Shown here: one piece after another, positions 1 through 64,000 of the stretch
Layout of the letters: every line of letters starts with the position of its first letter
How positions within the stretch are numbered: position 1 is the stretch's first letter
Source of the DNA: Treponema sp.
GTDB lineage: Bacteria > Spirochaetota > Spirochaetia > Treponematales > Breznakiellaceae
Direction: 5' to 3'
Assembly: GCA_009785545.1 (NCBI GenBank)
Contig: WQWD01000001.1
Span: forward strand, 1,344 to 65,343
DNA length: 64,000 nucleotides
The notes under the pieces: generated by a model
What the model was told of the DNA's origin: nothing
Database searches by the model: none
What the model saw: only the letters and a program-made list of their open reading frames with translations
Made by a program: the position numbers and the translations under genes

Positions 1-1146
1 ATCATCCTTGCCCGAGAGCGAATGAGCGGCCGAGTTGCCACCGCTTCCGCCCCTGCTGTAGAACGCAGACAAACAGGGCAATTTCCCCATTGGGCGCAAG
101 GCTCGTGGATGTTGACAAGAAACATAACAACAGGTGAAGGCACTTTAATCAGGATATTTCTTCGCAGTGATCAATTTACATTTATACAGCTTCGACCATC
201 AAACAATGAAACAAGCCTGATGGACGTTATTGTTTACGGCGGCTATGTAAGCCGCTCTTTGCCGATACCAGTTCCTTTTGAGCGTTTATACACAAAACCT
301 TTAAACGATATTTTGAGGCTTGTAGAAGGAAGGTTCCCAATCAGGTACTTCGAGCCGGATCCTGCCCTTTACAGAGATACCCGCACTTTTGTAGCAAATG
401 TACGCCAACATCTTGGTTCGCTCAAGTTTGCCGATGACGGAGCAATCGACGAAAACGGAAACTTTGTTTTTATAGCTTCTTTGCAGGAGCAAAACCCTCA
501 GACGGCAGGGCTTAACTGTTCGGGGTTTGTCAAATGGCTTATCGATGGAATTCTGCGCCCTGTTACCGGAGAACGGCTGACCATCCCGCCTCTAAGAGAA
601 CCTTTCGGGGAGCGAGGTTCGTTGTTCACCGCTAACTGGGAAGAAAGACGTGACGTTTTTTTCGGCCTCGACTGGATCAGAAACCTGGCGGCAGAAGCAA
701 ACAGAACATTGCGTTCCCCCGAATTCAGCGCACTGGAAGAATTCGAAGTCCGCACTGGCAATTTTTCTTCCATTATGTTAAGCCAAAGAGGCAATTTGAC
801 AAGGATCTCTGCGCCGGGCTTTCTTTCTGAAGCCGGATTTGCCGTTGAAGTCTTACACCCACTGCTCTACACTCTCGCAATTGACGAACCTTTTAGTTTT
901 TTCCTGGCGGCGGTAAACAGAGAAATCGCCACTCCCAATCATATAAGCATAAGAGGCACGCCTCGCTTGCGCCAATATTTCCATGTAGCCGCCCTTGTCC
1001 CGTTTTTTGACGAGTTTGGCATTTTTAGAATTGCGGTATTCGAAAGCGCTGAAGAGACTTCATTTGACAGGTTTCGCCGCACCCATTCAGGCCGCCATGT
1101 CAATTTAGTGAAGATACCGATTTCGCCCAGATTTGAGCCGTTTTAA
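1..1146 (+). CDS. Hypothetical exported protein with NlpC/P60-like Cys-His motifs (5' end outside window)
   Basis: Frame is open from base 1. Contains GLNCSGFVKWL, then FHVAAL and VFES. Lys-poor like the exported proteins here. Confidence 0.6.
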   Translation: MILARERMSGRVATASAPAVERRQTGQFPHWAQGSWMLTRNITTGEGTLIRIFLRSDQFTFIQLRPSNNETSLMDVIVYGGYVSRSLPIPVPFERLYTKPLNDILRLVEGRFPIRYFEPDPALYRDTRTFVANVRQHLGSLKFADDGAIDENGNFVFIASLQEQNPQTAGLNCSGFVKWLIDGILRPVTGERLTIPPLREPFGERGSLFTANWEERRDVFFGLDWIRNLAAEANRTLRSPEFSALEEFEVRTGNFSSIMLSQRGNLTRISAPGFLSEAGFAVEVLHPLLYTLAIDEPFSFFLAAVNREIATPNHISIRGTPRLRQYFHVAALVPFFDEFGIFRIAVFESAEETSFDRFRRTHSGRHVNLVKIPISPRFEPF

Positions 1147-3091
1147 GATCGAAAAAAACTTCCAGCGAATTGTTAATCAGAAAACTCCCGTCATCCTTTG
1201 CTTCAACGGTAGGAGGCTGATATCTTATTTCCATTTCGGCACTGCGGCAAACGGCGCTTACCAAGACAGTTATTCCTTTTTTTAGGTTTCCTTCCAAAAT
1301 TGGAATCGCCGTATTAGGAAACAATATATTGAGGTTGGGTGATGGAATAAGTACTCTACCTGTCCTTTTTGAATTCTCTTCCATTCCAAGTATACATGAT
1401 GCGCCCCATGGAAACGAAACAAGAGTCTCATGGTCTTTCTGTGCATGATTGTTTGCCGGATAATCTTCGTTTTTTTCCGGGTTTCCCGGGTTTTCCGGGT
1501 GTACTTTCAATTTTCCCTGAACCCATGGCTCGATAAATCTTGAGACGGAAAAACCTCCCTCGGCGGACTGCAAAACCCTGCCGCTTTCAATTCGATGAAA
1601 ACGCAGATGCCATATCCCTGCGCAAACCAGTATTGTCGTTACTTTAACATCATTCCACGGCTGCCAGAGACTTGAAACCCAGCCAAAATTACCTGAAGTC
1701 TGCCCAACTCTTACATTGGAAACATCGTTTCTGTTTCTCCAAAAATTGTCTCCTTCGCTAAGAACAAGAGAAGAATCGCAAGCGGCTGTCTCAAGCCCGT
1801 AATTTCCAAGAGAAACACAAAATCCTGCTTTTGCCGAATAAACAAATTTACTGTACTTTGCCGCATTGTTATTCATCTCATATTTTATAGAATTTTTCCC
1901 GGAAGAAAAAAGCTGAGCATCTTCTCCGCTATTACAAATAATAAAACCTGGCACTTTATCTGTTAAAACATTTATTTTACCTGTATCACATAACGCAATA
2001 TTATCATCATATATTTTTGACCGGGAAGAAACCTCAGATTGCTTATATGGCGCTTCTTCGGCTTTCCAGAATGGGTGATCTTCTTTTAGCGCTAATACAA
2101 TCCACGCCTTCAATCCCCAATACGGAGAGCCCGGTGAATTGTAGATTTCAGACATAATAAGATTTGGATAATTGTAACCAACAGAAAGTATACCGCCGTT
2201 ATCAGTTATCGGAAGAGAAAACCATGATCTCAGATTTCTTAAAAAAAAGCCTTTTAATTCACCCCATGGAAGCACCGGTAAATCCGCAAAAGCACAGGCG
2301 GAAAAAAACGAGACCGCTCCAAAGCGGTAACATAAACTTCTGCCATAAGGCACAGACTCTCCGCTTGAAGTAAACCATGAAGTAAAATTCTTTGAAAATA
2401 AAAGCGCCCGTTCAATATAACGTTCAGAGTACTGCAGATTGTGCGCCCCTGCAAGTTTCGCCCAAATGAGACCATAGTAATGAAAGCCCATAGGGTTGTA
2501 AAGATCAAAATTTCCCGCAGATCCGTCTTCGTACCAACCATCCGCACGATACAAAGATTCTATTAAATCGAAAGATTCTTTTTCGGCATTTTCATTTACA
2601 GGTAACCCAAGTTCCCGAAAACAGGCACATACAAGTATGCGAAAAAAATGCCAGTTATTGGGAGGAAGTTCCCGTTTTTCGATAAAGGAAAGCCAGCGGT
2701 AGATATTTCCCTTTTCCTTTTGTGAAAGAATATCCCAAAAAGTTTTTTGAGTAAGCAACAAGAACAGAGCAATTGGAGCCATTTCAACAAGACGCTGATC
2801 TGCATTTCCGCTTTCACCCCAATACCCGCCGCAATCCGGGTTGGTTCCTTCTTTTAAAACCGAATGAACAAGCTCAATTTCAGAATAATCTCCTCCGCCT
2901 GCCACAAACGGCGCAATCCCCCAAAGCGTTCTTGCAAACCCCTCTATGGAAGCAATCTTGCAATCATTACGTGCGCCGGTATTTCCAAGATGATAACCCC
3001 CGGGAACAACATGGTTTTTCAACGGAGACAGCAGCTCAAGAAGATTTTGCTGCAAATCATCACGGTTAAGCAAAGGGTTTCTGCATAACAT
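1100..3091 (-). CDS. DUF2264-domain protein (GH154-like, putative beta-glucuronidase), cytoplasmic
   Basis: Motifs EGFARTLWG, DQRLVEMA, NNWHFF, GWYEDG..FDLYN..GFHYY, PYGRSLCYRF and YNSPGSPYW are typical of DUF2264. No signal peptide. Confidence 0.8.
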   Translation of the reverse strand: MLCRNPLLNRDDLQQNLLELLSPLKNHVVPGGYHLGNTGARNDCKIASIEGFARTLWGIAPFVAGGGDYSEIELVHSVLKEGTNPDCGGYWGESGNADQRLVEMAPIALFLLLTQKTFWDILSQKEKGNIYRWLSFIEKRELPPNNWHFFRILVCACFRELGLPVNENAEKESFDLIESLYRADGWYEDGSAGNFDLYNPMGFHYYGLIWAKLAGAHNLQYSERYIERALLFSKNFTSWFTSSGESVPYGRSLCYRFGAVSFFSACAFADLPVLPWGELKGFFLRNLRSWFSLPITDNGGILSVGYNYPNLIMSEIYNSPGSPYWGLKAWIVLALKEDHPFWKAEEAPYKQSEVSSRSKIYDDNIALCDTGKINVLTDKVPGFIICNSGEDAQLFSSGKNSIKYEMNNNAAKYSKFVYSAKAGFCVSLGNYGLETAACDSSLVLSEGDNFWRNRNDVSNVRVGQTSGNFGWVSSLWQPWNDVKVTTILVCAGIWHLRFHRIESGRVLQSAEGGFSVSRFIEPWVQGKLKVHPENPGNPEKNEDYPANNHAQKDHETLVSFPWGASCILGMEENSKRTGRVLIPSPNLNILFPNTAIPILEGNLKKGITVLVSAVCRSAEMEIRYQPPTVEAKDDGSFLINNSLEVFFDLKTAQIWAKSVSSLN

Positions 3092-3308
3092 GGCGTTAAA
3101 ACTCCTGTATTTACATTTTAAAATATCAAATTATTATTGCATTTCCATTACAATCGGCGTTTAATTTATATCATGTATAATGCAGTTTGTCAAAGTGATT
3201 TTTCAACAAATTCGTGGAAATTGGGATATATATGAGAAAAATACCATAATCAGAGGCATTGATTTATCTAAAATAATCTGATAATTTAAAAAATAACAAG
3301 GACATTTG

Positions 3309-6300
3309 ATGTTATATCCCAAAAATTCAAGTTCATTAAAAGATGAAGATTTTAGAAATCCCTCAAGCGAATATAAGGCTGCGCCTTTTTGGGCGTGGAA
3401 TACAAAGCTCGATAAAGAAGAACTTATCCGTCAGATAGAAGTTTTTAAGGAAATGGGTTTTGGCGGTGTCCATATTCATGTTCGTATTGGAATGGCTACC
3501 GAGTATCTTGGTAATGAATTCATGGACATTGTAACCGCTTGCGTAGAAAAAGCACATCAGGAAAAAATGCATATATGGCTCTATGATGAAGATCGATGGC
3601 CTTCTGGCGCAGCAGGCGGAATTGTTACAAAAAATAATGATTATCGTATTAAGCATCTTCTTCTTACAAGGCATCCATACGGAGTGGCTGTAGATATGCC
3701 TATACAAAGATGGTCAAGAGTTTTTTTCGGAAGAACCGAAAATGGTGAACTTCTTACTTGTTTTGATGTGATTCTTGACAATAACGGCAATCTTGTTTCC
3801 TATAAAAAAATTAACGAAAACAGCACTCCTCGCGGCTTTAAACTTTATGCATATATTGAAACAGCCGAATCAACTCCATGGTATAACAATCAAGCATATG
3901 TGGACATACTAAATCCTGAAGCAATCAAAGAATTTATTAAAATTACTCATGAACGTTATGCAAAACGTTTACAAAAATATTTCGGTAACGTAATTCCTGC
4001 AATTTTTACCGATGAACCTCAATTTGCACAAGGCACTCTTCTTCACGCCCTTGATAGCTGCGATGTTACCTTGCCATGGACAAGAGATATTCCGGTAACC
4101 TACAGCAATGCGTATAACGGGGAAGACCTTATTGCCGGACTGCCGGAGTTAATCTGGGAGTTAGCTGACGAAAAGGTTTCGATAATTCGCTATCGTTTTC
4201 ACAATCATATTACAGAACTTCTTGTGTCGGCATTTTTTGATCAATGCGGTCAATGGTGTGAAGAACATAATCTTCTGTTTACAGGTCACATGATGGCAGA
4301 ACCTTCTTTGGATGGTCAGACGTATGCCGTAGGGGAAGTCATGCGCTCCTATCGCTCTTTCGGGCTTCCCGGTATTGATTTGCTTTGCGATGCCAGAGAA
4401 TTCACTACCGCAAAGCAGGCTCAATCATCAGCCAGGCAATATGGCAGAGCAGGCGTTCTCTCGGAACTATACGGTGTGACAAATTGGGATTTTGATTTCC
4501 GCAGCCAAAAACTACAAGGAGACTGGCAAGCTGCTCTGGGGATAAGCGTGCGTGTACCGCATCTTTCATGGGTTTCCATGAACGGCGAAGCAAAAAGAGA
4601 TTATCCCGGAACCTTTAGTTATCAGGCTCCTTGGCATAAGGAATATCCCTATATTGAAAATCATTTTGCACGCCTTGCAACAGTTCTTACAAGAGGAAAA
4701 GCAGTTTGTCGAATTGGGGTTATTCACCCAATTGAAAGTTATTGGCTGCGTTGGGGGCCTAGTAAAAACACAGAAACCGTAAGAAAATCCATGGACGAAA
4801 AATTCATTACATTATGCGATTGGCTCTTGCGTAGTCTAATTGATTTTGATTATATCTGCGAATCCACACTTCCTGAGCAAAGCAATATTTCCGTAATAGA
4901 AAAAAAGTTTCCGGTTGGTAAAATGACTTATGATGCAATCATCATTTGCGGTATGGAGACAATGCGTTCAACTACAATTGAATATCTGGAAAAATTTCAT
5001 AATATGGATGGGAAACTGATTTTCGCAGGCACTCCTCCTACTCTTATTGATGCTGTCCCAAATGAAAAAATAAAAAAACTATGTGGAAAGAGTACACGAT
5101 GCGCTTTTGACAGGCAGGCAATCCTTAATACACTGGAAGAATTCCGTACCGTACAAATATATGAAGGGAACGGTGCGCAATCACACAGATTTCTTTACCA
5201 AATGCGGGAAGAACGCAATTTAGATAATTATCTTGAAAATCAATGGCTTTTTATTTGTCATGCCGATAAAGAGGCAAATAAAGATACTCCTCACTCCGAT
5301 GATTATCGAATTCAAATCCGTGGAGAATGGGAACTAACTGAATACAGTACTGTTAATGGAACTAAAAATAACCTTCAAGCGGAAATTTTGGATGGCTGGA
5401 CAATATTAAAAGCAAAATTATGGGATCACGACAGCATACTAATTAAACTTACACAACATACTCGGCTTATAAAAATTGCGCATACTGATGGATTTTCAGC
5501 AATCAGCAAACCAGCAGTAAAGAAATCAAGCATAGACACCCCAGTACGTTTTTTGGATCCGGTTCCAGTAACCCTTCATGAGCCCAATGTTCTGTTACTC
5601 GACATTGCCGAATTTGCGCTGAACAATGAAGATTGGCGGGACAGGGAAGAAATTCTCAGAATCGACAATACTCTACGGAAAGAACTGGGCTGGCTTTTAA
5701 GAGGGGATTCTGTGGCACAACCTTGGGTAGAATGCGATACATCTGCGCCACATATTTTGCGTTTACGTTACAAATTTAAAAGCGAAATACCAATTATGAA
5801 TGCAGAACTTGCTTTGGAAAATGCAGAGATTACCGAAGTTATGATTAATGATAAAGCTGCAGATAAAGTTTATGGCTGGTATGTAGATAAAAGCATCGGC
5901 AAGGTAAGGCTTCCTGAAATTAAAGCAGGAATAAACACACTGGAATTAAAAATGCCATTTGGAAAAAACGTTAATGTTGAGTCTTGTTATCTTCTAGGCG
6001 ATTTCAGCGTTAAGGTTCATGGTATACACTGCACACTTGGCTCTCCTGTAAAAACCCTTGCATTTGGAGATATTACCCGTCAAGGGCTGCCTTTCTACGG
6101 CGGTAACCTAACTTACCATTTAGAAGTAGAATCCTTAGCCACCCCCTCCTATTCTACCATACACATAGAAGCTTCTTCTTACAGATTTATGCTGTTAAGA
6201 GCATCGTTAGATGGCATTGATCAGGGAGTTATAGCAACCGCTCCATACAGACTTTCTATGAAATGCTCCACTCCAGGTAAACACAAAATCGATCTTACCG

Positions 6301-6467
6301 GTTTTGGCTGCCGGGTAAATACTTTCGGACAGCTTCACAATAACCAAGATCGTGGCAAATTTTGGTGGGGACCAAATTCATGGCGTACAACAGAAAGTGC
6401 ATGGACTTATGAATACAGATTTTGGGCACAGGGAGTGTTAAAATCACCAGAAATTTGGTCTGAATAG
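3309..6467 (+). CDS. GH106-like glycoside hydrolase (putative alpha-L-rhamnosidase), cytoplasmic
   Basis: Motifs APFWAWN..L..EELIRQI..FKEMGFGG, WLYDEDRWPSGAAGG, IFTDEP, PGIDLL and LSELYG. ATG 3309 preferred over TTG 3306 from AAGGA spacing. Confidence 0.7.
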   Translation: MLYPKNSSSLKDEDFRNPSSEYKAAPFWAWNTKLDKEELIRQIEVFKEMGFGGVHIHVRIGMATEYLGNEFMDIVTACVEKAHQEKMHIWLYDEDRWPSGAAGGIVTKNNDYRIKHLLLTRHPYGVAVDMPIQRWSRVFFGRTENGELLTCFDVILDNNGNLVSYKKINENSTPRGFKLYAYIETAESTPWYNNQAYVDILNPEAIKEFIKITHERYAKRLQKYFGNVIPAIFTDEPQFAQGTLLHALDSCDVTLPWTRDIPVTYSNAYNGEDLIAGLPELIWELADEKVSIIRYRFHNHITELLVSAFFDQCGQWCEEHNLLFTGHMMAEPSLDGQTYAVGEVMRSYRSFGLPGIDLLCDAREFTTAKQAQSSARQYGRAGVLSELYGVTNWDFDFRSQKLQGDWQAALGISVRVPHLSWVSMNGEAKRDYPGTFSYQAPWHKEYPYIENHFARLATVLTRGKAVCRIGVIHPIESYWLRWGPSKNTETVRKSMDEKFITLCDWLLRSLIDFDYICESTLPEQSNISVIEKKFPVGKMTYDAIIICGMETMRSTTIEYLEKFHNMDGKLIFAGTPPTLIDAVPNEKIKKLCGKSTRCAFDRQAILNTLEEFRTVQIYEGNGAQSHRFLYQMREERNLDNYLENQWLFICHADKEANKDTPHSDDYRIQIRGEWELTEYSTVNGTKNNLQAEILDGWTILKAKLWDHDSILIKLTQHTRLIKIAHTDGFSAISKPAVKKSSIDTPVRFLDPVPVTLHEPNVLLLDIAEFALNNEDWRDREEILRIDNTLRKELGWLLRGDSVAQPWVECDTSAPHILRLRYKFKSEIPIMNAELALENAEITEVMINDKAADKVYGWYVDKSIGKVRLPEIKAGINTLELKMPFGKNVNVESCYLLGDFSVKVHGIHCTLGSPVKTLAFGDITRQGLPFYGGNLTYHLEVESLATPSYSTIHIEASSYRFMLLRASLDGIDQGVIATAPYRLSMKCSTPGKHKIDLTGFGCRVNTFGQLHNNQDRGKFWWGPNSWRTTESAWTYEYRFWAQGVLKSPEIWSE

Positions 6468-6480
6468 TACTCACGCTAAT

Positions 6481-9502
<3,022 letters not shown>

Positions 9503-9536
9503 AAAACCTCCATAAAATAATTTAAAACTAAAATAT

Positions 9537-10457
9537 CTATCCTTTTACTGCGCCAATCGCAATACCGGAAATAAAATATTTTTGAACAAAAGGATACAAG
9601 AATATTATAGGTCCTGTTACAAGAACTGCAGTAGCCATCTGCAAGGTAACTGTAGGGATAAGACCTGTCTGAACAACCACCGAACCTGCCAGTGATTGGC
9701 GTAATGCCGCAGCCTCATTGACGATCCTGAAGAGGTAAAACTGCAGCGGTCTGAATTCACGATCAGGTAAATACAGCAGCGAGAGATACCATTCATTCCA
9801 GTAGCCCAAAGCAAGAAACAAACCGATAGTTGCCAAAGCCGGTTTCATCATTGGTAGTATCAGGTTCAAAAAAATTTTAAAATCGTTAGCTCCGTCAATT
9901 TTTCCGGATTCGGTAATTTCAATAGGTACAGACTTAACAAAATTACGCATTAAAATAATCAGCCAAGGAGTCATAAGCAGAGGCAATAAGACTGCGAGAT
10001 AGTTATTCCTGAGCTGGAGGTAACGCACCATCCAGAGAAATGTGGGAACCAAGCCTGCCGAAAACAGCGTTGTGAAATAGAAGAAAAATGACAACTTGTT
10101 TCTGAGAAAAAAATCCGGACGGCATAGAGCATAACCAGTCATAGCAATTATGAAAAGACCCAGTGTTGTACCCACTATAGTCATAGTAATTGTTACCACA
10201 TAAGAGCCTATCAAAACCCTTGGGTGTGTTAATAGTATATTATAAGCCTCAAAGTTGAATCCTCTTGGGAGAATACCTATTCCTTCAGTAGTAATAATAC
10301 TTTCATCACTTAACGATGCGGAAATCATCATTACAAAAGGCAACAAACAACAAATAGAAAAGAACGAGATAAAAACAAACGCAAAAATCAGGAGAGCTAT
10401 AGATGATTTTTCCCGCTTTACTTTTCCGGTATTTTTTTTCTTATTAAAATAATGCAT
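9537..10457 (-). CDS. Sugar ABC transporter permease (LplC/MalG type)
   Basis: EAA loop EITESGKIDGA, YWNEW, PFVQKYFISG. Start moved to ATG 10457, which overlaps the upstream stop. Confidence 0.9.
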   Translation of the reverse strand: MHYFNKKKNTGKVKREKSSIALLIFAFVFISFFSICCLLPFVMMISASLSDESIITTEGIGILPRGFNFEAYNILLTHPRVLIGSYVVTITMTIVGTTLGLFIIAMTGYALCRPDFFLRNKLSFFFYFTTLFSAGLVPTFLWMVRYLQLRNNYLAVLLPLLMTPWLIILMRNFVKSVPIEITESGKIDGANDFKIFLNLILPMMKPALATIGLFLALGYWNEWYLSLLYLPDREFRPLQFYLFRIVNEAAALRQSLAGSVVVQTGLIPTVTLQMATAVLVTGPIIFLYPFVQKYFISGIAIGAVKG

Positions 10458-11385
10458 AATCTTTTTCGATCCTCTTAATAATAGCATTTGCAGTAATTAC
10501 GATAATAAAACCGAATACAGATTGATATAGTCCCACGGCGGCAGCACTGGTAAAATTGAATTGATTCATAAGGCTGCGAAAGACAAATGTTTCAATAATA
10601 TCTGTAGTTGGTTGCAATATGGGATTCGCCGTTCCTACAAGATTGTAGAATAGACCGAAATTCCCCCTAAGAATACCTCCTAAGGAAAAAAGAATCAATA
10701 TAACCACAGTACGTCGAAGATGAGGCAGTATAATATACCGAATCCGTTGAAATGCACTAGCACCATCTATCGCTGCAGCTTCATAAATTCCTGGATCTAT
10801 TGCCATTATAGCGGCAAAATAAATTATAGAGCCGTATCCTGTAGATTGCCAAAGATGAACCAATACAATAATAAAAGGCCAAATAGCAGGGTTTCTGTAA
10901 AAACTTTCATGGGTTCCACCCATGGATTGTATTAAGTTGGGTATAAAACCATAATCGGAATTCAATATACCAAACGCCAAAAAACCAATCAAAACAGGAG
11001 AAATAAAGAAAGGTAAAAACATAATAGTCTGAGTAACTTTTTTGAATGTTCTTATTCCAATTTCATTGAGGAGTATGGCAACAAATATCTGCAAAAAATT
11101 ACCCAGCAGGATAAAAGCCAAGTTGTAAAGAATGGTATTTCTTGTTAATGCCCAAAGCTGCCCACTAAGGAACAAAAAGCGAAAATTATCAAATCCAACA
11201 AAGGGGCTCCCAAAAATCCCCAAATTATACCTGAAATTCGTAAAAGCAATATAAACACCAGGCATAGGGATGTAAGCAAAAACAATAAAAAACAATATGG
11301 CGGGGGTACACATGAGAATTAAAATTCTGTTATCCCATAATTTTTTTGCTAATCTATTTTTCCCATGTTGAACCTTTTGCTTCAC
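10444..11385 (-). CDS. Sugar ABC transporter permease (LplB/MalF type)
   Basis: EAA loop IYEAAAIDGAS..QRIRYI. GTG start with GGAGG RBS. Confidence 0.9.
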   Translation of the reverse strand: MKQKVQHGKNRLAKKLWDNRILILMCTPAILFFIVFAYIPMPGVYIAFTNFRYNLGIFGSPFVGFDNFRFLFLSGQLWALTRNTILYNLAFILLGNFLQIFVAILLNEIGIRTFKKVTQTIMFLPFFISPVLIGFLAFGILNSDYGFIPNLIQSMGGTHESFYRNPAIWPFIIVLVHLWQSTGYGSIIYFAAIMAIDPGIYEAAAIDGASAFQRIRYIILPHLRRTVVILILFSLGGILRGNFGLFYNLVGTANPILQPTTDIIETFVFRSLMNQFNFTSAAAVGLYQSVFGFIIVITANAIIKRIEKDYALF

Positions 11386-11424
11386 TAAACTTCCTCCATC
11401 AATATAATTTGAAACTTGCCAGAC

Positions 11425-13824
11425 TTAAAGCGTAACAACCACAGGCGGAAGTCCCGATATTAAGGCGGTCAAGGAACACTGCTCTTTCGTCAAACTGTCA
11501 ATCAGCACATAGATAACTAACCGCCCTAGGTAAAGATTCCGTCTTGTTGAGCTGTATTCCGTGCAATCAGCAATGTCTCCATTTTCCATGCCTAAAAACA
11601 GCCCCGAGCCGTTTACGGTAATATTAATAGCTGAATTGCACATAACACAAAGCCGCTGTTTTTCATCCAGTAATGCCGCTTCAATTTGGACAATCCTGTA
11701 TTTGCCAAACATATTTTTCTGTACAGTTTGATTATCTCCAGCAGGTTTCCATACATTAAGGCTTAACTGCACAGGTGGTAAAGTGGATTCGAGTGTATCT
11801 GTAGTGTCAATATCACCAACCCCTTTTACCATAAGAGTCCCACGCTCAAAGGGAATCGTCCAAAGGATATAATTGGTATCTTTATTGAGACTCCCTGTTC
11901 CAAGGCTTTTACCGTTAAGAAACAGTTCCGCCCTGTCAAGGTTTGTGTAGCAGACGACTTCGACGTCTTCATCTGGAAGATAATCCCAATTGCGTAATAA
12001 TTGATTTGGCTGAATTTCTTCACTGCCTTTATCTGCCGATTTGGGGCGGCTGGCAAGGTATAGAACAGGCTCTTTATTCCATAGGGCTTTTCGCCTGAAA
12101 TACGCAATTTTTTCATTTCCTGCCATGTCAAGGATCCCTGCTCCTGAACAACGAATCGGCCAGCCATGCGCTTCGCCCATGTAATCAATCCCTGTCCATA
12201 GGAACTGGGCACTGATGTAGTCATTGTCACACACAGCTTTCCATGAACTTATACTATGGCCAGTTTCACTACCCATGATTGGCAGGTTAGGAAAACGTTT
12301 ATGATCTTCTTCGTAGAGCTGTTCTTTATAATTATAACCAACAACATCCAAGCCATCAAAAAAGCCAAGTTTCGAAGACAGTTCCGGAAAAGCAGCGGCA
12401 ACCAGTACAGGTCTTGTTGTGTCGTATTTTTTAACAATTTTTACCAGATTGGCGGCAATTGTAGAAAGCCTTTCCATGTTTGGCTTGTTTCTATTATACT
12501 GTCTTTCCGCCGCCGGTTTATTTGCATCGTTGTTTCCAGTCATTTCTTTAAAAAGAGGATGCACGTAAGGATCGTTGGGGTAATCAATCTCATTCCCAAT
12601 ACTCCATAAGATCACACTGGGATGGTTACGGTTTTGCAGCACCATTGCGGCAAGGTCTTCCTCATGCCATTGAGGAAAATCTTCGGCATAACCTTGATGT
12701 TTTGGAGGATAGGCATTGTGCCCCTGCCACCATTTGTTTTTGCAACCTTCCCATTCGTCAAAAGCTTCATCCATTACCAAAAAACCCATCTCATCACAAA
12801 GTTCGTACAATTCCGGCATATGCTGGTTATGACTCATCCTTATTGCATTACAGCCTGTCTCTTTAAGCTTTTTAAGACGGCGTCGCCAAACTTCTGGCCA
12901 AACTGCAGCTCCAAGACATCCTGCATCATGGTGGACGCAGACCCCTTTAATCTTCGTTGGTTTGCCGTTAAGAAAAAATCCTTTCTCAGGATCAAGCTTT
13001 ATACTGCGAATACCAACTTGCAGGGCAGGCGTAACAGACAAAACTTCAGGTTTGCCTTCTATACGAAGTTCCAAAGCAAGAGTGTACAGATTTGGGTTTT
13101 CCGTTGACCAAAGCTCCGGCTGTAAAACTTCAATGTTCATATCAAAAGAGAGCGCTTCTGAACTATCGGGTGTGATGGGAATTGTTTCTGTAAACTCTAT
13201 ATCTTTTCGCTTTAGCACTGCAGTCAAAGCAAATGTACCTTTAGCGGCAAAGCCGCCGCATAGTTTGCCAGAGACAATCACTTTTGCAGAATTCCCCTCA
13301 AGCTCGCTTCGTACAAACAAGGAGGTATCATCAACATAGACAGCATCATAAAAACAAAGATACGCTTTCCGGTAAATACCTGAGCCGGTGTACCAGCGCG
13401 AGTCAGAAATATCTTCATGCGAAACCTTTACCGCAATTATATTATCACCTTCACGCAAACAATGAGTAATATCATATCTAAAACCTGCATAACCTGATGG
13501 CCGCTTACCCAAATAATACCCGTTACACCAAACCTGACTATTTTTATAAACACCATCAAAGTGAACAAAAACCTGCTCTCCTTGCCAATCTGAAGGAATA
13601 CTAAATGAGGTACGATACCAACCGGTTCCTCCAGGAAGATACCCGGTTCCACTGGAGTGAGCGGAAGAGAAAGGAAATGTAACTGCCCAGTCATGAGGGA
13701 CAACCACATCTTTCCATGGAGGAAGAGAATCGTCTGTATCAGGCTGCCACGATTCATCGTGGGAAAGATTTGACAACTGCGTACATAAGGCAAACTTCCA
13801 ATTTTGCAGTAAAAGTGTTTTCAC
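11425..13824 (-). CDS. GH2 beta-galactosidase, cytoplasmic
   Basis: Motifs VPHDW, FDGVYKNS.VWCNG, KGVCVHHDAGCLGAA, NAIRMSHN, RNHPSVILWSIGNE and FLWTGIDYMGE. Confidence 0.92.
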   Translation of the reverse strand: MKTLLLQNWKFALCTQLSNLSHDESWQPDTDDSLPPWKDVVVPHDWAVTFPFSSAHSSGTGYLPGGTGWYRTSFSIPSDWQGEQVFVHFDGVYKNSQVWCNGYYLGKRPSGYAGFRYDITHCLREGDNIIAVKVSHEDISDSRWYTGSGIYRKAYLCFYDAVYVDDTSLFVRSELEGNSAKVIVSGKLCGGFAAKGTFALTAVLKRKDIEFTETIPITPDSSEALSFDMNIEVLQPELWSTENPNLYTLALELRIEGKPEVLSVTPALQVGIRSIKLDPEKGFFLNGKPTKIKGVCVHHDAGCLGAAVWPEVWRRRLKKLKETGCNAIRMSHNQHMPELYELCDEMGFLVMDEAFDEWEGCKNKWWQGHNAYPPKHQGYAEDFPQWHEEDLAAMVLQNRNHPSVILWSIGNEIDYPNDPYVHPLFKEMTGNNDANKPAAERQYNRNKPNMERLSTIAANLVKIVKKYDTTRPVLVAAAFPELSSKLGFFDGLDVVGYNYKEQLYEEDHKRFPNLPIMGSETGHSISSWKAVCDNDYISAQFLWTGIDYMGEAHGWPIRCSGAGILDMAGNEKIAYFRRKALWNKEPVLYLASRPKSADKGSEEIQPNQLLRNWDYLPDEDVEVVCYTNLDRAELFLNGKSLGTGSLNKDTNYILWTIPFERGTLMVKGVGDIDTTDTLESTLPPVQLSLNVWKPAGDNQTVQKNMFGKYRIVQIEAALLDEKQRLCVMCNSAINITVNGSGLFLGMENGDIADCTEYSSTRRNLYLGRLVIYVLIDSLTKEQCSLTALISGLPPVVVTL

Positions 13825-13835
13825 AGGAATCTCCC

Positions 13836-13872
13836 AAACACCCTGTACCCATTAGCAAGATACAAGGTGTTT
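13836..13872 (-). promoter_or_regulatory. Intercistronic stem-loop just upstream of the GH2 ribosome-binding site
   Basis: Minus strand reads AAACACCTTGTA-13nt-TACAGGGTGTTT, with one G-U pair on the transcribed strand. Confidence 0.65.
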
Positions 13873-13886
13873 ATGCTTTTCTTAAA

Positions 13887-15755
13887 TTACCTAGCAGTCC
13901 TGGTAAAGCCAAACGCAGTATTCAACTGCGCACTTACAGTATCCCACAGGTTATCTCCATCCGGGTGACCAGCACCAGCACCGGCATCATGTAACATCGA
14001 AGCTCTGGAATAAACTCTGAAATCGTAAATAAAAGAACCGTCAGGAAAGCCTAAGTCCGCATCTCCCCCAGCACCTGAATTTACCAATAGAGATCTACCA
14101 AGATATCCAAAACGAAAGTCCTCCAACTCTGGGTCACCCGACCCATAAATAGGATTGGTTGCCAGCCTGCCGAAGCCTGTATTAAGCGGACCATTCATTG
14201 CCTGATTCCAGTTCCGTAAAATGCGGATATTACCGTTAGGCAGTCTTACAAGAGATATATGCAGCCACTGATCTATACGATGAGCCACGCCCAAACTATC
14301 TCCAACAACAACAGCATGTGGCACTGCATTTTGTGTGCCATCACCTTGACGACCTTGATTGTGACCAAGAGCACCGTGATCTAAGGCTCTTAACCACATA
14401 TTGTTATTTGTAAAGTTTAACGTACCACGCCAATTGTCGGCACTAGTTGTATTAATATTTTCATCATTGCCAAAACTCAACCATGTACCAACAGTGTTAA
14501 CGGGAACACGAACAAAGAACTCTATTGTCCACTCTGATTGCCGCAACAAGGCTCCTACTTTCGGACCAAGATCGATGTAGCCGCCATCACCTAAATTGAT
14601 GAAATACCCATAATTAAATTGCGCAAAACGAGTTTGTTCGCGTTCGCTTTGAGCAACAACCGCACCCCCTCTCAATGTCGGTTGAAAAAACTCGCCAGAC
14701 GGAGCCATGTTCCTAAACACACCGTGCTCATCTACCGCAAAATGTACATTCAGAAACTCTGACCATACAGCACCCTCACGCATTACCCGAACATTCCAAA
14801 CCTCGGTTTCAGACACATTGGAATCAGCTGCACTGGAAAAAGTTCCGGTCAGGGTCAGTTCGGCATGCTCGCTTCCAGAAGGCCGAGTTACAACACCAGC
14901 ATTGCTTAGAACAGCCGTATTACTTGAAACCCAAGTAACGCCCACATAAGAATCTCCTTGCGGAAGATTAATATCAGCGGCAACGGTGCTTAAATCGCCT
15001 AAAGCAACTCCCGCTCTTCTAATCCTGCTTGCAATCAGCGCAGCAACATCAAAAGCCTCAAGCACAGTTAAAGTAAATGTATCTTCATAACTTTGATCAT
15101 TAGCGTCGGTAACCAAAACTCTAAAATATTTTGTACCGTAAGTTAAAGCTGTGGTTCCTACAGTAAGTTCATCGCCATCAATTTCAAACAAGTTATTATT
15201 GTCATCGCCGATTCCGGTTACAAATGTAAATACGAATGGCGCAGTGCCGCCTGTAGCAGTAAAATCACCCACTCTCGCACTTGGAGCTACATTCGATTCA
15301 CCTTCTTGTAAATCGGGAACAGCCTCGAAATTAATTCCGGTTACAAGTACCGGTCCCGGCTGTGTTACAGTTAAAGTAAATGCCTCTTGACGAGTTTGCC
15401 CATTAGCGTCGGTAACCAAAACTCTAAAATATTTAGTACCGTGAGTTAAAGCAGCAGTTCCAACTCTAAGGTCGGTTCCATTAACCGTAAACAGACCGTT
15501 GTTAGTATCACCGGTTCCGGCTGTAAGAGTAAAAGTGAATGGCGCAGTGCCGCCTGTAGCAGTAAAACCGCCAACTCTGGCATTTACGGCTACATTTGAA
15601 GAGCCTTCCTGTAAACCGGAAACAACATTAAACCCAATGCCTGTTACTGAAGGGTGGTTGGGGGGGGCATCATCATTTGGACAGCCAGTAAATAAAACCA
15701 AGCTGAAAACTACCGCACAGATAAGTGCAAAAATAATAATTTTTCTCATTTTCAT
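13887..15755 (-). CDS. Lipoprotein: 2 cadherin-like Ig repeats + atrophied bacterial Ig + LamG/concanavalin-like domain
   Basis: Lipobox FTG-CP. Duplicated 101-aa unit. TWVSSNTAVLSNAGVVTRP (atrophied Ig). GYIDLG..WTIEF..QWLHISL..YLGRS..DFRVYSRA (LamG). Confidence 0.8.
   Translation of the reverse strand: MKMRKIIIFALICAVVFSLVLFTGCPNDDAPPNHPSVTGIGFNVVSGLQEGSSNVAVNARVGGFTATGGTAPFTFTLTAGTGDTNNGLFTVNGTDLRVGTAALTHGTKYFRVLVTDANGQTRQEAFTLTVTQPGPVLVTGINFEAVPDLQEGESNVAPSARVGDFTATGGTAPFVFTFVTGIGDDNNNLFEIDGDELTVGTTALTYGTKYFRVLVTDANDQSYEDTFTLTVLEAFDVAALIASRIRRAGVALGDLSTVAADINLPQGDSYVGVTWVSSNTAVLSNAGVVTRPSGSEHAELTLTGTFSSAADSNVSETEVWNVRVMREGAVWSEFLNVHFAVDEHGVFRNMAPSGEFFQPTLRGGAVVAQSEREQTRFAQFNYGYFINLGDGGYIDLGPKVGALLRQSEWTIEFFVRVPVNTVGTWLSFGNDENINTTSADNWRGTLNFTNNNMWLRALDHGALGHNQGRQGDGTQNAVPHAVVVGDSLGVAHRIDQWLHISLVRLPNGNIRILRNWNQAMNGPLNTGFGRLATNPIYGSGDPELEDFRFGYLGRSLLVNSGAGGDADLGFPDGSFIYDFRVYSRASMLHDAGAGAGHPDGDNLWDTVSAQLNTAFGFTRTAR
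15060..15650 (-). repeat. Intragenic tandem duplication, 303-bp period
   Basis: CATTAGCGTCGGTAACCAAAACTCTAAAATATTT occurs at 15098 and 15401. AATGGCGCAGTGCCGCCTGTAGCAGTAAAA is also duplicated. Confidence 0.9.
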
Positions 15756-15830
15756 TACTCCTATAAATTAAGATAGCTCTTCTTCAAAAAGCAAGCTAAA
15801 TTATTAAATTTACTTTGTACAATATGTAAG

Positions 15831-15848
15831 GTACAAAAGTACTATTTT
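15831..15848 (-). promoter_or_regulatory. Locus operator, copy 1
   Basis: AAAATAGTACTTTTGTAC on the coding strand, about 78 nt before the 15755 start. Confidence 0.75.
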
Positions 15849-18441
15849 ACTCTACATATGAGCCATAAACCGCAAACTGAAAAATAGTGTTGGCACGATC
15901 CCAGTTATGTATGTTGGGACTTTGGTTATTGGAGTTACGGCTGTTCCTTACTCTCTCCACGTTTAGTCTAATAAAGCGGTACGGATTATTATCTGATACC
16001 GTTGTAAACACAAAACCGGGAGCACCGTTGTTGCTTCTGTCTACAATTTGTGTCCAGGTAATGCCGTCCAAACTTCCATCAACAGTGAATACATAGGAAC
16101 CATCAGAGCCAGCTACAGTTTCGTTTGTTAGAGTAATCTCCCTGATAATTGACGGGCGCTCAAGGTCTACCGTCAAATTATGGGGAAATGTCATTTGTGT
16201 ATAACCACCATGCCATGTGGCTATCGCAGGGTTTGGGCGTCTGACTTCTATCCCATCGGTAAGATTTTGCAAACCCACTTGGTTAAATTGCGGAGGAGCG
16301 GTTACGGTCTTTCCCAGCGACAGGAAACGTCCCGGCCTGATCCCAATCAAGCCATGATTGGGATAGAACGCAATGACGTTAAACCAAGCGGAAGACGCAT
16401 GACTCCCATTAACAGCCATTTTTGAAAGACGACGAGGATTACCGGCATTTTCCTGTGCGATATTATTCCAGTGATTAGACCACCGCCAAGAATAAAAACC
16501 ATAAGCCCTTCTTCCATTTCCATAAGCCCACGACGCAAAACCGTTAAATTGTGAACCAAAAGTAACAGCATTTCCAATATCAACCAACGGACTCCATTCT
16601 CCGTCAACACCGGTAGAACTTACCGAAAAGGTGGTTTGCGTAGGATACCAGCCATTTTGCGCAGAAGACCCAAAAAATATATAATTCCCTATGCTTATCA
16701 TATCCGGAGTTTCTCGTGCCCCTTGCCCCGGAAGTGAAAATTCTCTGGAGACGACAGCTACAGGATATCTCCAATTCTGATCAAACTCAATCCAATTTTG
16801 CCTTCCAATAGCGGATGTGAGAGCAATAGGTACTCCGTCAACAAATGTAAATCTCTGATCTCTCGACTCATTCCCAAATGGGCGGCCTGAAAAGGTCATT
16901 TCACCCCAAACATTGCCGCCATTGGTATGAATATGAACAACCATGAGATGAGCCAGCCAATAATGATGAGTTGGCTGCCTATGGCATACAAGTACCCTGC
17001 TTCTCGCTTCATGATTGTTGTACCAGTGGACACCCTCGATTTTTATACCTCGTGCAGCATTCGCAATGATAGATGCTGGAGTTGGCCATTGTACGCCGTA
17101 ATTATCCCAGCTAGGATCATCCATAGTGCCATTGACAGGACCTTCCCAACAGCCAATTATTAAATCTTCCGTTCCACCGGGCGCATTTGGAACACGATGC
17201 CAATTTGACCAGCCTGTCATTCCATTTTCTGACCACCTGTATTCAAAATGAAGACGCCGATCAGCACCGTCACCAGCAGAACTACCGGTGACTTGCGCTC
17301 GGGTATCATACCAACGACCATCTGTCGCTTGCACTCCGCTGGGGCTTGCAGTTCCTGCAATAATAGGAATATGTTGATCACTGGCTTGGTTCGTATTGCT
17401 CCTGATATTACGATAGAACCACGAGCCCGGAGTGGCAGTTGCAACTTCCGCAGTAAAAGTGATTGGCGCAGATTTTATAAGCGCAGGCGGATTGCCTCTA
17501 CCAATGCGGTATGTGAATGTCCTGCCAATTTCCAAATCATAATCTTCGAATGTTGCACCTCGATTGGCTCCTATGAAAACGCCATCTCTGAATATGAAGT
17601 ATTCCTCAGCACCACGAGATGCCCAAGACAGCACAACATTGTTTGCGTTCACAGACATTAGATCAGCAGCAGTGATGTTTGTTGTTATTTGTTCCAGAAT
17701 AGCAAAAGGGGCAACAGTAACATACCATAAGTTTTCATCACTAAAACTTAAATCTGGATATTCATACACGGTTATGTTTCTTGCAATTTCTTCTACTCTG
17801 CCTCTTTCTACTCTTATCGTAATATAACCCGAATTGATAACTACAACATCTATTCTGTAGCGAATATCGCTGTTATCAATATTGACGAGAGTCGGGGCTG
17901 CATTTATCTCACCACTGCCGCCAGTGATAATAATATCTTCCATAGTCAACCCGGGGACTGCTCTGTTAAATTCGATATTTAATTCGGTAGTTTCACGGAG
18001 GTTTTCTCTTCCGTTAGGAGTAACAGTAAATCTGATAATACCCTCATCATGCACTGTTACGGTTCTGGCAGTTGAAACAACCCCTATTTTGTTTATTTGT
18101 ACCGTGATTTGCCCAAACCTGACTACCTCAACGCCAATTCTGTATAAGAAATCATTTTCGTTTATCAGGGGCGTACCTACGTTTACTTCACCACTAACAT
18201 TAGTGATGTTAATATTTTCCATAGTCAAACCGGGTACTGCTTCGGTAAAGAGAATACTTAACTCAGTAGTACTGGCAGTATCCGATCCATTTGCTGAAAC
18301 GAAAAACATGACACTTTCTTCTGTCTCACCATTGTTATTTTCCTCTTCATCAATGTCAGCGTCGCAAGCTGCAAGGAATAGCAGAGCAACAAATACTGCT
18401 GTTAATAATAACTTGAAGCTTTTAAATAATTTTTTCATCAC
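15847..18441 (-). CDS. Lipoprotein: Ig-like repeats + GH43_24-like beta-propeller + F5/8 type C (CBM32-like) domain
   Basis: Lipobox LAA-C. Motifs KIEG, RPFGNESRD, ARETP, SSAQNGWYPTQ and TFGSQ. C-terminal LTVDLE..FTVDGSLDGITWT..YRFIRL. Confidence 0.7.
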   Translation of the reverse strand: MMKKLFKSFKLLLTAVFVALLFLAACDADIDEEENNNGETEESVMFFVSANGSDTASTTELSILFTEAVPGLTMENINITNVSGEVNVGTPLINENDFLYRIGVEVVRFGQITVQINKIGVVSTARTVTVHDEGIIRFTVTPNGRENLRETTELNIEFNRAVPGLTMEDIIITGGSGEINAAPTLVNIDNSDIRYRIDVVVINSGYITIRVERGRVEEIARNITVYEYPDLSFSDENLWYVTVAPFAILEQITTNITAADLMSVNANNVVLSWASRGAEEYFIFRDGVFIGANRGATFEDYDLEIGRTFTYRIGRGNPPALIKSAPITFTAEVATATPGSWFYRNIRSNTNQASDQHIPIIAGTASPSGVQATDGRWYDTRAQVTGSSAGDGADRRLHFEYRWSENGMTGWSNWHRVPNAPGGTEDLIIGCWEGPVNGTMDDPSWDNYGVQWPTPASIIANAARGIKIEGVHWYNNHEARSRVLVCHRQPTHHYWLAHLMVVHIHTNGGNVWGEMTFSGRPFGNESRDQRFTFVDGVPIALTSAIGRQNWIEFDQNWRYPVAVVSREFSLPGQGARETPDMISIGNYIFFGSSAQNGWYPTQTTFSVSSTGVDGEWSPLVDIGNAVTFGSQFNGFASWAYGNGRRAYGFYSWRWSNHWNNIAQENAGNPRRLSKMAVNGSHASSAWFNVIAFYPNHGLIGIRPGRFLSLGKTVTAPPQFNQVGLQNLTDGIEVRRPNPAIATWHGGYTQMTFPHNLTVDLERPSIIREITLTNETVAGSDGSYVFTVDGSLDGITWTQIVDRSNNGAPGFVFTTVSDNNPYRFIRLNVERVRNSRNSNNQSPNIHNWDRANTIFQFAVYGSYVE

Positions 18442-18466
18442 TGCTGCTACTCCTTCAATCTGTTAT

Positions 18467-19831
18467 CTACCAGGAAACTACTATACCAACAGGAATGCTA
18501 AAGGCATATCTGTCGTTCTGTAAAACCTGAGAGCTAAGCGGGGTTCCGTAGGTGTTCATTTCGAATTTAAGCCCACCACGGAGCTGAACATTATCGGTGA
18601 TATTATACCTAGCAAGACCTTCAACGATGAACGTATGTCTGCCAAAATCATGCTCTCTGGCACCACCCATGTTTTTAATTGTCGCAAAATAATTACGCAC
18701 CATTAAAGTCCCCCTCAAGGTTTGCGTAAATACATACTCAATATGCAGCTCGTTGTACAGAACAAATCCCCTCTCATCATCCAACAAATGAATTGGCACA
18801 TATTGTGCGGCAAAAGTGTCTTCCGCCGCCAAAGTGTGGAAACTAACGTTGTTGAATAACCCAACTGTTAAACCAGGAATGATGTCAGTAAAATTAATAT
18901 CAAGGTGAACGGCATTTTTAAGCGGTTTTCTGATTTCATCGTCTGAGTCAACCGTTGCTCTATAGCTTAAATGACCAGAATAGCCCACGCCAATTTGAAG
19001 TCTGTCAATCTCTACGATCCCGTACAAGCCAAAGTTGTGGTATACAGTGCCAAGATCTAAAGTTCCTAAGCCGGCTTGCGTACGGTTTATCCGATATGCC
19101 ATTCCGACAGTAAGTAATTGCGGCATAGTATATTTTAAAGAACCGCCGAAGTTATAGGTCGAGTATGCAGGAACAATTGTGTCTCCGATGTCACCAGTTT
19201 GACCAGAACCATCGGCTACTCTTCTGCCAAGCCAATATTCATTAGGTGCAAAAAAACCACTGATCTGAACTTCACCAAGATGACCAAGGGGGATAATACC
19301 TGTAGGCATGAAACCAATAACATTGCTGCCCAAACCAAGAGAGTCAGATGAAGTAATTACCAAGTCAGGGTGACCACCAAAACCTTCACCAATACCAAAG
19401 AGCATTACACCCAAATCTCTGTCGCCGCCTATTTTTTCCACCACTCTTGCAGTGAATCTACCAATCTGCCCACGAAAATGAGGACCAATTCTTCCCCATG
19501 CTGTAACATCTTCAATTAACGGCAAGTTGTTATTCATTAAATTTTCGAACCTAAAGCCAATTTTTGCACCAAATCGCCCGTCAGGATCCGTGTATCTCAT
19601 GTCAAATTCTGTGTCGTTAAAATTGGGATTTCTCATGAAAAACAAACTGTTTTCCCTGGGCATTTCCGCTTCCTCAATAAAAAAATCAGTCCTAATATCT
19701 TGATGAAGAAATTGCACAAAATCCGCGGCAACCTCAACTCTTACTCTAAAACCGCTTTCTTCTGCAAATAATGCGGCAGAGCCAAAGACAACAAAAACCA
19801 AAAACATAGCTGCAAATTTCATTCTTCCCAT
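18467..19831 (-). CDS. Predicted outer-membrane beta-barrel protein (paralogue 1)
   Basis: SPI signal (ALFA-EE), many alternating amphipathic strands, aromatic C-terminus FSIPVGIVVSW. Aligns by eye with 59662..61191. Confidence 0.75.
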   Translation of the reverse strand: MGRMKFAAMFLVFVVFGSAALFAEESGFRVRVEVAADFVQFLHQDIRTDFFIEEAEMPRENSLFFMRNPNFNDTEFDMRYTDPDGRFGAKIGFRFENLMNNNLPLIEDVTAWGRIGPHFRGQIGRFTARVVEKIGGDRDLGVMLFGIGEGFGGHPDLVITSSDSLGLGSNVIGFMPTGIIPLGHLGEVQISGFFAPNEYWLGRRVADGSGQTGDIGDTIVPAYSTYNFGGSLKYTMPQLLTVGMAYRINRTQAGLGTLDLGTVYHNFGLYGIVEIDRLQIGVGYSGHLSYRATVDSDDEIRKPLKNAVHLDINFTDIIPGLTVGLFNNVSFHTLAAEDTFAAQYVPIHLLDDERGFVLYNELHIEYVFTQTLRGTLMVRNYFATIKNMGGAREHDFGRHTFIVEGLARYNITDNVQLRGGLKFEMNTYGTPLSSQVLQNDRYAFSIPVGIVVSW

Positions 19832-19886
19832 TAAAATTCTCCTTTAAAAAATTTTTTACTTTAAAAAATTCCTTACTTTCATTATG

Positions 19887-19939
19887 AGTACCAGCCACAT
19901 TTGGTGACCGGTACTTCTAAACTGAATAACATTCAGTTT
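19887..19939 (-). promoter_or_regulatory. Two tandem stem-loops upstream of barrel gene 1
   Basis: AAACTGAAT-GTT-ATTCAGTTT, then AGTACCGGTCAC-CAAAT-GTGGCTGGTACT with two G-U pairs on the minus strand. Confidence 0.65.
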
Positions 19940-19947
19940 TGTTAAAA

Positions 19948-22900
19948 TTATGGCCTTAGCCGATCCTGGAATGAGTTCAACCATCCAAGCCATTCGTAGT
20001 ACAATCCTGGGTTTTGCTTACCGGGGTTGTGATACCAGTCCATAGAACAACCAAAAGCGTCCTGTAACATCACGTAGTAGTCAATCAGGTTTTGCGGAAA
20101 CCCTGAATAAACCCACATACTTGGCGAAGTACCTCCTGATGAATCTCTTACAGGAGGAGGTGTATCCATCAATGAATTGGCAAAAGGACCTAAATCATAG
20201 ACAAAATCCTGCCATCTCCATTCCTGCATCCACCTTGCGCGAGCTCCTGCAGCACCGTTAGGTGGATGAGGAGCAACAGTTGCACCTGTTGTTGTAACTC
20301 TCATAGGAAGCCAAATATAACGGGCATCGTAGTTTTTAGTATTGTCCCAGCTATCAGCCATGTGGATATATTTGCCCCATACCAGTCTGCCTGCACGAGG
20401 TTCCGGCATAGATGTTTCCCCGAATATTGGACGCAGGTAAATGCCATCATCCCAAAGACGCCTTAGCTCTCCATAGTAAAGCTGAGGAGTATTAAACACA
20501 TTTACATCTATGTCAACAAAGTTAGCATCAAGAAAGCCAATAACATCCCATATATAAGGCGGGAAGCGAAGCTGTTGCACATGAGTAACCTGTCCGTCAA
20601 AACCCTTAGTAATTACAGACCCGTCATCTGCTGCTCCAAACATGAAGGAGCTGGCAGTACCGGTCATAGTCCCTCCAGTCCCCTGAATAGTTATCCAGCC
20701 CGTACTGTTCTGCCATGTACCACCAGGCGGTTGATTATTTGGAGTACCCCAAACAGCATCAAAGTTAGCAGAAACGTTTGTTGTCCCTACAGGCGGCTTA
20801 ATGTTAAAAGGATAAGGCGCACCTAAAATCCTGCCGCCCGGTCGAGAAGTACGGTAAACACCTAACGGATTGGGGAACCAGCCGGTTGAGGTTGAAGAAG
20901 CAACAAAGTAAAGAACATCTTCTCTGACGCCATCTGCATTTAGCGGTGAAAGCGGACCTAAAGTACCGTCAGGATTTACGTATCCTTCATAAGTCATATT
21001 CGGTGTGATGAAATGGACAAATGGTGCTGGAGCCTCCCTCTGCGGACCGAAAACCCAATTGAAATTGTGACCTAACCTGTTGTCGTGACCTTCCAAAAGT
21101 AATTCGTCAGAACTATTACCAACGGAAAAGCGCGGAACCCCAATAAACCTTGTATAGGTTTCATCAAGCATTGTTATTGCCAAAACTCTGTTTTCCTGAG
21201 TGGAACCAAAATGGAAAGCAGTACCGCAACTATCTATAAAAACGCTCTGGTCGCGGGTCATCCCCATATGATTTGTTTGGTCCCAAACACCTTCAACAAA
21301 GGGAAGCTTGTATGACCATAGTTTTTTGAAAGGACCGGCAGGGTGCTGTGCGACAGAAACTGTCACCCTCGCAGTGCCGTAACCAATGCCAATAACACCT
21401 CCTTCAACATGAGTAAACATAACGTACGGGAAAACACCGGTGGAATCCCTAAAAGGTGTAATGGGGTTACCTGTAAGTGCATGTACGCCTGTACCTGCAT
21501 TGTAGATTACTTTTGGCCGCTCAACAGTTGTGCGGTGATTCCACCAACGGTACAATTGCTTGCGCCGCCAAACCGGAGTATCACGATACAAAGCATTGAG
21601 TTGCCGTACTCTTTCCGCAGTCAGCCCCATAGCTCTCGCAAAAGGCCTAGCAGCAGAATCTTGATAAAGATACAACGGTGGGCCAAGTTCTCTATCCGCA
21701 CAACACCCTGTTGGGCAGTCTCTGTGTCTTGTGGGGATAAAATTTCTTATTGCAGCCCATGCATCCATCTGAGCTTGTCTAGGCATGGGACCTCTTAAGA
21801 GTGTTGGTGGATCCCATATCATGTAATCTCCCATATTCTGACCTGATCCATCCGGACTGTTATTTCTCATTCGCCCATTAGGAAACCACTCTCCACCGGG
21901 GGTAATAAAACCGTCTGCGTCCCAATCACCCAGTGTTCTGCGCCAATGGTTCACAGCCCACATAAACCCATGTGTCGCAGTTGTTCCTGCCGGCCAATTA
22001 TCTGCCGGTCGATTGAAACCACTGGCGTTAAATCTGGTACCGTCCCAGCCTCCCGGAAAACCGTTCGGATCATGGGAGTGAGATTCGCGCCATTCCGGTT
22101 CGTCGAATATAGTATTATTGAAAATGGGGAAGGCAACACCTTCATCTCTCCAGTTGTACAAGTCGGCAGAGGAAAATGCGTGAACGCCCGGCTGCCCGCC
22201 TCCTGTCATTGCACTCCAATCAGCAGAGTCGAAACCTCCAACACGAGTCCCCCAGTTTAACCTGCTCTCACCGTACCACCACCATCTTTGTGTGTGGCGA
22301 TCCCACATTAACCCACCTCCATGGGCTGAAACGTGGTTGCCATTGTTGTCAGCCCAAAGTATCTTCTGGGCAAAGCGGTTAAATGTATCGGGTCTTGCAC
22401 GCTGGGCAAAAAGCCTGGCAAAATGGTCGATATTTGTTCTATAAAAATCAATCTGCTCCTGGATTACACCTGCGGAGTTTTCCAAAAACCTTTGTGCATG
22501 ACCACCGTAGTTGATCAAAATAGCATTGGTAAAACCATAATTTGCAGGAAGAGCCGAACGTATCGCATTAGACCTTCTGACACTTTCATACAAACCGGAC
22601 ATATCAACTGTAAAGGGGCGATCTGTCCGGTAGACATGAAGCCTGGAAACTTGTGTAACCATCGACAACCTGCCAGCCCAGTGGTTACGGTAGCCATCAA
22701 GCATACGGAATGTAAGGAAGCGCCCGCTTGCGGAATCAAAAGTTGCAACAAAGCGGTGGTTATCTCCCTGATCCGGTCTGATAATCAGATTTGCTGTCCG
22801 CTCAAGGACACGCCACCAACCAAAACCAACCCGTCTATCCATTGGAAATTCATCGCCGGGCAAAATGGGAGTGTCGGTCAGGAAAATCTCGAATACCGTT

Positions 22901-23439
22901 ACAATCCCGTTACTATTGACTGAAGAAGCACTTCCACCGAATTGACCAGTAGAAGCATCACCAAAATTTGCCCAACCTTCCTGATAGCCACCGGGTTGCG
23001 CCCACTGCCAAACCGGAAAATACTCTACCCTGGAAATATTGTCCATGTGCATACCTAAATCAATTTGAACCCAATGAGGCCCGTAAAATTCCGGACTTGG
23101 GTGTTGTGCCATACCCCCACCTGGTGTCATACCCCAGCCCCAGAATAAATTATCGTTACTATCAAGAATAACTCCGGGATCCTGGTTAACTGCACCTGCT
23201 TCCGGAGTTGCACCCACGCCGCCATTACTTGTATAAGCAAGACCGCCGGAAACTGTTACAGCATTAACACCCCTAGTTAACGGTACACGGATAAAATTTG
23301 GGGTATTTTGGGCTACCCGATCCGCCGAAAGTGTTAAAGATTCCGGTGAAAAAACTTCCGAACAGGAGAGCAGCATTACCCCGGCAAACAATATTATTGC
23401 TGCAAATGCAACAACACAAAATTTTCTGTTTCTATTCAT
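19948..23439 (-). CDS. Lipoprotein: discoidin-like domain + GH43_24 (exo-beta-1,3-galactanase-like) with large insertions
   Basis: Lipobox LLS-C. Motifs W.DNNGNHVSAHGGG, WWWYGE, SSADLYNWRDEG, VERPKVIYN, MTRDQSVFID, QREAPA, STGWFPNP, FDGQ, YIHMADSW and RYIWLP. Confidence 0.85.
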   Translation of the reverse strand: MNRNRKFCVVAFAAIILFAGVMLLSCSEVFSPESLTLSADRVAQNTPNFIRVPLTRGVNAVTVSGGLAYTSNGGVGATPEAGAVNQDPGVILDSNDNLFWGWGMTPGGGMAQHPSPEFYGPHWVQIDLGMHMDNISRVEYFPVWQWAQPGGYQEGWANFGDASTGQFGGSASSVNSNGIVTVFEIFLTDTPILPGDEFPMDRRVGFGWWRVLERTANLIIRPDQGDNHRFVATFDSASGRFLTFRMLDGYRNHWAGRLSMVTQVSRLHVYRTDRPFTVDMSGLYESVRRSNAIRSALPANYGFTNAILINYGGHAQRFLENSAGVIQEQIDFYRTNIDHFARLFAQRARPDTFNRFAQKILWADNNGNHVSAHGGGLMWDRHTQRWWWYGESRLNWGTRVGGFDSADWSAMTGGGQPGVHAFSSADLYNWRDEGVAFPIFNNTIFDEPEWRESHSHDPNGFPGGWDGTRFNASGFNRPADNWPAGTTATHGFMWAVNHWRRTLGDWDADGFITPGGEWFPNGRMRNNSPDGSGQNMGDYMIWDPPTLLRGPMPRQAQMDAWAAIRNFIPTRHRDCPTGCCADRELGPPLYLYQDSAARPFARAMGLTAERVRQLNALYRDTPVWRRKQLYRWWNHRTTVERPKVIYNAGTGVHALTGNPITPFRDSTGVFPYVMFTHVEGGVIGIGYGTARVTVSVAQHPAGPFKKLWSYKLPFVEGVWDQTNHMGMTRDQSVFIDSCGTAFHFGSTQENRVLAITMLDETYTRFIGVPRFSVGNSSDELLLEGHDNRLGHNFNWVFGPQREAPAPFVHFITPNMTYEGYVNPDGTLGPLSPLNADGVREDVLYFVASSTSTGWFPNPLGVYRTSRPGGRILGAPYPFNIKPPVGTTNVSANFDAVWGTPNNQPPGGTWQNSTGWITIQGTGGTMTGTASSFMFGAADDGSVITKGFDGQVTHVQQLRFPPYIWDVIGFLDANFVDIDVNVFNTPQLYYGELRRLWDDGIYLRPIFGETSMPEPRAGRLVWGKYIHMADSWDNTKNYDARYIWLPMRVTTTGATVAPHPPNGAAGARARWMQEWRWQDFVYDLGPFANSLMDTPPPVRDSSGGTSPSMWVYSGFPQNLIDYYVMLQDAFGCSMDWYHNPGKQNPGLYYEWLGWLNSFQDRLRP

Positions 23440-23457
23440 AATTACCTCTCATAAAAA

Positions 23458-24393
23458 TTAGCTTAAAATAATTTCAGGCGGTCTTCGCGGCGGATTCAGT
23501 ATGTAAATCTGAGCCAAAATTCTATCCGCTGCCTGGTTAATCTGTAACTGCTGTAAAAACAGCATTTCAGGTGTTACCTCAACTCCCACCCCAAATTCGA
23601 ATTCTAATAGAGGGGTAGCATCTTCCACCGCATCTAAAAGACGTCGCCGGCGAACGTCGGTTATCGAAGTATTAAAGAGTAAGTTTCTTCCTTCAATAAC
23701 GACCGCAGTCAGATAGGCAAAACACAGCTCAGTGCCAATAGTCCTGAAAATAATATTCGCAGCACTGGCGTTCCTGGCAGCAGCCCCGACAGTGTCCGCA
23801 TATCTCCAGCGAATCTGAATGTAGCGAAAGCTAACTGTTTGTGCAGAGGTTAAGTAAATATAAGCCATCCCCGCTATGTGGGCGACAGTGCCGGTATCCA
23901 GCAAATGAATGCCAGCATCTGCTGTATTCCAACCGAAATCTCTTGTGGAAACAAATATTTCATAACTGTGACCGGTAACACCAAGACCTCCGCCTACAGT
24001 CCCACGAACATACCCAATGACACCTGTTCTTTGGGGACCTATTTCTACTAACTCCCCAAGATCCAAGGTAATCCAGTGTGCTCCACGCAACGGAACTCCC
24101 TCATCAGATTCATGACCATTGTTTACACCGGAATGCCACCAATTGCTGTTATCGCCGTTTACAGCCCAATCAGCCGGCCCGGCGGTGCTAGTAGCCGGCT
24201 CCTGATGACAACAAGCGCTGGCAACAATTGGGTTGCTTCCGCCTATAGCCCCACGCAAACCTGGGATACCTTCTAATCTACCCCAAAAATCATCTGGAGA
24301 CAGACCAAAATTTGATGCCATGTTCTCCAACTGACAGGTGGTAAATGCCAAGATTCCTAATATTAGTACCGGAATCATCCATAATTTCTTCAC
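23458..24393 (-). CDS. Lipoprotein with discoidin/F5-8 type C-like domain and helical C-terminal module
   Basis: Lipobox FTT-C. AVNGDNSNWWHS..AHWITLDLG..YEIFVST..FRYIQIR. GTG start with GGAGG RBS. Confidence 0.7.
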   Translation of the reverse strand: MKKLWMIPVLILGILAFTTCQLENMASNFGLSPDDFWGRLEGIPGLRGAIGGSNPIVASACCHQEPATSTAGPADWAVNGDNSNWWHSGVNNGHESDEGVPLRGAHWITLDLGELVEIGPQRTGVIGYVRGTVGGGLGVTGHSYEIFVSTRDFGWNTADAGIHLLDTGTVAHIAGMAYIYLTSAQTVSFRYIQIRWRYADTVGAAARNASAANIIFRTIGTELCFAYLTAVVIEGRNLLFNTSITDVRRRRLLDAVEDATPLLEFEFGVGVEVTPEMLFLQQLQINQAADRILAQIYILNPPRRPPEIILS

Positions 24394-24421
24394 TTTATAC
24401 TTCCTCCTATATGCCTTTGGG

Positions 24422-24916
24422 TTAGTTTAACCTTGATAATAAATCACCAAATCGATCCGTAAAGCTATCAACCTCTGCTTGATAATTAAAAAATTGAATA
24501 GCTTGTGCTGACGTTAAAATACTGGTTGGGTTTTCCGGAACATTTAAATAATGGTATGCCCCCTTAGTAATTCTTACACCTTCATCGTCATATACGCCAT
24601 GCATCATCTCATGGAGCATTCTGGTTCGGATAGGGTGGCCTTTAACAACAGTAAACGTATTAATACCTATCTCGTAGAGTTGCTCTAAACGCTCTACTTC
24701 AATTTGTATACTTGCAATTATCCCTCCCCCGGATATTATTGCATCCACCTCTGCTCTCCATTCATTGCGATCTTGAGTACGAGCATTCCGCTGTGCATCA
24801 GTGAGTATCAGCAAATTCAGGGTTTCGATAAAATCAGAGTCGTTTTCAAAGCCGCAAGCAGCAAAAAACAAAATGACAATAAGCGGCAAGAAAAACCAAT
24901 TCAATTTTTTTCTCAT
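24422..24916 (-). CDS. Small helical lipoprotein, unknown function
   Basis: Lipobox FAA-C, AGGAG RBS, sits within the operon. Confidence 0.7.
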   Translation of the reverse strand: MRKKLNWFFLPLIVILFFAACGFENDSDFIETLNLLILTDAQRNARTQDRNEWRAEVDAIISGGGIIASIQIEVERLEQLYEIGINTFTVVKGHPIRTRMLHEMMHGVYDDEGVRITKGAYHYLNVPENPTSILTSAQAIQFFNYQAEVDSFTDRFGDLLSRLN

Positions 24917-24946
24917 AAATTATTTTCTCCTAAAAATATGTACATT

Positions 24947-24985
24947 TGAGGCTGCTCCAAAACTACAGTTTCTGGAACAACCTCA
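24947..24985 (-). repeat. REP-like palindrome (AAACT/AGTTT core family)
   Basis: TGAGGTTGTTCCAGAAACT-GT-AGTTTTGGAGCAGCCTCA. Similar to the elements at 43123 and 43197. Confidence 0.75.
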
Positions 24986-24995
24986 TTTATCCTAA

Positions 24996-27353
24996 TTAAT
25001 TTGTGTTTGGATGCCCAAACGCAGAATTTATTGCGTTTACAGAACCCAAATTTATCCCAAGATCGTCAGGCAAGGAAATGTATTCAAAATCAGGCGGTGT
25101 TACACCACTTCTCGGGTTTGCCAATGCTCTGGAATATATTCGAATATCCATAAATCGGGAATTCGCACCTACATTATTTGGTGCATGCAAAAAAGGTGCT
25201 CTGCCCAAGTAAGCATAGCGCAGTGGAGGTGTAACTGCATCGGCTGCACCAAAAATAGGATCGTCATGTATTCTGGAAAAATTGCCGCCACGGTTAGCGT
25301 GTGTTGCTTGACCTCCATTCCTCATAATTCCCACTGCAGAGCCGTGTTTTACTACAGTAAGATGATTCCATCTGTTAACACGGCCTCCGCCAATTCCGCC
25401 GCTGCCGCCAACACTTACAATACTAGCAGTCTGATCACCAGTGGCAGGGGTACTTCCGGCATTACGAGCTCTAAACCAGAGTGCAGGATTATGGAATTGC
25501 AGAGTTCCACGCCAGTTTGTAGTATTATCGTTTACACGGTCATTTGCAAAACCAAAAAAGGTACCAGCGTCAGTAGGGATATTGGCATAAAACATAATTG
25601 TCCACTCTTCTCCACGCATCAATGCCCCTACGTTTGGTCCAAGATCAACCCAGCTATTGGTATTAGGCAACCGGATAAATCGGTGACCGGCGGTTTCATC
25701 AGCAACAGCGTCACCCATTAATACTGCCTGATAAAAATCGCCGGAATGGGCAATATTTCTTAAAACACCGTCATCACCAACAACAAAATGTACATTAAGG
25801 AATTCGCTTGGCTCCGCCCCCTGGCGCATTACCCTTACGTCTCTGTCAGCAGCACCTACAAAGTTGCCGCCTTGGCTAAATGTTCCGGTTAAGATGGAAA
25901 TACCATGTTCAGTACCTACAGGGCGCGTTACAATACCTGCATCAGTAACAACAGCCTGATTGCTCGAAGTCCAAGTTATATCATAACTTCCAAAGGACAT
26001 TGGCAAGGTAATGTTTTGGGTAACAGTGCTTAAATCACCTAAAGAAAACAATGCATCTGCCACATCATCTGTGAATAAGCTGATAATTCTTGCAAGAAAC
26101 GGGTGAGTAGTTACTTCGACACTGTCGATTGATAAAGTAACGGTGAGGGTAACATCTTCACCGGTTACTTGAGGGCGATTGACTACACCTGCATTGCTAA
26201 GAATGGCAGTGTTGCTGGAAGACCAAGAAGCAGACACAACCCAATCTATTTCCGCAAATTCCACTGTCACTGAAGGCAACAGGGTTAAATTTTCCCTGAC
26301 TGCGCCAAGATTACCAAGGCTAACCCCCAAAATTCGAATAACTTCATCTGCGGCATGTAACCGCAGCGTTTGATTACTCAAAACAGTCACAGGAAATGGA
26401 ACTATCCTGTCAACACCGGCAGCAGTCAGAGTCGCATTAAGGGTAATTGCCGCATCACTAGCTTCCGGGCGGGTAACCACACCGGTATTGCTCAAAACAA
26501 CAGGGCTGGTAGATATCCATGTAACAGATACTTCTGTCACCGTGGGAGGCACAAGCGCACCGCCTGCCACATCCACCTGTAACGGCAAGGTTAGGTTCAA
26601 GGCAACGGCGGATAAATCCCCCATTGCCGCATTCAAACGTGACTCGGCAAGGTTCAGGATATTATTAGCTACACTTACATTATTTATAACTGTCATATTA
26701 ACAACACCCGGTCTTGCCCTCGTAACGCTGCCATAATTGACAGTCAGATCAAGGTTGACTGTCGTATCATTAGGCGGGAGAATGCCATTAACCAGCATGC
26801 CGTAATTGTCTATAACATCCTGCCTGCTGGAAACCCAAACCACCTCGAATAAATAACTCAAAGTGATCCCAAAAGGCAGTCGAATGTTATCAATTATGTT
26901 ATTCAGATCATAAGCAGCGAATACAGGCAAGAGGTATTCGTCGATAAAACTGTCGATATAGGCTCCCAACTGAGACTCTGTCGCCCAGTGCGCATAAGCG
27001 GTAAACTCGTATGACGCTAACATCATCCAGTCCCTTTCGGTTATCCTAATTGGGCTTAGTGGACCTGTATCTCCCAAGGGGGCTGGGGATGTAAAATAGC
27101 CGACAAAATGGAGATTATCTGGGTGGGTGGTTGGAATAGGGTAATCCCTGCCAATAAAACTCGGAACCCGAGATGTCCATGTTATCGAAGACTCACCTCC
27201 CTCAAATGTGCCGCCATTTGCACTAAATGTAATGGAGAAGCCCTCACCTGCCGCCGGATCATCTACTACCGGATCCGGACTCGGGCAACTTACAAGCCCA
27301 ATCATCATTGCAAGGGAAAAAAGTCCCAGCAATCCTAAAATTTTCTTTTTCAT
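24996..27353 (-). CDS. Lipoprotein: InlB-B-like repeat + 4 atrophied bacterial Ig repeats + LamG-like domain
   Basis: Lipobox LVS-CP. ITFSANGG..FVGYF..AYAHW. Repeated W.SS...V....GVV.RP units. LamG C-terminus is paralogous to 13887..15755. Confidence 0.8.
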   Translation of the reverse strand: MKKKILGLLGLFSLAMMIGLVSCPSPDPVVDDPAAGEGFSITFSANGGTFEGGESSITWTSRVPSFIGRDYPIPTTHPDNLHFVGYFTSPAPLGDTGPLSPIRITERDWMMLASYEFTAYAHWATESQLGAYIDSFIDEYLLPVFAAYDLNNIIDNIRLPFGITLSYLFEVVWVSSRQDVIDNYGMLVNGILPPNDTTVNLDLTVNYGSVTRARPGVVNMTVINNVSVANNILNLAESRLNAAMGDLSAVALNLTLPLQVDVAGGALVPPTVTEVSVTWISTSPVVLSNTGVVTRPEASDAAITLNATLTAAGVDRIVPFPVTVLSNQTLRLHAADEVIRILGVSLGNLGAVRENLTLLPSVTVEFAEIDWVVSASWSSSNTAILSNAGVVNRPQVTGEDVTLTVTLSIDSVEVTTHPFLARIISLFTDDVADALFSLGDLSTVTQNITLPMSFGSYDITWTSSNQAVVTDAGIVTRPVGTEHGISILTGTFSQGGNFVGAADRDVRVMRQGAEPSEFLNVHFVVGDDGVLRNIAHSGDFYQAVLMGDAVADETAGHRFIRLPNTNSWVDLGPNVGALMRGEEWTIMFYANIPTDAGTFFGFANDRVNDNTTNWRGTLQFHNPALWFRARNAGSTPATGDQTASIVSVGGSGGIGGGRVNRWNHLTVVKHGSAVGIMRNGGQATHANRGGNFSRIHDDPIFGAADAVTPPLRYAYLGRAPFLHAPNNVGANSRFMDIRIYSRALANPRSGVTPPDFEYISLPDDLGINLGSVNAINSAFGHPNTN

Positions 27354-27385
27354 ATCTTCCTCCTTAAAGAAAATATTTCTAAGGT

Positions 27386-28687
27386 TTATTCAACAACTAT
27401 GGTACATATCCAAAATTGTCCTGAGTCGCCTGTCCATTGTCGTAAAAACCAGAATGGCATAGACTCCAAACTTACCGGTCCCGCAGTGCTAGTACCGCTC
27501 GGATTGTTCAATTCGAATACGAATTCTTGCCATTCATTTGCCGTTTCCCAAGGACCTATAGTATATATGCTATAAATCCATGTCCCGGGAACTGGCTGTG
27601 CTTCCATAACAAAATCAACTGTTAGCGGGGCGTAAGCACTTCTTGCCCAGATTCTTACAACAGTGAATTCGGAAAGATCAAGCGGCGGATTATAAGGGGC
27701 TCTCATCACCCGCCAGCCATAACCGCCCGGGTAATTAATTTGCAACGCTCCAGGTCTGCCATGGCGTATAATTGCAGGATCGGTTACTCTTGATGTACTC
27801 GTATTTCCCCAAAACGAAAAAGCGGCTATAGGCATCTCCTCGAAGTTCCAAAGTACAAATCTGTCGCCTGCCTGACCTTCTTCCAAAATAGCAGTTACAG
27901 TAACATCACTAGCAGGCATGGTAAAAGTCCATGTGGAGTCGCTGCCGCTAGCTTCTACTGTGCCGCCTTCGACAAGTGTTACTGTAACTGCTTGCACCCT
28001 ATAACCTGAATTCGGCGTTACTGTCAGGCTTACTAAGTCCGTTTCATGAGCAGTTTCCGGAGCAGTAATACTGCCGTTTTCAGGCTGCACAATTGTAATA
28101 TTACGCAGAGGCGGGAGAAGCTCGAATGCTGCCGTCACAGTAACATCACGGTTGGGCATGGTGAAGGTTCTTGTATTGCCGTCACCGCTGAGCATTATTG
28201 CACCACTTACTGATGCCGCAATGATGTTTGCCAGCCTATAACCAATCTCCGGCGTTATTGTCAGCGTTACTTGTTCATTCTCTAGCGCAATAGTAGGGGC
28301 TGCGGTGACAATCCCACCTGTAACAGCCTGGATGTTGATGTTAAATCTTGAAATTTGCACAAATACTGCTGTAACGATAACATTCACATTGGGCATGGTG
28401 AAAGTTCTTGTATTACCGTCACCACTGAGCGTTACCACGCCGCTTGTAGTTGTTGCTGAAATGCTTTCCAGAAAATGGTCTGAAGCCGGAATTATCGTTA
28501 ATGTTATCGTTGCTCCAGGCATAGCTCTGGGAGGAGCTTCAACAGTACCGCTGTTCGCATTAATAGTGATACTAAAATCAATTCCAAAATTTTCGCTATT
28601 TTCTGGCACTTCAGAACCACAAGCAATGAAGAAGGTTGCAATTGTGAACAAAGCAAAAACAACTCCAACTAATATCTGCTTTTTCAT
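27386..28687 (-). CDS. Lipoprotein: 3 divergent InlB-B repeats + C-terminal CBM-like jelly-roll
   Basis: Lipobox FIA-C. Three ~79-aa units V.LT.TP..GYR...TFTMP..DVTVTA. C-terminal LWNFE..ALQINY..DLSEFT..RIWAR..WQEF (CBM11-like). Confidence 0.75.
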   Translation of the reverse strand: MKKQILVGVVFALFTIATFFIACGSEVPENSENFGIDFSITINANSGTVEAPPRAMPGATITLTIIPASDHFLESISATTTSGVVTLSGDGNTRTFTMPNVNVIVTAVFVQISRFNINIQAVTGGIVTAAPTIALENEQVTLTITPEIGYRLANIIAASVSGAIMLSGDGNTRTFTMPNRDVTVTAAFELLPPLRNITIVQPENGSITAPETAHETDLVSLTVTPNSGYRVQAVTVTLVEGGTVEASGSDSTWTFTMPASDVTVTAILEEGQAGDRFVLWNFEEMPIAAFSFWGNTSTSRVTDPAIIRHGRPGALQINYPGGYGWRVMRAPYNPPLDLSEFTVVRIWARSAYAPLTVDFVMEAQPVPGTWIYSIYTIGPWETANEWQEFVFELNNPSGTSTAGPVSLESMPFWFLRQWTGDSGQFWICTIVVE

Positions 28688-28752
28688 TTTTTCTCCTAAG
28701 CTTTTTTAATTAAGAACGAAACACTTAATTGTAACCCCCAAATTTAAAATCG

Positions 28753-28778
28753 AAAAAGTGACAAAAGTACTTTTTTTT
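28753..28778 (-). promoter_or_regulatory. Locus operator, copy 2
   Basis: AAAAAAAAGTACTTTTGTCACTTTTT on the coding strand, about 74 nt before the 28687 start. Confidence 0.8.
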
Positions 28779-28829
28779 AAATATTTTGCTTTAGCTCTGT
28801 CTTTTTCTCACGAGTAAAATCTTTTCCAT

Positions 28830-28880
28830 AAAAATAGTACTTTTGTAATATTTACTTATTTAATTTCAAGCATTTACACT
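28830..28880 (+). promoter_or_regulatory. Locus operator, copy 3, with adjacent sigma70-like promoter
   Basis: AAAAATAGTACTTTTGTAA followed by TTTACT-18nt-TACACT. About 77 nt before ATG 28923. Confidence 0.8.
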
Positions 28881-28922
28881 GATCTTATCAGAGTTTTAAT
28901 TTATTTAATTTTGGAGGAGAGT

Positions 28923-31900
28923 ATGAGAAAAAAATTAGTTTTAGGATGGGTAGTTACAGCATTACTGTTGGTTTTTGCGTTTACGGCCTGCCCTAACGGC
29001 GGTGATGACCCAATAGTTATCAGAGACGCAGCGTCACCGCAAATTCTAGGTCAGCCGGCAAGCAGGCTGTACTTTACAGGACAAACGGCAGTGCCGATGA
29101 GAGTAATTGCCGTTTCGCCTGACAACGGGGTTCTCGAATACCAATGGTATCGAGCAGACTCTGCAACTGGTGTAGGAACGAGGATTGAAAGCGCAACAGC
29201 GGATTCTTTCACACCTACAATACCTACAGCAATAACAGATGAGGTAGTAAGCTGGTATTATGTTGTCGTTACAAACAGAAATACCGCAGCAAACGGTATC
29301 CAAACGGCTTCTCTGACAAGTAACAGGGCGGAAATCCGAGTAGTGGAAGCACCGCCTGGGTTACCTCTAACCTTTGCAGTAAACGCTGCCGGGAATGCTT
29401 TTGTAGGAACTTTCTACACCGGAGAAACCGTGCCAGCAACACTTGGACCAAGAGCCGAAATTGTTGAAGGTATGCAATTGAACAACATTACACCCATAGG
29501 CCGAGTGGTAAACACTGGCGGGACAAACAGCGGTTTTATAGCTCTCGGCAATGCAGTGGGAGATATTCTGAACAGACTCGAAACTTGGACAATGGAAACA
29601 ATCGTTTTTGTTCCAGCAAATTACGGCTTTGTAGGCGGAGGTCACCACATTTTAGGATTTGCCGAAGTTGACAACCTCTCGCAAACAGTCCAGACAGGTC
29701 CAACAATGTGGCTCAGAGGGGACAATCTAAGCCTGAACGTCCGTACTCAAGGCTGGAGCGGAAACGAAGCCACAACAGGTGAAGTAGATGACAATATTCC
29801 TGATGTCAGAGGAGCATGGAGGCACATTGTAATTACCCAGGGAGCCAATTTGTTCAGAGTTTATATGGACGGCAATTTGGTCAGCCAGGCAGCACACACC
29901 GGGCTTACAACAACAAATCTACCCATTTTTGAGTACGGCTATCTTGGACGCTCTATTTTCCACGCTAACGATGACAGCACGCTGAGAAACACCTTGTTCC
30001 GCAGTTTTAGCATTGACGAGGGTGAAATGACACCAGCATTGATGACTGCTCGAGCTGCCGAAATTGACCAATTGCTCCATGATTTGAACGGAGCGGCATT
30101 TATCTTTGCAGTTGCACAAGATATACAGCTTCAGGAAGGTTCGGAATATGTAGATGCAGGAGCCACAATCGGAAGCTTTGTTGCTACTCACGGAAGAGCT
30201 CCTTTTACTTATACGTTTGTAGCCGGCATCGGAGATACGCATAACAGCTACTTCACAATCGCAGCAGGAAATGAATTAAGAGTTGGAAGTACAGCTCTTG
30301 ACGGAGGCGACCATAGAATACGAGTCAGAGTTACAGACGGCGAAGGAGCTACATACGAAAGAGCCGTTACAATCCGCATTATTGAAGAAATCGATCCTAA
30401 CACCGGCATAAGACTATGGTTTACTTTTGACAACCCAAGCGGTAACACCGTTTTTGACAGAACGTTTAATCACACCGGAACCCTTCACGGAGACGCAACT
30501 GTTATTGATATGGCTGGGCACAGTGTTCTGGCTCTTGGCTCCGGGCAACCGTGGTTTGATTTAGGCGCAGATGCCGGTTCCATCATAGCCGGACCGGATG
30601 TTACAGCATTCACTATTTCTGCATATATATTTGTTGGTGATGGCCCCTCTCTGGAAGGCGGAGATGCCGCAGGGTTCCAGCCTTGGTCATTTACCAGAAC
30701 GGGATCTATCGATGGCTCTGGTAATCAGGGAGTTATATATCAGATAAGAACTGGCAGCCAGGAAATTAACCATGTTACCGGAAACCAAGCCAGAAACTGG
30801 ACTCACTCAGGCACAGGGTGGAATAGAAATCAATGGGTTCACATGGTATACACCCATGTGAACGGCGGAGGAAACGCAAACAGTACCGGCACAATATTTA
30901 TTAACGGTACTCAATTAGTCCAAAACACCGGTACATTCCGAACTAACAGAACGGATGCCGGCACTATGGGTGATCTAGTCTATAACTTCCTTGGAAGACC
31001 TTCTCGCGGAACGACCGGATACATGACCAACACTAGGTATGCAGATTTCCGTGTTTACAATCGTGCACTGACTCCGGTAGAGGTTGCCGACCTTTCAACA
31101 GAACTTCATGACAGGTTTGCTTATCTAAGATTAGCTTCAGTCATAGAAGTGGTGGCGAACAGCCCGTTAGTAAGCTCTTTTAACGGCGTAATAAGAAGAA
31201 CTATCCCACTACCTACAAGCCAGAGCGGCGTAAACATAACATGGGTTTCCAGTAACCCTGCTGTTGTAACAAATGACGGTGTTGTTACCCCTCCCGCTAG
31301 CGGAGAACTGGAGAGCATTCTTACCCTAACAGCGACATTCTCAATTGGAGTACATTCCACCAGCGTAGAATTTGAAGTGATTGTATTACCGGAAGCCGAT
31401 GTTGCCGGAATCATTACTAACGAATTAATATACCACCTTACAATAGACACATTTATGGAAGGTGAAGAGGGAGAAGAAATCGCAGTAGAGAGGTTAAATA
31501 CAAGAGTTGGAAGGACAGTCCAAGGATCCAATTCAGTGACATTCCAAAACGGGGTTGACGGAGGCAGAGCGGCAGTATTTAACAATAATACAAACAGATT
31601 CCTTACTGTAACAAATGAAGACGAATCTCCGTTGCTTGCTGGCGTTGAAGAATTTTCTGTTGCATTCTGGACCAGAAGCGATCATGCACGTGCTTCATGG
31701 AAATTTTTTGCTGCAAGAGATAACCTCCAAATGGGTCCGCCTGAGTTCTATTTAGGCGACAGAATTCAAAACAATCAGTTCCATGCTGAGAGATTCTACA
31801 ATGGCAGAGCCACACCCGCATCTGCCACTCTTGGTTCAGGCGCTGGCACTGTAGCACTTGGCGTATGGAATCATGTTGCTGTTGTACATGGTACAGATTT

Positions 31901-32117
31901 TGTCGAAATGTATTTTAACGGAACACTTGTTTCAAGAGCTAATGTAACTCAACCCGTTTCCGCCATATTAGGAGAAACACCTGTCTTATTCATTGGCAGG
32001 GCAACTTGGGGCGCTAATGGGGAAGTGGCTACAGGAGCTATTCAGGACTACAGGATTTACCGTGGAACGTTAAACGCAGAGCAAATCAGAGCTTTATATT
32101 CATCCAGGGCTCAATAA
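28923..32117 (+). CDS. Large lipoprotein: Ig + 3 LamG/concanavalin-like domains + cadherin-like + atrophied Ig (putative multivalent glycan binder)
   Basis: ATG 28923 follows GGAGGAG. Lipobox FTA-CP. Three W.H....Y.NG/DG...LGR units. No catalytic GH motif seen. Confidence 0.8.
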   Translation: MRKKLVLGWVVTALLLVFAFTACPNGGDDPIVIRDAASPQILGQPASRLYFTGQTAVPMRVIAVSPDNGVLEYQWYRADSATGVGTRIESATADSFTPTIPTAITDEVVSWYYVVVTNRNTAANGIQTASLTSNRAEIRVVEAPPGLPLTFAVNAAGNAFVGTFYTGETVPATLGPRAEIVEGMQLNNITPIGRVVNTGGTNSGFIALGNAVGDILNRLETWTMETIVFVPANYGFVGGGHHILGFAEVDNLSQTVQTGPTMWLRGDNLSLNVRTQGWSGNEATTGEVDDNIPDVRGAWRHIVITQGANLFRVYMDGNLVSQAAHTGLTTTNLPIFEYGYLGRSIFHANDDSTLRNTLFRSFSIDEGEMTPALMTARAAEIDQLLHDLNGAAFIFAVAQDIQLQEGSEYVDAGATIGSFVATHGRAPFTYTFVAGIGDTHNSYFTIAAGNELRVGSTALDGGDHRIRVRVTDGEGATYERAVTIRIIEEIDPNTGIRLWFTFDNPSGNTVFDRTFNHTGTLHGDATVIDMAGHSVLALGSGQPWFDLGADAGSIIAGPDVTAFTISAYIFVGDGPSLEGGDAAGFQPWSFTRTGSIDGSGNQGVIYQIRTGSQEINHVTGNQARNWTHSGTGWNRNQWVHMVYTHVNGGGNANSTGTIFINGTQLVQNTGTFRTNRTDAGTMGDLVYNFLGRPSRGTTGYMTNTRYADFRVYNRALTPVEVADLSTELHDRFAYLRLASVIEVVANSPLVSSFNGVIRRTIPLPTSQSGVNITWVSSNPAVVTNDGVVTPPASGELESILTLTATFSIGVHSTSVEFEVIVLPEADVAGIITNELIYHLTIDTFMEGEEGEEIAVERLNTRVGRTVQGSNSVTFQNGVDGGRAAVFNNNTNRFLTVTNEDESPLLAGVEEFSVAFWTRSDHARASWKFFAARDNLQMGPPEFYLGDRIQNNQFHAERFYNGRATPASATLGSGAGTVALGVWNHVAVVHGTDFVEMYFNGTLVSRANVTQPVSAILGETPVLFIGRATWGANGEVATGAIQDYRIYRGTLNAEQIRALYSSRAQ

Positions 32118-32124
32118 CAACAAC

Positions 32125-32174
32125 ACCCCCGCTCTTAACCGGGCGGGGGTTATCCATGGCTTTTGCCGTGGGAT
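32125..32174 (+). promoter_or_regulatory. Two tandem stem-loops upstream of barrel gene 2
   Basis: ACCCCCGCTC-TTAACC-GGGCGGGGGT and ATCCATGGC-TTTT-GCCGTGGGAT, with G-U pairs on the plus strand. No long U-tract. Confidence 0.7.
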
Positions 32175-32201
32175 TATTAAAAATCAATAAGGAAAAAATA
32201 A

Positions 32202-33842
32202 ATGAAGAAAATTACAGCGCTAACATTTGTTCTACTGTTTCTTTGCGGAACTGTTCTTTCTGCTCAGGATGATTGGACACCAATTCAGTTTCAGGCGTAC
32301 GGTCAGGCGATATGGGCCCCCCTTGTGTTCCGGGCTCAAGGCGACTTGAGAGATCCTTCCGCCACCGATTACCAAGAAGGTCCCGGCTTTGGTGTCGCAG
32401 GCGGTCCCGGCTGGGAAAACAATATTAATGCCGCAGTAGGTTTGCGAGTATTCGGAAATGATCGAAGCGGCAATATCGGATTCGATTTTGCCATAAGAGC
32501 TATACCCGTAATATATGGCTCGGATGCTGGAAGTTTCAATATCAGGCTTACCGATAATACCGCCTTTCTCTGGGCACGTCCTTTCGGGAATGATATACTC
32601 AGAATGCAGTTTGGAGCTTACAAATGGGACAATTTGGCGGGGCAGGTAGGCTGGCTTAGCGGTTTTGGCGGTTTCGGCGGAGGTTACGATGATATTTTTC
32701 AGTCTGTAGAATCCGACATTTTTGGGGCATTGTTTGTTCTTCGTCCGCCGCATACGGTTCCTAACGAGCTTAGAGGTCTTACACTATTCGGCTCTTTCGG
32801 TGTATCCGGCGGTCTTGACGGACTTAACCCAGAAAATCAGACTGTGGAAAGATTTTTTGCAGCACGTACCCGTAACGCACTTAGAAATGTTTTTTCCACA
32901 GCTCATGCCGGTATCGCTTATGAACTGCCAGACCTCGCTCTTTTGAGGTTTCAATTTATCGGCGGTCGTTATATTTGGGGAAGGGGCGAAGACTGGAACG
33001 ACAGGCAGATGTTTTGGCCATGGTACGGCACCACAACTGTTGTGCCCTCTTACTGGTTTCCCAGCCGCTCACAAGAAGCCACACAGCTTGAATTTGCAGC
33101 GAATATCACTGCCGTTCCAAACCTTAACCTAGATATCGGCTTTGGTTATTCCATGCCGGTTACTGTTGTTATGGGTGATGACGGCTCAACCGTTCGTAAT
33201 ATTGGTCCTATGTGGGGAGAGAGAGGACACCGTGCATTTTTGACTCAATCAATGGTCCCAAATGATACCGTTATTGCAAACAGTGTAGGTGATGTATGGC
33301 AGCCGCCGATGCGGATAAGCGCAGGTCTTGACTATAGGTTTGATAATATGAACCTAGGTTTCCGTTTCCGTACTTTAGTGGAATTCGGTGAGACAGTTTC
33401 TTTTTACAGCGGTGCTGACGACTACGTAGCAGGTCTAAGATTTGATGTTGGAATTGAGCCTTGGTTTGACATCCCCTGGTTAGGCACACTCTCGTTAGGA
33501 GCTGCATTATCAGTCAGGCAAAATGACAGTTTTAACGGGAGAGGAGGAGTATGGACAGGTCAATTAACAGAATATAAAATAATTCACAGCGTAAACCATA
33601 ACGGCAGAATTGATCTTGGGTTTAGCGCATTTCTTACAAGAACTTTTACACCGGGAAATCTTATCAGGGTAGGAGTTATGGCTAACCTGCCAATCGGCGG
33701 TGATCGATTCAACTGGTACAGCGACAATCTTACCGGTTTGGGTCCGGCAGATGTTCCCTTTTTCTCAAGAGAAAGAGCGGAAGCATTTAGAAAAGGGAAT
33801 ATCATTATAGCAGTTCCCATAATAATAGAACTAAATCTTTAG
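32202..33842 (+). CDS. Predicted outer-membrane beta-barrel protein (more divergent paralogue 2)
   Basis: SPI signal (VLSA-QD). LWARPFGNDILRMQFG, amphipathic strands such as LNLDIGFGYS and LGFRFRTLVEF. C-terminus IAVPIIIELNL. Confidence 0.7.
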   Translation: MKKITALTFVLLFLCGTVLSAQDDWTPIQFQAYGQAIWAPLVFRAQGDLRDPSATDYQEGPGFGVAGGPGWENNINAAVGLRVFGNDRSGNIGFDFAIRAIPVIYGSDAGSFNIRLTDNTAFLWARPFGNDILRMQFGAYKWDNLAGQVGWLSGFGGFGGGYDDIFQSVESDIFGALFVLRPPHTVPNELRGLTLFGSFGVSGGLDGLNPENQTVERFFAARTRNALRNVFSTAHAGIAYELPDLALLRFQFIGGRYIWGRGEDWNDRQMFWPWYGTTTVVPSYWFPSRSQEATQLEFAANITAVPNLNLDIGFGYSMPVTVVMGDDGSTVRNIGPMWGERGHRAFLTQSMVPNDTVIANSVGDVWQPPMRISAGLDYRFDNMNLGFRFRTLVEFGETVSFYSGADDYVAGLRFDVGIEPWFDIPWLGTLSLGAALSVRQNDSFNGRGGVWTGQLTEYKIIHSVNHNGRIDLGFSAFLTRTFTPGNLIRVGVMANLPIGGDRFNWYSDNLTGLGPADVPFFSRERAEAFRKGNIIIAVPIIIELNL

Positions 33843-33852
33843 GAGGATGAAA

Positions 33853-36543
33853 ATGAAAAATAAAATTTGGAAAACCGGCCTGCTTCTGGCAGCCATGATT
33901 TTAATCTTTGGTTTGTTTACTGCTTGCCCAAATGATAGCCCGGAAGAGGACATAGTAGTACCAACCGTTACAGGAGTAACAATAGAACCTGAAATGGTTA
34001 TGGTTGAACGTGCTAACGCCGTACAATTGAGGGCAACAGTAGAAGGAACCAACAATCCCAGCCAAAGTGTTACTTGGTCAATCCTTAATCCCGGCATACA
34101 TGGGAGTACAATGATTACACCTCAGGGGTTACTTGTAATAAATGCAGACGAACCGTTAGGCAGACTTGACGTTAGGGCAACTTCGACTGTAGACGAAAAC
34201 TTTTATGGGACAAACATGGTATTGGTATTCGACCATGGTCAAATACCGGAAATAACACATATAACGATAACCGGACAAAACAATGTGGTGCAAGGGCAAG
34301 ATATTTCATTCACTGCACAAGTACATGGAGATAACAATCCTCCGCAATATGTTACTTGGTCAATTCTTGAAACTACAAGACCATCTACCGTAATCACTAC
34401 AGGTGGCGTACTTACCGTGTCTCCCAACGAAACACTCGAGGAACTTACAATACAGGCAGCCTCTACGCTTGTTCCGGTCATTAATCTGACAACAACAGTA
34501 ACTGTTGCACCAAACGGTGAAATAAATTTGGTTGAAACTGATTGGGATTACTTACTTGAAACAGGCGGTTTCAGAGTAAGTATTAATACTGCCAACCAGT
34601 TTCAGGAAATGCTCGGTTTTGGCGCTTCCGACGCTTGGTCGGGGAACTTTTTGGGTCAATGGGGGCATCCAACTCCTTTCCATGGAATTGGCGTTACCGT
34701 ACCCCTTAACCATAGCCCTCCTGCCGGCTGGGGAGCAGCAGAAGTTGAAGCGATAAAACAACAAATGGCAGACTGGCTTTTTAGTCAGGATTTTTATGAA
34801 GATGGTAATCCACGAGGGGTTGGGCTTTCCGAATGGAGAGTTTACCTTGGTGCAGGCAGCTTAGATCAGAGGTTAAGGGGCAGAGACTCAAGGATAGGTA
34901 ATATAAACCTTAATAATTTTGCCAACAATATCGGAGAATGGGAGCGTAACGCAGAAAGTTTCTTCCGTGATATTGATAATCCATGGTTAGGTCATACCGG
35001 CTGGGCAAGACCCGCAGAAAACCCTACAATGGATCTCTGCTTTGACACAAAACAAATTGGTACGCAGTTCTGGATGAGAGAAGCCAGAAAAAGAGGCGTT
35101 GAAATGCTTGTAGGTTTTATGAAAAGCGCACCGGTACCTTTTACCATTAATGGTTTTGCGAACAATTCATTAAATGGTAATCTGAATTTTCAAACCGGCA
35201 GATATCCTATGTTAAACAACACCGGGAACATACATGAAAATCATTTTGCGTCTTTTGGAGAATACATGGCTAATGTAGCAAACCATTTTGCTGCAATAAC
35301 CGTTCCAAACACTCGTTATAACGACAGATTCCCTGACAGAGCAGCAAATGCCCGAGAACTTACCATGCGTCTGAATTATCTTTCACCGATCAACGAACCT
35401 CAATGGGAATGGAATGAAGACAAGCAGGAAGGGTCAAGAACCTCCAACGCAAATATAGCAAGAGTTGTCAGAGCACTTGATACGGCAATTATGGACTCAA
35501 GCCGACCCAATATAGGCAACCCAAGAAACCCCACAGGAAACCAAAACCATCTTGACACCCAGATACTTATAACAGAATCAGCTCAGTGGGACTTCCTTTC
35601 CGGCGGCGATCCCGGCAATATACGCGACCAGATCCAGACGTTTTTTAACCCAGCTGATCCTCAAGGGAATTTTGTAGGTGACCTCCCTACAATGCAGCCG
35701 CGAAAAATCGCAGGGCATACCTACTTTACTCACCCGAACGACGCTGTAGCTGTATCTATTCGCGCGGCTGTTGCAGCAAGAGCTAATCAGTTTCCAGGAC
35801 CTGACGGTCCCATACAAGTATGGAGTACCGAATTCTGCGGGCTTCAGGGCGGAAGTGGCCTTGCCACTCCTTCTGAATACTTCGGTATGGCACTGTTTAT
35901 GAACAAACTTGCGCATCAGGATATTGTTCATGCCAACTCCAGAACATTCTCTTTCTGGACAGCTTTCGACATGGAAAGGGGCGGTCAAGCAAGGTACTCC
36001 TTAATCGCATACGCACCGGGGGAAGCTGTTTTCCGTCATGACGCTAACGTAGATCATCCAATTACAAGACCCGGCGCAGCAAGAACCCAGGCTACTCTTT
36101 GGGCGCTTGGTCACTACAGCCTTTTTGTCCGACCTGGTTTTACTCGTGTTGAAGTTTTAGCACCGGGTATGCCTGCAGACCGCAGACTCAATCACCATCC
36201 CGGCAGTGACTACGTAACTCGCCCAATGGCGACAGCATACGTTTCTCCTCCGGGTTTTAGAGACTTCGTAACAGGCAGAGAGGTTAATCGTGTCGTAGTT
36301 GTGTATACCAATATGTCAACTCGCAGTTTTAATCTTGCCGGTGAAATCGACAATGGCACTAAGATACCGTACAATGTCCGTGTTTTTTTGACCCATGCCG
36401 GCAATGTTAACGGCGGCATCTCCACAGCTCCCAGCAACCAGACAGGTCTTAGGGGGATGGAGCTCCAGCCAAATGATCATGGGATATTCCACATCCCGGC
36501 ACGTTCCATGGTTACCGTAGTGTATGATTTTCCGGTAGATTGA
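33853..36543 (+). CDS. Lipoprotein: 2 Big_2-like Ig domains + GH30 catalytic domain (possible beta-1,6-galactanase)
   Basis: Lipobox FTA-CP. Motifs QEMLGFGASDAW, GLSEWRVYLGAGS, YLSPINEPQWEW (acid/base), VWSTEFC (nucleophile) and LGHYSLFVRPG. ATG 33853 fits AGGAGG spacing. Confidence 0.82.
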   Translation: MKNKIWKTGLLLAAMILIFGLFTACPNDSPEEDIVVPTVTGVTIEPEMVMVERANAVQLRATVEGTNNPSQSVTWSILNPGIHGSTMITPQGLLVINADEPLGRLDVRATSTVDENFYGTNMVLVFDHGQIPEITHITITGQNNVVQGQDISFTAQVHGDNNPPQYVTWSILETTRPSTVITTGGVLTVSPNETLEELTIQAASTLVPVINLTTTVTVAPNGEINLVETDWDYLLETGGFRVSINTANQFQEMLGFGASDAWSGNFLGQWGHPTPFHGIGVTVPLNHSPPAGWGAAEVEAIKQQMADWLFSQDFYEDGNPRGVGLSEWRVYLGAGSLDQRLRGRDSRIGNINLNNFANNIGEWERNAESFFRDIDNPWLGHTGWARPAENPTMDLCFDTKQIGTQFWMREARKRGVEMLVGFMKSAPVPFTINGFANNSLNGNLNFQTGRYPMLNNTGNIHENHFASFGEYMANVANHFAAITVPNTRYNDRFPDRAANARELTMRLNYLSPINEPQWEWNEDKQEGSRTSNANIARVVRALDTAIMDSSRPNIGNPRNPTGNQNHLDTQILITESAQWDFLSGGDPGNIRDQIQTFFNPADPQGNFVGDLPTMQPRKIAGHTYFTHPNDAVAVSIRAAVAARANQFPGPDGPIQVWSTEFCGLQGGSGLATPSEYFGMALFMNKLAHQDIVHANSRTFSFWTAFDMERGGQARYSLIAYAPGEAVFRHDANVDHPITRPGAARTQATLWALGHYSLFVRPGFTRVEVLAPGMPADRRLNHHPGSDYVTRPMATAYVSPPGFRDFVTGREVNRVVVVYTNMSTRSFNLAGEIDNGTKIPYNVRVFLTHAGNVNGGISTAPSNQTGLRGMELQPNDHGIFHIPARSMVTVVYDFPVD

Positions 36544-36556
36544 AAAAATGAATAAG

Positions 36557-36620
36557 TACCAATGCAAAACTGCGAACCTCCGGTTGCGAACCTCCAGTTC
36601 GGGTTAGTTTTGCATTGGCA
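36557..36620. repeat. REP-like palindrome with an internal 14-bp direct repeat
   Basis: CCAATGCAAAACT...AGTTTTGCATTGG enclosing GCGAACCTCCRGTT twice. The loop matches the 43123 element on the opposite strand. Confidence 0.7.
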
Positions 36621-36622
36621 GT

Positions 36623-36650
36623 AACGGGGCTGAAATGCCCCGTTTTTTTT
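36623..36650 (+). terminator. Rho-independent terminator after the GH30 gene
   Basis: AACGGGGC-TGAAAT-GCCCCGTT followed by a T-run. Confidence 0.85.
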
Positions 36651-36683
36651 GTTATTATATTTTGTTGTCAAAGGAAAATGCGA

Positions 36684-37163
36684 ATGAAAAAATTGTCATT
36701 TTTATTTTTTTTAATTGTTTTTATCTTGTCTTCTTCAGGCTGTTCACGCTCTGAAAATTTTAAAAATATTAATTTTTCCGAAGTTGTAATAATTGAAGGT
36801 GTTTATCAAGAAGAATTATTTAGCAGAATTAGTATGTGGGTTAGGTTTACTTTCAGAAGATCGCTTTCTTACATTCTTCATGGCAATGCTGACGAGGGAA
36901 TAATAAAATTAAGATATGTTTACAGAACACTTATAGAAAGGAACACAACTGATATAATATCAATTATTACATTGGAAGTAAGAGATGAAGAATATACAAT
37001 TACATTCAGCGATGCTTCTTTTCAGGTGTATGACGATGAAGGTCTGCCTTACGGAGAAGAAACAAGCCTTCCTTCACAAGATATAGCCGATATGCTTATC
37101 TTTCAATGGAAAAGCCTTGCTGATGATTTGAAACAAGTTGTTCTCCGCTTTCCATCTGAATAA
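36684..37163 (+). CDS. DUF4468-like lipoprotein
   Basis: Start moved to MKKLSF (AAGGA RBS). Lipobox SSG-C. EVVIIEG..EELFSRI..W...F...GIIK...LEVRDEEYTITFSD pattern. Confidence 0.65.
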   Translation: MKKLSFLFFLIVFILSSSGCSRSENFKNINFSEVVIIEGVYQEELFSRISMWVRFTFRRSLSYILHGNADEGIIKLRYVYRTLIERNTTDIISIITLEVRDEEYTITFSDASFQVYDDEGLPYGEETSLPSQDIADMLIFQWKSLADDLKQVVLRFPSE

Positions 37164-37183
37164 CCAACAAAGGAGTTTAATCT

Positions 37184-39124
37184 ATGATGATAAATAAGAA
37201 GAATTTTTGGCTTTACCTAATCTTAATAGCCGTCATGTGTTTGTTCGCTTCTTGCCCTGACGGAGAAATTGAAGAAAAAAACATTCTATCTGTTATGCCT
37301 GAAATTAACCCAACTACGGTATCTAAAACCGATAATCCACAGCAAGAAGTGCGTTTTACCATAGTTGGGGATTTACCTGCAGAAGGAGCTTTTTTTAGAG
37401 TATATGCCAGCCTGTTTGCTCCAACTGAACACGGGACAGTTATCGCCGTATTGGAAGACAATTATTTGGTACTTAAAGCAAATAACGGTGTTCCGGCGAG
37501 TACCTTTTTTGTTACCGTTACCGAGCCGGGTAAAACGGCAAGCACACGGACTGCTCTGACTGTTTTAGATGTTCCGATAGGGAATGTCATACGCCTGCTC
37601 GGAGACAGCATCGTAGTACTTGCCGGGCAAACAGCGCAGCCTCCTGCAAAGCATATACCGCAAGAAATCGATGTCAATACTCAAGCATGGAGTTCCAGTG
37701 ATCCATTCGTGGCGGCTGTTGATCCGGCTACCGGTGAAATAAGTGCAGTATCCGGAGGAAGAGCAAAGATTCTTCTTACGGTAAACGACCAATATTTTGC
37801 ATCTCGTGACATTATCGTGGTAACAACCTCAACTTTACCGGTTTTGCGCCTTTCTATACTCCCATGGACTAACGACTCTCAGTCAAATGCTAACCAAGAT
37901 ATGCTTAACAGAAATAACTGGAGAAGTACATCTGTTTCTTTGAGCAACACCGGTAATCCGGAGTGGGATTTTACCAGAACAGACGGGCAGGCTCGTGGGC
38001 GAGGAAATTCAACTTGGAATAATATGGGGCTTAAACGTCCGTTTAATTTCAGATTTCCCAATAGCGCATGGCAATCCATACTCGGGAGCGGCGAGGTCGG
38101 ACGGAGCTGGAGAGTGGTCGCTAACACAATTGACTTTTCTCACTTTAGAAACTTTTCAGCATATTTTCTTGGCTCGCAGTTAAGTTTTGACTGGACTGTT
38201 AACGCATGGTTTGCTCATGTATATTTTGATAACAACAGATATTGGGGAGTCTATTCAATTCATGACGAATTACGTGATGCCAGTGAGGGACGCCTTAATC
38301 TGAACGTCAATATGGAAAACCCTTCACAGAGCGAGTTTTTATTGGAGTGGGACAGGCACCCAGCCGGCTCCGCTGTCAGGTTTCACGTTTCCAATAATAG
38401 GGATCCGTTTGGCAGGGGAAATATCCCTTTTAATATTGATATCCCCGATCTCGAAGACATTCCGAATTGGAACACCCATCCTCATTTTATCTGGGTAAGA
38501 GATTTTGTAACAAGTGTGAATACTGCCATAACAAGCAGGAACTTTGCCGAAATATCTAACCTGATTGATCTTCCCACATTTGTTGATATGTATCTGGTAA
38601 ACGAGCTTTTCAAAAATCGTGATGTGGGCTTTTCGAGTATGTTCTTCCAGGTTAGGCAAACACCTGCCGGCCCCCGAATGGTTGGGGGACCTATTTGGGA
38701 CTTTGACCAGACTTCCGGCGGTGTTGTAGACAATCAATACACCGGTTATTCGCCCACAGACGGACCTAATAACGGAGCTTGGGCAGCATGGGACAATCCG
38801 TGGTTTAGAGACCTTATGGAGGTTCCGGAATTCAGACAGATGGTTGTAGATCGCTGGAAAGAAATACGGGATAATCAGGTTGAATCCATGATTCGGCAAA
38901 TCAGACCGTTGGCAGCCTTTTATCAGAATTGTTTTAACCGCAACTTTGCCCAAGGCGGACAGAACGCCGCTGACCGCCATTCATGGACAGCTATGGCAAA
39001 TGGAGCCAACATATTCCGTCAACCGCAAACAATCAGAAACCTTCGCACTCATACAGAGCAGGTTGACAACCTTGTAAACTGGTTTGAGCAACGCAGAATC
39101 TGGATGGATGATTTCTTGCAGTAA
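37184..39124 (+). CDS. CotH kinase family lipoprotein with Big_2 domain
   Basis: Lipobox FAS-CP. Motifs RGRGNSTW..KRPF..RF, W..VAN..D.S.FRN, YWGVY, FVDMYLVNELFKNRD, GPIWDFD and WFEQRRIWMD. Confidence 0.85.
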   Translation: MMINKKNFWLYLILIAVMCLFASCPDGEIEEKNILSVMPEINPTTVSKTDNPQQEVRFTIVGDLPAEGAFFRVYASLFAPTEHGTVIAVLEDNYLVLKANNGVPASTFFVTVTEPGKTASTRTALTVLDVPIGNVIRLLGDSIVVLAGQTAQPPAKHIPQEIDVNTQAWSSSDPFVAAVDPATGEISAVSGGRAKILLTVNDQYFASRDIIVVTTSTLPVLRLSILPWTNDSQSNANQDMLNRNNWRSTSVSLSNTGNPEWDFTRTDGQARGRGNSTWNNMGLKRPFNFRFPNSAWQSILGSGEVGRSWRVVANTIDFSHFRNFSAYFLGSQLSFDWTVNAWFAHVYFDNNRYWGVYSIHDELRDASEGRLNLNVNMENPSQSEFLLEWDRHPAGSAVRFHVSNNRDPFGRGNIPFNIDIPDLEDIPNWNTHPHFIWVRDFVTSVNTAITSRNFAEISNLIDLPTFVDMYLVNELFKNRDVGFSSMFFQVRQTPAGPRMVGGPIWDFDQTSGGVVDNQYTGYSPTDGPNNGAWAAWDNPWFRDLMEVPEFRQMVVDRWKEIRDNQVESMIRQIRPLAAFYQNCFNRNFAQGGQNAADRHSWTAMANGANIFRQPQTIRNLRTHTEQVDNLVNWFEQRRIWMDDFLQ

Positions 39125-39140
39125 AAAACAAAAATTATTA

Positions 39141-39180
39141 GGGTTTGTCCAAGAAAATACTTGGACAAACCCCTTTTTTT
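39141..39180 (+). terminator. Terminator between convergent genes (probably bidirectional)
   Basis: GGGTTTGTCCAAG-AAAATA-CTTGGACAAACCC followed by T7, with an A-rich upstream flank. Confidence 0.88.
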
Positions 39181-39185
39181 ATTTC

Positions 39186-41603
39186 TTAATTTCCGTTCAA
39201 AATTGCCAATGTTGCAGGAATATCCAAAGTCGCTATCTGGTCTTCGGATATTGCACCACTGTAAATCCTGAAATCAGCGAAGAAGGTTCTTGGCACAAAA
39301 TTGTCGTTATTAAAACAGGGGCGGCCAATTCGGTTAAACGTCAGGCTGCCCATTTCTGTTGTTCTATGGGGAATCACTCCGGTTTCTTCAGGAATACCGT
39401 TAATGTAAATAGTTGCGAATTCTCCGCTCTGCCGAACCATTACGTGAATCCATTGTTGCCTTGGCAAATGCATACCGGTACGCACAAATCTTTCTCCTAA
39501 CGGGTTGCCAGCTCCCGCCCAGCCGCTTCTGGAAATTGTGTGCTGGGTATCAGTTGCCCTAAACCAAATTACAGGCTCCGTGCCTCCCGCATGGCTCGCT
39601 CCTGAGAATGACCAAAGGAACCTGCCAGCACCGGTCCAATTTGAAGGTTGATCAATGTATACAAAAGAAGCGATGGTAAAATCATCCTGCGAAGTAATAA
39701 GGGAGCCCGCTGCTGAACCCATATCGATCCATGCAGGAGAGTCACCTCCGCCGGTTCCGCCTTGCCCTGCTCCGGGATTAGTTCCGGTGTCAGTTCCGGT
39801 ATGAAAAGTACCTATTCCGTTATGGATTCCCAAACCGGATTCCGGAGAAGCAGTTCTCATTATAACCCCGTTATGAGTACCGGGATTTGCTCTATTGGTA
39901 ATACTGTCTGCGGTATCGCCGTCACCAGCGTTGAATGTAAAATGCAATGTCAACGGAGCAGGATCAGTTACCACCGGGGGTGTCAAAATTCCCGGCCACG
40001 CCTGATAATTCTGCAAATGATAAAATTCTTCCTGTGTAATAGGAATTATTGAGCCGTGTCGAGGATTAAAGCCGGTCGTTCCTAATATCCCGCGTGTACT
40101 CCAATTAACAAGATCGGTACTTGTTCTAACCCCCCATGCGGGAGCTGCTGTACGACTGTACATATCATAGGCAAGTACGAAGGTGTCGGTACCAAAAAGC
40201 CTGAACACCTGAGCTCCTTCTACAGATTCGGTTTCCATGCAAACATGGTCGGCTACCCATTCCCAGCCTGTATGCAGATCCCGTGATCGTGCTAATGACA
40301 TACGGCTTTGAGGTCCGGGTATTCCGGGTTGGCTTCCCTCGTTTTTGTAGATCATATGGTAATACCCGCCAAGATTAGTGATGTTTCCATCAATCGTACT
40401 TCGTCCATGCGGATGTATAAACAAACGTTGTGGCAATTCAACAAGATCGGTAAAATCTTCATTTGCATATGTAAAATATATTCTATGCGGAGTCCACCCT
40501 ACCCTGGCATGAGAATAAAAAATCATATATCTACCGGTTCTGCGATCAAAATTAACTTCAGGAGCCCAGGCTGTATAAATATCACCGAACTCCGCTGGCC
40601 ATTTTTCAGCTATATTAATTGCGCTATGTGTCCAATCTGTAAGATTTGCTGATCTGGATAAAATAATACCACGATTTGAGTTCCAGCCGAGTGAAGACCG
40701 CATATCGGTATTGACCATTAAAAAACCCCCTTCATGGCTGCGAATAATAAAGGGATCACGCATACCGCCGGCAGAGGCAACCTCTTCGGCAAGAATGACC
40801 GGTCTGTTTCTGTTCAGGGTAGTAAAGTTAAGCCCGTCCCTGCCTATGGCAAAACGCACTTGTTCCCCAGCAGGGGCGTCTCCGGTAAAATATGCCATTA
40901 AGTAGCCGTAGAACTCATATTCTTGGGCAGTTATTTCAAACGATTTGGTATCGCTGGCAGAACCTTTTTGAATTGTTGCAGTCAAATTGAATGTAAACAC
41001 ACCTGTTACGGTATCTCGTATTCTGACTCTCTTTGTTCCGGCAGCAATTCCATCAACGATAGGGTAATTGGCATTGTCGCTTACCCATGTTATATTAGAA
41101 CCTCTGGCACCTGTCGTAGGCAGCATTATTTCGTGATAAAAATAACTTAACCAAGTGTCTATTTGCAAATCCGCCGTATCCTGTTCAACTATATAGTCCA
41201 GGTCAGCTACTACTACAACGGCAACAATAGTGCTCGTTACGGATTGCACCCGAACCCCGGAAACAGAGTTATCGGTATTGGTGACAACGACATAATAGAA
41301 GGTCGTGCCTAGAGTATCAGTAGGCGGCGTGAATGTACTGTTGGTCGCTGAGTTAATCGCAACAGCACCTGTAGTACTGCTTCCGCTATTACTGAACCAT
41401 TGGTAAGAAAGAATACCGCCGCCTTCTACAACTGCAGTTACAGACAAGGGAGCAGCAACTTCGCCCAAAATGACTTCATCTCCAACAGGCTGGACGGTTA
41501 TTTCTGGTACGGCGGCATTTTCAAGCCCTGGTTCTTCGTCAGCTCCGTTGCAAGCTGCTGCAAACAGCAGCACTAACACAGCAAAAAACAAAATTTTCTT
41601 CAT
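39186..41603 (-). CDS. Lipoprotein: Ig + atrophied Ig + GH43 (BT3655-like arabinosidase) + LamG
   Basis: Lipobox AAA-C. Motifs YLMAYFTG, GGMRDPFIIR, AWAPE, STIDGNI, SVEG and PRHGSIIPIT. C-terminal LamG. Confidence 0.85.
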   Translation of the reverse strand: MKKILFFAVLVLLFAAACNGADEEPGLENAAVPEITVQPVGDEVILGEVAAPLSVTAVVEGGGILSYQWFSNSGSSTTGAVAINSATNSTFTPPTDTLGTTFYYVVVTNTDNSVSGVRVQSVTSTIVAVVVVADLDYIVEQDTADLQIDTWLSYFYHEIMLPTTGARGSNITWVSDNANYPIVDGIAAGTKRVRIRDTVTGVFTFNLTATIQKGSASDTKSFEITAQEYEFYGYLMAYFTGDAPAGEQVRFAIGRDGLNFTTLNRNRPVILAEEVASAGGMRDPFIIRSHEGGFLMVNTDMRSSLGWNSNRGIILSRSANLTDWTHSAINIAEKWPAEFGDIYTAWAPEVNFDRRTGRYMIFYSHARVGWTPHRIYFTYANEDFTDLVELPQRLFIHPHGRSTIDGNITNLGGYYHMIYKNEGSQPGIPGPQSRMSLARSRDLHTGWEWVADHVCMETESVEGAQVFRLFGTDTFVLAYDMYSRTAAPAWGVRTSTDLVNWSTRGILGTTGFNPRHGSIIPITQEEFYHLQNYQAWPGILTPPVVTDPAPLTLHFTFNAGDGDTADSITNRANPGTHNGVIMRTASPESGLGIHNGIGTFHTGTDTGTNPGAGQGGTGGGDSPAWIDMGSAAGSLITSQDDFTIASFVYIDQPSNWTGAGRFLWSFSGASHAGGTEPVIWFRATDTQHTISRSGWAGAGNPLGERFVRTGMHLPRQQWIHVMVRQSGEFATIYINGIPEETGVIPHRTTEMGSLTFNRIGRPCFNNDNFVPRTFFADFRIYSGAISEDQIATLDIPATLAILNGN

Positions 41604-41667
41604 AAATACAACTCCTCGAATAATATAGATTATTATACTTTAATTTTAACCCTACTGTTTTGAATCT

Positions 41668-41694
41668 CAAAAGTTACTAAAGTACTGCTTTTTT
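41668..41694 (-). promoter_or_regulatory. Locus operator, copy 4
   Basis: AAAAGCAGTACTTTAGTAACTTTTG on the coding strand, about 73 nt before the 41603 start. Confidence 0.8.
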
Positions 41695-41732
41695 AAAATA
41701 TTTTACATTCAGCCTGTTTTAATATTTTCTAT

Positions 41733-41783
41733 AAAAACGGTACTTTTGTAACTTGTATTTATTTAGGTTTAAGCATATATACT
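41733..41783 (+). promoter_or_regulatory. Locus operator, copy 5, with adjacent promoter
   Basis: AAAAACGGTACTTTTGTAACTT followed by a -10-like TATACT at 41778. About 66 nt before 41815. Confidence 0.8.
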
Positions 41784-41814
41784 ATTGTTATTGTAATTTA
41801 ATGAGGAGAAAAAT

Positions 41815-43116
41815 ATGAATCAAAGATCATTTTTCGGCAGGGTATTTTTTAAGAATATCTTGGTATTTGCGTTAATAATCGCATTTTCAGCACTGTCTGC
41901 CTCTTGCCGCCGTGACGAAACAGATCCTAATACACTAACAATTTGGTGCTGGGATCCCAATTTTAATGTATTAGCTGTAAATGTAGCGGCAGAAATCTTC
42001 AGAAGAGACAACCCTGATGTAGTTATCAATGTGGTTGAAACCGCTTGGGAAGAAATTCAATTAAGGTTAAATACAGCTCTTTCAGCCAGCAGACCAAGAG
42101 GTCTTCCGGATATTATCCTGATACAGGATAATGCCATACAAAAAAACGTTGCAACTTTCCCAAATGCTTTTGTATCCTTGGATGGAAAAATTGATTTAAG
42201 CCAATTTGCCCACTTTAAGGTAGACGCAGGTACAATTAACGGAAGAAGCTATAGTGTTCCTTTTGATAACGGCGCAAGTGCAACATTTCTAAGACGTGAT
42301 ATTGTTGAACAAGCCGGGCTTCAGGTAAGTGATTTTGATTATATTACATGGGATCGCTTTATTGAACTAGCTATAATTGTTAGAGAAAGAACCGGCTTCC
42401 CAATGCTTTCTGCAGTAGGAAATGAAAATGATTTGGTTCCTCTAATGCTACAAAGCGCAGGAACATGGTTTTTTGATGAGCAAGGTAATGTTTATATCGC
42501 AAATAATGAAGTCCTCAGGGAAGCAGTCCGGATTTACAAAGAACTGATAGACAATGGGCTTCTTTTACTGGTTTCTGACTGGACTGCTTACATTGCCAGC
42601 TTAAATACCGGAAGTGTTGCAGCAACAGTAAACGGCTGCTGGATAGTCGGCTCAATTTCTGCAGAACACTCTCAATCAGGTAATTGGGCTGTGGTCAGCA
42701 CCCCAAGGCTAAATATTCCCGGAGGCACTAATTATTCCAGCGTGGGAGGTTCAAGCTGGATGATTCTTGCCAGCTCAAGAAATATTGACTTAGCAGTGGA
42801 TTTTCTGAATACAACCTTTGCGGGCAGTATTGAGCTATACGAAACAATATTACCTTCTTCGGGAGCTATTGGTACATGGCTTCCTGCTGCCGATTCTCCT
42901 GTTTACAATGAACCAAATGAATTTTTTGGAGGACAGGAAATATATCAGTATATTATCGGTTTTGCTGAAAGAGTCCCTCGAATCCAGTTCGGTATGTTCA
43001 ATTATGAAGCCCGTAATTTTGTAGCCCAGGCGCTTATAGAAATTACCAGAGGAGCTTCAATCGATGCAGCTCTTGAAAGAGCGCAAAGAAACACAGAATT
43101 TATTATAAATCACTAA
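41815..43116 (+). CDS. Sugar ABC substrate-binding lipoprotein (lactose/L-arabinose-oligomer type)
   Basis: Lipobox SAS-C. Motifs LTIWCWDPNFN, LPDIILIQD, YSVPFDNGA and GGSSW. Confidence 0.88.
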   Translation: MNQRSFFGRVFFKNILVFALIIAFSALSASCRRDETDPNTLTIWCWDPNFNVLAVNVAAEIFRRDNPDVVINVVETAWEEIQLRLNTALSASRPRGLPDIILIQDNAIQKNVATFPNAFVSLDGKIDLSQFAHFKVDAGTINGRSYSVPFDNGASATFLRRDIVEQAGLQVSDFDYITWDRFIELAIIVRERTGFPMLSAVGNENDLVPLMLQSAGTWFFDEQGNVYIANNEVLREAVRIYKELIDNGLLLLVSDWTAYIASLNTGSVAATVNGCWIVGSISAEHSQSGNWAVVSTPRLNIPGGTNYSSVGGSSWMILASSRNIDLAVDFLNTTFAGSIELYETILPSSGAIGTWLPAADSPVYNEPNEFFGGQEIYQYIIGFAERVPRIQFGMFNYEARNFVAQALIEITRGASIDAALERAQRNTEFIINH

Positions 43117-43122
43117 ATTACA

Positions 43123-43232
43123 TGAGGTTTTCCGATAACTAACCCGAACCGGAAATTCGAAGTTTTGGGAAAACCTCACAAATCAGTTATATAATTGAGC
43201 CTGTCCCAAAAACTGAAGTTTTAGGACAGCCT
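43123..43232. repeat. Pair of REP-like palindromes between the SBP and permease genes
   Basis: TGAGGTTTTCC..AACT-loop-AGTT..GGAAAACCTCA (43123-43178) and CTGTCCCAAAAACT-GA-AGTTTTAGGACAG (within 43197-43232). Confidence 0.75.
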
Positions 43233-43263
43233 GAATTACAATACAATAATGGAAAGGGAAAAC

Positions 43264-44142
43264 ATGAAGCATTTAAGCATGGAGAAAAAACGTAGTTTAT
43301 GGGGTTGGTTTTTTATCCTCCCAGCCGCTACATTAATTTTTATTTTTTCTTTCTACCCCATGATAAATACTTTTATCCTTTCTTTACAGTCCGGTATTGG
43401 TAATAACTTGCACTTTACCGGCATCAGAAATTACTACCGGTTATTCCAAGATGCCACTTTTTTAAGATCTGTTGCAAATGTATTTACTTATCTGATTATT
43501 CAGGTTCCTATCATGCTCTTTTTAGCATTGATTCTTTCATCCATTCTGAATAATCCACGCCTGAAATTTAAAGGACTTTTCAGGACTTTGGTTTTTCTGC
43601 CCTGTGCAACCGCACTTGTTTCATCCGCAATGGTATTCAGATCTTTTTTTGCTTTAGACGGAATTGTAAATATTGCATTATTAAATATAGGTCTTATTTC
43701 AAATCCAATAAGCTGGTTAAGCCATCCGATATGGGCAAAAGTAATTATAATTCTTGTTATAACCTGGCGATGGACAGGTTTTAATACTATTTTTTATCTG
43801 GCTGGTTTACAAAACATCGATCATTCTATTTACGAATCGGCAAAGATAGATGGTGCTTCACCTACACAAATATTTTTTAAAATAACTCTTCCTCTGCTCA
43901 GACCCGTAATACTCTTGACTGCAATAATGTCAACAAATGGTACTTTACAGCTTTTCGACGAAGTAGTACAATTGACAGGCGGTGGTCCGGGGAATGCAAC
44001 AATCACTATAACACAGTATATCTTCAATTTGTCTTTTGTATTCAGTCCGCAATTTGGTTACGCAGCGGCAGTCTCCTATGCTATATTGGTTATTGTCGCA
44101 ATTTTATCTATTATTCAGATGAAAATCGGAGATCAAAAATGA
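43264..44142 (+). CDS. Sugar ABC transporter permease (LacF type)
   Basis: TWRWTGFNTIFYLAGLQNI and IYESAKIDGAS. Start moved to ATG 43264 after AAGGGA. Confidence 0.9.
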   Translation: MKHLSMEKKRSLWGWFFILPAATLIFIFSFYPMINTFILSLQSGIGNNLHFTGIRNYYRLFQDATFLRSVANVFTYLIIQVPIMLFLALILSSILNNPRLKFKGLFRTLVFLPCATALVSSAMVFRSFFALDGIVNIALLNIGLISNPISWLSHPIWAKVIIILVITWRWTGFNTIFYLAGLQNIDHSIYESAKIDGASPTQIFFKITLPLLRPVILLTAIMSTNGTLQLFDEVVQLTGGGPGNATITITQYIFNLSFVFSPQFGYAAAVSYAILVIVAILSIIQMKIGDQK

Positions 44143-44954
44143 AAAAGCGAAGATATGTTGGCTCAAGTTTAATGTATACATTTTTGATAATTGTCTGCCT
44201 CTTTTCCAGTATTCCGTTTTTTTGGATGATTATAGCGGCAACCAACAGTAGCATTGACATAATCAGAGGTCAGATAACTCTAGGAACACATTTATTTGAA
44301 AACTTTAGAATATTATTCAGTACTGTAAATGTGGGAAATGCTTTTTGGAATTCCCTTAGAAATACAGCGGTAATTACAATTGCAAGCCTTTTTATTTGCT
44401 CAATGGCGGGGTACGGTTTTCAAACTTACAGAGATAAAAAGAAAGACAGATTTATGACAATTTTGCTTCTTTCAATGATGGTTCCTTTTGCCTCAATAAT
44501 GATTCCGCTTTTCAGAATGTTTAGTACATTCAATTTACTTGACTCAACATTGGGGTTTGTCCTTCCAACTGTATCAACAGCTTTCCTTATATTCTTTTTC
44601 AGACAAAGCAGTATGTCTTTTCCCTATGAAATTGTCCAGTCTGCCAGGCTTGACGGGGTTGGTGAATTTGGAATATATTACAGGATATATCTTCCGGTTA
44701 TGTTTCCAACAATTGTTGCAGGCGGAATCGTGACATTTATGAACAATTGGAACAGTTATCTCTGGCCGCTTGTTATCATGCAGAGAGCAGAAAGCAGAAC
44801 AATGACTTTAATGCTTGCAACTCTAACATCGGGGTATACTATAAATTACGGTATTCTTATGCTTGCCGTAACCCTTACTACACTGCCGACTGTAATACTT
44901 TTTTCGTGTCTGCAAAAATATTTTATTGCAGGAGTTTTGGGAGCGGTTAAATGA
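44139..44954 (+). CDS. Sugar ABC transporter permease (LacG type)
   Basis: EIVQSARLDG and WNSYLWPL. ATGA overlap with the upstream gene. Confidence 0.9.
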   Translation: MKKRRYVGSSLMYTFLIIVCLFSSIPFFWMIIAATNSSIDIIRGQITLGTHLFENFRILFSTVNVGNAFWNSLRNTAVITIASLFICSMAGYGFQTYRDKKKDRFMTILLLSMMVPFASIMIPLFRMFSTFNLLDSTLGFVLPTVSTAFLIFFFRQSSMSFPYEIVQSARLDGVGEFGIYYRIYLPVMFPTIVAGGIVTFMNNWNSYLWPLVIMQRAESRTMTLMLATLTSGYTINYGILMLAVTLTTLPTVILFSCLQKYFIAGVLGAVK

Positions 44955-44955
44955 A

Positions 44956-46212
44956 ATGGTAAAAAAGTTGTTTACTGTAAATAAAATATTCCCATTATCA
45001 TTAGCAACATTATTAATTACTGTTGCTATTTTTTTATTCATTTATAATTATACCTCCCCCACACTCCACATTTTTGACAGCAATGAATATGACAATGAAT
45101 TCTTGTTTAAACTAAATTTTTTCATAAATATTACCATATTTTTTATATCATTATTTATATGCATAATTTTCAATAATTTCTTCAGCCGCCTTTTCTGCGT
45201 TATTTTTAGTTTTACTTCATGTGTTTTGACTGTCTATGTATTAAATGATATTTACTCGATAAATCTACTCCTTTATATTGCCTTTATAATTGTCATAGTT
45301 TTTTCATTTACACCGGTTATCAGTACAATAATTTCTCTATCCTGTATTGCATTGTTTATTTATTTTCTTTACTATCCATCGTTTATGGGCTTGTTACCTT
45401 ATGACATTTTATTCTCCCCGCATGATGCAACAAATATCATTCCTTTTGCAGTAATCCTGCTCTTTACAATGGGCAGCACAATTATAATACGGGAATTATA
45501 TGATAAATACAGCCATTCGCAAAAAACCATCGAATATTTGAGCAAAACAGAAAAACAACTGTCGCAGTTTAATGTCCAACTCCAACAGCTTTCAAGAAAA
45601 AGAAATGAAACTATATTAAGAAACGAACGTCTCAAACTTACCAGAGATCTTCATGATACATGTGGTTATGCATTTACAAATATTATTTTATTAAGTGATG
45701 CGGCAATAAGCAATAATAAGGTGGATACTGATGATGTACAAGAATTATATTCTAAAATAAGAAATCTTGCTGCGAGGGGACTTCAGGAAACCAGAGAAAT
45801 ACTCCATCTTATTAGAAAAAAACAAAAACTATATACTAATACAACAGATATTGTATTAGAAGCAAAATCGTTATTCGAAGATGTTACAGGCATAAAGGTT
45901 GAAATTACATGGGGTAATATTACCAATAACTACAGTCATGATATAAACAAAATTATTGTCAGCATTATTCAGGAAGCATTTACCAATTCAATAAAGCATG
46001 GACAAGCTTCCTTTATCAAGATAAATTTTAATGAAACTTACGAGAAATTATTCATGTCTATTTCCGATAACGGGATAGGTTCAAGACAAATAGAAAAAGG
46101 AATAGGGATAACAGGTATGGAAGAGCGTCTTAATATTGTCAATGGTAAATTACACATATCGGAATTATCTGAAGGTGGATTTCATCTCACAGTTGTTATA
46201 CCAATACAATAA
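44956..46212 (+). CDS. Membrane sensor histidine kinase (HisKA_3, NarX/LiaS class)
   Basis: Multi-TM N-terminus. ERLKLTRDLHDTCG (H box), QEAFTNSIKHG (N box), DNGIG and GIGITGMEERL. ATG lies 1 nt after the permease stop. Confidence 0.9.
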   Translation: MVKKLFTVNKIFPLSLATLLITVAIFLFIYNYTSPTLHIFDSNEYDNEFLFKLNFFINITIFFISLFICIIFNNFFSRLFCVIFSFTSCVLTVYVLNDIYSINLLLYIAFIIVIVFSFTPVISTIISLSCIALFIYFLYYPSFMGLLPYDILFSPHDATNIIPFAVILLFTMGSTIIIRELYDKYSHSQKTIEYLSKTEKQLSQFNVQLQQLSRKRNETILRNERLKLTRDLHDTCGYAFTNIILLSDAAISNNKVDTDDVQELYSKIRNLAARGLQETREILHLIRKKQKLYTNTTDIVLEAKSLFEDVTGIKVEITWGNITNNYSHDINKIIVSIIQEAFTNSIKHGQASFIKINFNETYEKLFMSISDNGIGSRQIEKGIGITGMEERLNIVNGKLHISELSEGGFHLTVVIPIQ

Positions 46213-46223
46213 AGGAAAATTTC

Positions 46224-46913
46224 ATGGATAAACAAAAACTAAAAGTACTTTTGGCAGATGATCAAGAGATGATAACTAAAAGCTTATCTACCTATCTTAA
46301 AAATTACACTGATGACATTCACATTGTCGGAGTTGCCGCAAATGGCATAGAAGCGGTTGAACTGATGCAAGAGCACAATCCGGACATTATCCTGATGGAT
46401 GTGTTGATGCCGAAATTGAATGGAATAGAAGCTGTAGCTGCAATAAAAGCAAAAAATACAAATGTCAAAATTATTATGCTTTCTACCTACGATGATGACG
46501 AATATGTACGATCTTCCATCCTTGCTGGAGCTTCAGGTTATCTGATGAAAGACACTTCTCCTACAGAACTTATCAGCGCCATCAGAGCATTAAAAAATAA
46601 CAATATTATACAGATATCGCCTGATCTAGTACGAAATATGGTTCAAAATAAATTTAAACATGAAGAAAAAAACGAAAAATCAAATATCGAAGAAAACGCT
46701 CTTTATAAAAATTTGCCCGAATTAAAACATTTAAGCAATCGTGAAAAAGAAGTTTTTACACTTTTGGCTATGGGCTATGATAATGAAAAAATAGCAGAGA
46801 AATTATTTATTTCAATCCAATCCGTAAAAAACCATATAAGTATTATTTATTCAAAACTTTGTGTAAAAAATCGGTTTGAAATAATCAGATTGGCTAATAA
46901 AATTGATAACTAA
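46224..46913 (+). CDS. NarL/FixJ-family response regulator (REC + LuxR HTH)
   Basis: VLLADD, PDIILMDVLMP, GASGYLMKD and LSNREKEV..LAMGYDN..IAEKLFIS..SVKNHI. Confidence 0.95.
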   Translation: MDKQKLKVLLADDQEMITKSLSTYLKNYTDDIHIVGVAANGIEAVELMQEHNPDIILMDVLMPKLNGIEAVAAIKAKNTNVKIIMLSTYDDDEYVRSSILAGASGYLMKDTSPTELISAIRALKNNNIIQISPDLVRNMVQNKFKHEEKNEKSNIEENALYKNLPELKHLSNREKEVFTLLAMGYDNEKIAEKLFISIQSVKNHISIIYSKLCVKNRFEIIRLANKIDN

Positions 46914-46943
46914 GGCAATACATGACAAAAAAGCCGGTAAGAC

Positions 46944-47804
46944 TCAACCTTTTATCCCTGTAGAAGCTACACCCTGTATAAAAAATCGCTGCAAAGAAAT
47001 AAAAATAATAAGAACCGGAATAAGAGCAACTACACTGCCTGCCATAATCAGACCGAATTCCGCAGAAAACTGGGAAATAAAACTTCGCAATCCAATCTGA
47101 ATGGTTTTAAGCTCAGTTCTGGTAAGGTAGATCATAGGACCTAAAAAGTCATTCCAAGTATTTACAAATGTGATTATAGCAAGTGCAGAAAGCGCTGGCT
47201 TGGAAAGGGGCAGCATAATTCTTATCCATATACCATATTCAGACATTCCGTCAATTCGCGCAGCTTCTCGAAGTTCTCCGGGAATACTGTCGTAAAATTG
47301 TTTCATCATAAAAACCCCAAATGCCGAAAAAGCCTGCAGGCAAATAATCGCAAGATGAGTATTATGAAGACCAAATGAGCTAAACATTATAAACTGGGGA
47401 ACCATGTAAGCCTGCCATGGTACGGCTATTGTAGCTATATAAGCAAGAAATAAAGTCCGTCGCATGGGGAAGTGCAGTTTGGAAAATGCATAAGCGGCGA
47501 AACTTGATGTCATCAATTGAAGAAAAGTGACTATTACAGAAAGTTTTGCAGTATTCCATATATAAGTGGCCAGAGGGATCATTTCCCAAATCTCGGAATA
47601 ATTTTCCCATCTTGGGTTTTCTGGTATCCATTGAATAGGAAAAGTAAATACATCCTGATTAAGTTTCAGGGATGACGAAAGCATCCAAGCAAAAGGAATA
47701 AGCATAAAAAAAGCGGTGACAATAAGAAAAAGATATATTAAAGCTCTTTTTATGCCATATTTAAAATAATAATTCTGTAAAAAAAAATTTTTTGCGGTAA
47801 TCAT
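46944..47804 (-). CDS. Sugar ABC transporter permease
   Basis: ELREAARIDG and WNDFLGPMIYL. Confidence 0.9.
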   Translation of the reverse strand: MITAKNFFLQNYYFKYGIKRALIYLFLIVTAFFMLIPFAWMLSSSLKLNQDVFTFPIQWIPENPRWENYSEIWEMIPLATYIWNTAKLSVIVTFLQLMTSSFAAYAFSKLHFPMRRTLFLAYIATIAVPWQAYMVPQFIMFSSFGLHNTHLAIICLQAFSAFGVFMMKQFYDSIPGELREAARIDGMSEYGIWIRIMLPLSKPALSALAIITFVNTWNDFLGPMIYLTRTELKTIQIGLRSFISQFSAEFGLIMAGSVVALIPVLIIFISLQRFFIQGVASTGIKG

Positions 47805-47814
47805 ATTAAATCTC

Positions 47815-48708
47815 TCACTTACTGTTCATTGATTTTTCAAAACGGAACTGGACTAAGGTAATTCCTACAACTAGTACAAAAAGTACCATAGCAATAGCAC
47901 TGGAATAACCAAATTCCAAAAAACGAAAAGCTGTATTGAATATTTCATAGACCAGAACTCGGGTGGCATCGGTAAGCTGGTTATCTCCGCCGGCAAAAAT
48001 ATTTATAAAAATATCGTAAACCCTAAACGATGTAATAATGAGCATCATCATGATAAAAAATGTTGTAGGCGATATCTGCGGAATAGTAACATTTCTGAAT
48101 TTTTGCCAACTATTTGCTCCATCAAGATCTGCTGCTTCATAAAGCTCTTCGTTAACCCCTTGAAGACCAGCCAAATAAATCACCATGTAATAACCCATAT
48201 TTTTCCAAACACTGAAAAAGATTACTGTAGGGAGCGCCCAGTGCCTGTCTGCAGCCCATTGAGGGAGCTGCTCAACGGGCAAGCCAGTAATGTAAGAAAG
48301 CAAATTGTTCACCGGACCAAAAAAGGGGTTGAATATAAAATTCCACACCACTGCTACCGCTACCAACGATGCTACAAATGGGAAAAAATAAACTGTTCTA
48401 AAAAAATTACGAGCTTTTATTTTTTTGTTTAATAGAATTGCAAGAAAAAGTGCAGTCCCCATAGTAAGGGGTACTACGCCTGCAGTGTAAATAGTGGTAT
48501 TCAACAGAGCTCGCCAAAAATTGTTATCATTTACCAATCGTACAAAATTATCCAATCCCAAGAAACGTATGGGGTTTGCCCCATCCCAGTATAAAAAAGA
48601 TAGTATTAGAGAAAATACCAAGGGAACCAAAGTAAAAACAGCAAACCCAATAAAATTAGGCGCAAGGAAACTATAAGCAACAATTGCTTCTTTTGTACTC
48701 TTCTTCAT
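47815..48708 (-). CDS. Sugar ABC transporter permease
   Basis: WKNMGYYMVIYLAGLQ and ELYEAADLDGA. Confidence 0.9.
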   Translation of the reverse strand: MKKSTKEAIVAYSFLAPNFIGFAVFTLVPLVFSLILSFLYWDGANPIRFLGLDNFVRLVNDNNFWRALLNTTIYTAGVVPLTMGTALFLAILLNKKIKARNFFRTVYFFPFVASLVAVAVVWNFIFNPFFGPVNNLLSYITGLPVEQLPQWAADRHWALPTVIFFSVWKNMGYYMVIYLAGLQGVNEELYEAADLDGANSWQKFRNVTIPQISPTTFFIMMMLIITSFRVYDIFINIFAGGDNQLTDATRVLVYEIFNTAFRFLEFGYSSAIAMVLFVLVVGITLVQFRFEKSMNSK

Positions 48709-48727
48709 TATAGTTGATTATGAGTTC

Positions 48728-50014
48728 TTATCTTGCCAGAATTCTGCCAACTCGTTCGTTCATCTGCCTTATTCCGTTTTCTACACTGATATTTCTGGTC
48801 ATAATTGCATCATGAGCTTCGTTGAGAATTATTTCAATTTCCGCACTTCTTTCATGAAGAGGCATTTCCAGAAAGGTTCTGTATACATTCAAAGCTTCTC
48901 TGCTATTGACATCTGGGGGAAATCCCGGCATAGAAGCAATTTTATCAATAACCTCATCGTTCAGAAGAGCCGGAATCGTACCAGTTTGTGCGAGAATTAA
49001 AGCACCCTCCAGACCGGAAACAAACCTTACAAAATCCAGAGCCTCTTCCCTATGCCTTGAGTTACGATTAACTCCAATGCCGGTTATAGTTCCCAAAGTA
49101 GTTCCGGCAGGTACACCTTCCGGACGAGGATATTTAACCATTCCCCAGTTTCTAGATCTTTCTGCCTGACCTAAAGCAACTCTTTCCATTTGCATTCCAA
49201 TAAACCAAGTACCCATATTCATCATAGCAACCTGACCATTAAAGAAAACTCCTGAATAATGAATACCGGAAGTTCTGAGCAAAGCGTACGGCATGACAAT
49301 TCCATCGTCCTGTTTTCTAAGCACTCTTTCGTAATGAGGTCGCAGAAAGTCGTAATTACCATCTACCATGGTATGCATTCCGTCTAAAATCCCAAATAGC
49401 TGAACCGTACTGCGCCATGTATGGTAATGGGCACCAAAAATTCTGCTTGCTCCACTGCCGGAAGTAACCAACCGAGCTAGAGCCTCAAATTCATCCAGAG
49501 TCATATCATTGGTAGGATAAGGAACCCCCGCAGCATCAAAAATATCTTTGTTGAAAAAAACAAGCCAGAAATCGCTGCGGAATGGCAGGGCAAAAACTTC
49601 ACCATCAACCATCAGTTGTTCCACTATACCACCATAAAGTTCAATATCGATATTTTCTTCTTCAATAAAAGAATTCAGAGGCAACAAACGATTCTGCCGT
49701 ATAAGATTTGCATAACCTGGAATGTCCTTAATGGTAAGTATATCCAAATTAGCACCTCCTGCGAGCTGCGTCATAAGGACGGTTGAAAAATCTGCACTAC
49801 CAAGATCAACCGGTACGATTCTTACACCAGGGTTCTTTTCTTGATAAGCCTCTATAATGGCAGTGTAATAAACCGTCAAACGATAATCCCACATAGCCCA
49901 ATATAGGTTGATTCTTCCGTATCGATCGACAGAAGGTCTTCTTTGACAGCTAGGTAAAAAAACTAAAAAACACACAAGTAATACAGCAACAGCAATAATC
50001 CGCAAATTCTTCAT
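48728..50014 (-). CDS. Sugar ABC substrate-binding lipoprotein
   Basis: Lipobox LPS-C. Motifs FALPFRSDFWLVFFNKDIFDAAGV and FFNGQVAMM. Confidence 0.88.
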   Translation of the reverse strand: MKNLRIIAVAVLLVCFLVFLPSCQRRPSVDRYGRINLYWAMWDYRLTVYYTAIIEAYQEKNPGVRIVPVDLGSADFSTVLMTQLAGGANLDILTIKDIPGYANLIRQNRLLPLNSFIEEENIDIELYGGIVEQLMVDGEVFALPFRSDFWLVFFNKDIFDAAGVPYPTNDMTLDEFEALARLVTSGSGASRIFGAHYHTWRSTVQLFGILDGMHTMVDGNYDFLRPHYERVLRKQDDGIVMPYALLRTSGIHYSGVFFNGQVAMMNMGTWFIGMQMERVALGQAERSRNWGMVKYPRPEGVPAGTTLGTITGIGVNRNSRHREEALDFVRFVSGLEGALILAQTGTIPALLNDEVIDKIASMPGFPPDVNSREALNVYRTFLEMPLHERSAEIEIILNEAHDAIMTRNISVENGIRQMNERVGRILAR

Positions 50015-50110
50015 TTAACTCTCCTTAAAAACATTCGTAATCATATGAAATCAAGTATGCAAACAAAACACTTATAATTCTAAATATTCTATATTATTAA
50101 GTATAGAATC

Positions 50111-50135
50111 AAAAAGTTACAAAAGTACTGTTTTT
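50111..50135 (-). promoter_or_regulatory. Locus operator, copy 6 (right boundary of the regulon)
   Basis: AAAAACAGTACTTTTGTAACTTTTT on the coding strand, about 105 nt before the 50014 start. Confidence 0.8.
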
Positions 50136-50201
50136 AAATTGACACCTACATTTCTGCCTTTCCTTGGTAGAATCAATTTGACAATTCATGTATAATAACT
50201 C

Positions 50202-50885
50202 ATGCGAGATGACATTAAAGCCGTTGCTTTTGATCTTGATGGAACTTTGTACCCAAACCGGCAGGTAAATTTCAGGTTAATACCCTTTGCATTGAAGGAA
50301 TTTGCGTTGTTGTCCGCTTTTGGAAAAGCCAGAAGAATAATCCGGCAAAACCAAAGAGAGAATATCCTTCCTCAAGGCGATTTTTACGAATATCAAGCGG
50401 AAATAACCGCTAAAATATTGGGTGTTAATCCTCAGCAAATGAAAGAAAAAATTGACCGATTGATATACAGGGGATGGGAACCTCTTTTTAAGAAAGTAAA
50501 ACTTTTTAGAGGAATGCACGAAACGCTTGAGGCCTTAAATAAGGCAGGCTGCAAATTAGGGCTTTTGTCGGATTTTCCCCCAGAGGCAAAATTGGAAAAT
50601 CTTGGGCTTAACAAATACTGGGACACTGTGCAATGCTCAGAAAGGTGCGGTGCGCTTAAACCTCATCCGGAGTCTTTTCTAAGGCTTGCCGAGGCTTTGG
50701 CGCTGCCGCCTGAGAACATTTTGTATGTGGGAAACAGCCATGCCTACGATGTGACGGGTGCGGCGAGTATTGGAATGAAAACAGCATGGCTAAAACCACT
50801 TTTTAAGGGCGGAAATAAAAAGTCTCCAAAACCTGATTTTTCTTTCAATAACTATCGCCAATTTAATAATTTTATGTTAAATTAA
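50202..50885 (+). CDS. HAD-superfamily hydrolase
   Basis: AFDLDGTLY, LLSD, KPHP and YVGNSHAYDV.GA. Confidence 0.92.
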   Translation: MRDDIKAVAFDLDGTLYPNRQVNFRLIPFALKEFALLSAFGKARRIIRQNQRENILPQGDFYEYQAEITAKILGVNPQQMKEKIDRLIYRGWEPLFKKVKLFRGMHETLEALNKAGCKLGLLSDFPPEAKLENLGLNKYWDTVQCSERCGALKPHPESFLRLAEALALPPENILYVGNSHAYDVTGAASIGMKTAWLKPLFKGGNKKSPKPDFSFNNYRQFNNFMLN

Positions 50886-50927
50886 GAAGATATAAAAAGT
50901 ATTATTCGGGGAGGGTTAATAATACTA

Positions 50928-53900
50928 ATGTTTACAATTGGAAATATTATAACACTTGCTTTAGTCGTCTGTTTTCTCATTGCCTATCGGATGACGGATA
51001 AAAACTACCGTTCTCTTGATAAGATAAAAAAGTTCGCGGACAAATGCAGAGATGATCTCGCTGTTTTCGTAGAAGAAAAAAGTATGGCGGTAAAAAATTT
51101 CGGCATTGATTTAGAGATCGAAAGAAAAGCCGCAGCTCAGTTAATGAAAAAATTAACCGACGAAGAGATTGCCAGAAAATCAGAAGCTTTAGCAAGAATA
51201 GACGGGCACATCAAAGCTTTTGAGGCTTCTCTTGAAGAGCTTTTTGGAATGACAGATCGAGTGCAGGAAAACCTCAGCCGTATCAGAGATGAATCCGCTT
51301 TTGTAGAAAATACAAACAAACGTGTTACAGAAACCAAAGAAAAATTTGAACAAATAGAAAAAGCGCTTGAAGCGGCAGCAAGAAATCTAAAAGATACCGA
51401 AGAATATCTTGGGAAAAAGAATGCCGAGCGACTGGAACAAACAGCAGAAGAAGTGTTGGCATCCGCAAAATCATATTTATCTGATTTTGAAGCTACAGCT
51501 CAGGTAATCGAACGCAAAGTCGAAGAACACCGAGGGGCGATAACAAAAGCGGAGCGTGAACGAGAAACTGTTTTAAATCAAGACATGGAACAGATAAAAA
51601 AGTTTGCGAAGGACATTTTGGAGAGCGCCGGAAAACGTGCTGACAAACTGGAAGATGCTGCTTTAGTAAAGTTGCGAGAAGCTGCCCATGGAAGAGTAAA
51701 TCAAATAAAAACTTTTTTTGAAGAAAAAATAAAAACCACACAAGATACGCTTAAGGCAGAACAGGGAACGATAAACGATAAAATAAAAACTGTTCATGAT
51801 AAATGCAGCGCAGAAATATCCGATATCAGCACAAAGTACAAAAACACATATCATCAATGGGTAAAAGAATCCACAGAGCTGGACACTATGGCAAAAAAAC
51901 AAAGAGAAGATATAACTTCGTCTCTTGCCGAGTTTAAAAAAACAGCGGAAAAACAACACAAGGATTTGGAAACAACCATAACAAATACAAAAAACGAATT
52001 AAACAAATCAATTGTTGATCTGTGCTCAAGTTCGCAGACCGCTGTAAAACAACAACAGGATGAACTTGCTTTAACTATCAGCTACTTAAAAGAAAACACC
52101 GAAACAGCGGTTAAATCACAACAAACAGAGCTTTCATCGACTCTTAAAAAAATAAAAGAAAATACGGAAACTGCCGCAAACTCACAGCAAGCCGAACTTG
52201 GATCTACGCTGCAAAAAATCAAACAAGACTCACAAACGGCTGTCCTTGAGCAAAAAAACGAAATTGATTTTATGCTCAAGGAATTAAAAGAAAAATCAAA
52301 TACCGCATATACAAATCAGCTTGACGATTTAAATAATGCTCTTGGCAAACAGACGGAAGAATGGAAATCTATTTGCGCAAATACAGAGCAAAATATTATT
52401 TCGGCTAACGATAAACGGATCGATGAATACAGCAAATCACACGATGAAGCTGTCAGGCAGCTTGTCAGCCTTGCAGATGATGCCGCAGCTTTGGAAACAG
52501 AACTTCGCAAATCCATGCAGGAAGTAATTGTCAGAGTAAAAAATGATTTCTCGTCATTTGAAAAAGAAGCCGGCATGAGCATGGATACTGCCGCCGCCGA
52601 GTTTGACACAAGAGCGAAAAAGCTGCATGAAGAACTTGACTCAACAAACAAAGAGCTTGACGAAATCAGACAACAGGCTCACGATAATGTTTCGGAAAAA
52701 CTTGCCGTATTTGAAACCAACTTTACAGCGGAGCTGGGAAAACGTGCGTCAGAAATCGGAAGGCAAATTGCAGATTGGCAAGGCGGCATACTGGAACGCT
52801 TCACCAACAGCGAAGAAAAAATTTCGCAGGATTGGCAGAATGCGGCGCAGCGTATCAACATGGAACAGAGAAACACAATCTCCGCTATGAGCGATCAATT
52901 AACATCCGATCTTGACAGGCTTAAACAGGAAACTTCCGCATTTGAAATCGGAATCAGAGAAGAAATGCGCAGTGTTGACGAGGCACGGGTATCTTTTACA
53001 GAGCAGCTCAAACATAACTTGTCAGAAATGCGAACATCATCCGAAAACGAAGTTAAAACTCAGGTAGGACAACATCAGATCTCAATGCAGGAAGTACTGC
53101 TGCAAAAACAAAGAGAATTGGAAAAAGAACTTGAAGTTATTTCCACGCATTGCAGCAATGAATATTCCGTTCTTGAAGATACAGCCCGCAATACCCGCTT
53201 GAGTCTTGACGATTGGCAGACTGCCTATATAGCGAGAATGCGTGAAATGGACGAAAACCTCGATAAACTCGGAAGGAACTCAAGGGATATGGCCGCCGAA
53301 AATGACGAACGTTCCGCTCAATTTCGTGCAAATTTGGAAGATATACGCAAAGAGCTCAGTGTTCAGAAAAAAATCTTTGATCAGACAGAAGACCTTAACC
53401 ACGGGTTGGAAAGGCGCAGGGAAGAAATCAACACAGACCTTAACCGCCTTGAACAAAGAAAAAATGAAATCGCCGAGCTTGAAAATCAATTGAACCACGT
53501 CAGGCGGCTTGGAGATGATGTAAACAACAAAATGACAAGATTCCTTTCCGAAAATCGGCGCATAGAACTTATGGAAGAAAGTTTTACCCGCTTATTAAAA
53601 ACATCCGCAGCGGTTGACGATAAACTAAAATCTGTTTCATCTTCGAATGACATTCTTCAGGCAGAACAGGTTAAGATACGAAAACTGGAAGAAGCGATCA
53701 AAGACACCGAAGAAAAATACCACCGTATCGAAAAGAAAAACGAAGTTCTCGAAGAAACATCCGAAGCTATAGACCGCAACTTTAAGGCTTTGCAAAAAAC
53801 CGAAGCTGCCGTTAAAAATGCAGAGAACACAATCTCATCATTGTCGGATCAATTTGAAAAGATACATACATCAATCGAAGAGCTCGCCGAGCAAAATGAA

Positions 53901-54245
53901 AGGGCGACAAATGCCATCGATAAAATTACAGTTCTGGACGAATCCATTGACAAGATTGAAAAACGTATCGCCGACATGAATGTCGCCCGTGAATGGGTAG
54001 CAAAAATCGAAACCAGATTAAACGAAATAAACAAAGAGGCAAAAGAACACGTTAAACTGATCAAAGGTCTTTTTGAAAGCGAAAAAGGAAAAGCGCAAGC
54101 CGGCGAAGGCGCTCCGCCGCCGCAGGTACGTGACAACATCAGAAGGCTGTACGAACAAGGCTGGAAAATCGAGGAAATTGCTAAAGCCATGAAGCGTTCG
54201 ATTGGCGAAATCGAACTAACGCTGGAAATAATTACACGGCGATAA
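50928..54245 (+). CDS. SpiroCoCo-family spirochaete coiled-coil membrane protein
   Basis: N-terminal TM followed by YRMTDKNYRSLDKIKKF, about 1000 aa of coiled coil, and C-terminal HTH-like LYEQGWKIEEIAKAMKRSIGEIELTLE. Confidence 0.8.
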   Translation: MFTIGNIITLALVVCFLIAYRMTDKNYRSLDKIKKFADKCRDDLAVFVEEKSMAVKNFGIDLEIERKAAAQLMKKLTDEEIARKSEALARIDGHIKAFEASLEELFGMTDRVQENLSRIRDESAFVENTNKRVTETKEKFEQIEKALEAAARNLKDTEEYLGKKNAERLEQTAEEVLASAKSYLSDFEATAQVIERKVEEHRGAITKAERERETVLNQDMEQIKKFAKDILESAGKRADKLEDAALVKLREAAHGRVNQIKTFFEEKIKTTQDTLKAEQGTINDKIKTVHDKCSAEISDISTKYKNTYHQWVKESTELDTMAKKQREDITSSLAEFKKTAEKQHKDLETTITNTKNELNKSIVDLCSSSQTAVKQQQDELALTISYLKENTETAVKSQQTELSSTLKKIKENTETAANSQQAELGSTLQKIKQDSQTAVLEQKNEIDFMLKELKEKSNTAYTNQLDDLNNALGKQTEEWKSICANTEQNIISANDKRIDEYSKSHDEAVRQLVSLADDAAALETELRKSMQEVIVRVKNDFSSFEKEAGMSMDTAAAEFDTRAKKLHEELDSTNKELDEIRQQAHDNVSEKLAVFETNFTAELGKRASEIGRQIADWQGGILERFTNSEEKISQDWQNAAQRINMEQRNTISAMSDQLTSDLDRLKQETSAFEIGIREEMRSVDEARVSFTEQLKHNLSEMRTSSENEVKTQVGQHQISMQEVLLQKQRELEKELEVISTHCSNEYSVLEDTARNTRLSLDDWQTAYIARMREMDENLDKLGRNSRDMAAENDERSAQFRANLEDIRKELSVQKKIFDQTEDLNHGLERRREEINTDLNRLEQRKNEIAELENQLNHVRRLGDDVNNKMTRFLSENRRIELMEESFTRLLKTSAAVDDKLKSVSSSNDILQAEQVKIRKLEEAIKDTEEKYHRIEKKNEVLEETSEAIDRNFKALQKTEAAVKNAENTISSLSDQFEKIHTSIEELAEQNERATNAIDKITVLDESIDKIEKRIADMNVAREWVAKIETRLNEINKEAKEHVKLIKGLFESEKGKAQAGEGAPPPQVRDNIRRLYEQGWKIEEIAKAMKRSIGEIELTLEIITRR
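52035..52298 (+). repeat. Four degenerate 66-bp (22-aa) tandem units inside the coiled-coil gene
   Basis: QTAVKQQQDELALTISYLKENT / ETAVKSQQTELSSTLKKIKENT / ETAANSQQAELGSTLQKIKQDS / QTAVLEQKNEIDFMLKELKEKS. Confidence 0.75.
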
Positions 54246-55048
54246 TGAATAAAGAAACATGGAATACTTTCCAAAAGACAAGAGAACAATTTCGCAATTT
54301 GGTTAACGAACTTTCAGAGTCACTGCCAGGTTTAAGGGACATTCAGCAAGAATTTGTTAATAACCGCAGTGAAAACGCTGAAGAAAACTCTAACGGAAAC
54401 TCTGTCTATACGGTAGAAACGCCGGTTGTATACAACACAGCGTTAGACGATATAACAATAAACGATGAGATCAAGCTGATTTTAGTCGCAGACAATCCCG
54501 GGCGCAGAGAACAGCTTGCAGAAAACAGACGTTATCTTGTCGGGCCGTCGGGGAAAATCGCTCAAAAATTTTTCCGTGATAATCCGTCTTTGGGAATTGA
54601 TTTTCAAAAAAACGTGATTATTCTTAACAAAACGCCGATTCACACTCCACGTACTGCGGATTTGCGTAAACTTTGCCGAGTCAACAATGAGCAAAAGACA
54701 AAGAACCATCAAATCTTAGGTTTGGAACAATTGTCTGAAGTTTTAAAAGATTCGCAAAAGACTATGGCAGAATTGTTATTTAAATTTCATGAAGCGTTTG
54801 GCTGCCCAGTATGGATAATCGGGTATTCAGAGATGCGCAACAAAGGAATTTTTGAAGTTTATACGGAAAGCCTAAAACAAATATATACAGTTAATAAAAA
54901 TTTATATAAACATATTTACCTTTACCGCCATTTTTCCATGAACCAATTTACAATTGATCTGAATAAGCAGGCGTTGCCGGAAGAAACCACCGCAAAAAGC
55001 CTGAAACGGATTGGAACGGCTTATAAACAGCGGATACTCGGATTGTAG
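54245..55048 (+). CDS. Hypothetical protein, uracil-DNA-glycosylase-like fold suspected
   Basis: ILVADNPGRREQ..YLVGPSGK, ILNKTP and YRHFS echo UDG-superfamily motifs. TAATG coupling to the upstream gene. Confidence 0.55.
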   Translation: MNKETWNTFQKTREQFRNLVNELSESLPGLRDIQQEFVNNRSENAEENSNGNSVYTVETPVVYNTALDDITINDEIKLILVADNPGRREQLAENRRYLVGPSGKIAQKFFRDNPSLGIDFQKNVIILNKTPIHTPRTADLRKLCRVNNEQKTKNHQILGLEQLSEVLKDSQKTMAELLFKFHEAFGCPVWIIGYSEMRNKGIFEVYTESLKQIYTVNKNLYKHIYLYRHFSMNQFTIDLNKQALPEETTAKSLKRIGTAYKQRILGL

Positions 55049-55069
55049 GCTCGGTGTTTTGCACCCAAT

Positions 55070-55168
55070 GTTTTAAAAACGCACTTTTAAAACCCCAGAA
55101 TATTGCAAAGTTTTAAAAGTGTACTTTTAAAACTCAGCGAAATTTGCAAGTTTTTAAAATGCACTTTG
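55070..55168. repeat. Three palindromic boxes at an exact 40-bp period
   Basis: GTTTTAAAAACGCACTTTTAAAAC (55070), GTTTTAAAAGTGTACTTTTAAAAC (55110), GTTTTTAAAATGCACTTTG (55150). Confidence 0.85.
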
Positions 55169-55173
55169 TTTTG

Positions 55174-55202
55174 TTGACATAAAAAAAACTATTCTGTATA
55201 AT
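55174..55202 (+). promoter_or_regulatory. Consensus sigma70 promoter, probably leaderless transcript
   Basis: TTGACA-17nt-TATAAT. The ATG follows 6 nt after the -10 box and there is no RBS. Confidence 0.88.
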
Positions 55203-55208
55203 AAAAAT

Positions 55209-56426
55209 ATGGCAAATTTGAACTTTATTGACAGGGAAGATTATCTAAATACTCTTGTATCATTTAAAGATAAAGGGGTTATAAAAGTCATTACCGGGAT
55301 TAGGCGCTGCGGAAAATCCACTTTACTTTTAAAAATTTTTACAGAATGGTTGAAGAAAAACGGAGTATCCAACGAACAAATTATTGCTATAGACCTTGAA
55401 TTAAAAACAAATTCTCATTTGTGTGACGAACAAGAGCTATATCGTTATATAAAGTCCAAAATTGTTAAAAATAGCCCAAATTATGTCTTAATCGATGAAG
55501 TCCAAAATTGTGCTGGATTTCAAAAAGCGATAGCAAGCTTACATAAAGAAGGGATCGATGTTTACATCACAGGCTCAAATGCCTTTATTTTATCTGGTGA
55601 GCTGGCAACTTTTTTAAGCGGAAGATACGTACAAATTAAGATGCTGCCTTTATCGTTTAAAGAATTTGTGAATGCGCAAAAACAAAGTCTTGAACATATA
55701 TCTTTAGAAAAATTATACCAAAAATATATCCAAATTGGAAGTTTTCCGCAAGTAACAGAATTTGGTGAAAATGAAAAACTTATCGGAGAATATTTGGATG
55801 CTATTTATAATACTATTTTTAAAAAGGATATAATAGATCGAAGATCAATCGCTAACCCTGCAATGCTTGAAGATGTGATAAAATTTGTTTTTGATAATAT
55901 TGGTTGTTTGCTTTCATCAAAAAAAATAAGCGACACCATGACTTCAAATGGGCGAAAGATTTCACAACCAACAATTGAAAACTATTTAACTTATCTCGAA
56001 GAAGCTTTTCTTATCTATAAAGCAAATAGGTACGACATCAAAGGTAAAGAATACCTAAAATCATTATCAAAATATTATATTGCTGATTTGGGAATGCGAA
56101 ACTATCTTTTAAATTATCACGGAATGGACAAAGGGCGTATGCTCGAAAACATAATTTACCTCGAACTTTTAAAAAGAGGGTACAAAATTCACATAGGTAA
56201 AGTAGACACAAATGAAGTAGATTTCATAGCTACAAAAGGCGGTGAAATAAAATATATCCAAGTAGCAGAAACAATAAGCAGTCAGGAAACTCTAAAAAGA
56301 GAAATTTCTCCATTTAAGCAAATTAAGGACTTTCATCAGCGGATTTTAATTACACTGGATTACGATCCAAATGTATCGTATGACGGAATACTGCACATTA
56401 ACGCCCTTGACTTTTTGATGAACTAG
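55209..56426 (+). CDS. AAA_14 ATPase with DUF4143 C-terminal domain
   Basis: Walker A GIRRCGKST, Walker B LIDEVQ, ITGSNA, KYYIADLGMRN, LENIIYLEL and EVDFIA..YIQV. Confidence 0.93.
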   Translation: MANLNFIDREDYLNTLVSFKDKGVIKVITGIRRCGKSTLLLKIFTEWLKKNGVSNEQIIAIDLELKTNSHLCDEQELYRYIKSKIVKNSPNYVLIDEVQNCAGFQKAIASLHKEGIDVYITGSNAFILSGELATFLSGRYVQIKMLPLSFKEFVNAQKQSLEHISLEKLYQKYIQIGSFPQVTEFGENEKLIGEYLDAIYNTIFKKDIIDRRSIANPAMLEDVIKFVFDNIGCLLSSKKISDTMTSNGRKISQPTIENYLTYLEEAFLIYKANRYDIKGKEYLKSLSKYYIADLGMRNYLLNYHGMDKGRMLENIIYLELLKRGYKIHIGKVDTNEVDFIATKGGEIKYIQVAETISSQETLKREISPFKQIKDFHQRILITLDYDPNVSYDGILHINALDFLMN

Positions 56427-56531
56427 TGTTCTGTAATATTCGGTTAGCGGAATGACAAAGTGCGTTAATTCCTTATGTCATAAGGAATTAACTTATCAGG
56501 TATTGTGTCATTTGAATATTACAGAACACTA
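56424..56531. mobile_element. 108-bp MITE-like element with TA ends
   Basis: 18-bp perfect inverted ends TAGTGTTCTGTAATATTC / GAATATTACAGAACACTA. Internal perfect 14-bp palindrome GTTAATTCCTTATG-T-CATAAGGAATTAAC. Confidence 0.7.
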
Positions 56532-56593
56532 ATTTTATACGCTTTACAAAAACAACAAAGTATTTGCGTTGGCTCGTTAAAAGCAAAACAAGC

Positions 56594-57532
56594 TTAGTAT
56601 GGCGGAGACCAATTCCAAACGTCATCGCTAAAGGTATAAATTCCAGCTCCATGTATGGCGTAGGCTTCTTCAAAGCCCATTCCAAAAACATCGGTATTTT
56701 GATCCCCTGTAAATATTATTCCTTCGCCAATACTTACGCTTGTAACAGGATTGTTTGTGAATGCGGTTCTATCGATAGCTCTTACGTGGCCGGGAATGGT
56801 AACAGATGTCAGGTTATTGCCGAAAAACACCCCTTCGACAAGAACGACTATATAATTGGGAAGTGTTAAGCTGCTTATCTGGTTATGGGCAAACGCTCCT
56901 CGGCCAATCCTTGAAATGTTGTCAGGAATTACCAAAGTCTCAAGGGCATTATTCGCAAACGCCACTTCTCCAATTTCGAATACTCCAGTTCCGAAATCAA
57001 TGTTGGTTATCATGTTGTCAACAAATGCTCCCGCACTAATTCTGCCGAGGGAGTTGGAAATCCTTAGGTTTGTAATTCGGTTATTTGCAAAGGCGTTTGG
57101 GTAAAGGTGTTGCACACTGTCAGGGAGTTTAAGCGTTTCAATAACATTGTCTGCAAACGCCGAGGGGCCAATAACATTTACACCGTACTGAATTGTCAAA
57201 ACTTTTATGTTATTTTCCGCAAAGGCAAATTCGTCAATAAAAACAACACTACCCGGAATTTCAACATTGGTAAGTAAATTGTTGTTAAACGCATTGGATA
57301 AAATCAATTCTACAGTATTTGGAATTTCAACAGCCGTGATTCCCATATACATAAATTCTGTGGTACCAATAAACGTGACAGGAAAACCGTCTCTTTCGGA
57401 TGGAATAACGAGTATGTTTTCACCAGGGATATAAACACGGTTTGCCCTATACCCAAAAAACAAGATACCGAAGACAATGGCAAATAGAATAAATACAGCA
57501 ATTACTATTATCTTATAAGATTTAACAGCCAC
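56594..57532 (-). CDS. BspA-type leucine-rich repeat (LRR_5) membrane-anchored protein
   Basis: N-terminal TM and about 9 units of L..V.IP..V..I...AF..N. Confidence 0.88.
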   Translation of the reverse strand: MAVKSYKIIVIAVFILFAIVFGILFFGYRANRVYIPGENILVIPSERDGFPVTFIGTTEFMYMGITAVEIPNTVELILSNAFNNNLLTNVEIPGSVVFIDEFAFAENNIKVLTIQYGVNVIGPSAFADNVIETLKLPDSVQHLYPNAFANNRITNLRISNSLGRISAGAFVDNMITNIDFGTGVFEIGEVAFANNALETLVIPDNISRIGRGAFAHNQISSLTLPNYIVVLVEGVFFGNNLTSVTIPGHVRAIDRTAFTNNPVTSVSIGEGIIFTGDQNTDVFGMGFEEAYAIHGAGIYTFSDDVWNWSPPY

Positions 57533-58128
57533 CTTCTTTCCTCCCTTGAATAAACATCCCTTGGCGCATTTCGTATTCTGTTTCTAAAGAGCCTGAGATG
57601 CTCTACAGCTAACCCGGAATAACGCGGATCATGATGAATTGCTACTAAAAAGCTTTCTTCGGCCTGCTCAATATTTCCTGTAAGGATATGCACAACCCCT
57701 GCAACATGGCTGAGCCATGCGTCATTTTGCGAACTTGAATAAAAGTTGCGTCCAAGCACATTTATATCTTCAAGGGCACGAGCATATTCACCTGCGTTTA
57801 TAAATGCAAGCACCCTGAGCCCGACTGCACTAACACGCATACGACCGTAATGGACAAGAACCTTGTTTATGTCTTCCAGTGCAAGCAGAGGTTCGCCTGC
57901 TTTAATGAAGGCGGCAGCTCTGTCAAGCAAGCCATCGACATCATTTGCACGAGGCTCATTAAAATTTGAAGCGACTCCGCGATGCACATACAAAGGCCCT
58001 GCATCAGGGAAGCCGTAAAAAAGGAATGGCTGATCTTCTTCCCTGACACAAGAAGAGAATAATCCGCAAAAAAACATCACTGTTGCTGTTATACAAATAG
58101 TCCAAAACCAATTTTTTTTGAAGATCAT
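57508..58128 (-). CDS. TPR-repeat lipoprotein
   Basis: Start moved to MIFKKN (AAGGAGA RBS). Lipobox FSS-C. Helices ALEDINK, GEYARALEDIN and GNIEQAEESF..AI..DP. Confidence 0.75.
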   Translation of the reverse strand: MIFKKNWFWTICITATVMFFCGLFSSCVREEDQPFLFYGFPDAGPLYVHRGVASNFNEPRANDVDGLLDRAAAFIKAGEPLLALEDINKVLVHYGRMRVSAVGLRVLAFINAGEYARALEDINVLGRNFYSSSQNDAWLSHVAGVVHILTGNIEQAEESFLVAIHHDPRYSGLAVEHLRLFRNRIRNAPRDVYSREERRWLLNLIR

Positions 58129-58154
58129 TGTCTCTCCTTGATAGAATCTTGATA

Positions 58155-59648
58155 TTACCAATCTTTAGTATGATTTCCGCCGTTGTTGATTACAGGCTGG
58201 CCAAAAACAAATAACGATGTGATACTCATGTATCCGGCTTGTGTCAACCTGCGCTGCCCTCCAATTGAAATTGTCTGGATATCTATAGGAAAATCAAAGC
58301 CTAAATAATCTCTTTTTTGAGTCATTCTGTCTATCAAATCGTCAAATTGAGCATCGGTAATATTAAAAGCATTATCAGTAGCGGCAACAGAAACAGACCT
58401 TAACCCTCTGTAATGAATAATACCAAATTGGCTGTAACTATATGCAGGATTAAAAATCATATTACCAGATTCGGGAGGATATTCAACTTTTCCGGCTTCA
58501 AAAAAACGCCCGTTGTAAAATTTAATTGTAAAATTAAAAATGCAATTACCTTCTAAAGACAAATCCACAATCGGCGGAACTACAGTTGTAGAATTAAGAC
58601 GGCTATTACCTGGGTTAAGTTCTATTGACAAAGGTCCAAAGCGCCTATTTGCCTCATAATAAAATAAGGCACTGCCGCCGGGCCTCCTGCCGCCTTCTAC
58701 AAACCCAAGAGTGTTGGGATAACTGGCAACACCCCAACCGTCACTGCTGCCAAAACTTGCGGGGTTGGGATTCACGCTAAAGTTTAAGTGCTCGAATATT
58801 GTTGTAAATGTTCCGCCGGGAGGAGCATTCGGAATCCAGGCGCCATAGTTTTCTTCTCTTACCAGAATTATAAATTGTTCGATATCGCCGCCAACTATAC
58901 CATCCGCTGCCGCTCCGCCAAGGATTTGCGCACGCAAAAATAGAATAAAATCAGACAGCGCCTGCCCTCCGACCTGCTCTGTCATTCCATACCAGTGCCA
59001 ATCACTCCATTGATCGGGAAGAATTGTATGGTAAGTACCGTCCCTTAACCTGTGAGTCCCGGAAGGATAAGGAAATCCTGTTCCGTCGTATTCCCAATCT
59101 CTTGCTATATCCGCGCCATCAATATCCCAAATCTCAAAACCGTCCAGCAAATTTGCCTTCATTATTGCTTCAAGAGTTTGATGTACAATAGGCAAATCAG
59201 CATCTGGTATTGTAGAAAAAGTTACCCCGTCATGCCCGCCTCTAACTCCAAGTAAAACTTTTATTCCAGCTTCCTGGAGAGGTCTGATATGAGTGTTACG
59301 CCGTAGAAACAAACCCGCCAGCCAGGGAGGAGTATAAATAGATACGCCCGTTCCACTCTGCCTCAATTCCAGCGAACCCAAAATGACATAGTCAAAAAAT
59401 TGCGTTCCGTCTGCAAGAACATAATACAGGGCATTGAGCGGGTTGTATCTTTCGGTATCTATATACAACGCTACCCTGGTAATATCTGTCGGGAAAGCCA
59501 ACGGGTTGATTTGAAACTTTGCAGTAGGATCATCCGCATAAAAGGGCAATAACCCGGGAGCCCCCGGGCAAGAAATAATTGTAATTGTCAGCAAATTAAT
59601 GGCAACTAATGTACAAATATGTTTTAGGTAACGGTGTTTTTTTAACAT
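58155..59648 (-). CDS. GH18 EndoF/EndoH-like lipoprotein with a degenerate catalytic motif
   Basis: Lipobox IIS-CP. YNPLNA..Y.L.DG..FFDYVIL and HIRPLQEAGIKVLLGV.GGHDG. DGFEIWDID replaces DGxxxDxE. Confidence 0.75.
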   Translation of the reverse strand: MLKKHRYLKHICTLVAINLLTITIISCPGAPGLLPFYADDPTAKFQINPLAFPTDITRVALYIDTERYNPLNALYYVLADGTQFFDYVILGSLELRQSGTGVSIYTPPWLAGLFLRRNTHIRPLQEAGIKVLLGVRGGHDGVTFSTIPDADLPIVHQTLEAIMKANLLDGFEIWDIDGADIARDWEYDGTGFPYPSGTHRLRDGTYHTILPDQWSDWHWYGMTEQVGGQALSDFILFLRAQILGGAAADGIVGGDIEQFIILVREENYGAWIPNAPPGGTFTTIFEHLNFSVNPNPASFGSSDGWGVASYPNTLGFVEGGRRPGGSALFYYEANRRFGPLSIELNPGNSRLNSTTVVPPIVDLSLEGNCIFNFTIKFYNGRFFEAGKVEYPPESGNMIFNPAYSYSQFGIIHYRGLRSVSVAATDNAFNITDAQFDDLIDRMTQKRDYLGFDFPIDIQTISIGGQRRLTQAGYMSITSLFVFGQPVINNGGNHTKDW

Positions 59649-59661
59649 TTATTCCTCCTGA

Positions 59662-61191
59662 CTAAAGAGACATTGTAAATCCAAGAGGCACACTAAATTT
59701 TTGATTAACATCTCTTGTGTCTCTGACATTTCTGACAAATGGTAAAGGATTCCTTTGCGTATTAGCAGCGGAAGAAACTCTTTCAACCAATAATGTGTAA
59801 TTAAAAGCCGCAAAAAATTCGATATTTTCGTTTAATCTCCATGTAAGGCGAGGCTCAATAGTAGTCTCATTCATAATAAGCCATATATCACCGGCTGTGT
59901 CGGAGCGGCGCAGATTACGAGCGTAAATACCGACATTCCAGTTTTCGTCTATATGGTAAAACACTCCAAAACCGTTCCAAAGTATCCGGCGTTCAATCTC
60001 TGCGTAAGCTCCTCCTATTATATAGTGCAATACATTTCGATTAAGCTGCGTGCCGGAAAGTCTGAATATTGTATAGTCCTTGTCATTCCAAAAACTAAAA
60101 TTATGGTCGGTTCGTATGGTAAAGTTCGGGATGCCCGTGAAACGGGCATTTAAATTTATACCCTGTTTAAATACCAAAGGCCAGGTAGTTGCATGTTCAA
60201 TAGATTGTCCGGCTGTCGCAAAAGCGTCAAGGTATCTTGTTATATTTGCCGCCCAGCCCAAAGTTACAGCAAAGTCCTGCGTGGGAGTAAGGCTTGCAAA
60301 AGCACCAATATTGTGAGTGAATACCTCTGCGTCGGCGCTTATAGGATGAAGAGAGCCGCCGATTGTAGCAGTCCGAAACCTACTGGCAACACTTTCGTAA
60401 CGGACATTGTACGAGATATTCGTACTGCCCCATTCGCCCAAGTCCCAGCCAATCCTGCCCGAGTATTCCCAAACACGGCTCATGATAACTTCGCCGTCCC
60501 AAAATGTCGGGCGGCTGTATATCATATTTGTTATTTCATTGGTAGTAGCGACACCTGCTATCGACAATGGACCCCAAAAAAATTCCAGCATAAGTCCCTG
60601 GTCGCCCCTGATATTATCAGGATTAACATAAGAATTCCATGCTCCAAAAGTGCTGCCTGTATAGACCCTCATCCCGGGATCTGCACCAAGCGCATCGGCA
60701 AATTCAGCGTCGATATCACCTGCGCTTAAACGGAAATTGGGAGTAAATTGAACCCAAGCCATAAAGCCACCCAAACCCCCTCCGTCAACGGCTATTCTGC
60801 CGCCAAATCTTTCGGTTTCATAAGCTACAGTGATATGGGCATCTTCAAAAAAATTCCTGTCTACAGGGCCGATGTTAAACACAGAAAAGTCAAAACCGGT
60901 GTTCTCCCAGTTCATTCTGTCATTTCGATTCGAGTATCTTTGGCTTTCAAACTGGAACATACTCAGTCTTATATTTGTCATTGCGCTTAATCGGCCGTCA
61001 AAAAAACCATTCCCGTGCATAGAAGTTAAAATAGAATGATTATCACGGGTAAAAGCAAGAACATCTGACGGCATCGCGGGGACTTCCTCGTGAATACCCG
61101 CAGTATCTATAATACCCGGATATTCCGCTTCTTGCGCGAAAACAGGACTCATGATCATCAGCGCAAAAATGGCGCATAAAAAAAATCTCAT
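59662..61191 (-). CDS. Predicted outer-membrane beta-barrel protein (paralogue 3)
   Basis: SPI signal (VFA-QE). ERFGGRI..AWVQFTPNFRLSAG, HNIGAFASL, GINLNARFTGIPNFTIRTDHNFSF. C-terminus FSVPLGFTMSL. Confidence 0.75.
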   Translation of the reverse strand: MRFFLCAIFALMIMSPVFAQEAEYPGIIDTAGIHEEVPAMPSDVLAFTRDNHSILTSMHGNGFFDGRLSAMTNIRLSMFQFESQRYSNRNDRMNWENTGFDFSVFNIGPVDRNFFEDAHITVAYETERFGGRIAVDGGGLGGFMAWVQFTPNFRLSAGDIDAEFADALGADPGMRVYTGSTFGAWNSYVNPDNIRGDQGLMLEFFWGPLSIAGVATTNEITNMIYSRPTFWDGEVIMSRVWEYSGRIGWDLGEWGSTNISYNVRYESVASRFRTATIGGSLHPISADAEVFTHNIGAFASLTPTQDFAVTLGWAANITRYLDAFATAGQSIEHATTWPLVFKQGINLNARFTGIPNFTIRTDHNFSFWNDKDYTIFRLSGTQLNRNVLHYIIGGAYAEIERRILWNGFGVFYHIDENWNVGIYARNLRRSDTAGDIWLIMNETTIEPRLTWRLNENIEFFAAFNYTLLVERVSSAANTQRNPLPFVRNVRDTRDVNQKFSVPLGFTMSL

Positions 61192-61260
61192 TTTAAACTC
61201 CTTTGCTATAAATTAATGTGCTAAAAGTTAATACATTTTAAAAATTTTAAAAAATTAAGA

Positions 61261-61379
61261 ATGGAGATGTCCGAAAAGTTAAAAACTTCTTCGGACACCT
61301 CCGTATCACATTTGCCTGTGAGAGGCATAAGCCTCTCACAAACAGTCGGACACTCCGTCAGATATTGACGGAATGTCCG
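61261..61379 (-). promoter_or_regulatory. Three tandem stem-loops upstream of barrel gene 3
   Basis: Plus-strand text: GGAGATGTCCGAA..TTCGGACACCTCC; TGTGAGAGGC-ATAA-GCCTCTCACA; CGGACACTCCGTCA-GATAT-TGACGGAATGTCCG. The internal A/C mismatches become G-U on the minus strand. Confidence 0.7.
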
Positions 61380-61394
61380 TGGAATGTCCGTAGA

Positions 61395-64000
61395 TCACGG
61401 TATCCAAGGTCTGTCGTTGCTGAATTCAAGCCAGCTTATCGGGAAATCTTGACCTGTGAAAATCGTTGGTTGACCCCATACGATTTCTGTAAAACGTGTC
61501 AAATAATCTTCCGGGTTTCTTCCGGCAGCCTGGAAGTAATTTGGTCTATGACGGCGATGGTTTCCAAGTGCATCCATGCCATAAGCTGAGTTCATTGGAG
61601 ACACAGCGATAGGCGGATGGTATCTTTGGCGTTCCAGAAGACCATACATAAACACAAGCTCATATCCGCCGTCCCTTAATTGGGCTGCCTGAGTCAGGAT
61701 TTGAGTCCAGTTTGGCCGTACAGTAGTATCATGTCCATGACCTAAATCAATTGCCATTGGCGAATACATATATCGGGTTGCAGGACCTTCCCCTGTTCGA
61801 GCTAATTGGGAATTAGCAGTAAATGTGCCATAAAAAGGCTGTGTGGAATAGTCGATAAGATCTCCTACTCTACTGTGATTTACTCCGCTTCTCGGGCAAA
61901 CGATAGGGTCATTTAAGAAGAAACGATTCAACCAACCGTACTCATATACAGTGAGCATTTGTCTTCTGCCGGTTCTTTGCTGAATATCGTTAAGAACATA
62001 TCTCATTTCGGCAATGAATTCCATGGCATTATTTGCTTTAACTGTATTTCTCCAGTTAGTCGATTCAGTCACTTGAGCAGCAGTCACAAGAGAACCTCCA
62101 GCGTGCCCCCATCTGTTTCCTTCCGGCCATGTTACTCTATTAGTATTCTGTCCGGTTCCAGCTCCAAAACCAGGACCCATAACTCCTGCTGAAGCCGCAG
62201 GCAAGTTGGCAGTTGAATAGTAATTCCAGCGAGCATGACTTGCACCACATTCATTACACCAGCCGCTTGTCCACCAAAGTGTCTGGTACTGAGCGCCGCC
62301 GGCATTTGCCCATTCACAGTCAAGATCAACACCGTCAAGACCAAGTCTTTCTATTTCTTGACCAATTTGGGTTATCAATGCTGTGCGAGCCGCACGACTA
62401 AAGCGATAATATGGCTGGCCTTGATCATCCACCCAGTTAGCGGGAGGAGCCATACCACGATTACATCTGGCTGTAGTTTGAGGACCTAAGTGCGGATGTC
62501 CGGGGCCTGCCACAGGAGAAATGTCTTCATAAATCCAATCACCCATCGTTGTAAAGGAGAATCCGCCCCAGTCAGGAAGCAGACCCATGATTGCTCTTAT
62601 ACCTTGGGCTTGGATTGGTCTTATAAATGTGTCGACCTGACCTGCCATAGTCATACCGCCGCCATACATGAATGCATGATTGCCGTTAAAGTGCAGGTGA
62701 ATCCCAGTCTGATTACAGTCGTGATTTCTGAATTCCCTACCAGGATTTGCTGCTAACCAGGCCGCTCTTTCTGCAACACAGTCCCTGTCTCTAAGATTTG
62801 CGGCAAAGAGGATTACTGCGTCAAATATCGGTCTGCCGGCATTTCGTGCGGCAAAACCTGTAGCTTCAGGATCATTCCCAAGCGCATAGCTAAGCACAAC
62901 ACGAGGATCGGTTTGGTTCATTTCTATGTAGATGTAATTGAATATAGGCATACCTGTCAGGGTATTGAGTTTTATGTTACCTGTAGGTATCGGGATCATG
63001 TGCTCATCACTCCAACCTCTTTCAGTTCTTAGCTGCACCCACATCCAGTACACACTGGTATTGTGATAACGGCCGGGAAGCGCAAATGACGGGGATGCGA
63101 GGTTTATTGTTCCTGAATGCTCAACGGCTAACGAGCGCCTTCGTGCAAGTGTAGGTATGACATTGTCAGCTGTAGAATGCCAAACTCTATATTCAAGAAT
63201 ACCGGGGATACTATCCCATCCTACAGTTACCGCTACTCGCATTGCAGGATCTTGCGAATCTTGAGTAATTGTGGGCATTCGCAGAGACATCGGCAACGGT
63301 CGTGTGCGTGAAACAGGAGTAGACCATTCACTGTTTCCTTCTGAAGTAACAATCCTGACTCTCGCATGATATGTGAATCCAATCGTAGAGATGATGTTAT
63401 GAGAAGGAGTAGAGGATGTTACTTCTTCCGGATCAGAAAAGTCACTGTCAATATCGTATTCCAATGTATAGCTGATGGAAATACCGGGGTTATTTATAGT
63501 AGTCCATGATACCTCGATTACACCTGTTTCTGCATTGAAGGAATCTACAGTAAGCACAGGCACAGGCATCATAGTAACCTCTTCCCCTACAACCCATCCA
63601 CTCGGGCCGACTGCATTTATTGCACGAACCCAAATATGGTAATTTGCAAAATCAAACAATCCGGTAAGTGTTGTTCCGGTTGCTGTGATATTTGTTGTCC
63701 AAGGCTGTGCGGCTTCTGCGTCATTTGAAGTTCCGAATTTAACCTCGTGGGAGATCACTCCGATAACCGAAGGCCATGTTACTTCAATTGTACCGGGAGT
63801 GGTTCCGGTAGTCAGCGTAACAACCGGATCTGCTGCCTGTGCAAGGGTAGTGGCTGAACCTGCAAGAACCCAATCACTAGGACCGTGTGTATTCACTGCT
63901 CTCACCCAAACAAAATATTCAGTGCCGTTTGCAAGACCCGTAAGCGTTACAGAAGGTATATTTACTGATACTGGAGTTCCTGCTTCGCTTTCTACATTGG
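61395..64000 (-). CDS. Fibronectin-III repeats + GH18 endo-beta-N-acetylglucosaminidase (5' end outside window)
   Basis: Frame is open to base 64000. Fn3 units (TLTGL....Y..WVRA.N..GPS.W). YIEMNQTDP, FDAVILFAANL, IRPIQAQGIR and intact LDGVDLDCE. Confidence 0.85.
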   Translation of the reverse strand, partial: NVESEAGTPVSVNIPSVTLTGLANGTEYFVWVRAVNTHGPSDWVLAGSATTLAQAADPVVTLTTGTTPGTIEVTWPSVIGVISHEVKFGTSNDAEAAQPWTTNITATGTTLTGLFDFANYHIWVRAINAVGPSGWVVGEEVTMMPVPVLTVDSFNAETGVIEVSWTTINNPGISISYTLEYDIDSDFSDPEEVTSSTPSHNIISTIGFTYHARVRIVTSEGNSEWSTPVSRTRPLPMSLRMPTITQDSQDPAMRVAVTVGWDSIPGILEYRVWHSTADNVIPTLARRRSLAVEHSGTINLASPSFALPGRYHNTSVYWMWVQLRTERGWSDEHMIPIPTGNIKLNTLTGMPIFNYIYIEMNQTDPRVVLSYALGNDPEATGFAARNAGRPIFDAVILFAANLRDRDCVAERAAWLAANPGREFRNHDCNQTGIHLHFNGNHAFMYGGGMTMAGQVDTFIRPIQAQGIRAIMGLLPDWGGFSFTTMGDWIYEDISPVAGPGHPHLGPQTTARCNRGMAPPANWVDDQGQPYYRFSRAARTALITQIGQEIERLGLDGVDLDCEWANAGGAQYQTLWWTSGWCNECGASHARWNYYSTANLPAASAGVMGPGFGAGTGQNTNRVTWPEGNRWGHAGGSLVTAAQVTESTNWRNTVKANNAMEFIAEMRYVLNDIQQRTGRRQMLTVYEYGWLNRFFLNDPIVCPRSGVNHSRVGDLIDYSTQPFYGTFTANSQLARTGEGPATRYMYSPMAIDLGHGHDTTVRPNWTQILTQAAQLRDGGYELVFMYGLLERQRYHPPIAVSPMNSAYGMDALGNHRRHRPNYFQAAGRNPEDYLTRFTEIVWGQPTIFTGQDFPISWLEFSNDRPWIP

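Follow-up and report, generated by a model that had tools for sequence, protein, structure and literature searches.

How might a termite-gut spirochaete take up plant-gum sugars across its outer membrane without SusC/SusD? The question is raised by a MAG of Treponema sp. from a termite-gut metagenome, of which we analysed one stretch of 64,000 nucleotides (the window). Positions 13887-41603 hold 14 co-directional or divergent genes (ORF listing, N-termini, Pfam), exactly 12 of which encode lipobox proteins (FTGC, LAAC, LLSC, FTTC, FAAC, LVSC, FIAC, FTAC, FTAC, SSGC, FASC and AAAC), the stalks among them being of the Ig-type aBig_2, Big_2 and Flg_new_2 families (Pfam), and two encode proteins with SPI-type signal peptides. 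The flanks contribute 3 ABC sets, 4 signal-less glycosidases and 1 two-component system, confirming the inventory of the initial annotation (Table 1). We consider a co-regulated glycan-utilisation locus, combining surface lipoproteins, porin-like barrels and ABC import, to be the best explanation, with a probability of roughly 0.58.

A TonB-dependent route would be a rival. In the window, as had been claimed for it, Pfam searches detected none of TonB_dep_Rec, Plug, SusD and TonB. Outside the window, the MAG encodes one TonB_C and two ExbD proteins; its single TonB-dependent receptor belongs to a FecCD-type operon, and the whole MAG yielded no SusD. The MAG therefore offers no glycan outer-membrane route that rivals the porin-like barrels, an absence that is provisional at 80% completeness.

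Table 1. Features of the window, with positions counted from its first letter
Feature	Position	Strand	Characteristics
DUF2264 protein, signal-less	1100..3091	-	Pfam DUF2264 1e-105, DUF2264_C; Lys 5.2%
1053-aa protein, signal-less	3306..6467	+	No Pfam match; possible GH106-type alpha-L-rhamnosidase
GH51-type alpha-L-arabinofuranosidase, cytoplasmic	6481..7983	-	Pfam Alpha-L-AF_C 6.8e-46
ABC uptake set 1	7985..11385	-	DUF3502/SBP_bac_1 lipoprotein (lipobox MSSC), two BPD_transp_1 permeases
GH2 glycosidase, cytoplasmic	11425..13824	-	Pfam Glyco_hydro_2_N/2/2_C, DUF4982, Glyco_hydro2_C5
622-aa lipoprotein	13887..15755	-	Lipobox FTGC; Pfam aBig_2 stalk 5.9e-10; head of unknown fold
Operator-like 14-mer GGTACAAAAGTACT	15830..15843	+	Upstream of 622-aa gene; 1 of 4 strict MAG copies
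864-aa lipoprotein	15847..18441	-	Lipobox LAAC; immediately downstream of barrel 1, conserved
Barrel 1 (P0001, 454 aa)	18467..19831	-	Porin-like beta-barrel of the outer membrane with SPI signal; C-terminus ...GIVVSW
Structured intercistronic gap preceding barrel 1	19832..19947	-	Three hairpins; RNA fold -32.2 kcal/mol, z -4.8
1163-aa lipoprotein	19948..23439	-	Lipobox LLSC; GH43_24-like domain(s); immediately upstream of barrel 1, conserved
311-aa lipoprotein	23458..24393	-	Lipobox FTTC; weak discoidin, F5_F8_type_C 6.8e-5 (below cut-off)
164-aa lipoprotein	24422..24916	-	Lipobox FAAC; no Pfam match, no known family
785-aa lipoprotein	24996..27353	-	Pfam aBig_2 1.4e-33, 4 repeats
433-aa lipoprotein	27386..28687	-	Three InlB-B-repeat-like (Flg_new_2) domains, Pfam 5.8e-32
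Divergent promoter gap	28688..28910	.	Two inverted motif copies: 28758 GTGACAAAAGTACT, other near 28.84 kb
1068-aa lipoprotein, upstream of barrel 2	28911..32117	+	Laminin_G_3 3e-32 (3 stretches), aBig_2
Structured intercistronic gap preceding barrel 2	32118..32201	+	Two GC-rich hairpins; RNA fold -34.7 kcal/mol, z -5.2
Barrel 2 (P0002, 546 aa)	32202..33842	+	SPI signal; porin-like beta-barrel; long low-confidence loops
898-aa GH30 lipoprotein	33847..36543	+	Big_2/Ig stalk; Pfam Glyco_hydr_30_2 8.9e-56; PDB 3CLW 1e-24
182-aa DUF4468 lipoprotein	36615..37163	+	Pfam DUF4468 1.4e-5
646-aa CotH-domain lipoprotein	37184..39124	+	Big_2 stalk; Pfam CotH 8.4e-26
805-aa lipoprotein	39186..41603	-	Pfam Glyco_hydro_43 1.9e-8, Laminin_G_3 4e-12, aBig_2
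Divergent promoter gap	41604..41814	.	Two inverted motifs: 41673 GTTACTAAAGTACT, other near 41.75 kb
ABC uptake set 2	41815..44954	+	Binding lipoprotein SBP_bac_8/1, BPD_transp_1 x2 (Pfam)
Two-component system	44926..46913	+	HisKA_3 kinase, NarL/LuxR-type response regulator (Pfam)
ABC uptake set 3	46944..50014	-	Binding lipoprotein, two permeases (Pfam)
TPR lipoprotein, end of second module	57508..58161	-	Lipobox FSSC; weak TPR matches
497-aa lipoprotein	58155..59648	-	EndoH/EndoF-like GH18 fold; PDB 8U46 1.3e-18, EndoH 1e-8, EndoF1 1.5e-6
Barrel 3 (P0004, 509 aa)	59662..61191	-	SPI signal; distant barrel 1 homologue, between GH18-type proteins
fn3-bearing large exported protein, upstream of barrel 3	61395..63998	-	Pfam fn3; extends past window

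Modelled barrels and their conserved neighbours

The proposal that both SPI proteins are beta-barrels was borne out by modelling, which gave porin-like transmembrane barrels in the two cases. The AF2 model of barrel 1 is all-beta with pLDDT 80.5 and pTM 0.75; that of barrel 2, likewise all-beta, is of modest confidence (pLDDT 63, pTM 0.67). The top 50 Foldseek matches were outer-membrane barrels, mostly porins, for barrel 1 (50/50) and porins for barrel 2 (50/50), and a Foldseek-independent search, VIA-align, ranked 18-stranded sugar porins first for both models. It returned Z 20.6 for barrel 1 with LamB (345 aa aligned), 19.6 with ScrY and 19.5 with E. coli ChiP, and Z 18.7 for barrel 2 with LamB (332 aa) and 17.3 with ScrY; the Atlas neighbours of the barrels are porin clusters. 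Neither protein matched a Pfam or NCBIfam family, and there is neither a plug nor a periplasmic domain (Pfam, AF2). Relatives number 22, plus one marginal match, for barrel 1 (among 5.8e9 clusters) and 15 besides itself for barrel 2.

Barrel 1 sits between two GH43_24-like lipoproteins. The downstream one (864 aa) has a stalk with two Ig-like repeats, fn3-like and GH43_24-like domains, and discoidin at its C-terminus (Pfam F5_F8_type_C); it matches PDB 3VSF (Ct1,3Gal43A) at 7e-5; the upstream one (1163 aa) matches 6EUG (3e-16), 6EUF (3e-8) and 3VSF (1e-8). Across the barrel-1 family, a GH43/discoidin protein lies downstream in 4/4 contexts with the downstream gene visible: homologues of the 864-aa protein adjoin the barrel likewise in the related loci L001 and L002/L003, and the contig of P0020 encodes at this position a protein of 663 aa that matches discoidin weakly. 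Upstream, a protein of ~950-1160 aa is present in 6/6 contexts, being 1066-1131 aa long and without a Pfam match in four full-length ones and a 952-aa ORF in L029. A 347-355-aa protein occupies the position of the 311-aa lipoprotein in 3/4 relatives' contigs, and a CotH domain is also found in L002.

Barrel 2 follows a lipoprotein with three concanavalin-like LamG domains, and the GH30 gene starts 4 bp past its end. A GH30_2 gene lies directly downstream in 5/5 contexts of this family (L005, L006, L007/L008 and L049), down to 38% identity, with GH2 and ABC genes near the barrel in L049 and L007 and a HisKA_3 kinase also in L049. Because relatives at 35-50% identity preserve the same gene orders, we regard the arrangement as more than chance.

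Among the remaining lipoproteins, the 805-aa protein combines its aBig_2 stalk with a GH43-type five-bladed propeller and a C-terminal LamG domain, and the 622-aa protein gave no significant PDB sequence match. We infer that the GH and lectin lipoproteins are surface-exposed, since polymer cannot cross a porin and since their tethers are acidic and Pro-rich, in contrast to the binding-protein lipoproteins, which carry Arg at +2 or +3 (only 6 binding proteins were compared).

Regulation, import genes and probable substrate

The operator-like 14-mer GKNACWAAAGTACT has four strict copies in the MAG, all four in promoter gaps of the locus, besides two inverted variants, and the promoter gap of ABC set 3 carries an operator-like motif at 50116. 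As this genome-unique 14-mer marks its four promoter gaps, the glycan cluster is probably one regulon. The two-component system is the candidate regulator of the locus, and its NarL-type response regulator would pair with the 14-mer.

Two of the signal-less proteins require comment. The DUF2264 protein, presumably a CAZy GH154 beta-glucuronidase, is taken as a candidate cytoplasmic trimming enzyme, and the 1053-aa protein has a weak N-terminal NCBIfam match to alpha-L-rhamnosidase BT4145 (3.8e-8, far below the cut-off).

The substrate is most probably type II arabinogalactan. This reading draws on the two GH43_24-like proteins of the locus (identified by sequence matches to solved structures), on the rhamnose catabolism genes that adjoin the barrel-2 module in L006, and on a parallel with bifidobacteria, whose described pathway for type II arabinogalactan combines GH43_24 bearing F5/8-C, Ig and InlB-repeat modules with ABC uptake of arabinogalactan oligosaccharides and intracellular GH2/GH51/GH154 (PMC13712309). 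The substrate of the barrel-1 family is not uniformly arabinogalactan, given that the homologue in L001 adjoins GH88, heparinase-II/III-like and KduI genes.

Module reuse and distribution of the barrels

The suggestion that the module recurs with other enzymes held up, with GH18, GH28 and discoidin proteins as partners. At 57.5-64 kb the order is fn3/GH18-like, barrel, EndoH/EndoF-like lipoprotein, TPR and LRR. By homology (barrel-1 profile, 5.6e-9), barrel 3 is predicted to be a porin-like transmembrane barrel; it has 14 relatives besides itself, and its family is flanked by large proteins without a Pfam match, beyond which ABC genes lie in L051. The catalytic Glu position of the 497-aa lipoprotein is Ile (motif LDGFEIWDIDG). 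The fn3-bearing protein, 1328 aa in the contig and a full ORF with lipobox, has a weak GH18 match over 35 residues only (PDB 8U47, 2.6e-6). A 204-aa gene takes the place of the TPR lipoprotein in L050, and in L032 tandem barrels stand beside GH28.

The barrel-1 profile matched 32/200 genomes of one spirochaete family (termite-gut treponemes) and, in a 400-genome Spirochaetota sample, 0/396 genomes of other families, so that the label spirochaete-specific was an overstatement. In the superfamily tree, orphan barrels that occur once per genome, in housekeeping contexts, group tightly, in contrast to long-branch, locus-embedded barrels. Homologues of our barrels are tightly linked to CAZyme lipoproteins, as expected from the initial annotation, but the superfamily generally is not: a large lipoprotein adjoins 3/21 sampled distant members versus 14/153 background ORFs, which makes the linkage specific to subfamilies rather than a property of the fold family. 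Much of the superfamily is made up of orphan barrels that are probably general porins, and its conserved core looks like general porins too.

The linkage could also be read as barrels serving as enzyme-specific chaperones. A channel role fits better, because paralogues adjoin other uptake systems: one on C47, in the same genome, adjoins a TctABC transporter, and one on C22 adjoins a DUF3502 binding protein. The tandem barrels beside GH28 in L032 fit this role as well. An own-genome paralogue also adjoins a phosphoesterase lipoprotein.

A proposed uptake route and its precedents

We propose that Ig-stalked surface lipoproteins with GH43_24-like, GH30 and GH43 catalytic heads and LamG/discoidin binding heads would bind the polymer and degrade it into oligosaccharides. 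Barrels 1 and 2, plug-less and TonB-independent, would pass these as substrate-specific diffusion channels, each with its gene flanked on one or both sides by those of the enzymes that would supply it. Binding lipoproteins and ABC permeases would then import the oligosaccharides, and the signal-less GH2, GH51, DUF2264 and possible rhamnosidase proteins would finish them in the cytoplasm, the NarL-type system probably driving the regulon through the common 14-mer operator. On this reading, the barrels are rapidly evolving branches of a porin superfamily confined to one lineage, and the module is deployed again with GH18 (59.6-64 kb), while relatives combine it with GH28 and other enzymes. It is plausible that the locus represents an answer to plant-gum sugar uptake by wood-digesting spirochaetes without SusC/SusD.

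Compared with the SusC/SusD systems of Bacteroides, this locus has ABC importers and no SusC/SusD. Its barrels are likened, by their models, to the specific diffusion channels LamB, ScrY and ChiP. In Proteobacteria, it is classical to combine an enzyme anchored to the surface, a porin specific for the substrate and an ABC importer with a periplasmic binding protein, an arrangement exemplified by PulA/LamB/MalEFGK of Klebsiella, with further examples in ChiP of Vibrio and E. coli, CymA of Klebsiella, KdgM of Dickeya, and ScrY. The idea of a third design is thus not supported, this arrangement being already established there; the novelty of the treponeme locus is in its lineage and protein families, not in its design logic.

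Gene content and probable regulation of the putative glycan locus

Analysis of reading frames, signal peptides and Pfam domains bore out, in every countable respect, the gene content that the initial annotation had described for positions 13887-41603 and the flanking DNA. In the ORF listing this region comprises 14 genes in three transcription directions, and 12 of their 14 products carry a lipobox, the remaining 2 being the proteins with an SPI-type signal peptide, P0001 (barrel 1) and P0002 (barrel 2). The lipoproteins present Ig-type stalks, corresponding to the Pfam domains aBig_2, Big_2 and Flg_new_2, and the heads recognised by Pfam are collected in the table. Two lipoproteins without a significant glycoside hydrolase match in Pfam matched solved GH43_24 exo-beta-1,3-galactanases when compared with PDB sequences, the one of 1163 residues with 6EUG (3e-16) and also with 6EUF and 3VSF, and the one of 864 residues with 3VSF (7e-5). 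The only solved relative of the GH30 lipoprotein is 3CLW, itself uncharacterised, and a sequence-based search gave no recognisable fold for the head of a 622-aa lipoprotein. The flanks contain 3 ABC sets, a HisKA_3/LuxR two-component system and several signal-less enzymes, namely a GH2, a GH51, a DUF2264 protein, which we take to be GH154, and a protein of 1053 residues that weakly matches GH106-type rhamnosidases. The MAG of the window, which lies on contig C1, has 2.65 Mb in 379 contigs and is 80% complete; the named relatives of the window's proteins come from Treponema sp., Spirochaetia or Spirochaetaceae MAGs, and the DNA of 28911-36543 was present in no listed RNA run and in two termite-gut DNA runs only, possibly its source.

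Coordinates of the motif copies, hairpin-bearing gaps, barrel genes and lipoprotein heads
Feature	Position	Strand	Remarks
Operator-like motif GGTACAAAAGTACT	15830-15843		gap 15756-15846
Operator-like motif GTGACAAAAGTACT	28758-28771		gap 28688-28910
Operator-like motif GTTACTAAAGTACT	41673-41686		gap 41604-41814
Operator-like motif GTTACAAAAGTACT	50116-50129		gap 50015-50201
P0001 (barrel 1)	18467-19831	-	454 aa, SPI-type signal
P0002 (barrel 2)	32202-33842	+	546 aa, SPI-type signal
Discoidin head	15847-18441		Pfam
LamG domains, three	28911-32117		Pfam
GH30_2 head	33847-36543		Pfam
CotH head	37184-39124		Pfam
GH43 and LamG heads	39186-41603		Pfam
Hairpin gap	19832-19947		
Hairpin gap	24917-24995		
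Hairpin gap	32118-32201		
Hairpin gap	36544-36650		
Hairpin gap	43117-43248		
Hairpin gap	61192-61340		

Three further gene products drew our attention. The CotH domain has an atypical kinase fold and is found here, inside a glycan locus, on a lipoprotein with a Big_2 stalk; the homologous locus L002 of a relative also has a CotH protein (16860-18509). A coiled-coil-like protein of 1105 residues (50928-54245) that belongs to no family, is rich in Lys and Glu (20% D+E, 10% K) and has an N-terminal membrane anchor stands between the arabinogalactan regulon and the GH18 module around barrel 3. Finally, the ORF at 22-1146 has the composition of an exported protein (Lys 1.2%, Arg 9.9%) and no signal peptide at its listed start, which may be mis-set.

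No TonB_dep_Rec, Plug, SusD or TonB domain was found by Pfam on the proteins of the window, in agreement with the initial annotation. The whole MAG encodes a single TonB-dependent receptor, which belongs to a FecCD/Peripla_BP_2/ABC_tran operon of contig C68, with one TonB_C and two ExbD elsewhere, and a search for SusD (PF07980) gave no match in the whole MAG (80% complete) while the control genome was positive. By the features tested, membership of the locus in the SusC/SusD type is excluded. The co-localisation that is characteristic of PULs is present, joining GH43_24-like, GH30, GH43, LamG and discoidin lipoproteins with the HisKA_3/LuxR system and a shared 14-mer.

This operator-like motif, GKNACWAAAGTACT, occurs in 4 strict copies in the 2.65-Mb assembly, all of them in promoter gaps of the locus, and each of the divergent gaps contains one more, inverted variant (~28840 and ~41750). 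Since these are the only strict hits and all are found here, they join both lipoprotein/barrel arms, the GH43-LamG gene and 2 ABC sets in what is probably one regulon, with the NarL-type regulator encoded at 46224-46913 as the probable binder of the motif. In most intercistronic gaps the mRNA is also predicted to form between one and three strong hairpins (z -4.4 to -7.9). We rejected these hairpins as a barrel-specific signal, as they are equally strong after a binding-protein gene and after other genes; given that they also occur away from the barrels, we treat them as general mRNA-processing or stability elements.

With respect to the substrate, the bifidobacterial pathway for type II arabinogalactan employs extracellular GH43_24 enzymes that carry F5/8-type-C, Ig and InlB-repeat modules, takes up the oligosaccharides through ABC systems, and has GH2, GH51, GH154 and rhamnosidases inside the cell (PMC13712309). 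To judge from the sequence, the parts list and the accessory-domain grammar of the locus appear to be the same. In L006, a relative's locus, rhamnose catabolism genes adjoin the barrel-2 module, and the barrel-1 context of another, L001, is not arabinogalactan-like, with a GH88, a heparinase-II/III-like protein, KduI and an ABC set. Overall, we consider it likely that the region is a co-regulated glycan locus, probably for arabinogalactan.

Fold, relatives and lineage of the barrels

P0001 and P0002 have no Pfam or NCBIfam match at E <= 0.01 and nothing relevant among PDB sequences at E <= 10, and a search of 5.8 billion protein clusters returned 22 relatives plus one marginal match for the former and 15 for the latter. 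Models calculated with AlphaFold2 from family alignments are all-beta for P0001 (pLDDT 80.5, pTM 0.75) and weaker for P0002 (pLDDT 63, pTM 0.67), in which the C-terminal half is confident and long loops are uncertain. When these models were compared with the PDB using Foldseek, the best 50 matches for each were without exception outer-membrane beta-barrels (50/50), nearly all of them porins. VIA-align, a structure search independent of Foldseek, placed LamB first for P0001 (Z 20.6 over 345 residues), followed by ScrY (19.6) and, in third place, E. coli ChiP (19.5), and for P0002 it returned LamB (Z 18.7 over 332 residues) and ScrY (17.3). The OprD/Occ channels OpdQ, OccD2 and OccAB3 reached Z 18-19, within about 2 units of LamB, and the structural match to TonB-dependent receptors, Omp85 and FadL was far lower. 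In the models everything after about residue 27 is barrel, up to the C-terminus, and there is neither plug nor periplasmic domain; the DSSP strings give about 18-22 strand elements, a count that is not reliable. The conserved ...TVSW of the P0001 family and the consensus ...NLF of the P0002 family are read as typical C-termini of outer-membrane proteins. P0001 and P0002 are thus very probably outer-membrane barrels of porin type on the modelling evidence, in line with the transmembrane barrels that had been predicted.

The barrels gave no match to the Pfam models Sugar_porin, OprD and KdgM, to MOSP_N and MOSP_C, or to DUF560 and TPR; there was no Slam structure among the matches listed, and a TprK/MOSP cluster appeared at rank 44 among the language-model look-alikes of the barrel. 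By sequence the barrels cannot be placed in the LamB, OprD or MOSP families, and the predicted fold resembles LamB and OprD. The third protein with an SPI signal, P0004 (barrel 3, 59662-61191), is a distant homologue of P0001, detected by profile (E 5.6e-9) and by BLASTP (E 0.007); profiles are needed for the other pairs, which are non-significant in BLASTP. The alignment of their profiles gives no more than a hint that the P0001 and P0002 families are related (hhalign E 3.9e-4, probability 36%), and it covers just the most conserved N-terminal third; the most conserved segment, residues about 120-170 of P0001, is the sole stretch that aligns between both.

The barrel-1 profile retrieved 161 representatives at E <= 0.001 among 1.84 billion. 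Within the window's family it matched 32 of 200 genomes and, counting the window's own, 22 of 66 genera, and of 400 genomes sampled across the phylum, the 396 from outside this family gave no match; the barrel-2 profile matched 38 of the 200. The proposal of a system specific to spirochaetes at large has to be narrowed to one family, and as far as sequence can see the barrels would be specific to a single lineage of termite-gut treponemes.

Many distant members of the superfamily are single genes amid housekeeping genes, and a large lipoprotein was found within 400 bp in only 3 of the 21 that were sampled (background 14 of 153 ORFs). In a maximum-likelihood tree the orphan barrels form a tight clade of 10, one per genome (support 99/99), and the barrels embedded in loci are placed outside it on long branches. 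Other paralogues are encoded elsewhere in the window's own MAG: one beside a TctABC tricarboxylate transporter (C47, 29-1546), one beside a phosphoesterase (Metallophos) lipoprotein (C275, 175-498), and one flanked by a DUF3502 binding protein and an fn3 lipoprotein of 1140 residues (C22, 7688-9250), near which there is also an FGE-sulfatase lipoprotein. We read this pattern as a lineage-restricted porin superfamily that has conserved general porins at its core and several specialised offshoots that were drawn into uptake loci, comparable to OmpF versus LamB/ChiP or to the OprD family. The paralogues beside other systems, together with the orphan core, favour a channel over the role of an enzyme-specific chaperone or translocon.

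Gene order around the barrels and their possible role

The neighbours of barrel-1 relatives (35-51% identity) always follow the same order, a protein of ~1070-1130 residues, the barrel and a GH43/discoidin protein of ~600-660 residues, headed in 3 of the 4 full-length contexts by a ~350-aa protein. The ~1070-1130-aa proteins have no Pfam matches and occupy the position of the 1163-aa GH43_24-like lipoprotein; in a fifth context, L029, a large upstream gene is visible before the contig ends. The wider surroundings differ, since those of L001 are the ones described above and those of L002 include LamG proteins, an FGE-sulfatase and CotH. In the case of barrel 2, a GH30_2 gene begins 4-17 bp after the barrel gene in the window and in L005-L007, and in the more divergent L049 (38% identity) it is again the next gene, although it starts only after 346 bp and is broken into two parts; a GH2, a HisKA_3 kinase and an ABC set of DUF3502 type accompany the module there. 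For barrel 3, the relatives L050 and L051 have a large protein upstream and one of 430-500 residues downstream (163 residues in L052), and in L051 an ABC set directly follows the module. In the window itself, barrel 3 is preceded by a protein with a weak GH18 match and followed by an EndoH/EndoF-like GH18 lipoprotein (8U46, 1.3e-18). This last lipoprotein (58155-59648) reads LDGFEIWDIDG where EndoH has its DxxDxDxE-type catalytic motif, with Ile at the Glu position, and from its sequence it may be a pseudo-enzyme that binds without cutting and works as a pair with the GH18-like protein encoded upstream. Two further loci vary the arrangement: in L032 (G593:C73, 3177-6412) two tandem barrel genes adjoin two large lipoproteins and a GH28 protein that carries CBM_X2, which resembles a module of pectin type, and in L045 the barrel is found between discoidin/CHB_HEX lipoproteins. 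The linkage to CAZymes expected of homologues is therefore supported by synteny for the subfamilies of barrels 1, 2 and 3 and does not extend to the distant members of the superfamily that were sampled.

This synteny bears on one alternative, that general porins or structural proteins of an ordinary kind merely happen to lie within a lipoprotein-rich island and are unconnected in function with the glycan genes. The orphan clade in housekeeping contexts would fit such a reading, as would the ~100 large Lys-poor candidate lipoproteins of the MAG (a regex-based count), which make lipoprotein neighbours nothing rare. We nevertheless hold it to be very improbable, given the subfamily-specific gene order down to 38% identity and across differing flanking genes, the operon-like spacing with a shared operator before the barrel-containing units, and the long branches of the locus-embedded barrels.

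We favour a reading in which the barrels are oligosaccharide channels, to which we assign a probability of roughly 0.6. As the cell is diderm, the arabinogalactan pathway would require an extra step, passage of the outer membrane, and this is where the barrels sit. Stalked surface lipoproteins would bind and cut the polymer, the products would diffuse in via barrel 1, encoded between two GH43_24-like enzymes, and barrel 2, encoded before the GH30, binding-protein lipoproteins and ABC permeases would import them, and cytoplasmic exo-glycosidases would complete the breakdown. The lipoproteins are placed on the surface because the polymer cannot cross a porin.

The tethers that follow the lipid-modified Cys offer a further, suggestive hint of surface location. 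Those of the 12 lipoproteins of the locus are acidic and rich in Pro, Asn and Gly, with a net charge of -1 to -6 over eight residues (for example CPNDD, CDADIDEEE and CPNDSPEED), whereas the binding-protein lipoproteins have Arg at +2 or +3 and a mean charge of +0.3 (n=6), as in CRRDE, CERDR and CQRRP (7985-9502, 41815-43116 and 48728-50014). This difference may be a sorting signal.

We also compared amino acid composition between 13887-41603 and the stretches 1100-13824 and 44926-56426. Lys makes up 0-1.7% of the exported proteins (the barrels, an LRR protein and every lipoprotein, ABC binding proteins among them), 1.5-2.6% of two small lipoproteins and 5-10% of cytoplasmic proteins, with 5-7% Arg in both compartments, and other contigs are alike. 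The bias is compartment-wide, and Lys depletion was rejected as a surface marker because the binding-protein lipoproteins are equally Lys-poor.

Composition consequently does not separate the compartments, which is compatible with a periplasmic location of the lipoprotein enzymes. Oligosaccharides scavenged from other gut microbes or from the host would then be admitted by the barrels, processed and imported by the ABC systems, and GH43_24 enzymes of Bacteroides are indeed also periplasmic (PMC13712309). We find this arrangement quite unlikely, since proteins of 800-1160 residues with three LamG domains, discoidin heads on Ig stalks or CotH seem to be of a surface-capture type, their tethers are systematically unlike those of the binding proteins, and oligosaccharide trimming is already covered by the cytoplasmic exo-glycosidases.

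The strict order of large lipoprotein, barrel and GH lipoprotein, with downstream gaps of 4-25 bp, in three barrel families, and the retention of the same enzyme type per barrel subfamily at 35-50% identity, would equally suit barrels that are dedicated partners of the flanking lipoproteins, either as a TonB-independent 'utilisome' or as a Slam-like device for their delivery or anchoring. The long, poorly modelled loops of P0002 are possible docking sites, and we know of no mode of lipoprotein surface export in spirochaetes, which we also counted in favour of such a partnership. It is unlikely, however, considering that the barrel takes up the entire protein and leaves no periplasmic domain of TPR or POTRA-like type, that 18-stranded sugar porins match best in structure and not the 14-stranded Slam type or the 16-stranded Omp85 type, and that paralogues beside TctABC and binding-protein genes, with many orphans, fit channels. 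A complex prediction for P0013 (22-449), a barrel-1 homologue, with its downstream GH43/discoidin lipoprotein P0202 (40-607), both given with alignment, scored 0.00 (mark 0.32) and speaks neither for nor against it. The specific proposal that each barrel forms a stable TonB-independent complex with its flanking lipoproteins, whose GH43_24 or GH30 enzymes would release oligosaccharides right over the pore and whose surface display might also go through the barrel or a tether signal particular to the lineage, seems rather unlikely; if true, it would represent an independent counterpart of SusCD and a first handle on glycan capture in spirochaetes and possibly on the surface export of their lipoproteins.

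Comparison with known uptake systems

Wood-feeding termites have gut communities in which treponemes of this family predominate, and much of the hemicellulose breakdown there is attributed to them. We found no description in the literature of how oligosaccharides pass the outer membranes of treponemes, and the oligosaccharide-channel reading of the locus provides unannotated candidates for this step: three barrel families without a Pfam model, each with a conserved enzyme partner, together with a candidate operator and regulator and a possible sorting signal. Predictors of PULs or CAZyme clusters that are keyed on SusC/SusD or on known transporters would miss the outer-membrane component of this lineage.

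Treponema MOSP/Tpr and Borrelia P66 are likewise spirochaete outer-membrane beta-barrels, but the family described here was detected in one termite-gut lineage only. We know of no spirochaete family described as embedded in CAZyme operons, and literature searches turned up no account of CAZyme loci linked to porins in this phylum. The locus differs from the bifidobacterial pathway (PMC13712309) in its diderm host, in enzymes that are lipid-anchored rather than wall- or transmembrane-anchored, and in the two barrels inserted in its operons.

With the SusC/SusD PULs of Bacteroidota and their 'utilisomes' (PMC7618045) it shares a co-regulated locus, stalked lipoprotein enzymes and glycan-binding proteins around a barrel that adjoins its lipoprotein, modules that recur as paralogues with other glycans as their targets, and a sensor/regulator encoded in the locus. 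It lacks their TonB-dependent receptor, plug and SusD, and has ABC import in place of an MFS-type carrier. As the barrels are porin-sized (450-550 aa), uptake would be passive, in contrast to SusC/SusD.

The logic of the locus is that of several porin regulons reportedly found in Proteobacteria, PulA/LamB/MalEFGK in Klebsiella, where PulA is a pullulanase lipoprotein on the surface, chitinases with ChiP and a chitobiose ABC importer (Vibrio, E. coli), CymA with the cym operon in Klebsiella oxytoca, ScrY, and KdgM/TogMNAB in Dickeya. In common with them it would combine a surface or secreted depolymerase, a plug-less barrel, TonB-independent and substrate-specific, encoded with the pathway, a periplasmic binding protein and its ABC importer, and internal trimming, and the paralogue beside TctABC resembles the genomic logic of Occ channels. 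The locus had been proposed as a third design; to our knowledge, Proteobacteria have long united a depolymerase, a specific porin and a binding-protein ABC importer, so our results do not establish a wholly new design, and the novelty lies in its extension to a spirochaete lineage. The differences from the porin regulons are that the barrels have no detectable sequence relation to those porins and belong to another phylum, one with unusual outer membranes, and that here the barrel is encoded directly between or beside multi-domain lipoprotein enzymes, with 12 lipoproteins around two barrels. The new elements are barrel families that lack any annotated relative and are restricted to termite-gut treponemes as far as sequence can see, their constant placement amid multi-domain lipoprotein enzymes, and the density of lipoproteins around them.

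Follow-up and report, generated by a model that had tools for sequence, protein, structure and literature searches.

Treponema-type spirochaetes are main fibre degraders in the guts of higher termites, and in the literature that we searched we found no account of how glycan fragments pass the outer membrane of these bacteria. This question is raised by a 64,000-nt stretch of DNA (Treponema sp., assembly GCA_009785545.1, contig WQWD01000001.1, positions 1,344–65,343 of the forward strand; referred to here as the window), in which three genes for outer-membrane beta-barrels lie among genes for lipoproteins, several of them related to glycoside hydrolases (GH). The barrels are most likely substrate-specialised glycan porins of utilisation loci that are free of SusC/SusD. 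We consider it fairly probable that the explanation as a whole holds, i.e. that they are maltoporin-shaped channels of two families, some clades of which were recruited into glycan operons.

Fold and sequence families of the barrels

Barrel 1 (B1, P0001; 454 aa; 18467–19831, minus strand), barrel 2 (B2, P0002; 546 aa; 32202–33842, plus strand) and barrel 3 (B3, P0003; 509 aa; 59662–61191, minus strand) carry signal peptides of the SPase-I type (FA/EE, SA/QD and FA/QE, respectively) without a lipobox; B1 ends in W at the C-terminus and the consensus of the B2 family in F. The barrels had been described as uncharacterised in an initial annotation of the window, and this status is borne out, as B1, B2 and B3 match no Pfam family at E ≤ 1 and no NCBIfam model. 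Specifically, none of the three has a Pfam match to the Plug and TonB_dep_Rec domains that define SusC or to DUF560 of Slam, and a periplasmic TPR domain is absent as well. They share with the Msp/Tpr proteins of Treponema that they are spirochaetal outer-membrane beta-barrels in paralogue families, but differ in length and architecture and show no match to MOSP_N or MOSP_C at E ≤ 1.

The AF2 model of B1 (pLDDT 81, pTM 0.76) is all-beta, and its best structural match is a maltoporin (Z 20.4 over 350 residues), with further matches to OccD/OpdQ (Z 19.5), ScrY (18.6) and chitoporin (17.9). For B2, whose model is of moderate confidence (pLDDT 63, pTM 0.67), maltoporin (Z 18.7) and ScrY (Z 17.3) match best. 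In both models the barrel begins directly after the signal peptide, and signal peptides and all-beta closed-barrel models place B1 and B2 in the outer-membrane beta-barrel porin fold class. All three proteins are all-beta and are probably maltoporin-shaped outer-membrane channels, presumably with 18 strands. General porins, OprD-type channels and even Tom40/VDAC reach Z 14–19 as well, so the fold is no proof of sugar specificity; SusC chains score only Z 11–12.6. Among known systems the substrate-specific sugar-regulon porins of Gammaproteobacteria (LamB/ScrY/ChiP) are the best structural matches (Z 17–20 over 320–350 residues), and they resemble the barrels also in lying inside sugar-utilisation operons with an ABC importer and in being plug-free and independent of TonB. 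Unlike in these porins, a match to Pfam LamB or any other porin family is absent in B1, B2 and B3 at E ≤ 1, and cognate lipoprotein enzymes and lectins flank the barrel genes.

B1 and B3 are homologous: hhalign (A1 against A2) aligns them over 424 columns (99.9%, E 8.6e-37) and pairs all five motif pairs that had previously been matched by eye (e.g. RFGAKI/RFGGRI); pairwise BLASTP gives E 0.007 only. The proposal that all three barrels form one family holds for this pair, but B2 belongs to a separate family. BLASTP and narrow profiles match nothing between B2 and B1/B3 past the signal peptide, and a weak link appears only with wide superfamily profiles: these align with 98% and E 2e-13 across 411 columns if the signal peptides are included and, after their removal, with 93.9% and E 1.6e-7 across the final 143 columns, compared with E 0.04–0.05 for reversed-sequence controls. 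B1/B3 and B2 therefore represent two unannotated families, and any relationship between them is very distant. The distribution of both appears to be limited to a single Treponema-type family of spirochaetes from termite guts. The B1/B3 superfamily comprises roughly 330 cluster representatives. The A1 query found three loci in the metagenome scan and one in the genome-contig scan, and a read-run search placed the stretch itself only in termite-gut metagenome DNA runs, with no RNA run listed.

Gene content of the three loci

Upstream of barrel 1 lies U1 (19948–23439, minus strand), a 1163-aa lipoprotein with a domain of the GH43_24 type (exo-beta-1,3-galactanase-like; PDB 6eug 3.2e-16, 3vsf 1.3e-8), in which all hallmark motifs are found (AHGGG, ERPKV, TRDQS, QREAP, GWFPNP, WLP), including those round the catalytic Glu residues (ERPKV, QREAP). 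D1 on the downstream side (15847–18441, minus strand; 864 aa) is a lipoprotein with an F5/8-type-C (CBM32-like) domain (Pfam F5_F8_type_C) and a partial, weakly GH43_24-like region: residues 531–660 alone align to 3vsf (7.3e-5) with RETP kept, and the base-side motifs AHGGG and ERPK were not found in D1. An orthologue of D1 also sits 3' of the barrel in the related locus L110. The remainder of this co-directional locus (6481–15755, minus strand; Pfam) holds genes for an aBig_2 lipoprotein, a GH2 enzyme, two ABC permease-type proteins, an SBP (DUF3502) lipoprotein and a GH51 arabinofuranosidase; the BPD_transp_1 match is confined to 10444–11385, and 9537–10487, without a Pfam match, is assigned as a permease gene because of where it lies and because it resembles ORFs of L110 and L111. 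Further lipoprotein genes in the same direction (F5/8-C, small, four aBig_2, Flg_new_2; Pfam) extend upstream (23458–28687, minus strand), and in L110 and L111 the one at 23458–24393 has orthologues upstream of U1.

Barrel 2, a single-copy gene in its own genome (80% complete), is preceded by U2 (28911–32117, plus strand), a lipoprotein of 1068 aa that contains Laminin_G_3 lectin domains and aBig_2 (Pfam 3e-32). It is followed by D2 (33847–36543, plus strand), an 898-aa GH30 lipoprotein (Pfam Glyco_hydr_30_2, 8.9e-56) that retains both catalytic Glu motifs, NEP and TE aligning to 3clw; a general rule that the +1 lipoprotein is a dead enzyme is thereby ruled out. The same order, with a U2-type Laminin_G lipoprotein upstream and a GH30 gene at +1, is seen in the orthologous locus L090. 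In the sister clade of B2, the barrel is retained together with a CE15 esterase, a downstream lipoprotein of about 740 aa and a small lipoprotein. The 740-aa partner, a non-GH lipoprotein, has a Flg_new_2 domain; the rest of it looks helical and TPR-like, with Atlas and PDB profile searches giving weak leads of this kind only.

The third barrel belongs to a GH18 module. U3 (61395–64000 and past the window end, minus strand; 1331 aa in the contig) is a lipoprotein with Fn3 and GH18 domains (Pfam fn3; GH18 domain alignment) and an intact GH18 motif, DGVDLDCE. D3 (58155–59648, minus strand; 497 aa), downstream of the barrel, is an ENGase-like GH18 lipoprotein by homology (PDB 8u46 1.3e-18, Endo H 1.3e-8; NCBIfam Endoglyc_H at 6.8e-10, under the cut-off), and its motif DGFEIWDIDG departs from DxxDxDxE in that the catalytic Glu is missing, in agreement with its earlier description as a degenerate GH18. 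According to the motif alignment the Glu is absent across the whole +1/+2 GH18 subfamily, which has DGFEFNDxGG-type motifs throughout; U3 and the active-type paralogues retain DGVDxDxE. The module ends with genes for a TPR lipoprotein and a BspA-type LRR_5 protein (56594–58161, minus strand; Pfam), and LRR_5 lipoproteins recur nearby in five related loci. In L048 and L051 ABC permease genes come directly after the module, and ABC importer genes are present in the window locus, too.

Gene order and neighbour linkage among related loci

A large lipoprotein gene and stem-loops had been reported before each barrel, and both are present. The spacers between U1, U2 and U3 and their barrels, of 116 nt (19832–19947, minus strand; three hairpins, MFE -32.2 kcal/mol, z -4.8), 84 nt (32118–32201, plus strand; two strong hairpins, MFE -34.7 kcal/mol, z -5.2) and 203 nt (61192–61394, minus strand; three long hairpins, z -12.3 for 61245–61394), each form two to three strong hairpins, and none of 200 shuffles was as stable. 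Hairpins of this kind are not peculiar to this genome, as similar ones occur in many related spacers. Several of them resemble ordinary intrinsic terminators.

A lipoprotein gene with a GH fold was said to lie 10–25 nt downstream of every barrel. A lipoprotein gene does follow all three, at 25 nt (D1) and 13 nt (D3), but at 4 nt in the case of D2; a GH fold is clear for D2 (GH30) and D3 (GH18), D1 is only weakly GH43_24-like, and the partner in the B2 sister clade is not a GH at all. The fixed gene order that had been proposed does not hold: the gene for the active enzyme of the GH18 clade is found 5' of the barrel in three loci and 3' in four, and in the GH43_24 clade of barrel 1 the conserved partner is the upstream one, a U1 orthologue (a GH43_24 lipoprotein of about 1150 aa) being found in 5/5 loci (directly upstream in 4/4 related loci), and the downstream lipoprotein is absent in one of four.

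The neighbours are nevertheless non-random. In trees of both superfamilies (for B1/B3 a quick tree) the barrel clades coincide with the types of neighbouring lipoprotein, with supports of 97–100 and with none of 200 label shuffles scoring as low; neighbour contexts were taken from related genomes and loci, leaving out the metagenomic homologues P0004–P0055. In the clade of barrel 3 (13 members, support 97) a lipoprotein gene on the same strand occupies the +1 position in all 11 visible cases, compared with a genome background of 8.3%, and each of the seven loci in which two GH18-like genes could be read fully has one intact copy (DGVDFDDE-type) and one without the Glu; these counts come from related genomes, which are not independent samples, and from contigs of which many are cut. 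The remaining clades of each family are lone genes, probably general or solute porins. The mapping of clades to neighbours fits the suggestion of substrate-specialised paralogues with cognate lipoproteins, with the qualification that the downstream partner is neither always a GH nor always inactive.

Possible roles of the barrels and their lipoproteins

In each family some clades appear to have been recruited into glycan-utilisation operons, in which the barrel is encoded together with lipoprotein GHs and lectins and with an ABC importer. The polymer would be cut by the lipoprotein enzymes, the presumed targets being type II arabinogalactan for GH43_24, a xylan-type polymer for GH30 and an N-glycan or chitin-type substrate for GH18. 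The resulting oligosaccharide may then be held by a cognate lipoprotein (in the GH18 module by the Glu-less GH18), diffuse without TonB through the clade-specific barrel to the periplasm and be taken over there by the SBP and the ABC permeases. The hairpins before the barrel genes are probably partial terminators or mRNA stabilisers that set expression ratios. Lipoproteins of T. pallidum are mostly periplasmic, and the GH lipoproteins here may for this reason not be surface-exposed.

As far as genes and models tell, the unannotated barrels look like a spirochaete answer to SusC/SusD import, and they are named, testable candidates for the passage of glycan fragments across the outer membrane, with the prediction of one clade per glycan. 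The pair of intact and Glu-less GH18 round a porin would also offer a compact model for the change of an enzyme into a binding protein. As both families are absent from Pfam and NCBIfam, they are invisible to current predictors of polysaccharide utilisation loci (PULs).

The similarity to the SusC/SusD systems of Bacteroidota, in which likewise the barrel gene adjoins a lipoprotein gene in a glycan locus with lipoprotein GHs and binding proteins and paralogous pairs are specialised by substrate, suggests a more far-reaching reading, namely that barrel and adjacent lipoprotein form a stable, TonB-independent complex with the downstream lipoprotein as substrate-binding cap. Candidate caps would be the Glu-less GH18, the helical 740-aa protein and the degenerate GH43_24. 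The short gaps (4–25 nt in the window; 10–33 nt in nine of ten B2-sister loci), the clade-specific pairing and the loss of the Glu across the +1/+2 GH18 subfamily, as expected of a binding protein, agree with such a complex, as does the weakly TPR/helical character of the 740-aa partner, SusD being helical and TPR-like. However, D2 retains both GH30 catalytic motifs, the gene order is variable with one GH43_24-clade locus lacking a downstream lipoprotein, and the barrels, at 450–550 aa, have neither a plug and TonB box domain nor other TonB-dependent receptor domains. SusD_RagB (PF07980) is unmatched in the own genome (80% complete, with two Plug-domain receptors only), the partners being GH30, GH18-like, GH43_24-like or Flg_new_2/helical proteins, and unlike in SusC/SusD systems import into the cytoplasm would proceed via an ABC transporter. 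Partners as heterogeneous as an active GH30, a Glu-less GH18, a partial GH43_24 and a helical 740-aa protein are unlikely to share a single role as lid. We regard a stable complex as rather improbable. It is equally doubtful that a TonB-independent counterpart of SusC/SusD arose two or more times in termite-gut Treponema, with a maltoporin-like barrel that bears a clade-specific lipoprotein as a physical cap. The cap would pass oligosaccharides on into the pore and would, in the GH18 and possibly also the GH43_24 modules, be a catalytically inactive copy of the enzyme encoded next to it.

The constant presence of lipoprotein genes on both sides and their clade specificity would also be expected if the barrels were dedicated translocators or anchors that take the neighbouring lipoproteins to the surface rather than nutrient channels; Slam (DUF560) of Neisseria and relatives likewise adjoins lipoprotein genes with paralogue-specific partners. 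The export of surface lipoproteins in spirochaetes is only partly understood, and a preprint implicates a Borrelia LptD homologue in it (bioRxiv 10.1101/2022.12.21.521298). Unlike Slam, the barrels here match neither DUF560 nor any other Pfam family, lack the periplasmic TPR domain and occur in nutrient-polymer loci with ABC importers. Their larger, porin-like fold is nearer to the 18-strand sugar porins than to the Slam barrel, which has 14 strands. Lipoproteins far outnumber barrels in the loci, and the lone clades, as well as an own-genome paralogue on contig C47 that comes after TctABC transporter genes without a GH lipoprotein, have no lipoprotein cargo; a translocator is accordingly quite unlikely. 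Ordinary general porins, whose position in glycan operons would be inherited synteny without functional coupling, might be considered because general porins score nearly as high as sugar porins and lone clades exist, but the same linkage came about in each of the two barrel families, holds at 30–50% identity across several genera and persists in loci that are locally rearranged yet kept together, which makes this the least credible reading. The position of the C47 paralogue behind TctABC fits a role as uptake channel.

Barrel genes and their lipoprotein neighbours

The window comes from an 80%-complete MAG of 2.6 Mb; its DNA is present in metagenome runs from termite gut, and those relatives of the barrel proteins that carry a name come from MAGs of Treponema sp. 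and Spirochaetia. The three predicted outer-membrane barrels, B1 (18467-19831, minus strand, 454 aa), B2 (32202-33842, plus strand, 546 aa) and B3 (59662-61191, minus strand, 509 aa), all carry an SPase-I type signal peptide with a cleavage site devoid of a lipobox cysteine, and searches of Pfam (E <= 1) and NCBIfam returned no match for any of them. Each gene is flanked by lipoprotein genes on the same strand, a large one upstream (U1, 1163 aa; U2, 1068 aa; U3, which crosses the window edge, its full length in the contig being 1331 aa) and another downstream (D1, D2 and D3, at 25, 4 and 13 nt after B1, B2 and B3). The spacers between the upstream lipoprotein gene and B1, B2 and B3 (116, 84 and 203 nt) contain 2-3 strong hairpins each (z -4.8, -5.2 and -12.3). 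Thus the layout of lipoprotein, hairpins, barrel and lipoprotein described in the initial annotation is present in all three cases, but the gap of 10-25 nt given there does not fit B2. Strong hairpins also precede the barrel gene in many related loci (e.g. L090, L091, L102-L104 and L048), and several combine a GC stem with a following U run, resembling intrinsic terminators; we take the hairpins as putative partial terminators or stabilisers within the operon.

U1 is a GH43_24-type enzyme (matches to BT0265-type 6eug, 3.2e-16, and Ct1,3Gal43A 3vsf, 1.3e-8) with the complete set of hallmark motifs, including ERPKV and QREAP. D1 combines an F5/8-type-C domain with a partial GH43_24-like region (7.3e-5) in which RETP is retained and neither AHGGG nor ERPK was found. 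Further on, the B1 locus contains genes for GH2, ABC importer genes (permease-type genes and an SBP) and GH51. U2 has lectin domains of the Laminin_G_3 type, and D2 is a GH30 protein (8.9e-56) with both catalytic Glu motifs. Immediately past this GH30 gene lie genes for a DUF4468 lipoprotein (36615-37163) and a CotH-kinase-domain lipoprotein with a Big_2 domain (37184-39124). U3 combines Fn3 with a GH18 domain (DGVDLDCE), and D3 is similar to GH18 ENGases (8u46, 1.3e-18), its motif DGFEIWDIDG lacking the acid Glu.

Relatedness and fold of the barrels

By BLASTP, B1 and B3 are connected with an E value of 0.007 only; profiles of the two families, built from 19 and 15 sequences, align end to end with 99.9% probability (E 8.6e-37, 424 columns), and all B1/B3 motif pairs that had been matched by eye lie in register in this alignment. 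For B2, BLASTP and narrow family profiles matched nothing but the signal peptide, and a B2 HMM gave zero matches among 199 proteins of the B1/B3 superfamily. Searching 1.84 billion cluster representatives with a B1+B3 profile retrieved 333 proteins, the best 150 of which include no B2 relatives. Profiles from wide alignments, with 150 and 38 sequences for the two superfamilies, matched with 98% probability (E 2e-13, 411 columns) and, after removal of the signal peptides, with 93.9% (E 1.6e-7, final 143 columns); reversed-profile controls gave E values of 0.04-0.05. The single barrel family proposed initially therefore stands for B1 and B3, whereas B2 is linked to them via wide profiles only. 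We read the barrels as two families, possibly of very old shared origin, rather than as three plain paralogues.

Structure models were compared with about 48,000 solved chains using VIA-align. The all-beta B1 model (pLDDT 81, pTM 0.76) matched maltoporin (Z 20.4, 350 aligned), OpdQ/OccD (19.5), ScrY (18.6) and chitoporin (17.9), and the B2 model (pLDDT 63, pTM 0.67) matched maltoporin (18.7) and ScrY (17.3). Neither model contains a plug or a periplasmic domain. As general porins and even Tom40 trail maltoporin by a few Z units, the fold places the proteins among outer-membrane porins and is no proof of a sugar channel.

Conservation of the loci among relatives

Of the 218 genomes in the window's GTDB family, 48 have a B1/B3-type match and 36 a B2-type match. 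Among 401 genomes sampled evenly across the phylum, one of the same family had a match and one of a sister family a weak match; there were no others. We examined the flanks of 27 B1/B3-type and 23 B2-type barrels. Neighbour labels cluster on both barrel trees far beyond shuffles (0/200 as low), in agreement with the non-random neighbourhood that had been predicted; the surveyed genomes are mutual relatives, so that the counts are not independent.

The GH18-linked clade of B3 comprises 13 barrels (support 97). In 11/11 visible cases the barrel is followed by a same-strand gene for a lipoprotein (own-genome background 8.3%; lipoproteins overall 13%), and nine loci have a barrel-adjacent GH18-like domain. 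All seven loci with two fully read GH18-like genes pair an intact DGVDFDDE type with a Glu-less DGFEFNDxGG type. The gene order varies, contrary to the original claim: it is active-barrel-dead in three loci (the window, L048, L051) and barrel-active-dead in four (L008, L044, L046, L047). BspA-type LRR lipoproteins recur in this clade, and the module is directly followed by a pair of ABC permease genes in L048 and L051. In L041 (G009:C106, 6794-7285) the GH18-like lipoprotein encoded right after the barrel has only 163 aa and stops before the contig end, probably being a truncated or frameshifted copy.

Five barrels form the GH43_24-linked clade of B1 (support 100). Upstream of all five lies a U1 orthologue (37-55% identity), and a D1 orthologue or cut lipoprotein is located downstream in 3/4 visible cases; in L111 an opposite-strand gene follows the barrel. 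A third clade (8 barrels, support 99) consists of lone genes with no lipoprotein partner. Outside it, the window's own genome contains a divergent B1/B3 paralogue (L009, contig C47, 29-1546, minus strand; Pfam OMP_b-brl, 5.6e-7), a candidate outer-membrane channel for tricarboxylates. It lies 171 nt downstream of the genes for TctA and for a fusion of TctC and TctB (1718-4863). At the start of contig C275 of this genome (L011, 1-2860), an incomplete barrel gene precedes that of a 756-aa lipoprotein whose calcineurin-like phosphoesterase domain sets it apart from the GH partners.

The B2 orthologue of a congeneric genome keeps both the Laminin_G lipoprotein upstream and GH30 downstream. A sister clade (11 barrels, support 100) has a different conserved set, in the order ~680-aa lipoprotein, CE15-type glucuronyl esterase lipoprotein, barrel, ~740-aa lipoprotein, the last gap being 10-33 nt in 9/10 loci; a small DUF5640-like lipoprotein comes next in several. 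Apart from its Flg_new_2 domain, the 740-aa protein is helical and gives weak TPR signals, contradicting a GH-fold partner downstream in every case. In the remaining B2-type clades the barrel genes stand alone or in tandem. L095 (G116:C326, 30-4904) clusters three B2-type genes with no lipoprotein partners and looks like a porin paralogue array. In L108 (G009:C58) a barrel and a 751-aa lipoprotein occur as two identical inverted copies (710-4519 and 6633-10442) around a 2-kb centre, reflecting a recent inverted duplication or else an artefact of the assembly.

Possible function of the barrels

The simplest reading that fits all observations is that the barrels are porin-type uptake channels, some clades of which now belong to glycan-utilisation loci lacking SusC/SusD; each of these clades would be tied to enzymes and binding proteins for one glycan. 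This reading is favoured by the fold, the same-operon ABC importers, the Tct-linked paralogue, the lone clades and the absence of SusD from the genome (an 80%-complete MAG), which has just two Plug-type receptors. By analogy, the downstream lipoprotein could possibly act as a SusD-like lid where it is a Glu-less GH18, the degenerate D1 or the helical 740-aa partner, but this role would not be general, because D2 resembles a working GH30. A Slam-like role in the display of lipoproteins is conceivable as well, but it agrees less well than an uptake channel with the barrel fold, the clades of lone genes and the neighbouring transporter genes.

Known systems include porins encoded in sugar regulons (LamB, ScrY, ChiP) and the barrel-lipoprotein pairs of PULs (SusCD). 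A full-text search retrieved Treponema glycan gene clusters; within its incomplete coverage, which is not proof of absence, these barrels were unmentioned. New here are two unannotated spirochaetal barrel families, linked clade by clade to cognate lipoproteins, and the recurrent pair of an intact and a dead GH18.

The exported proteins of the window (lipoproteins, barrels and SBPs; 7985-61191) contain 0-1.7% lysine past the first 30 residues, cytoplasmic ones 5-10%; arginine is normal in both.
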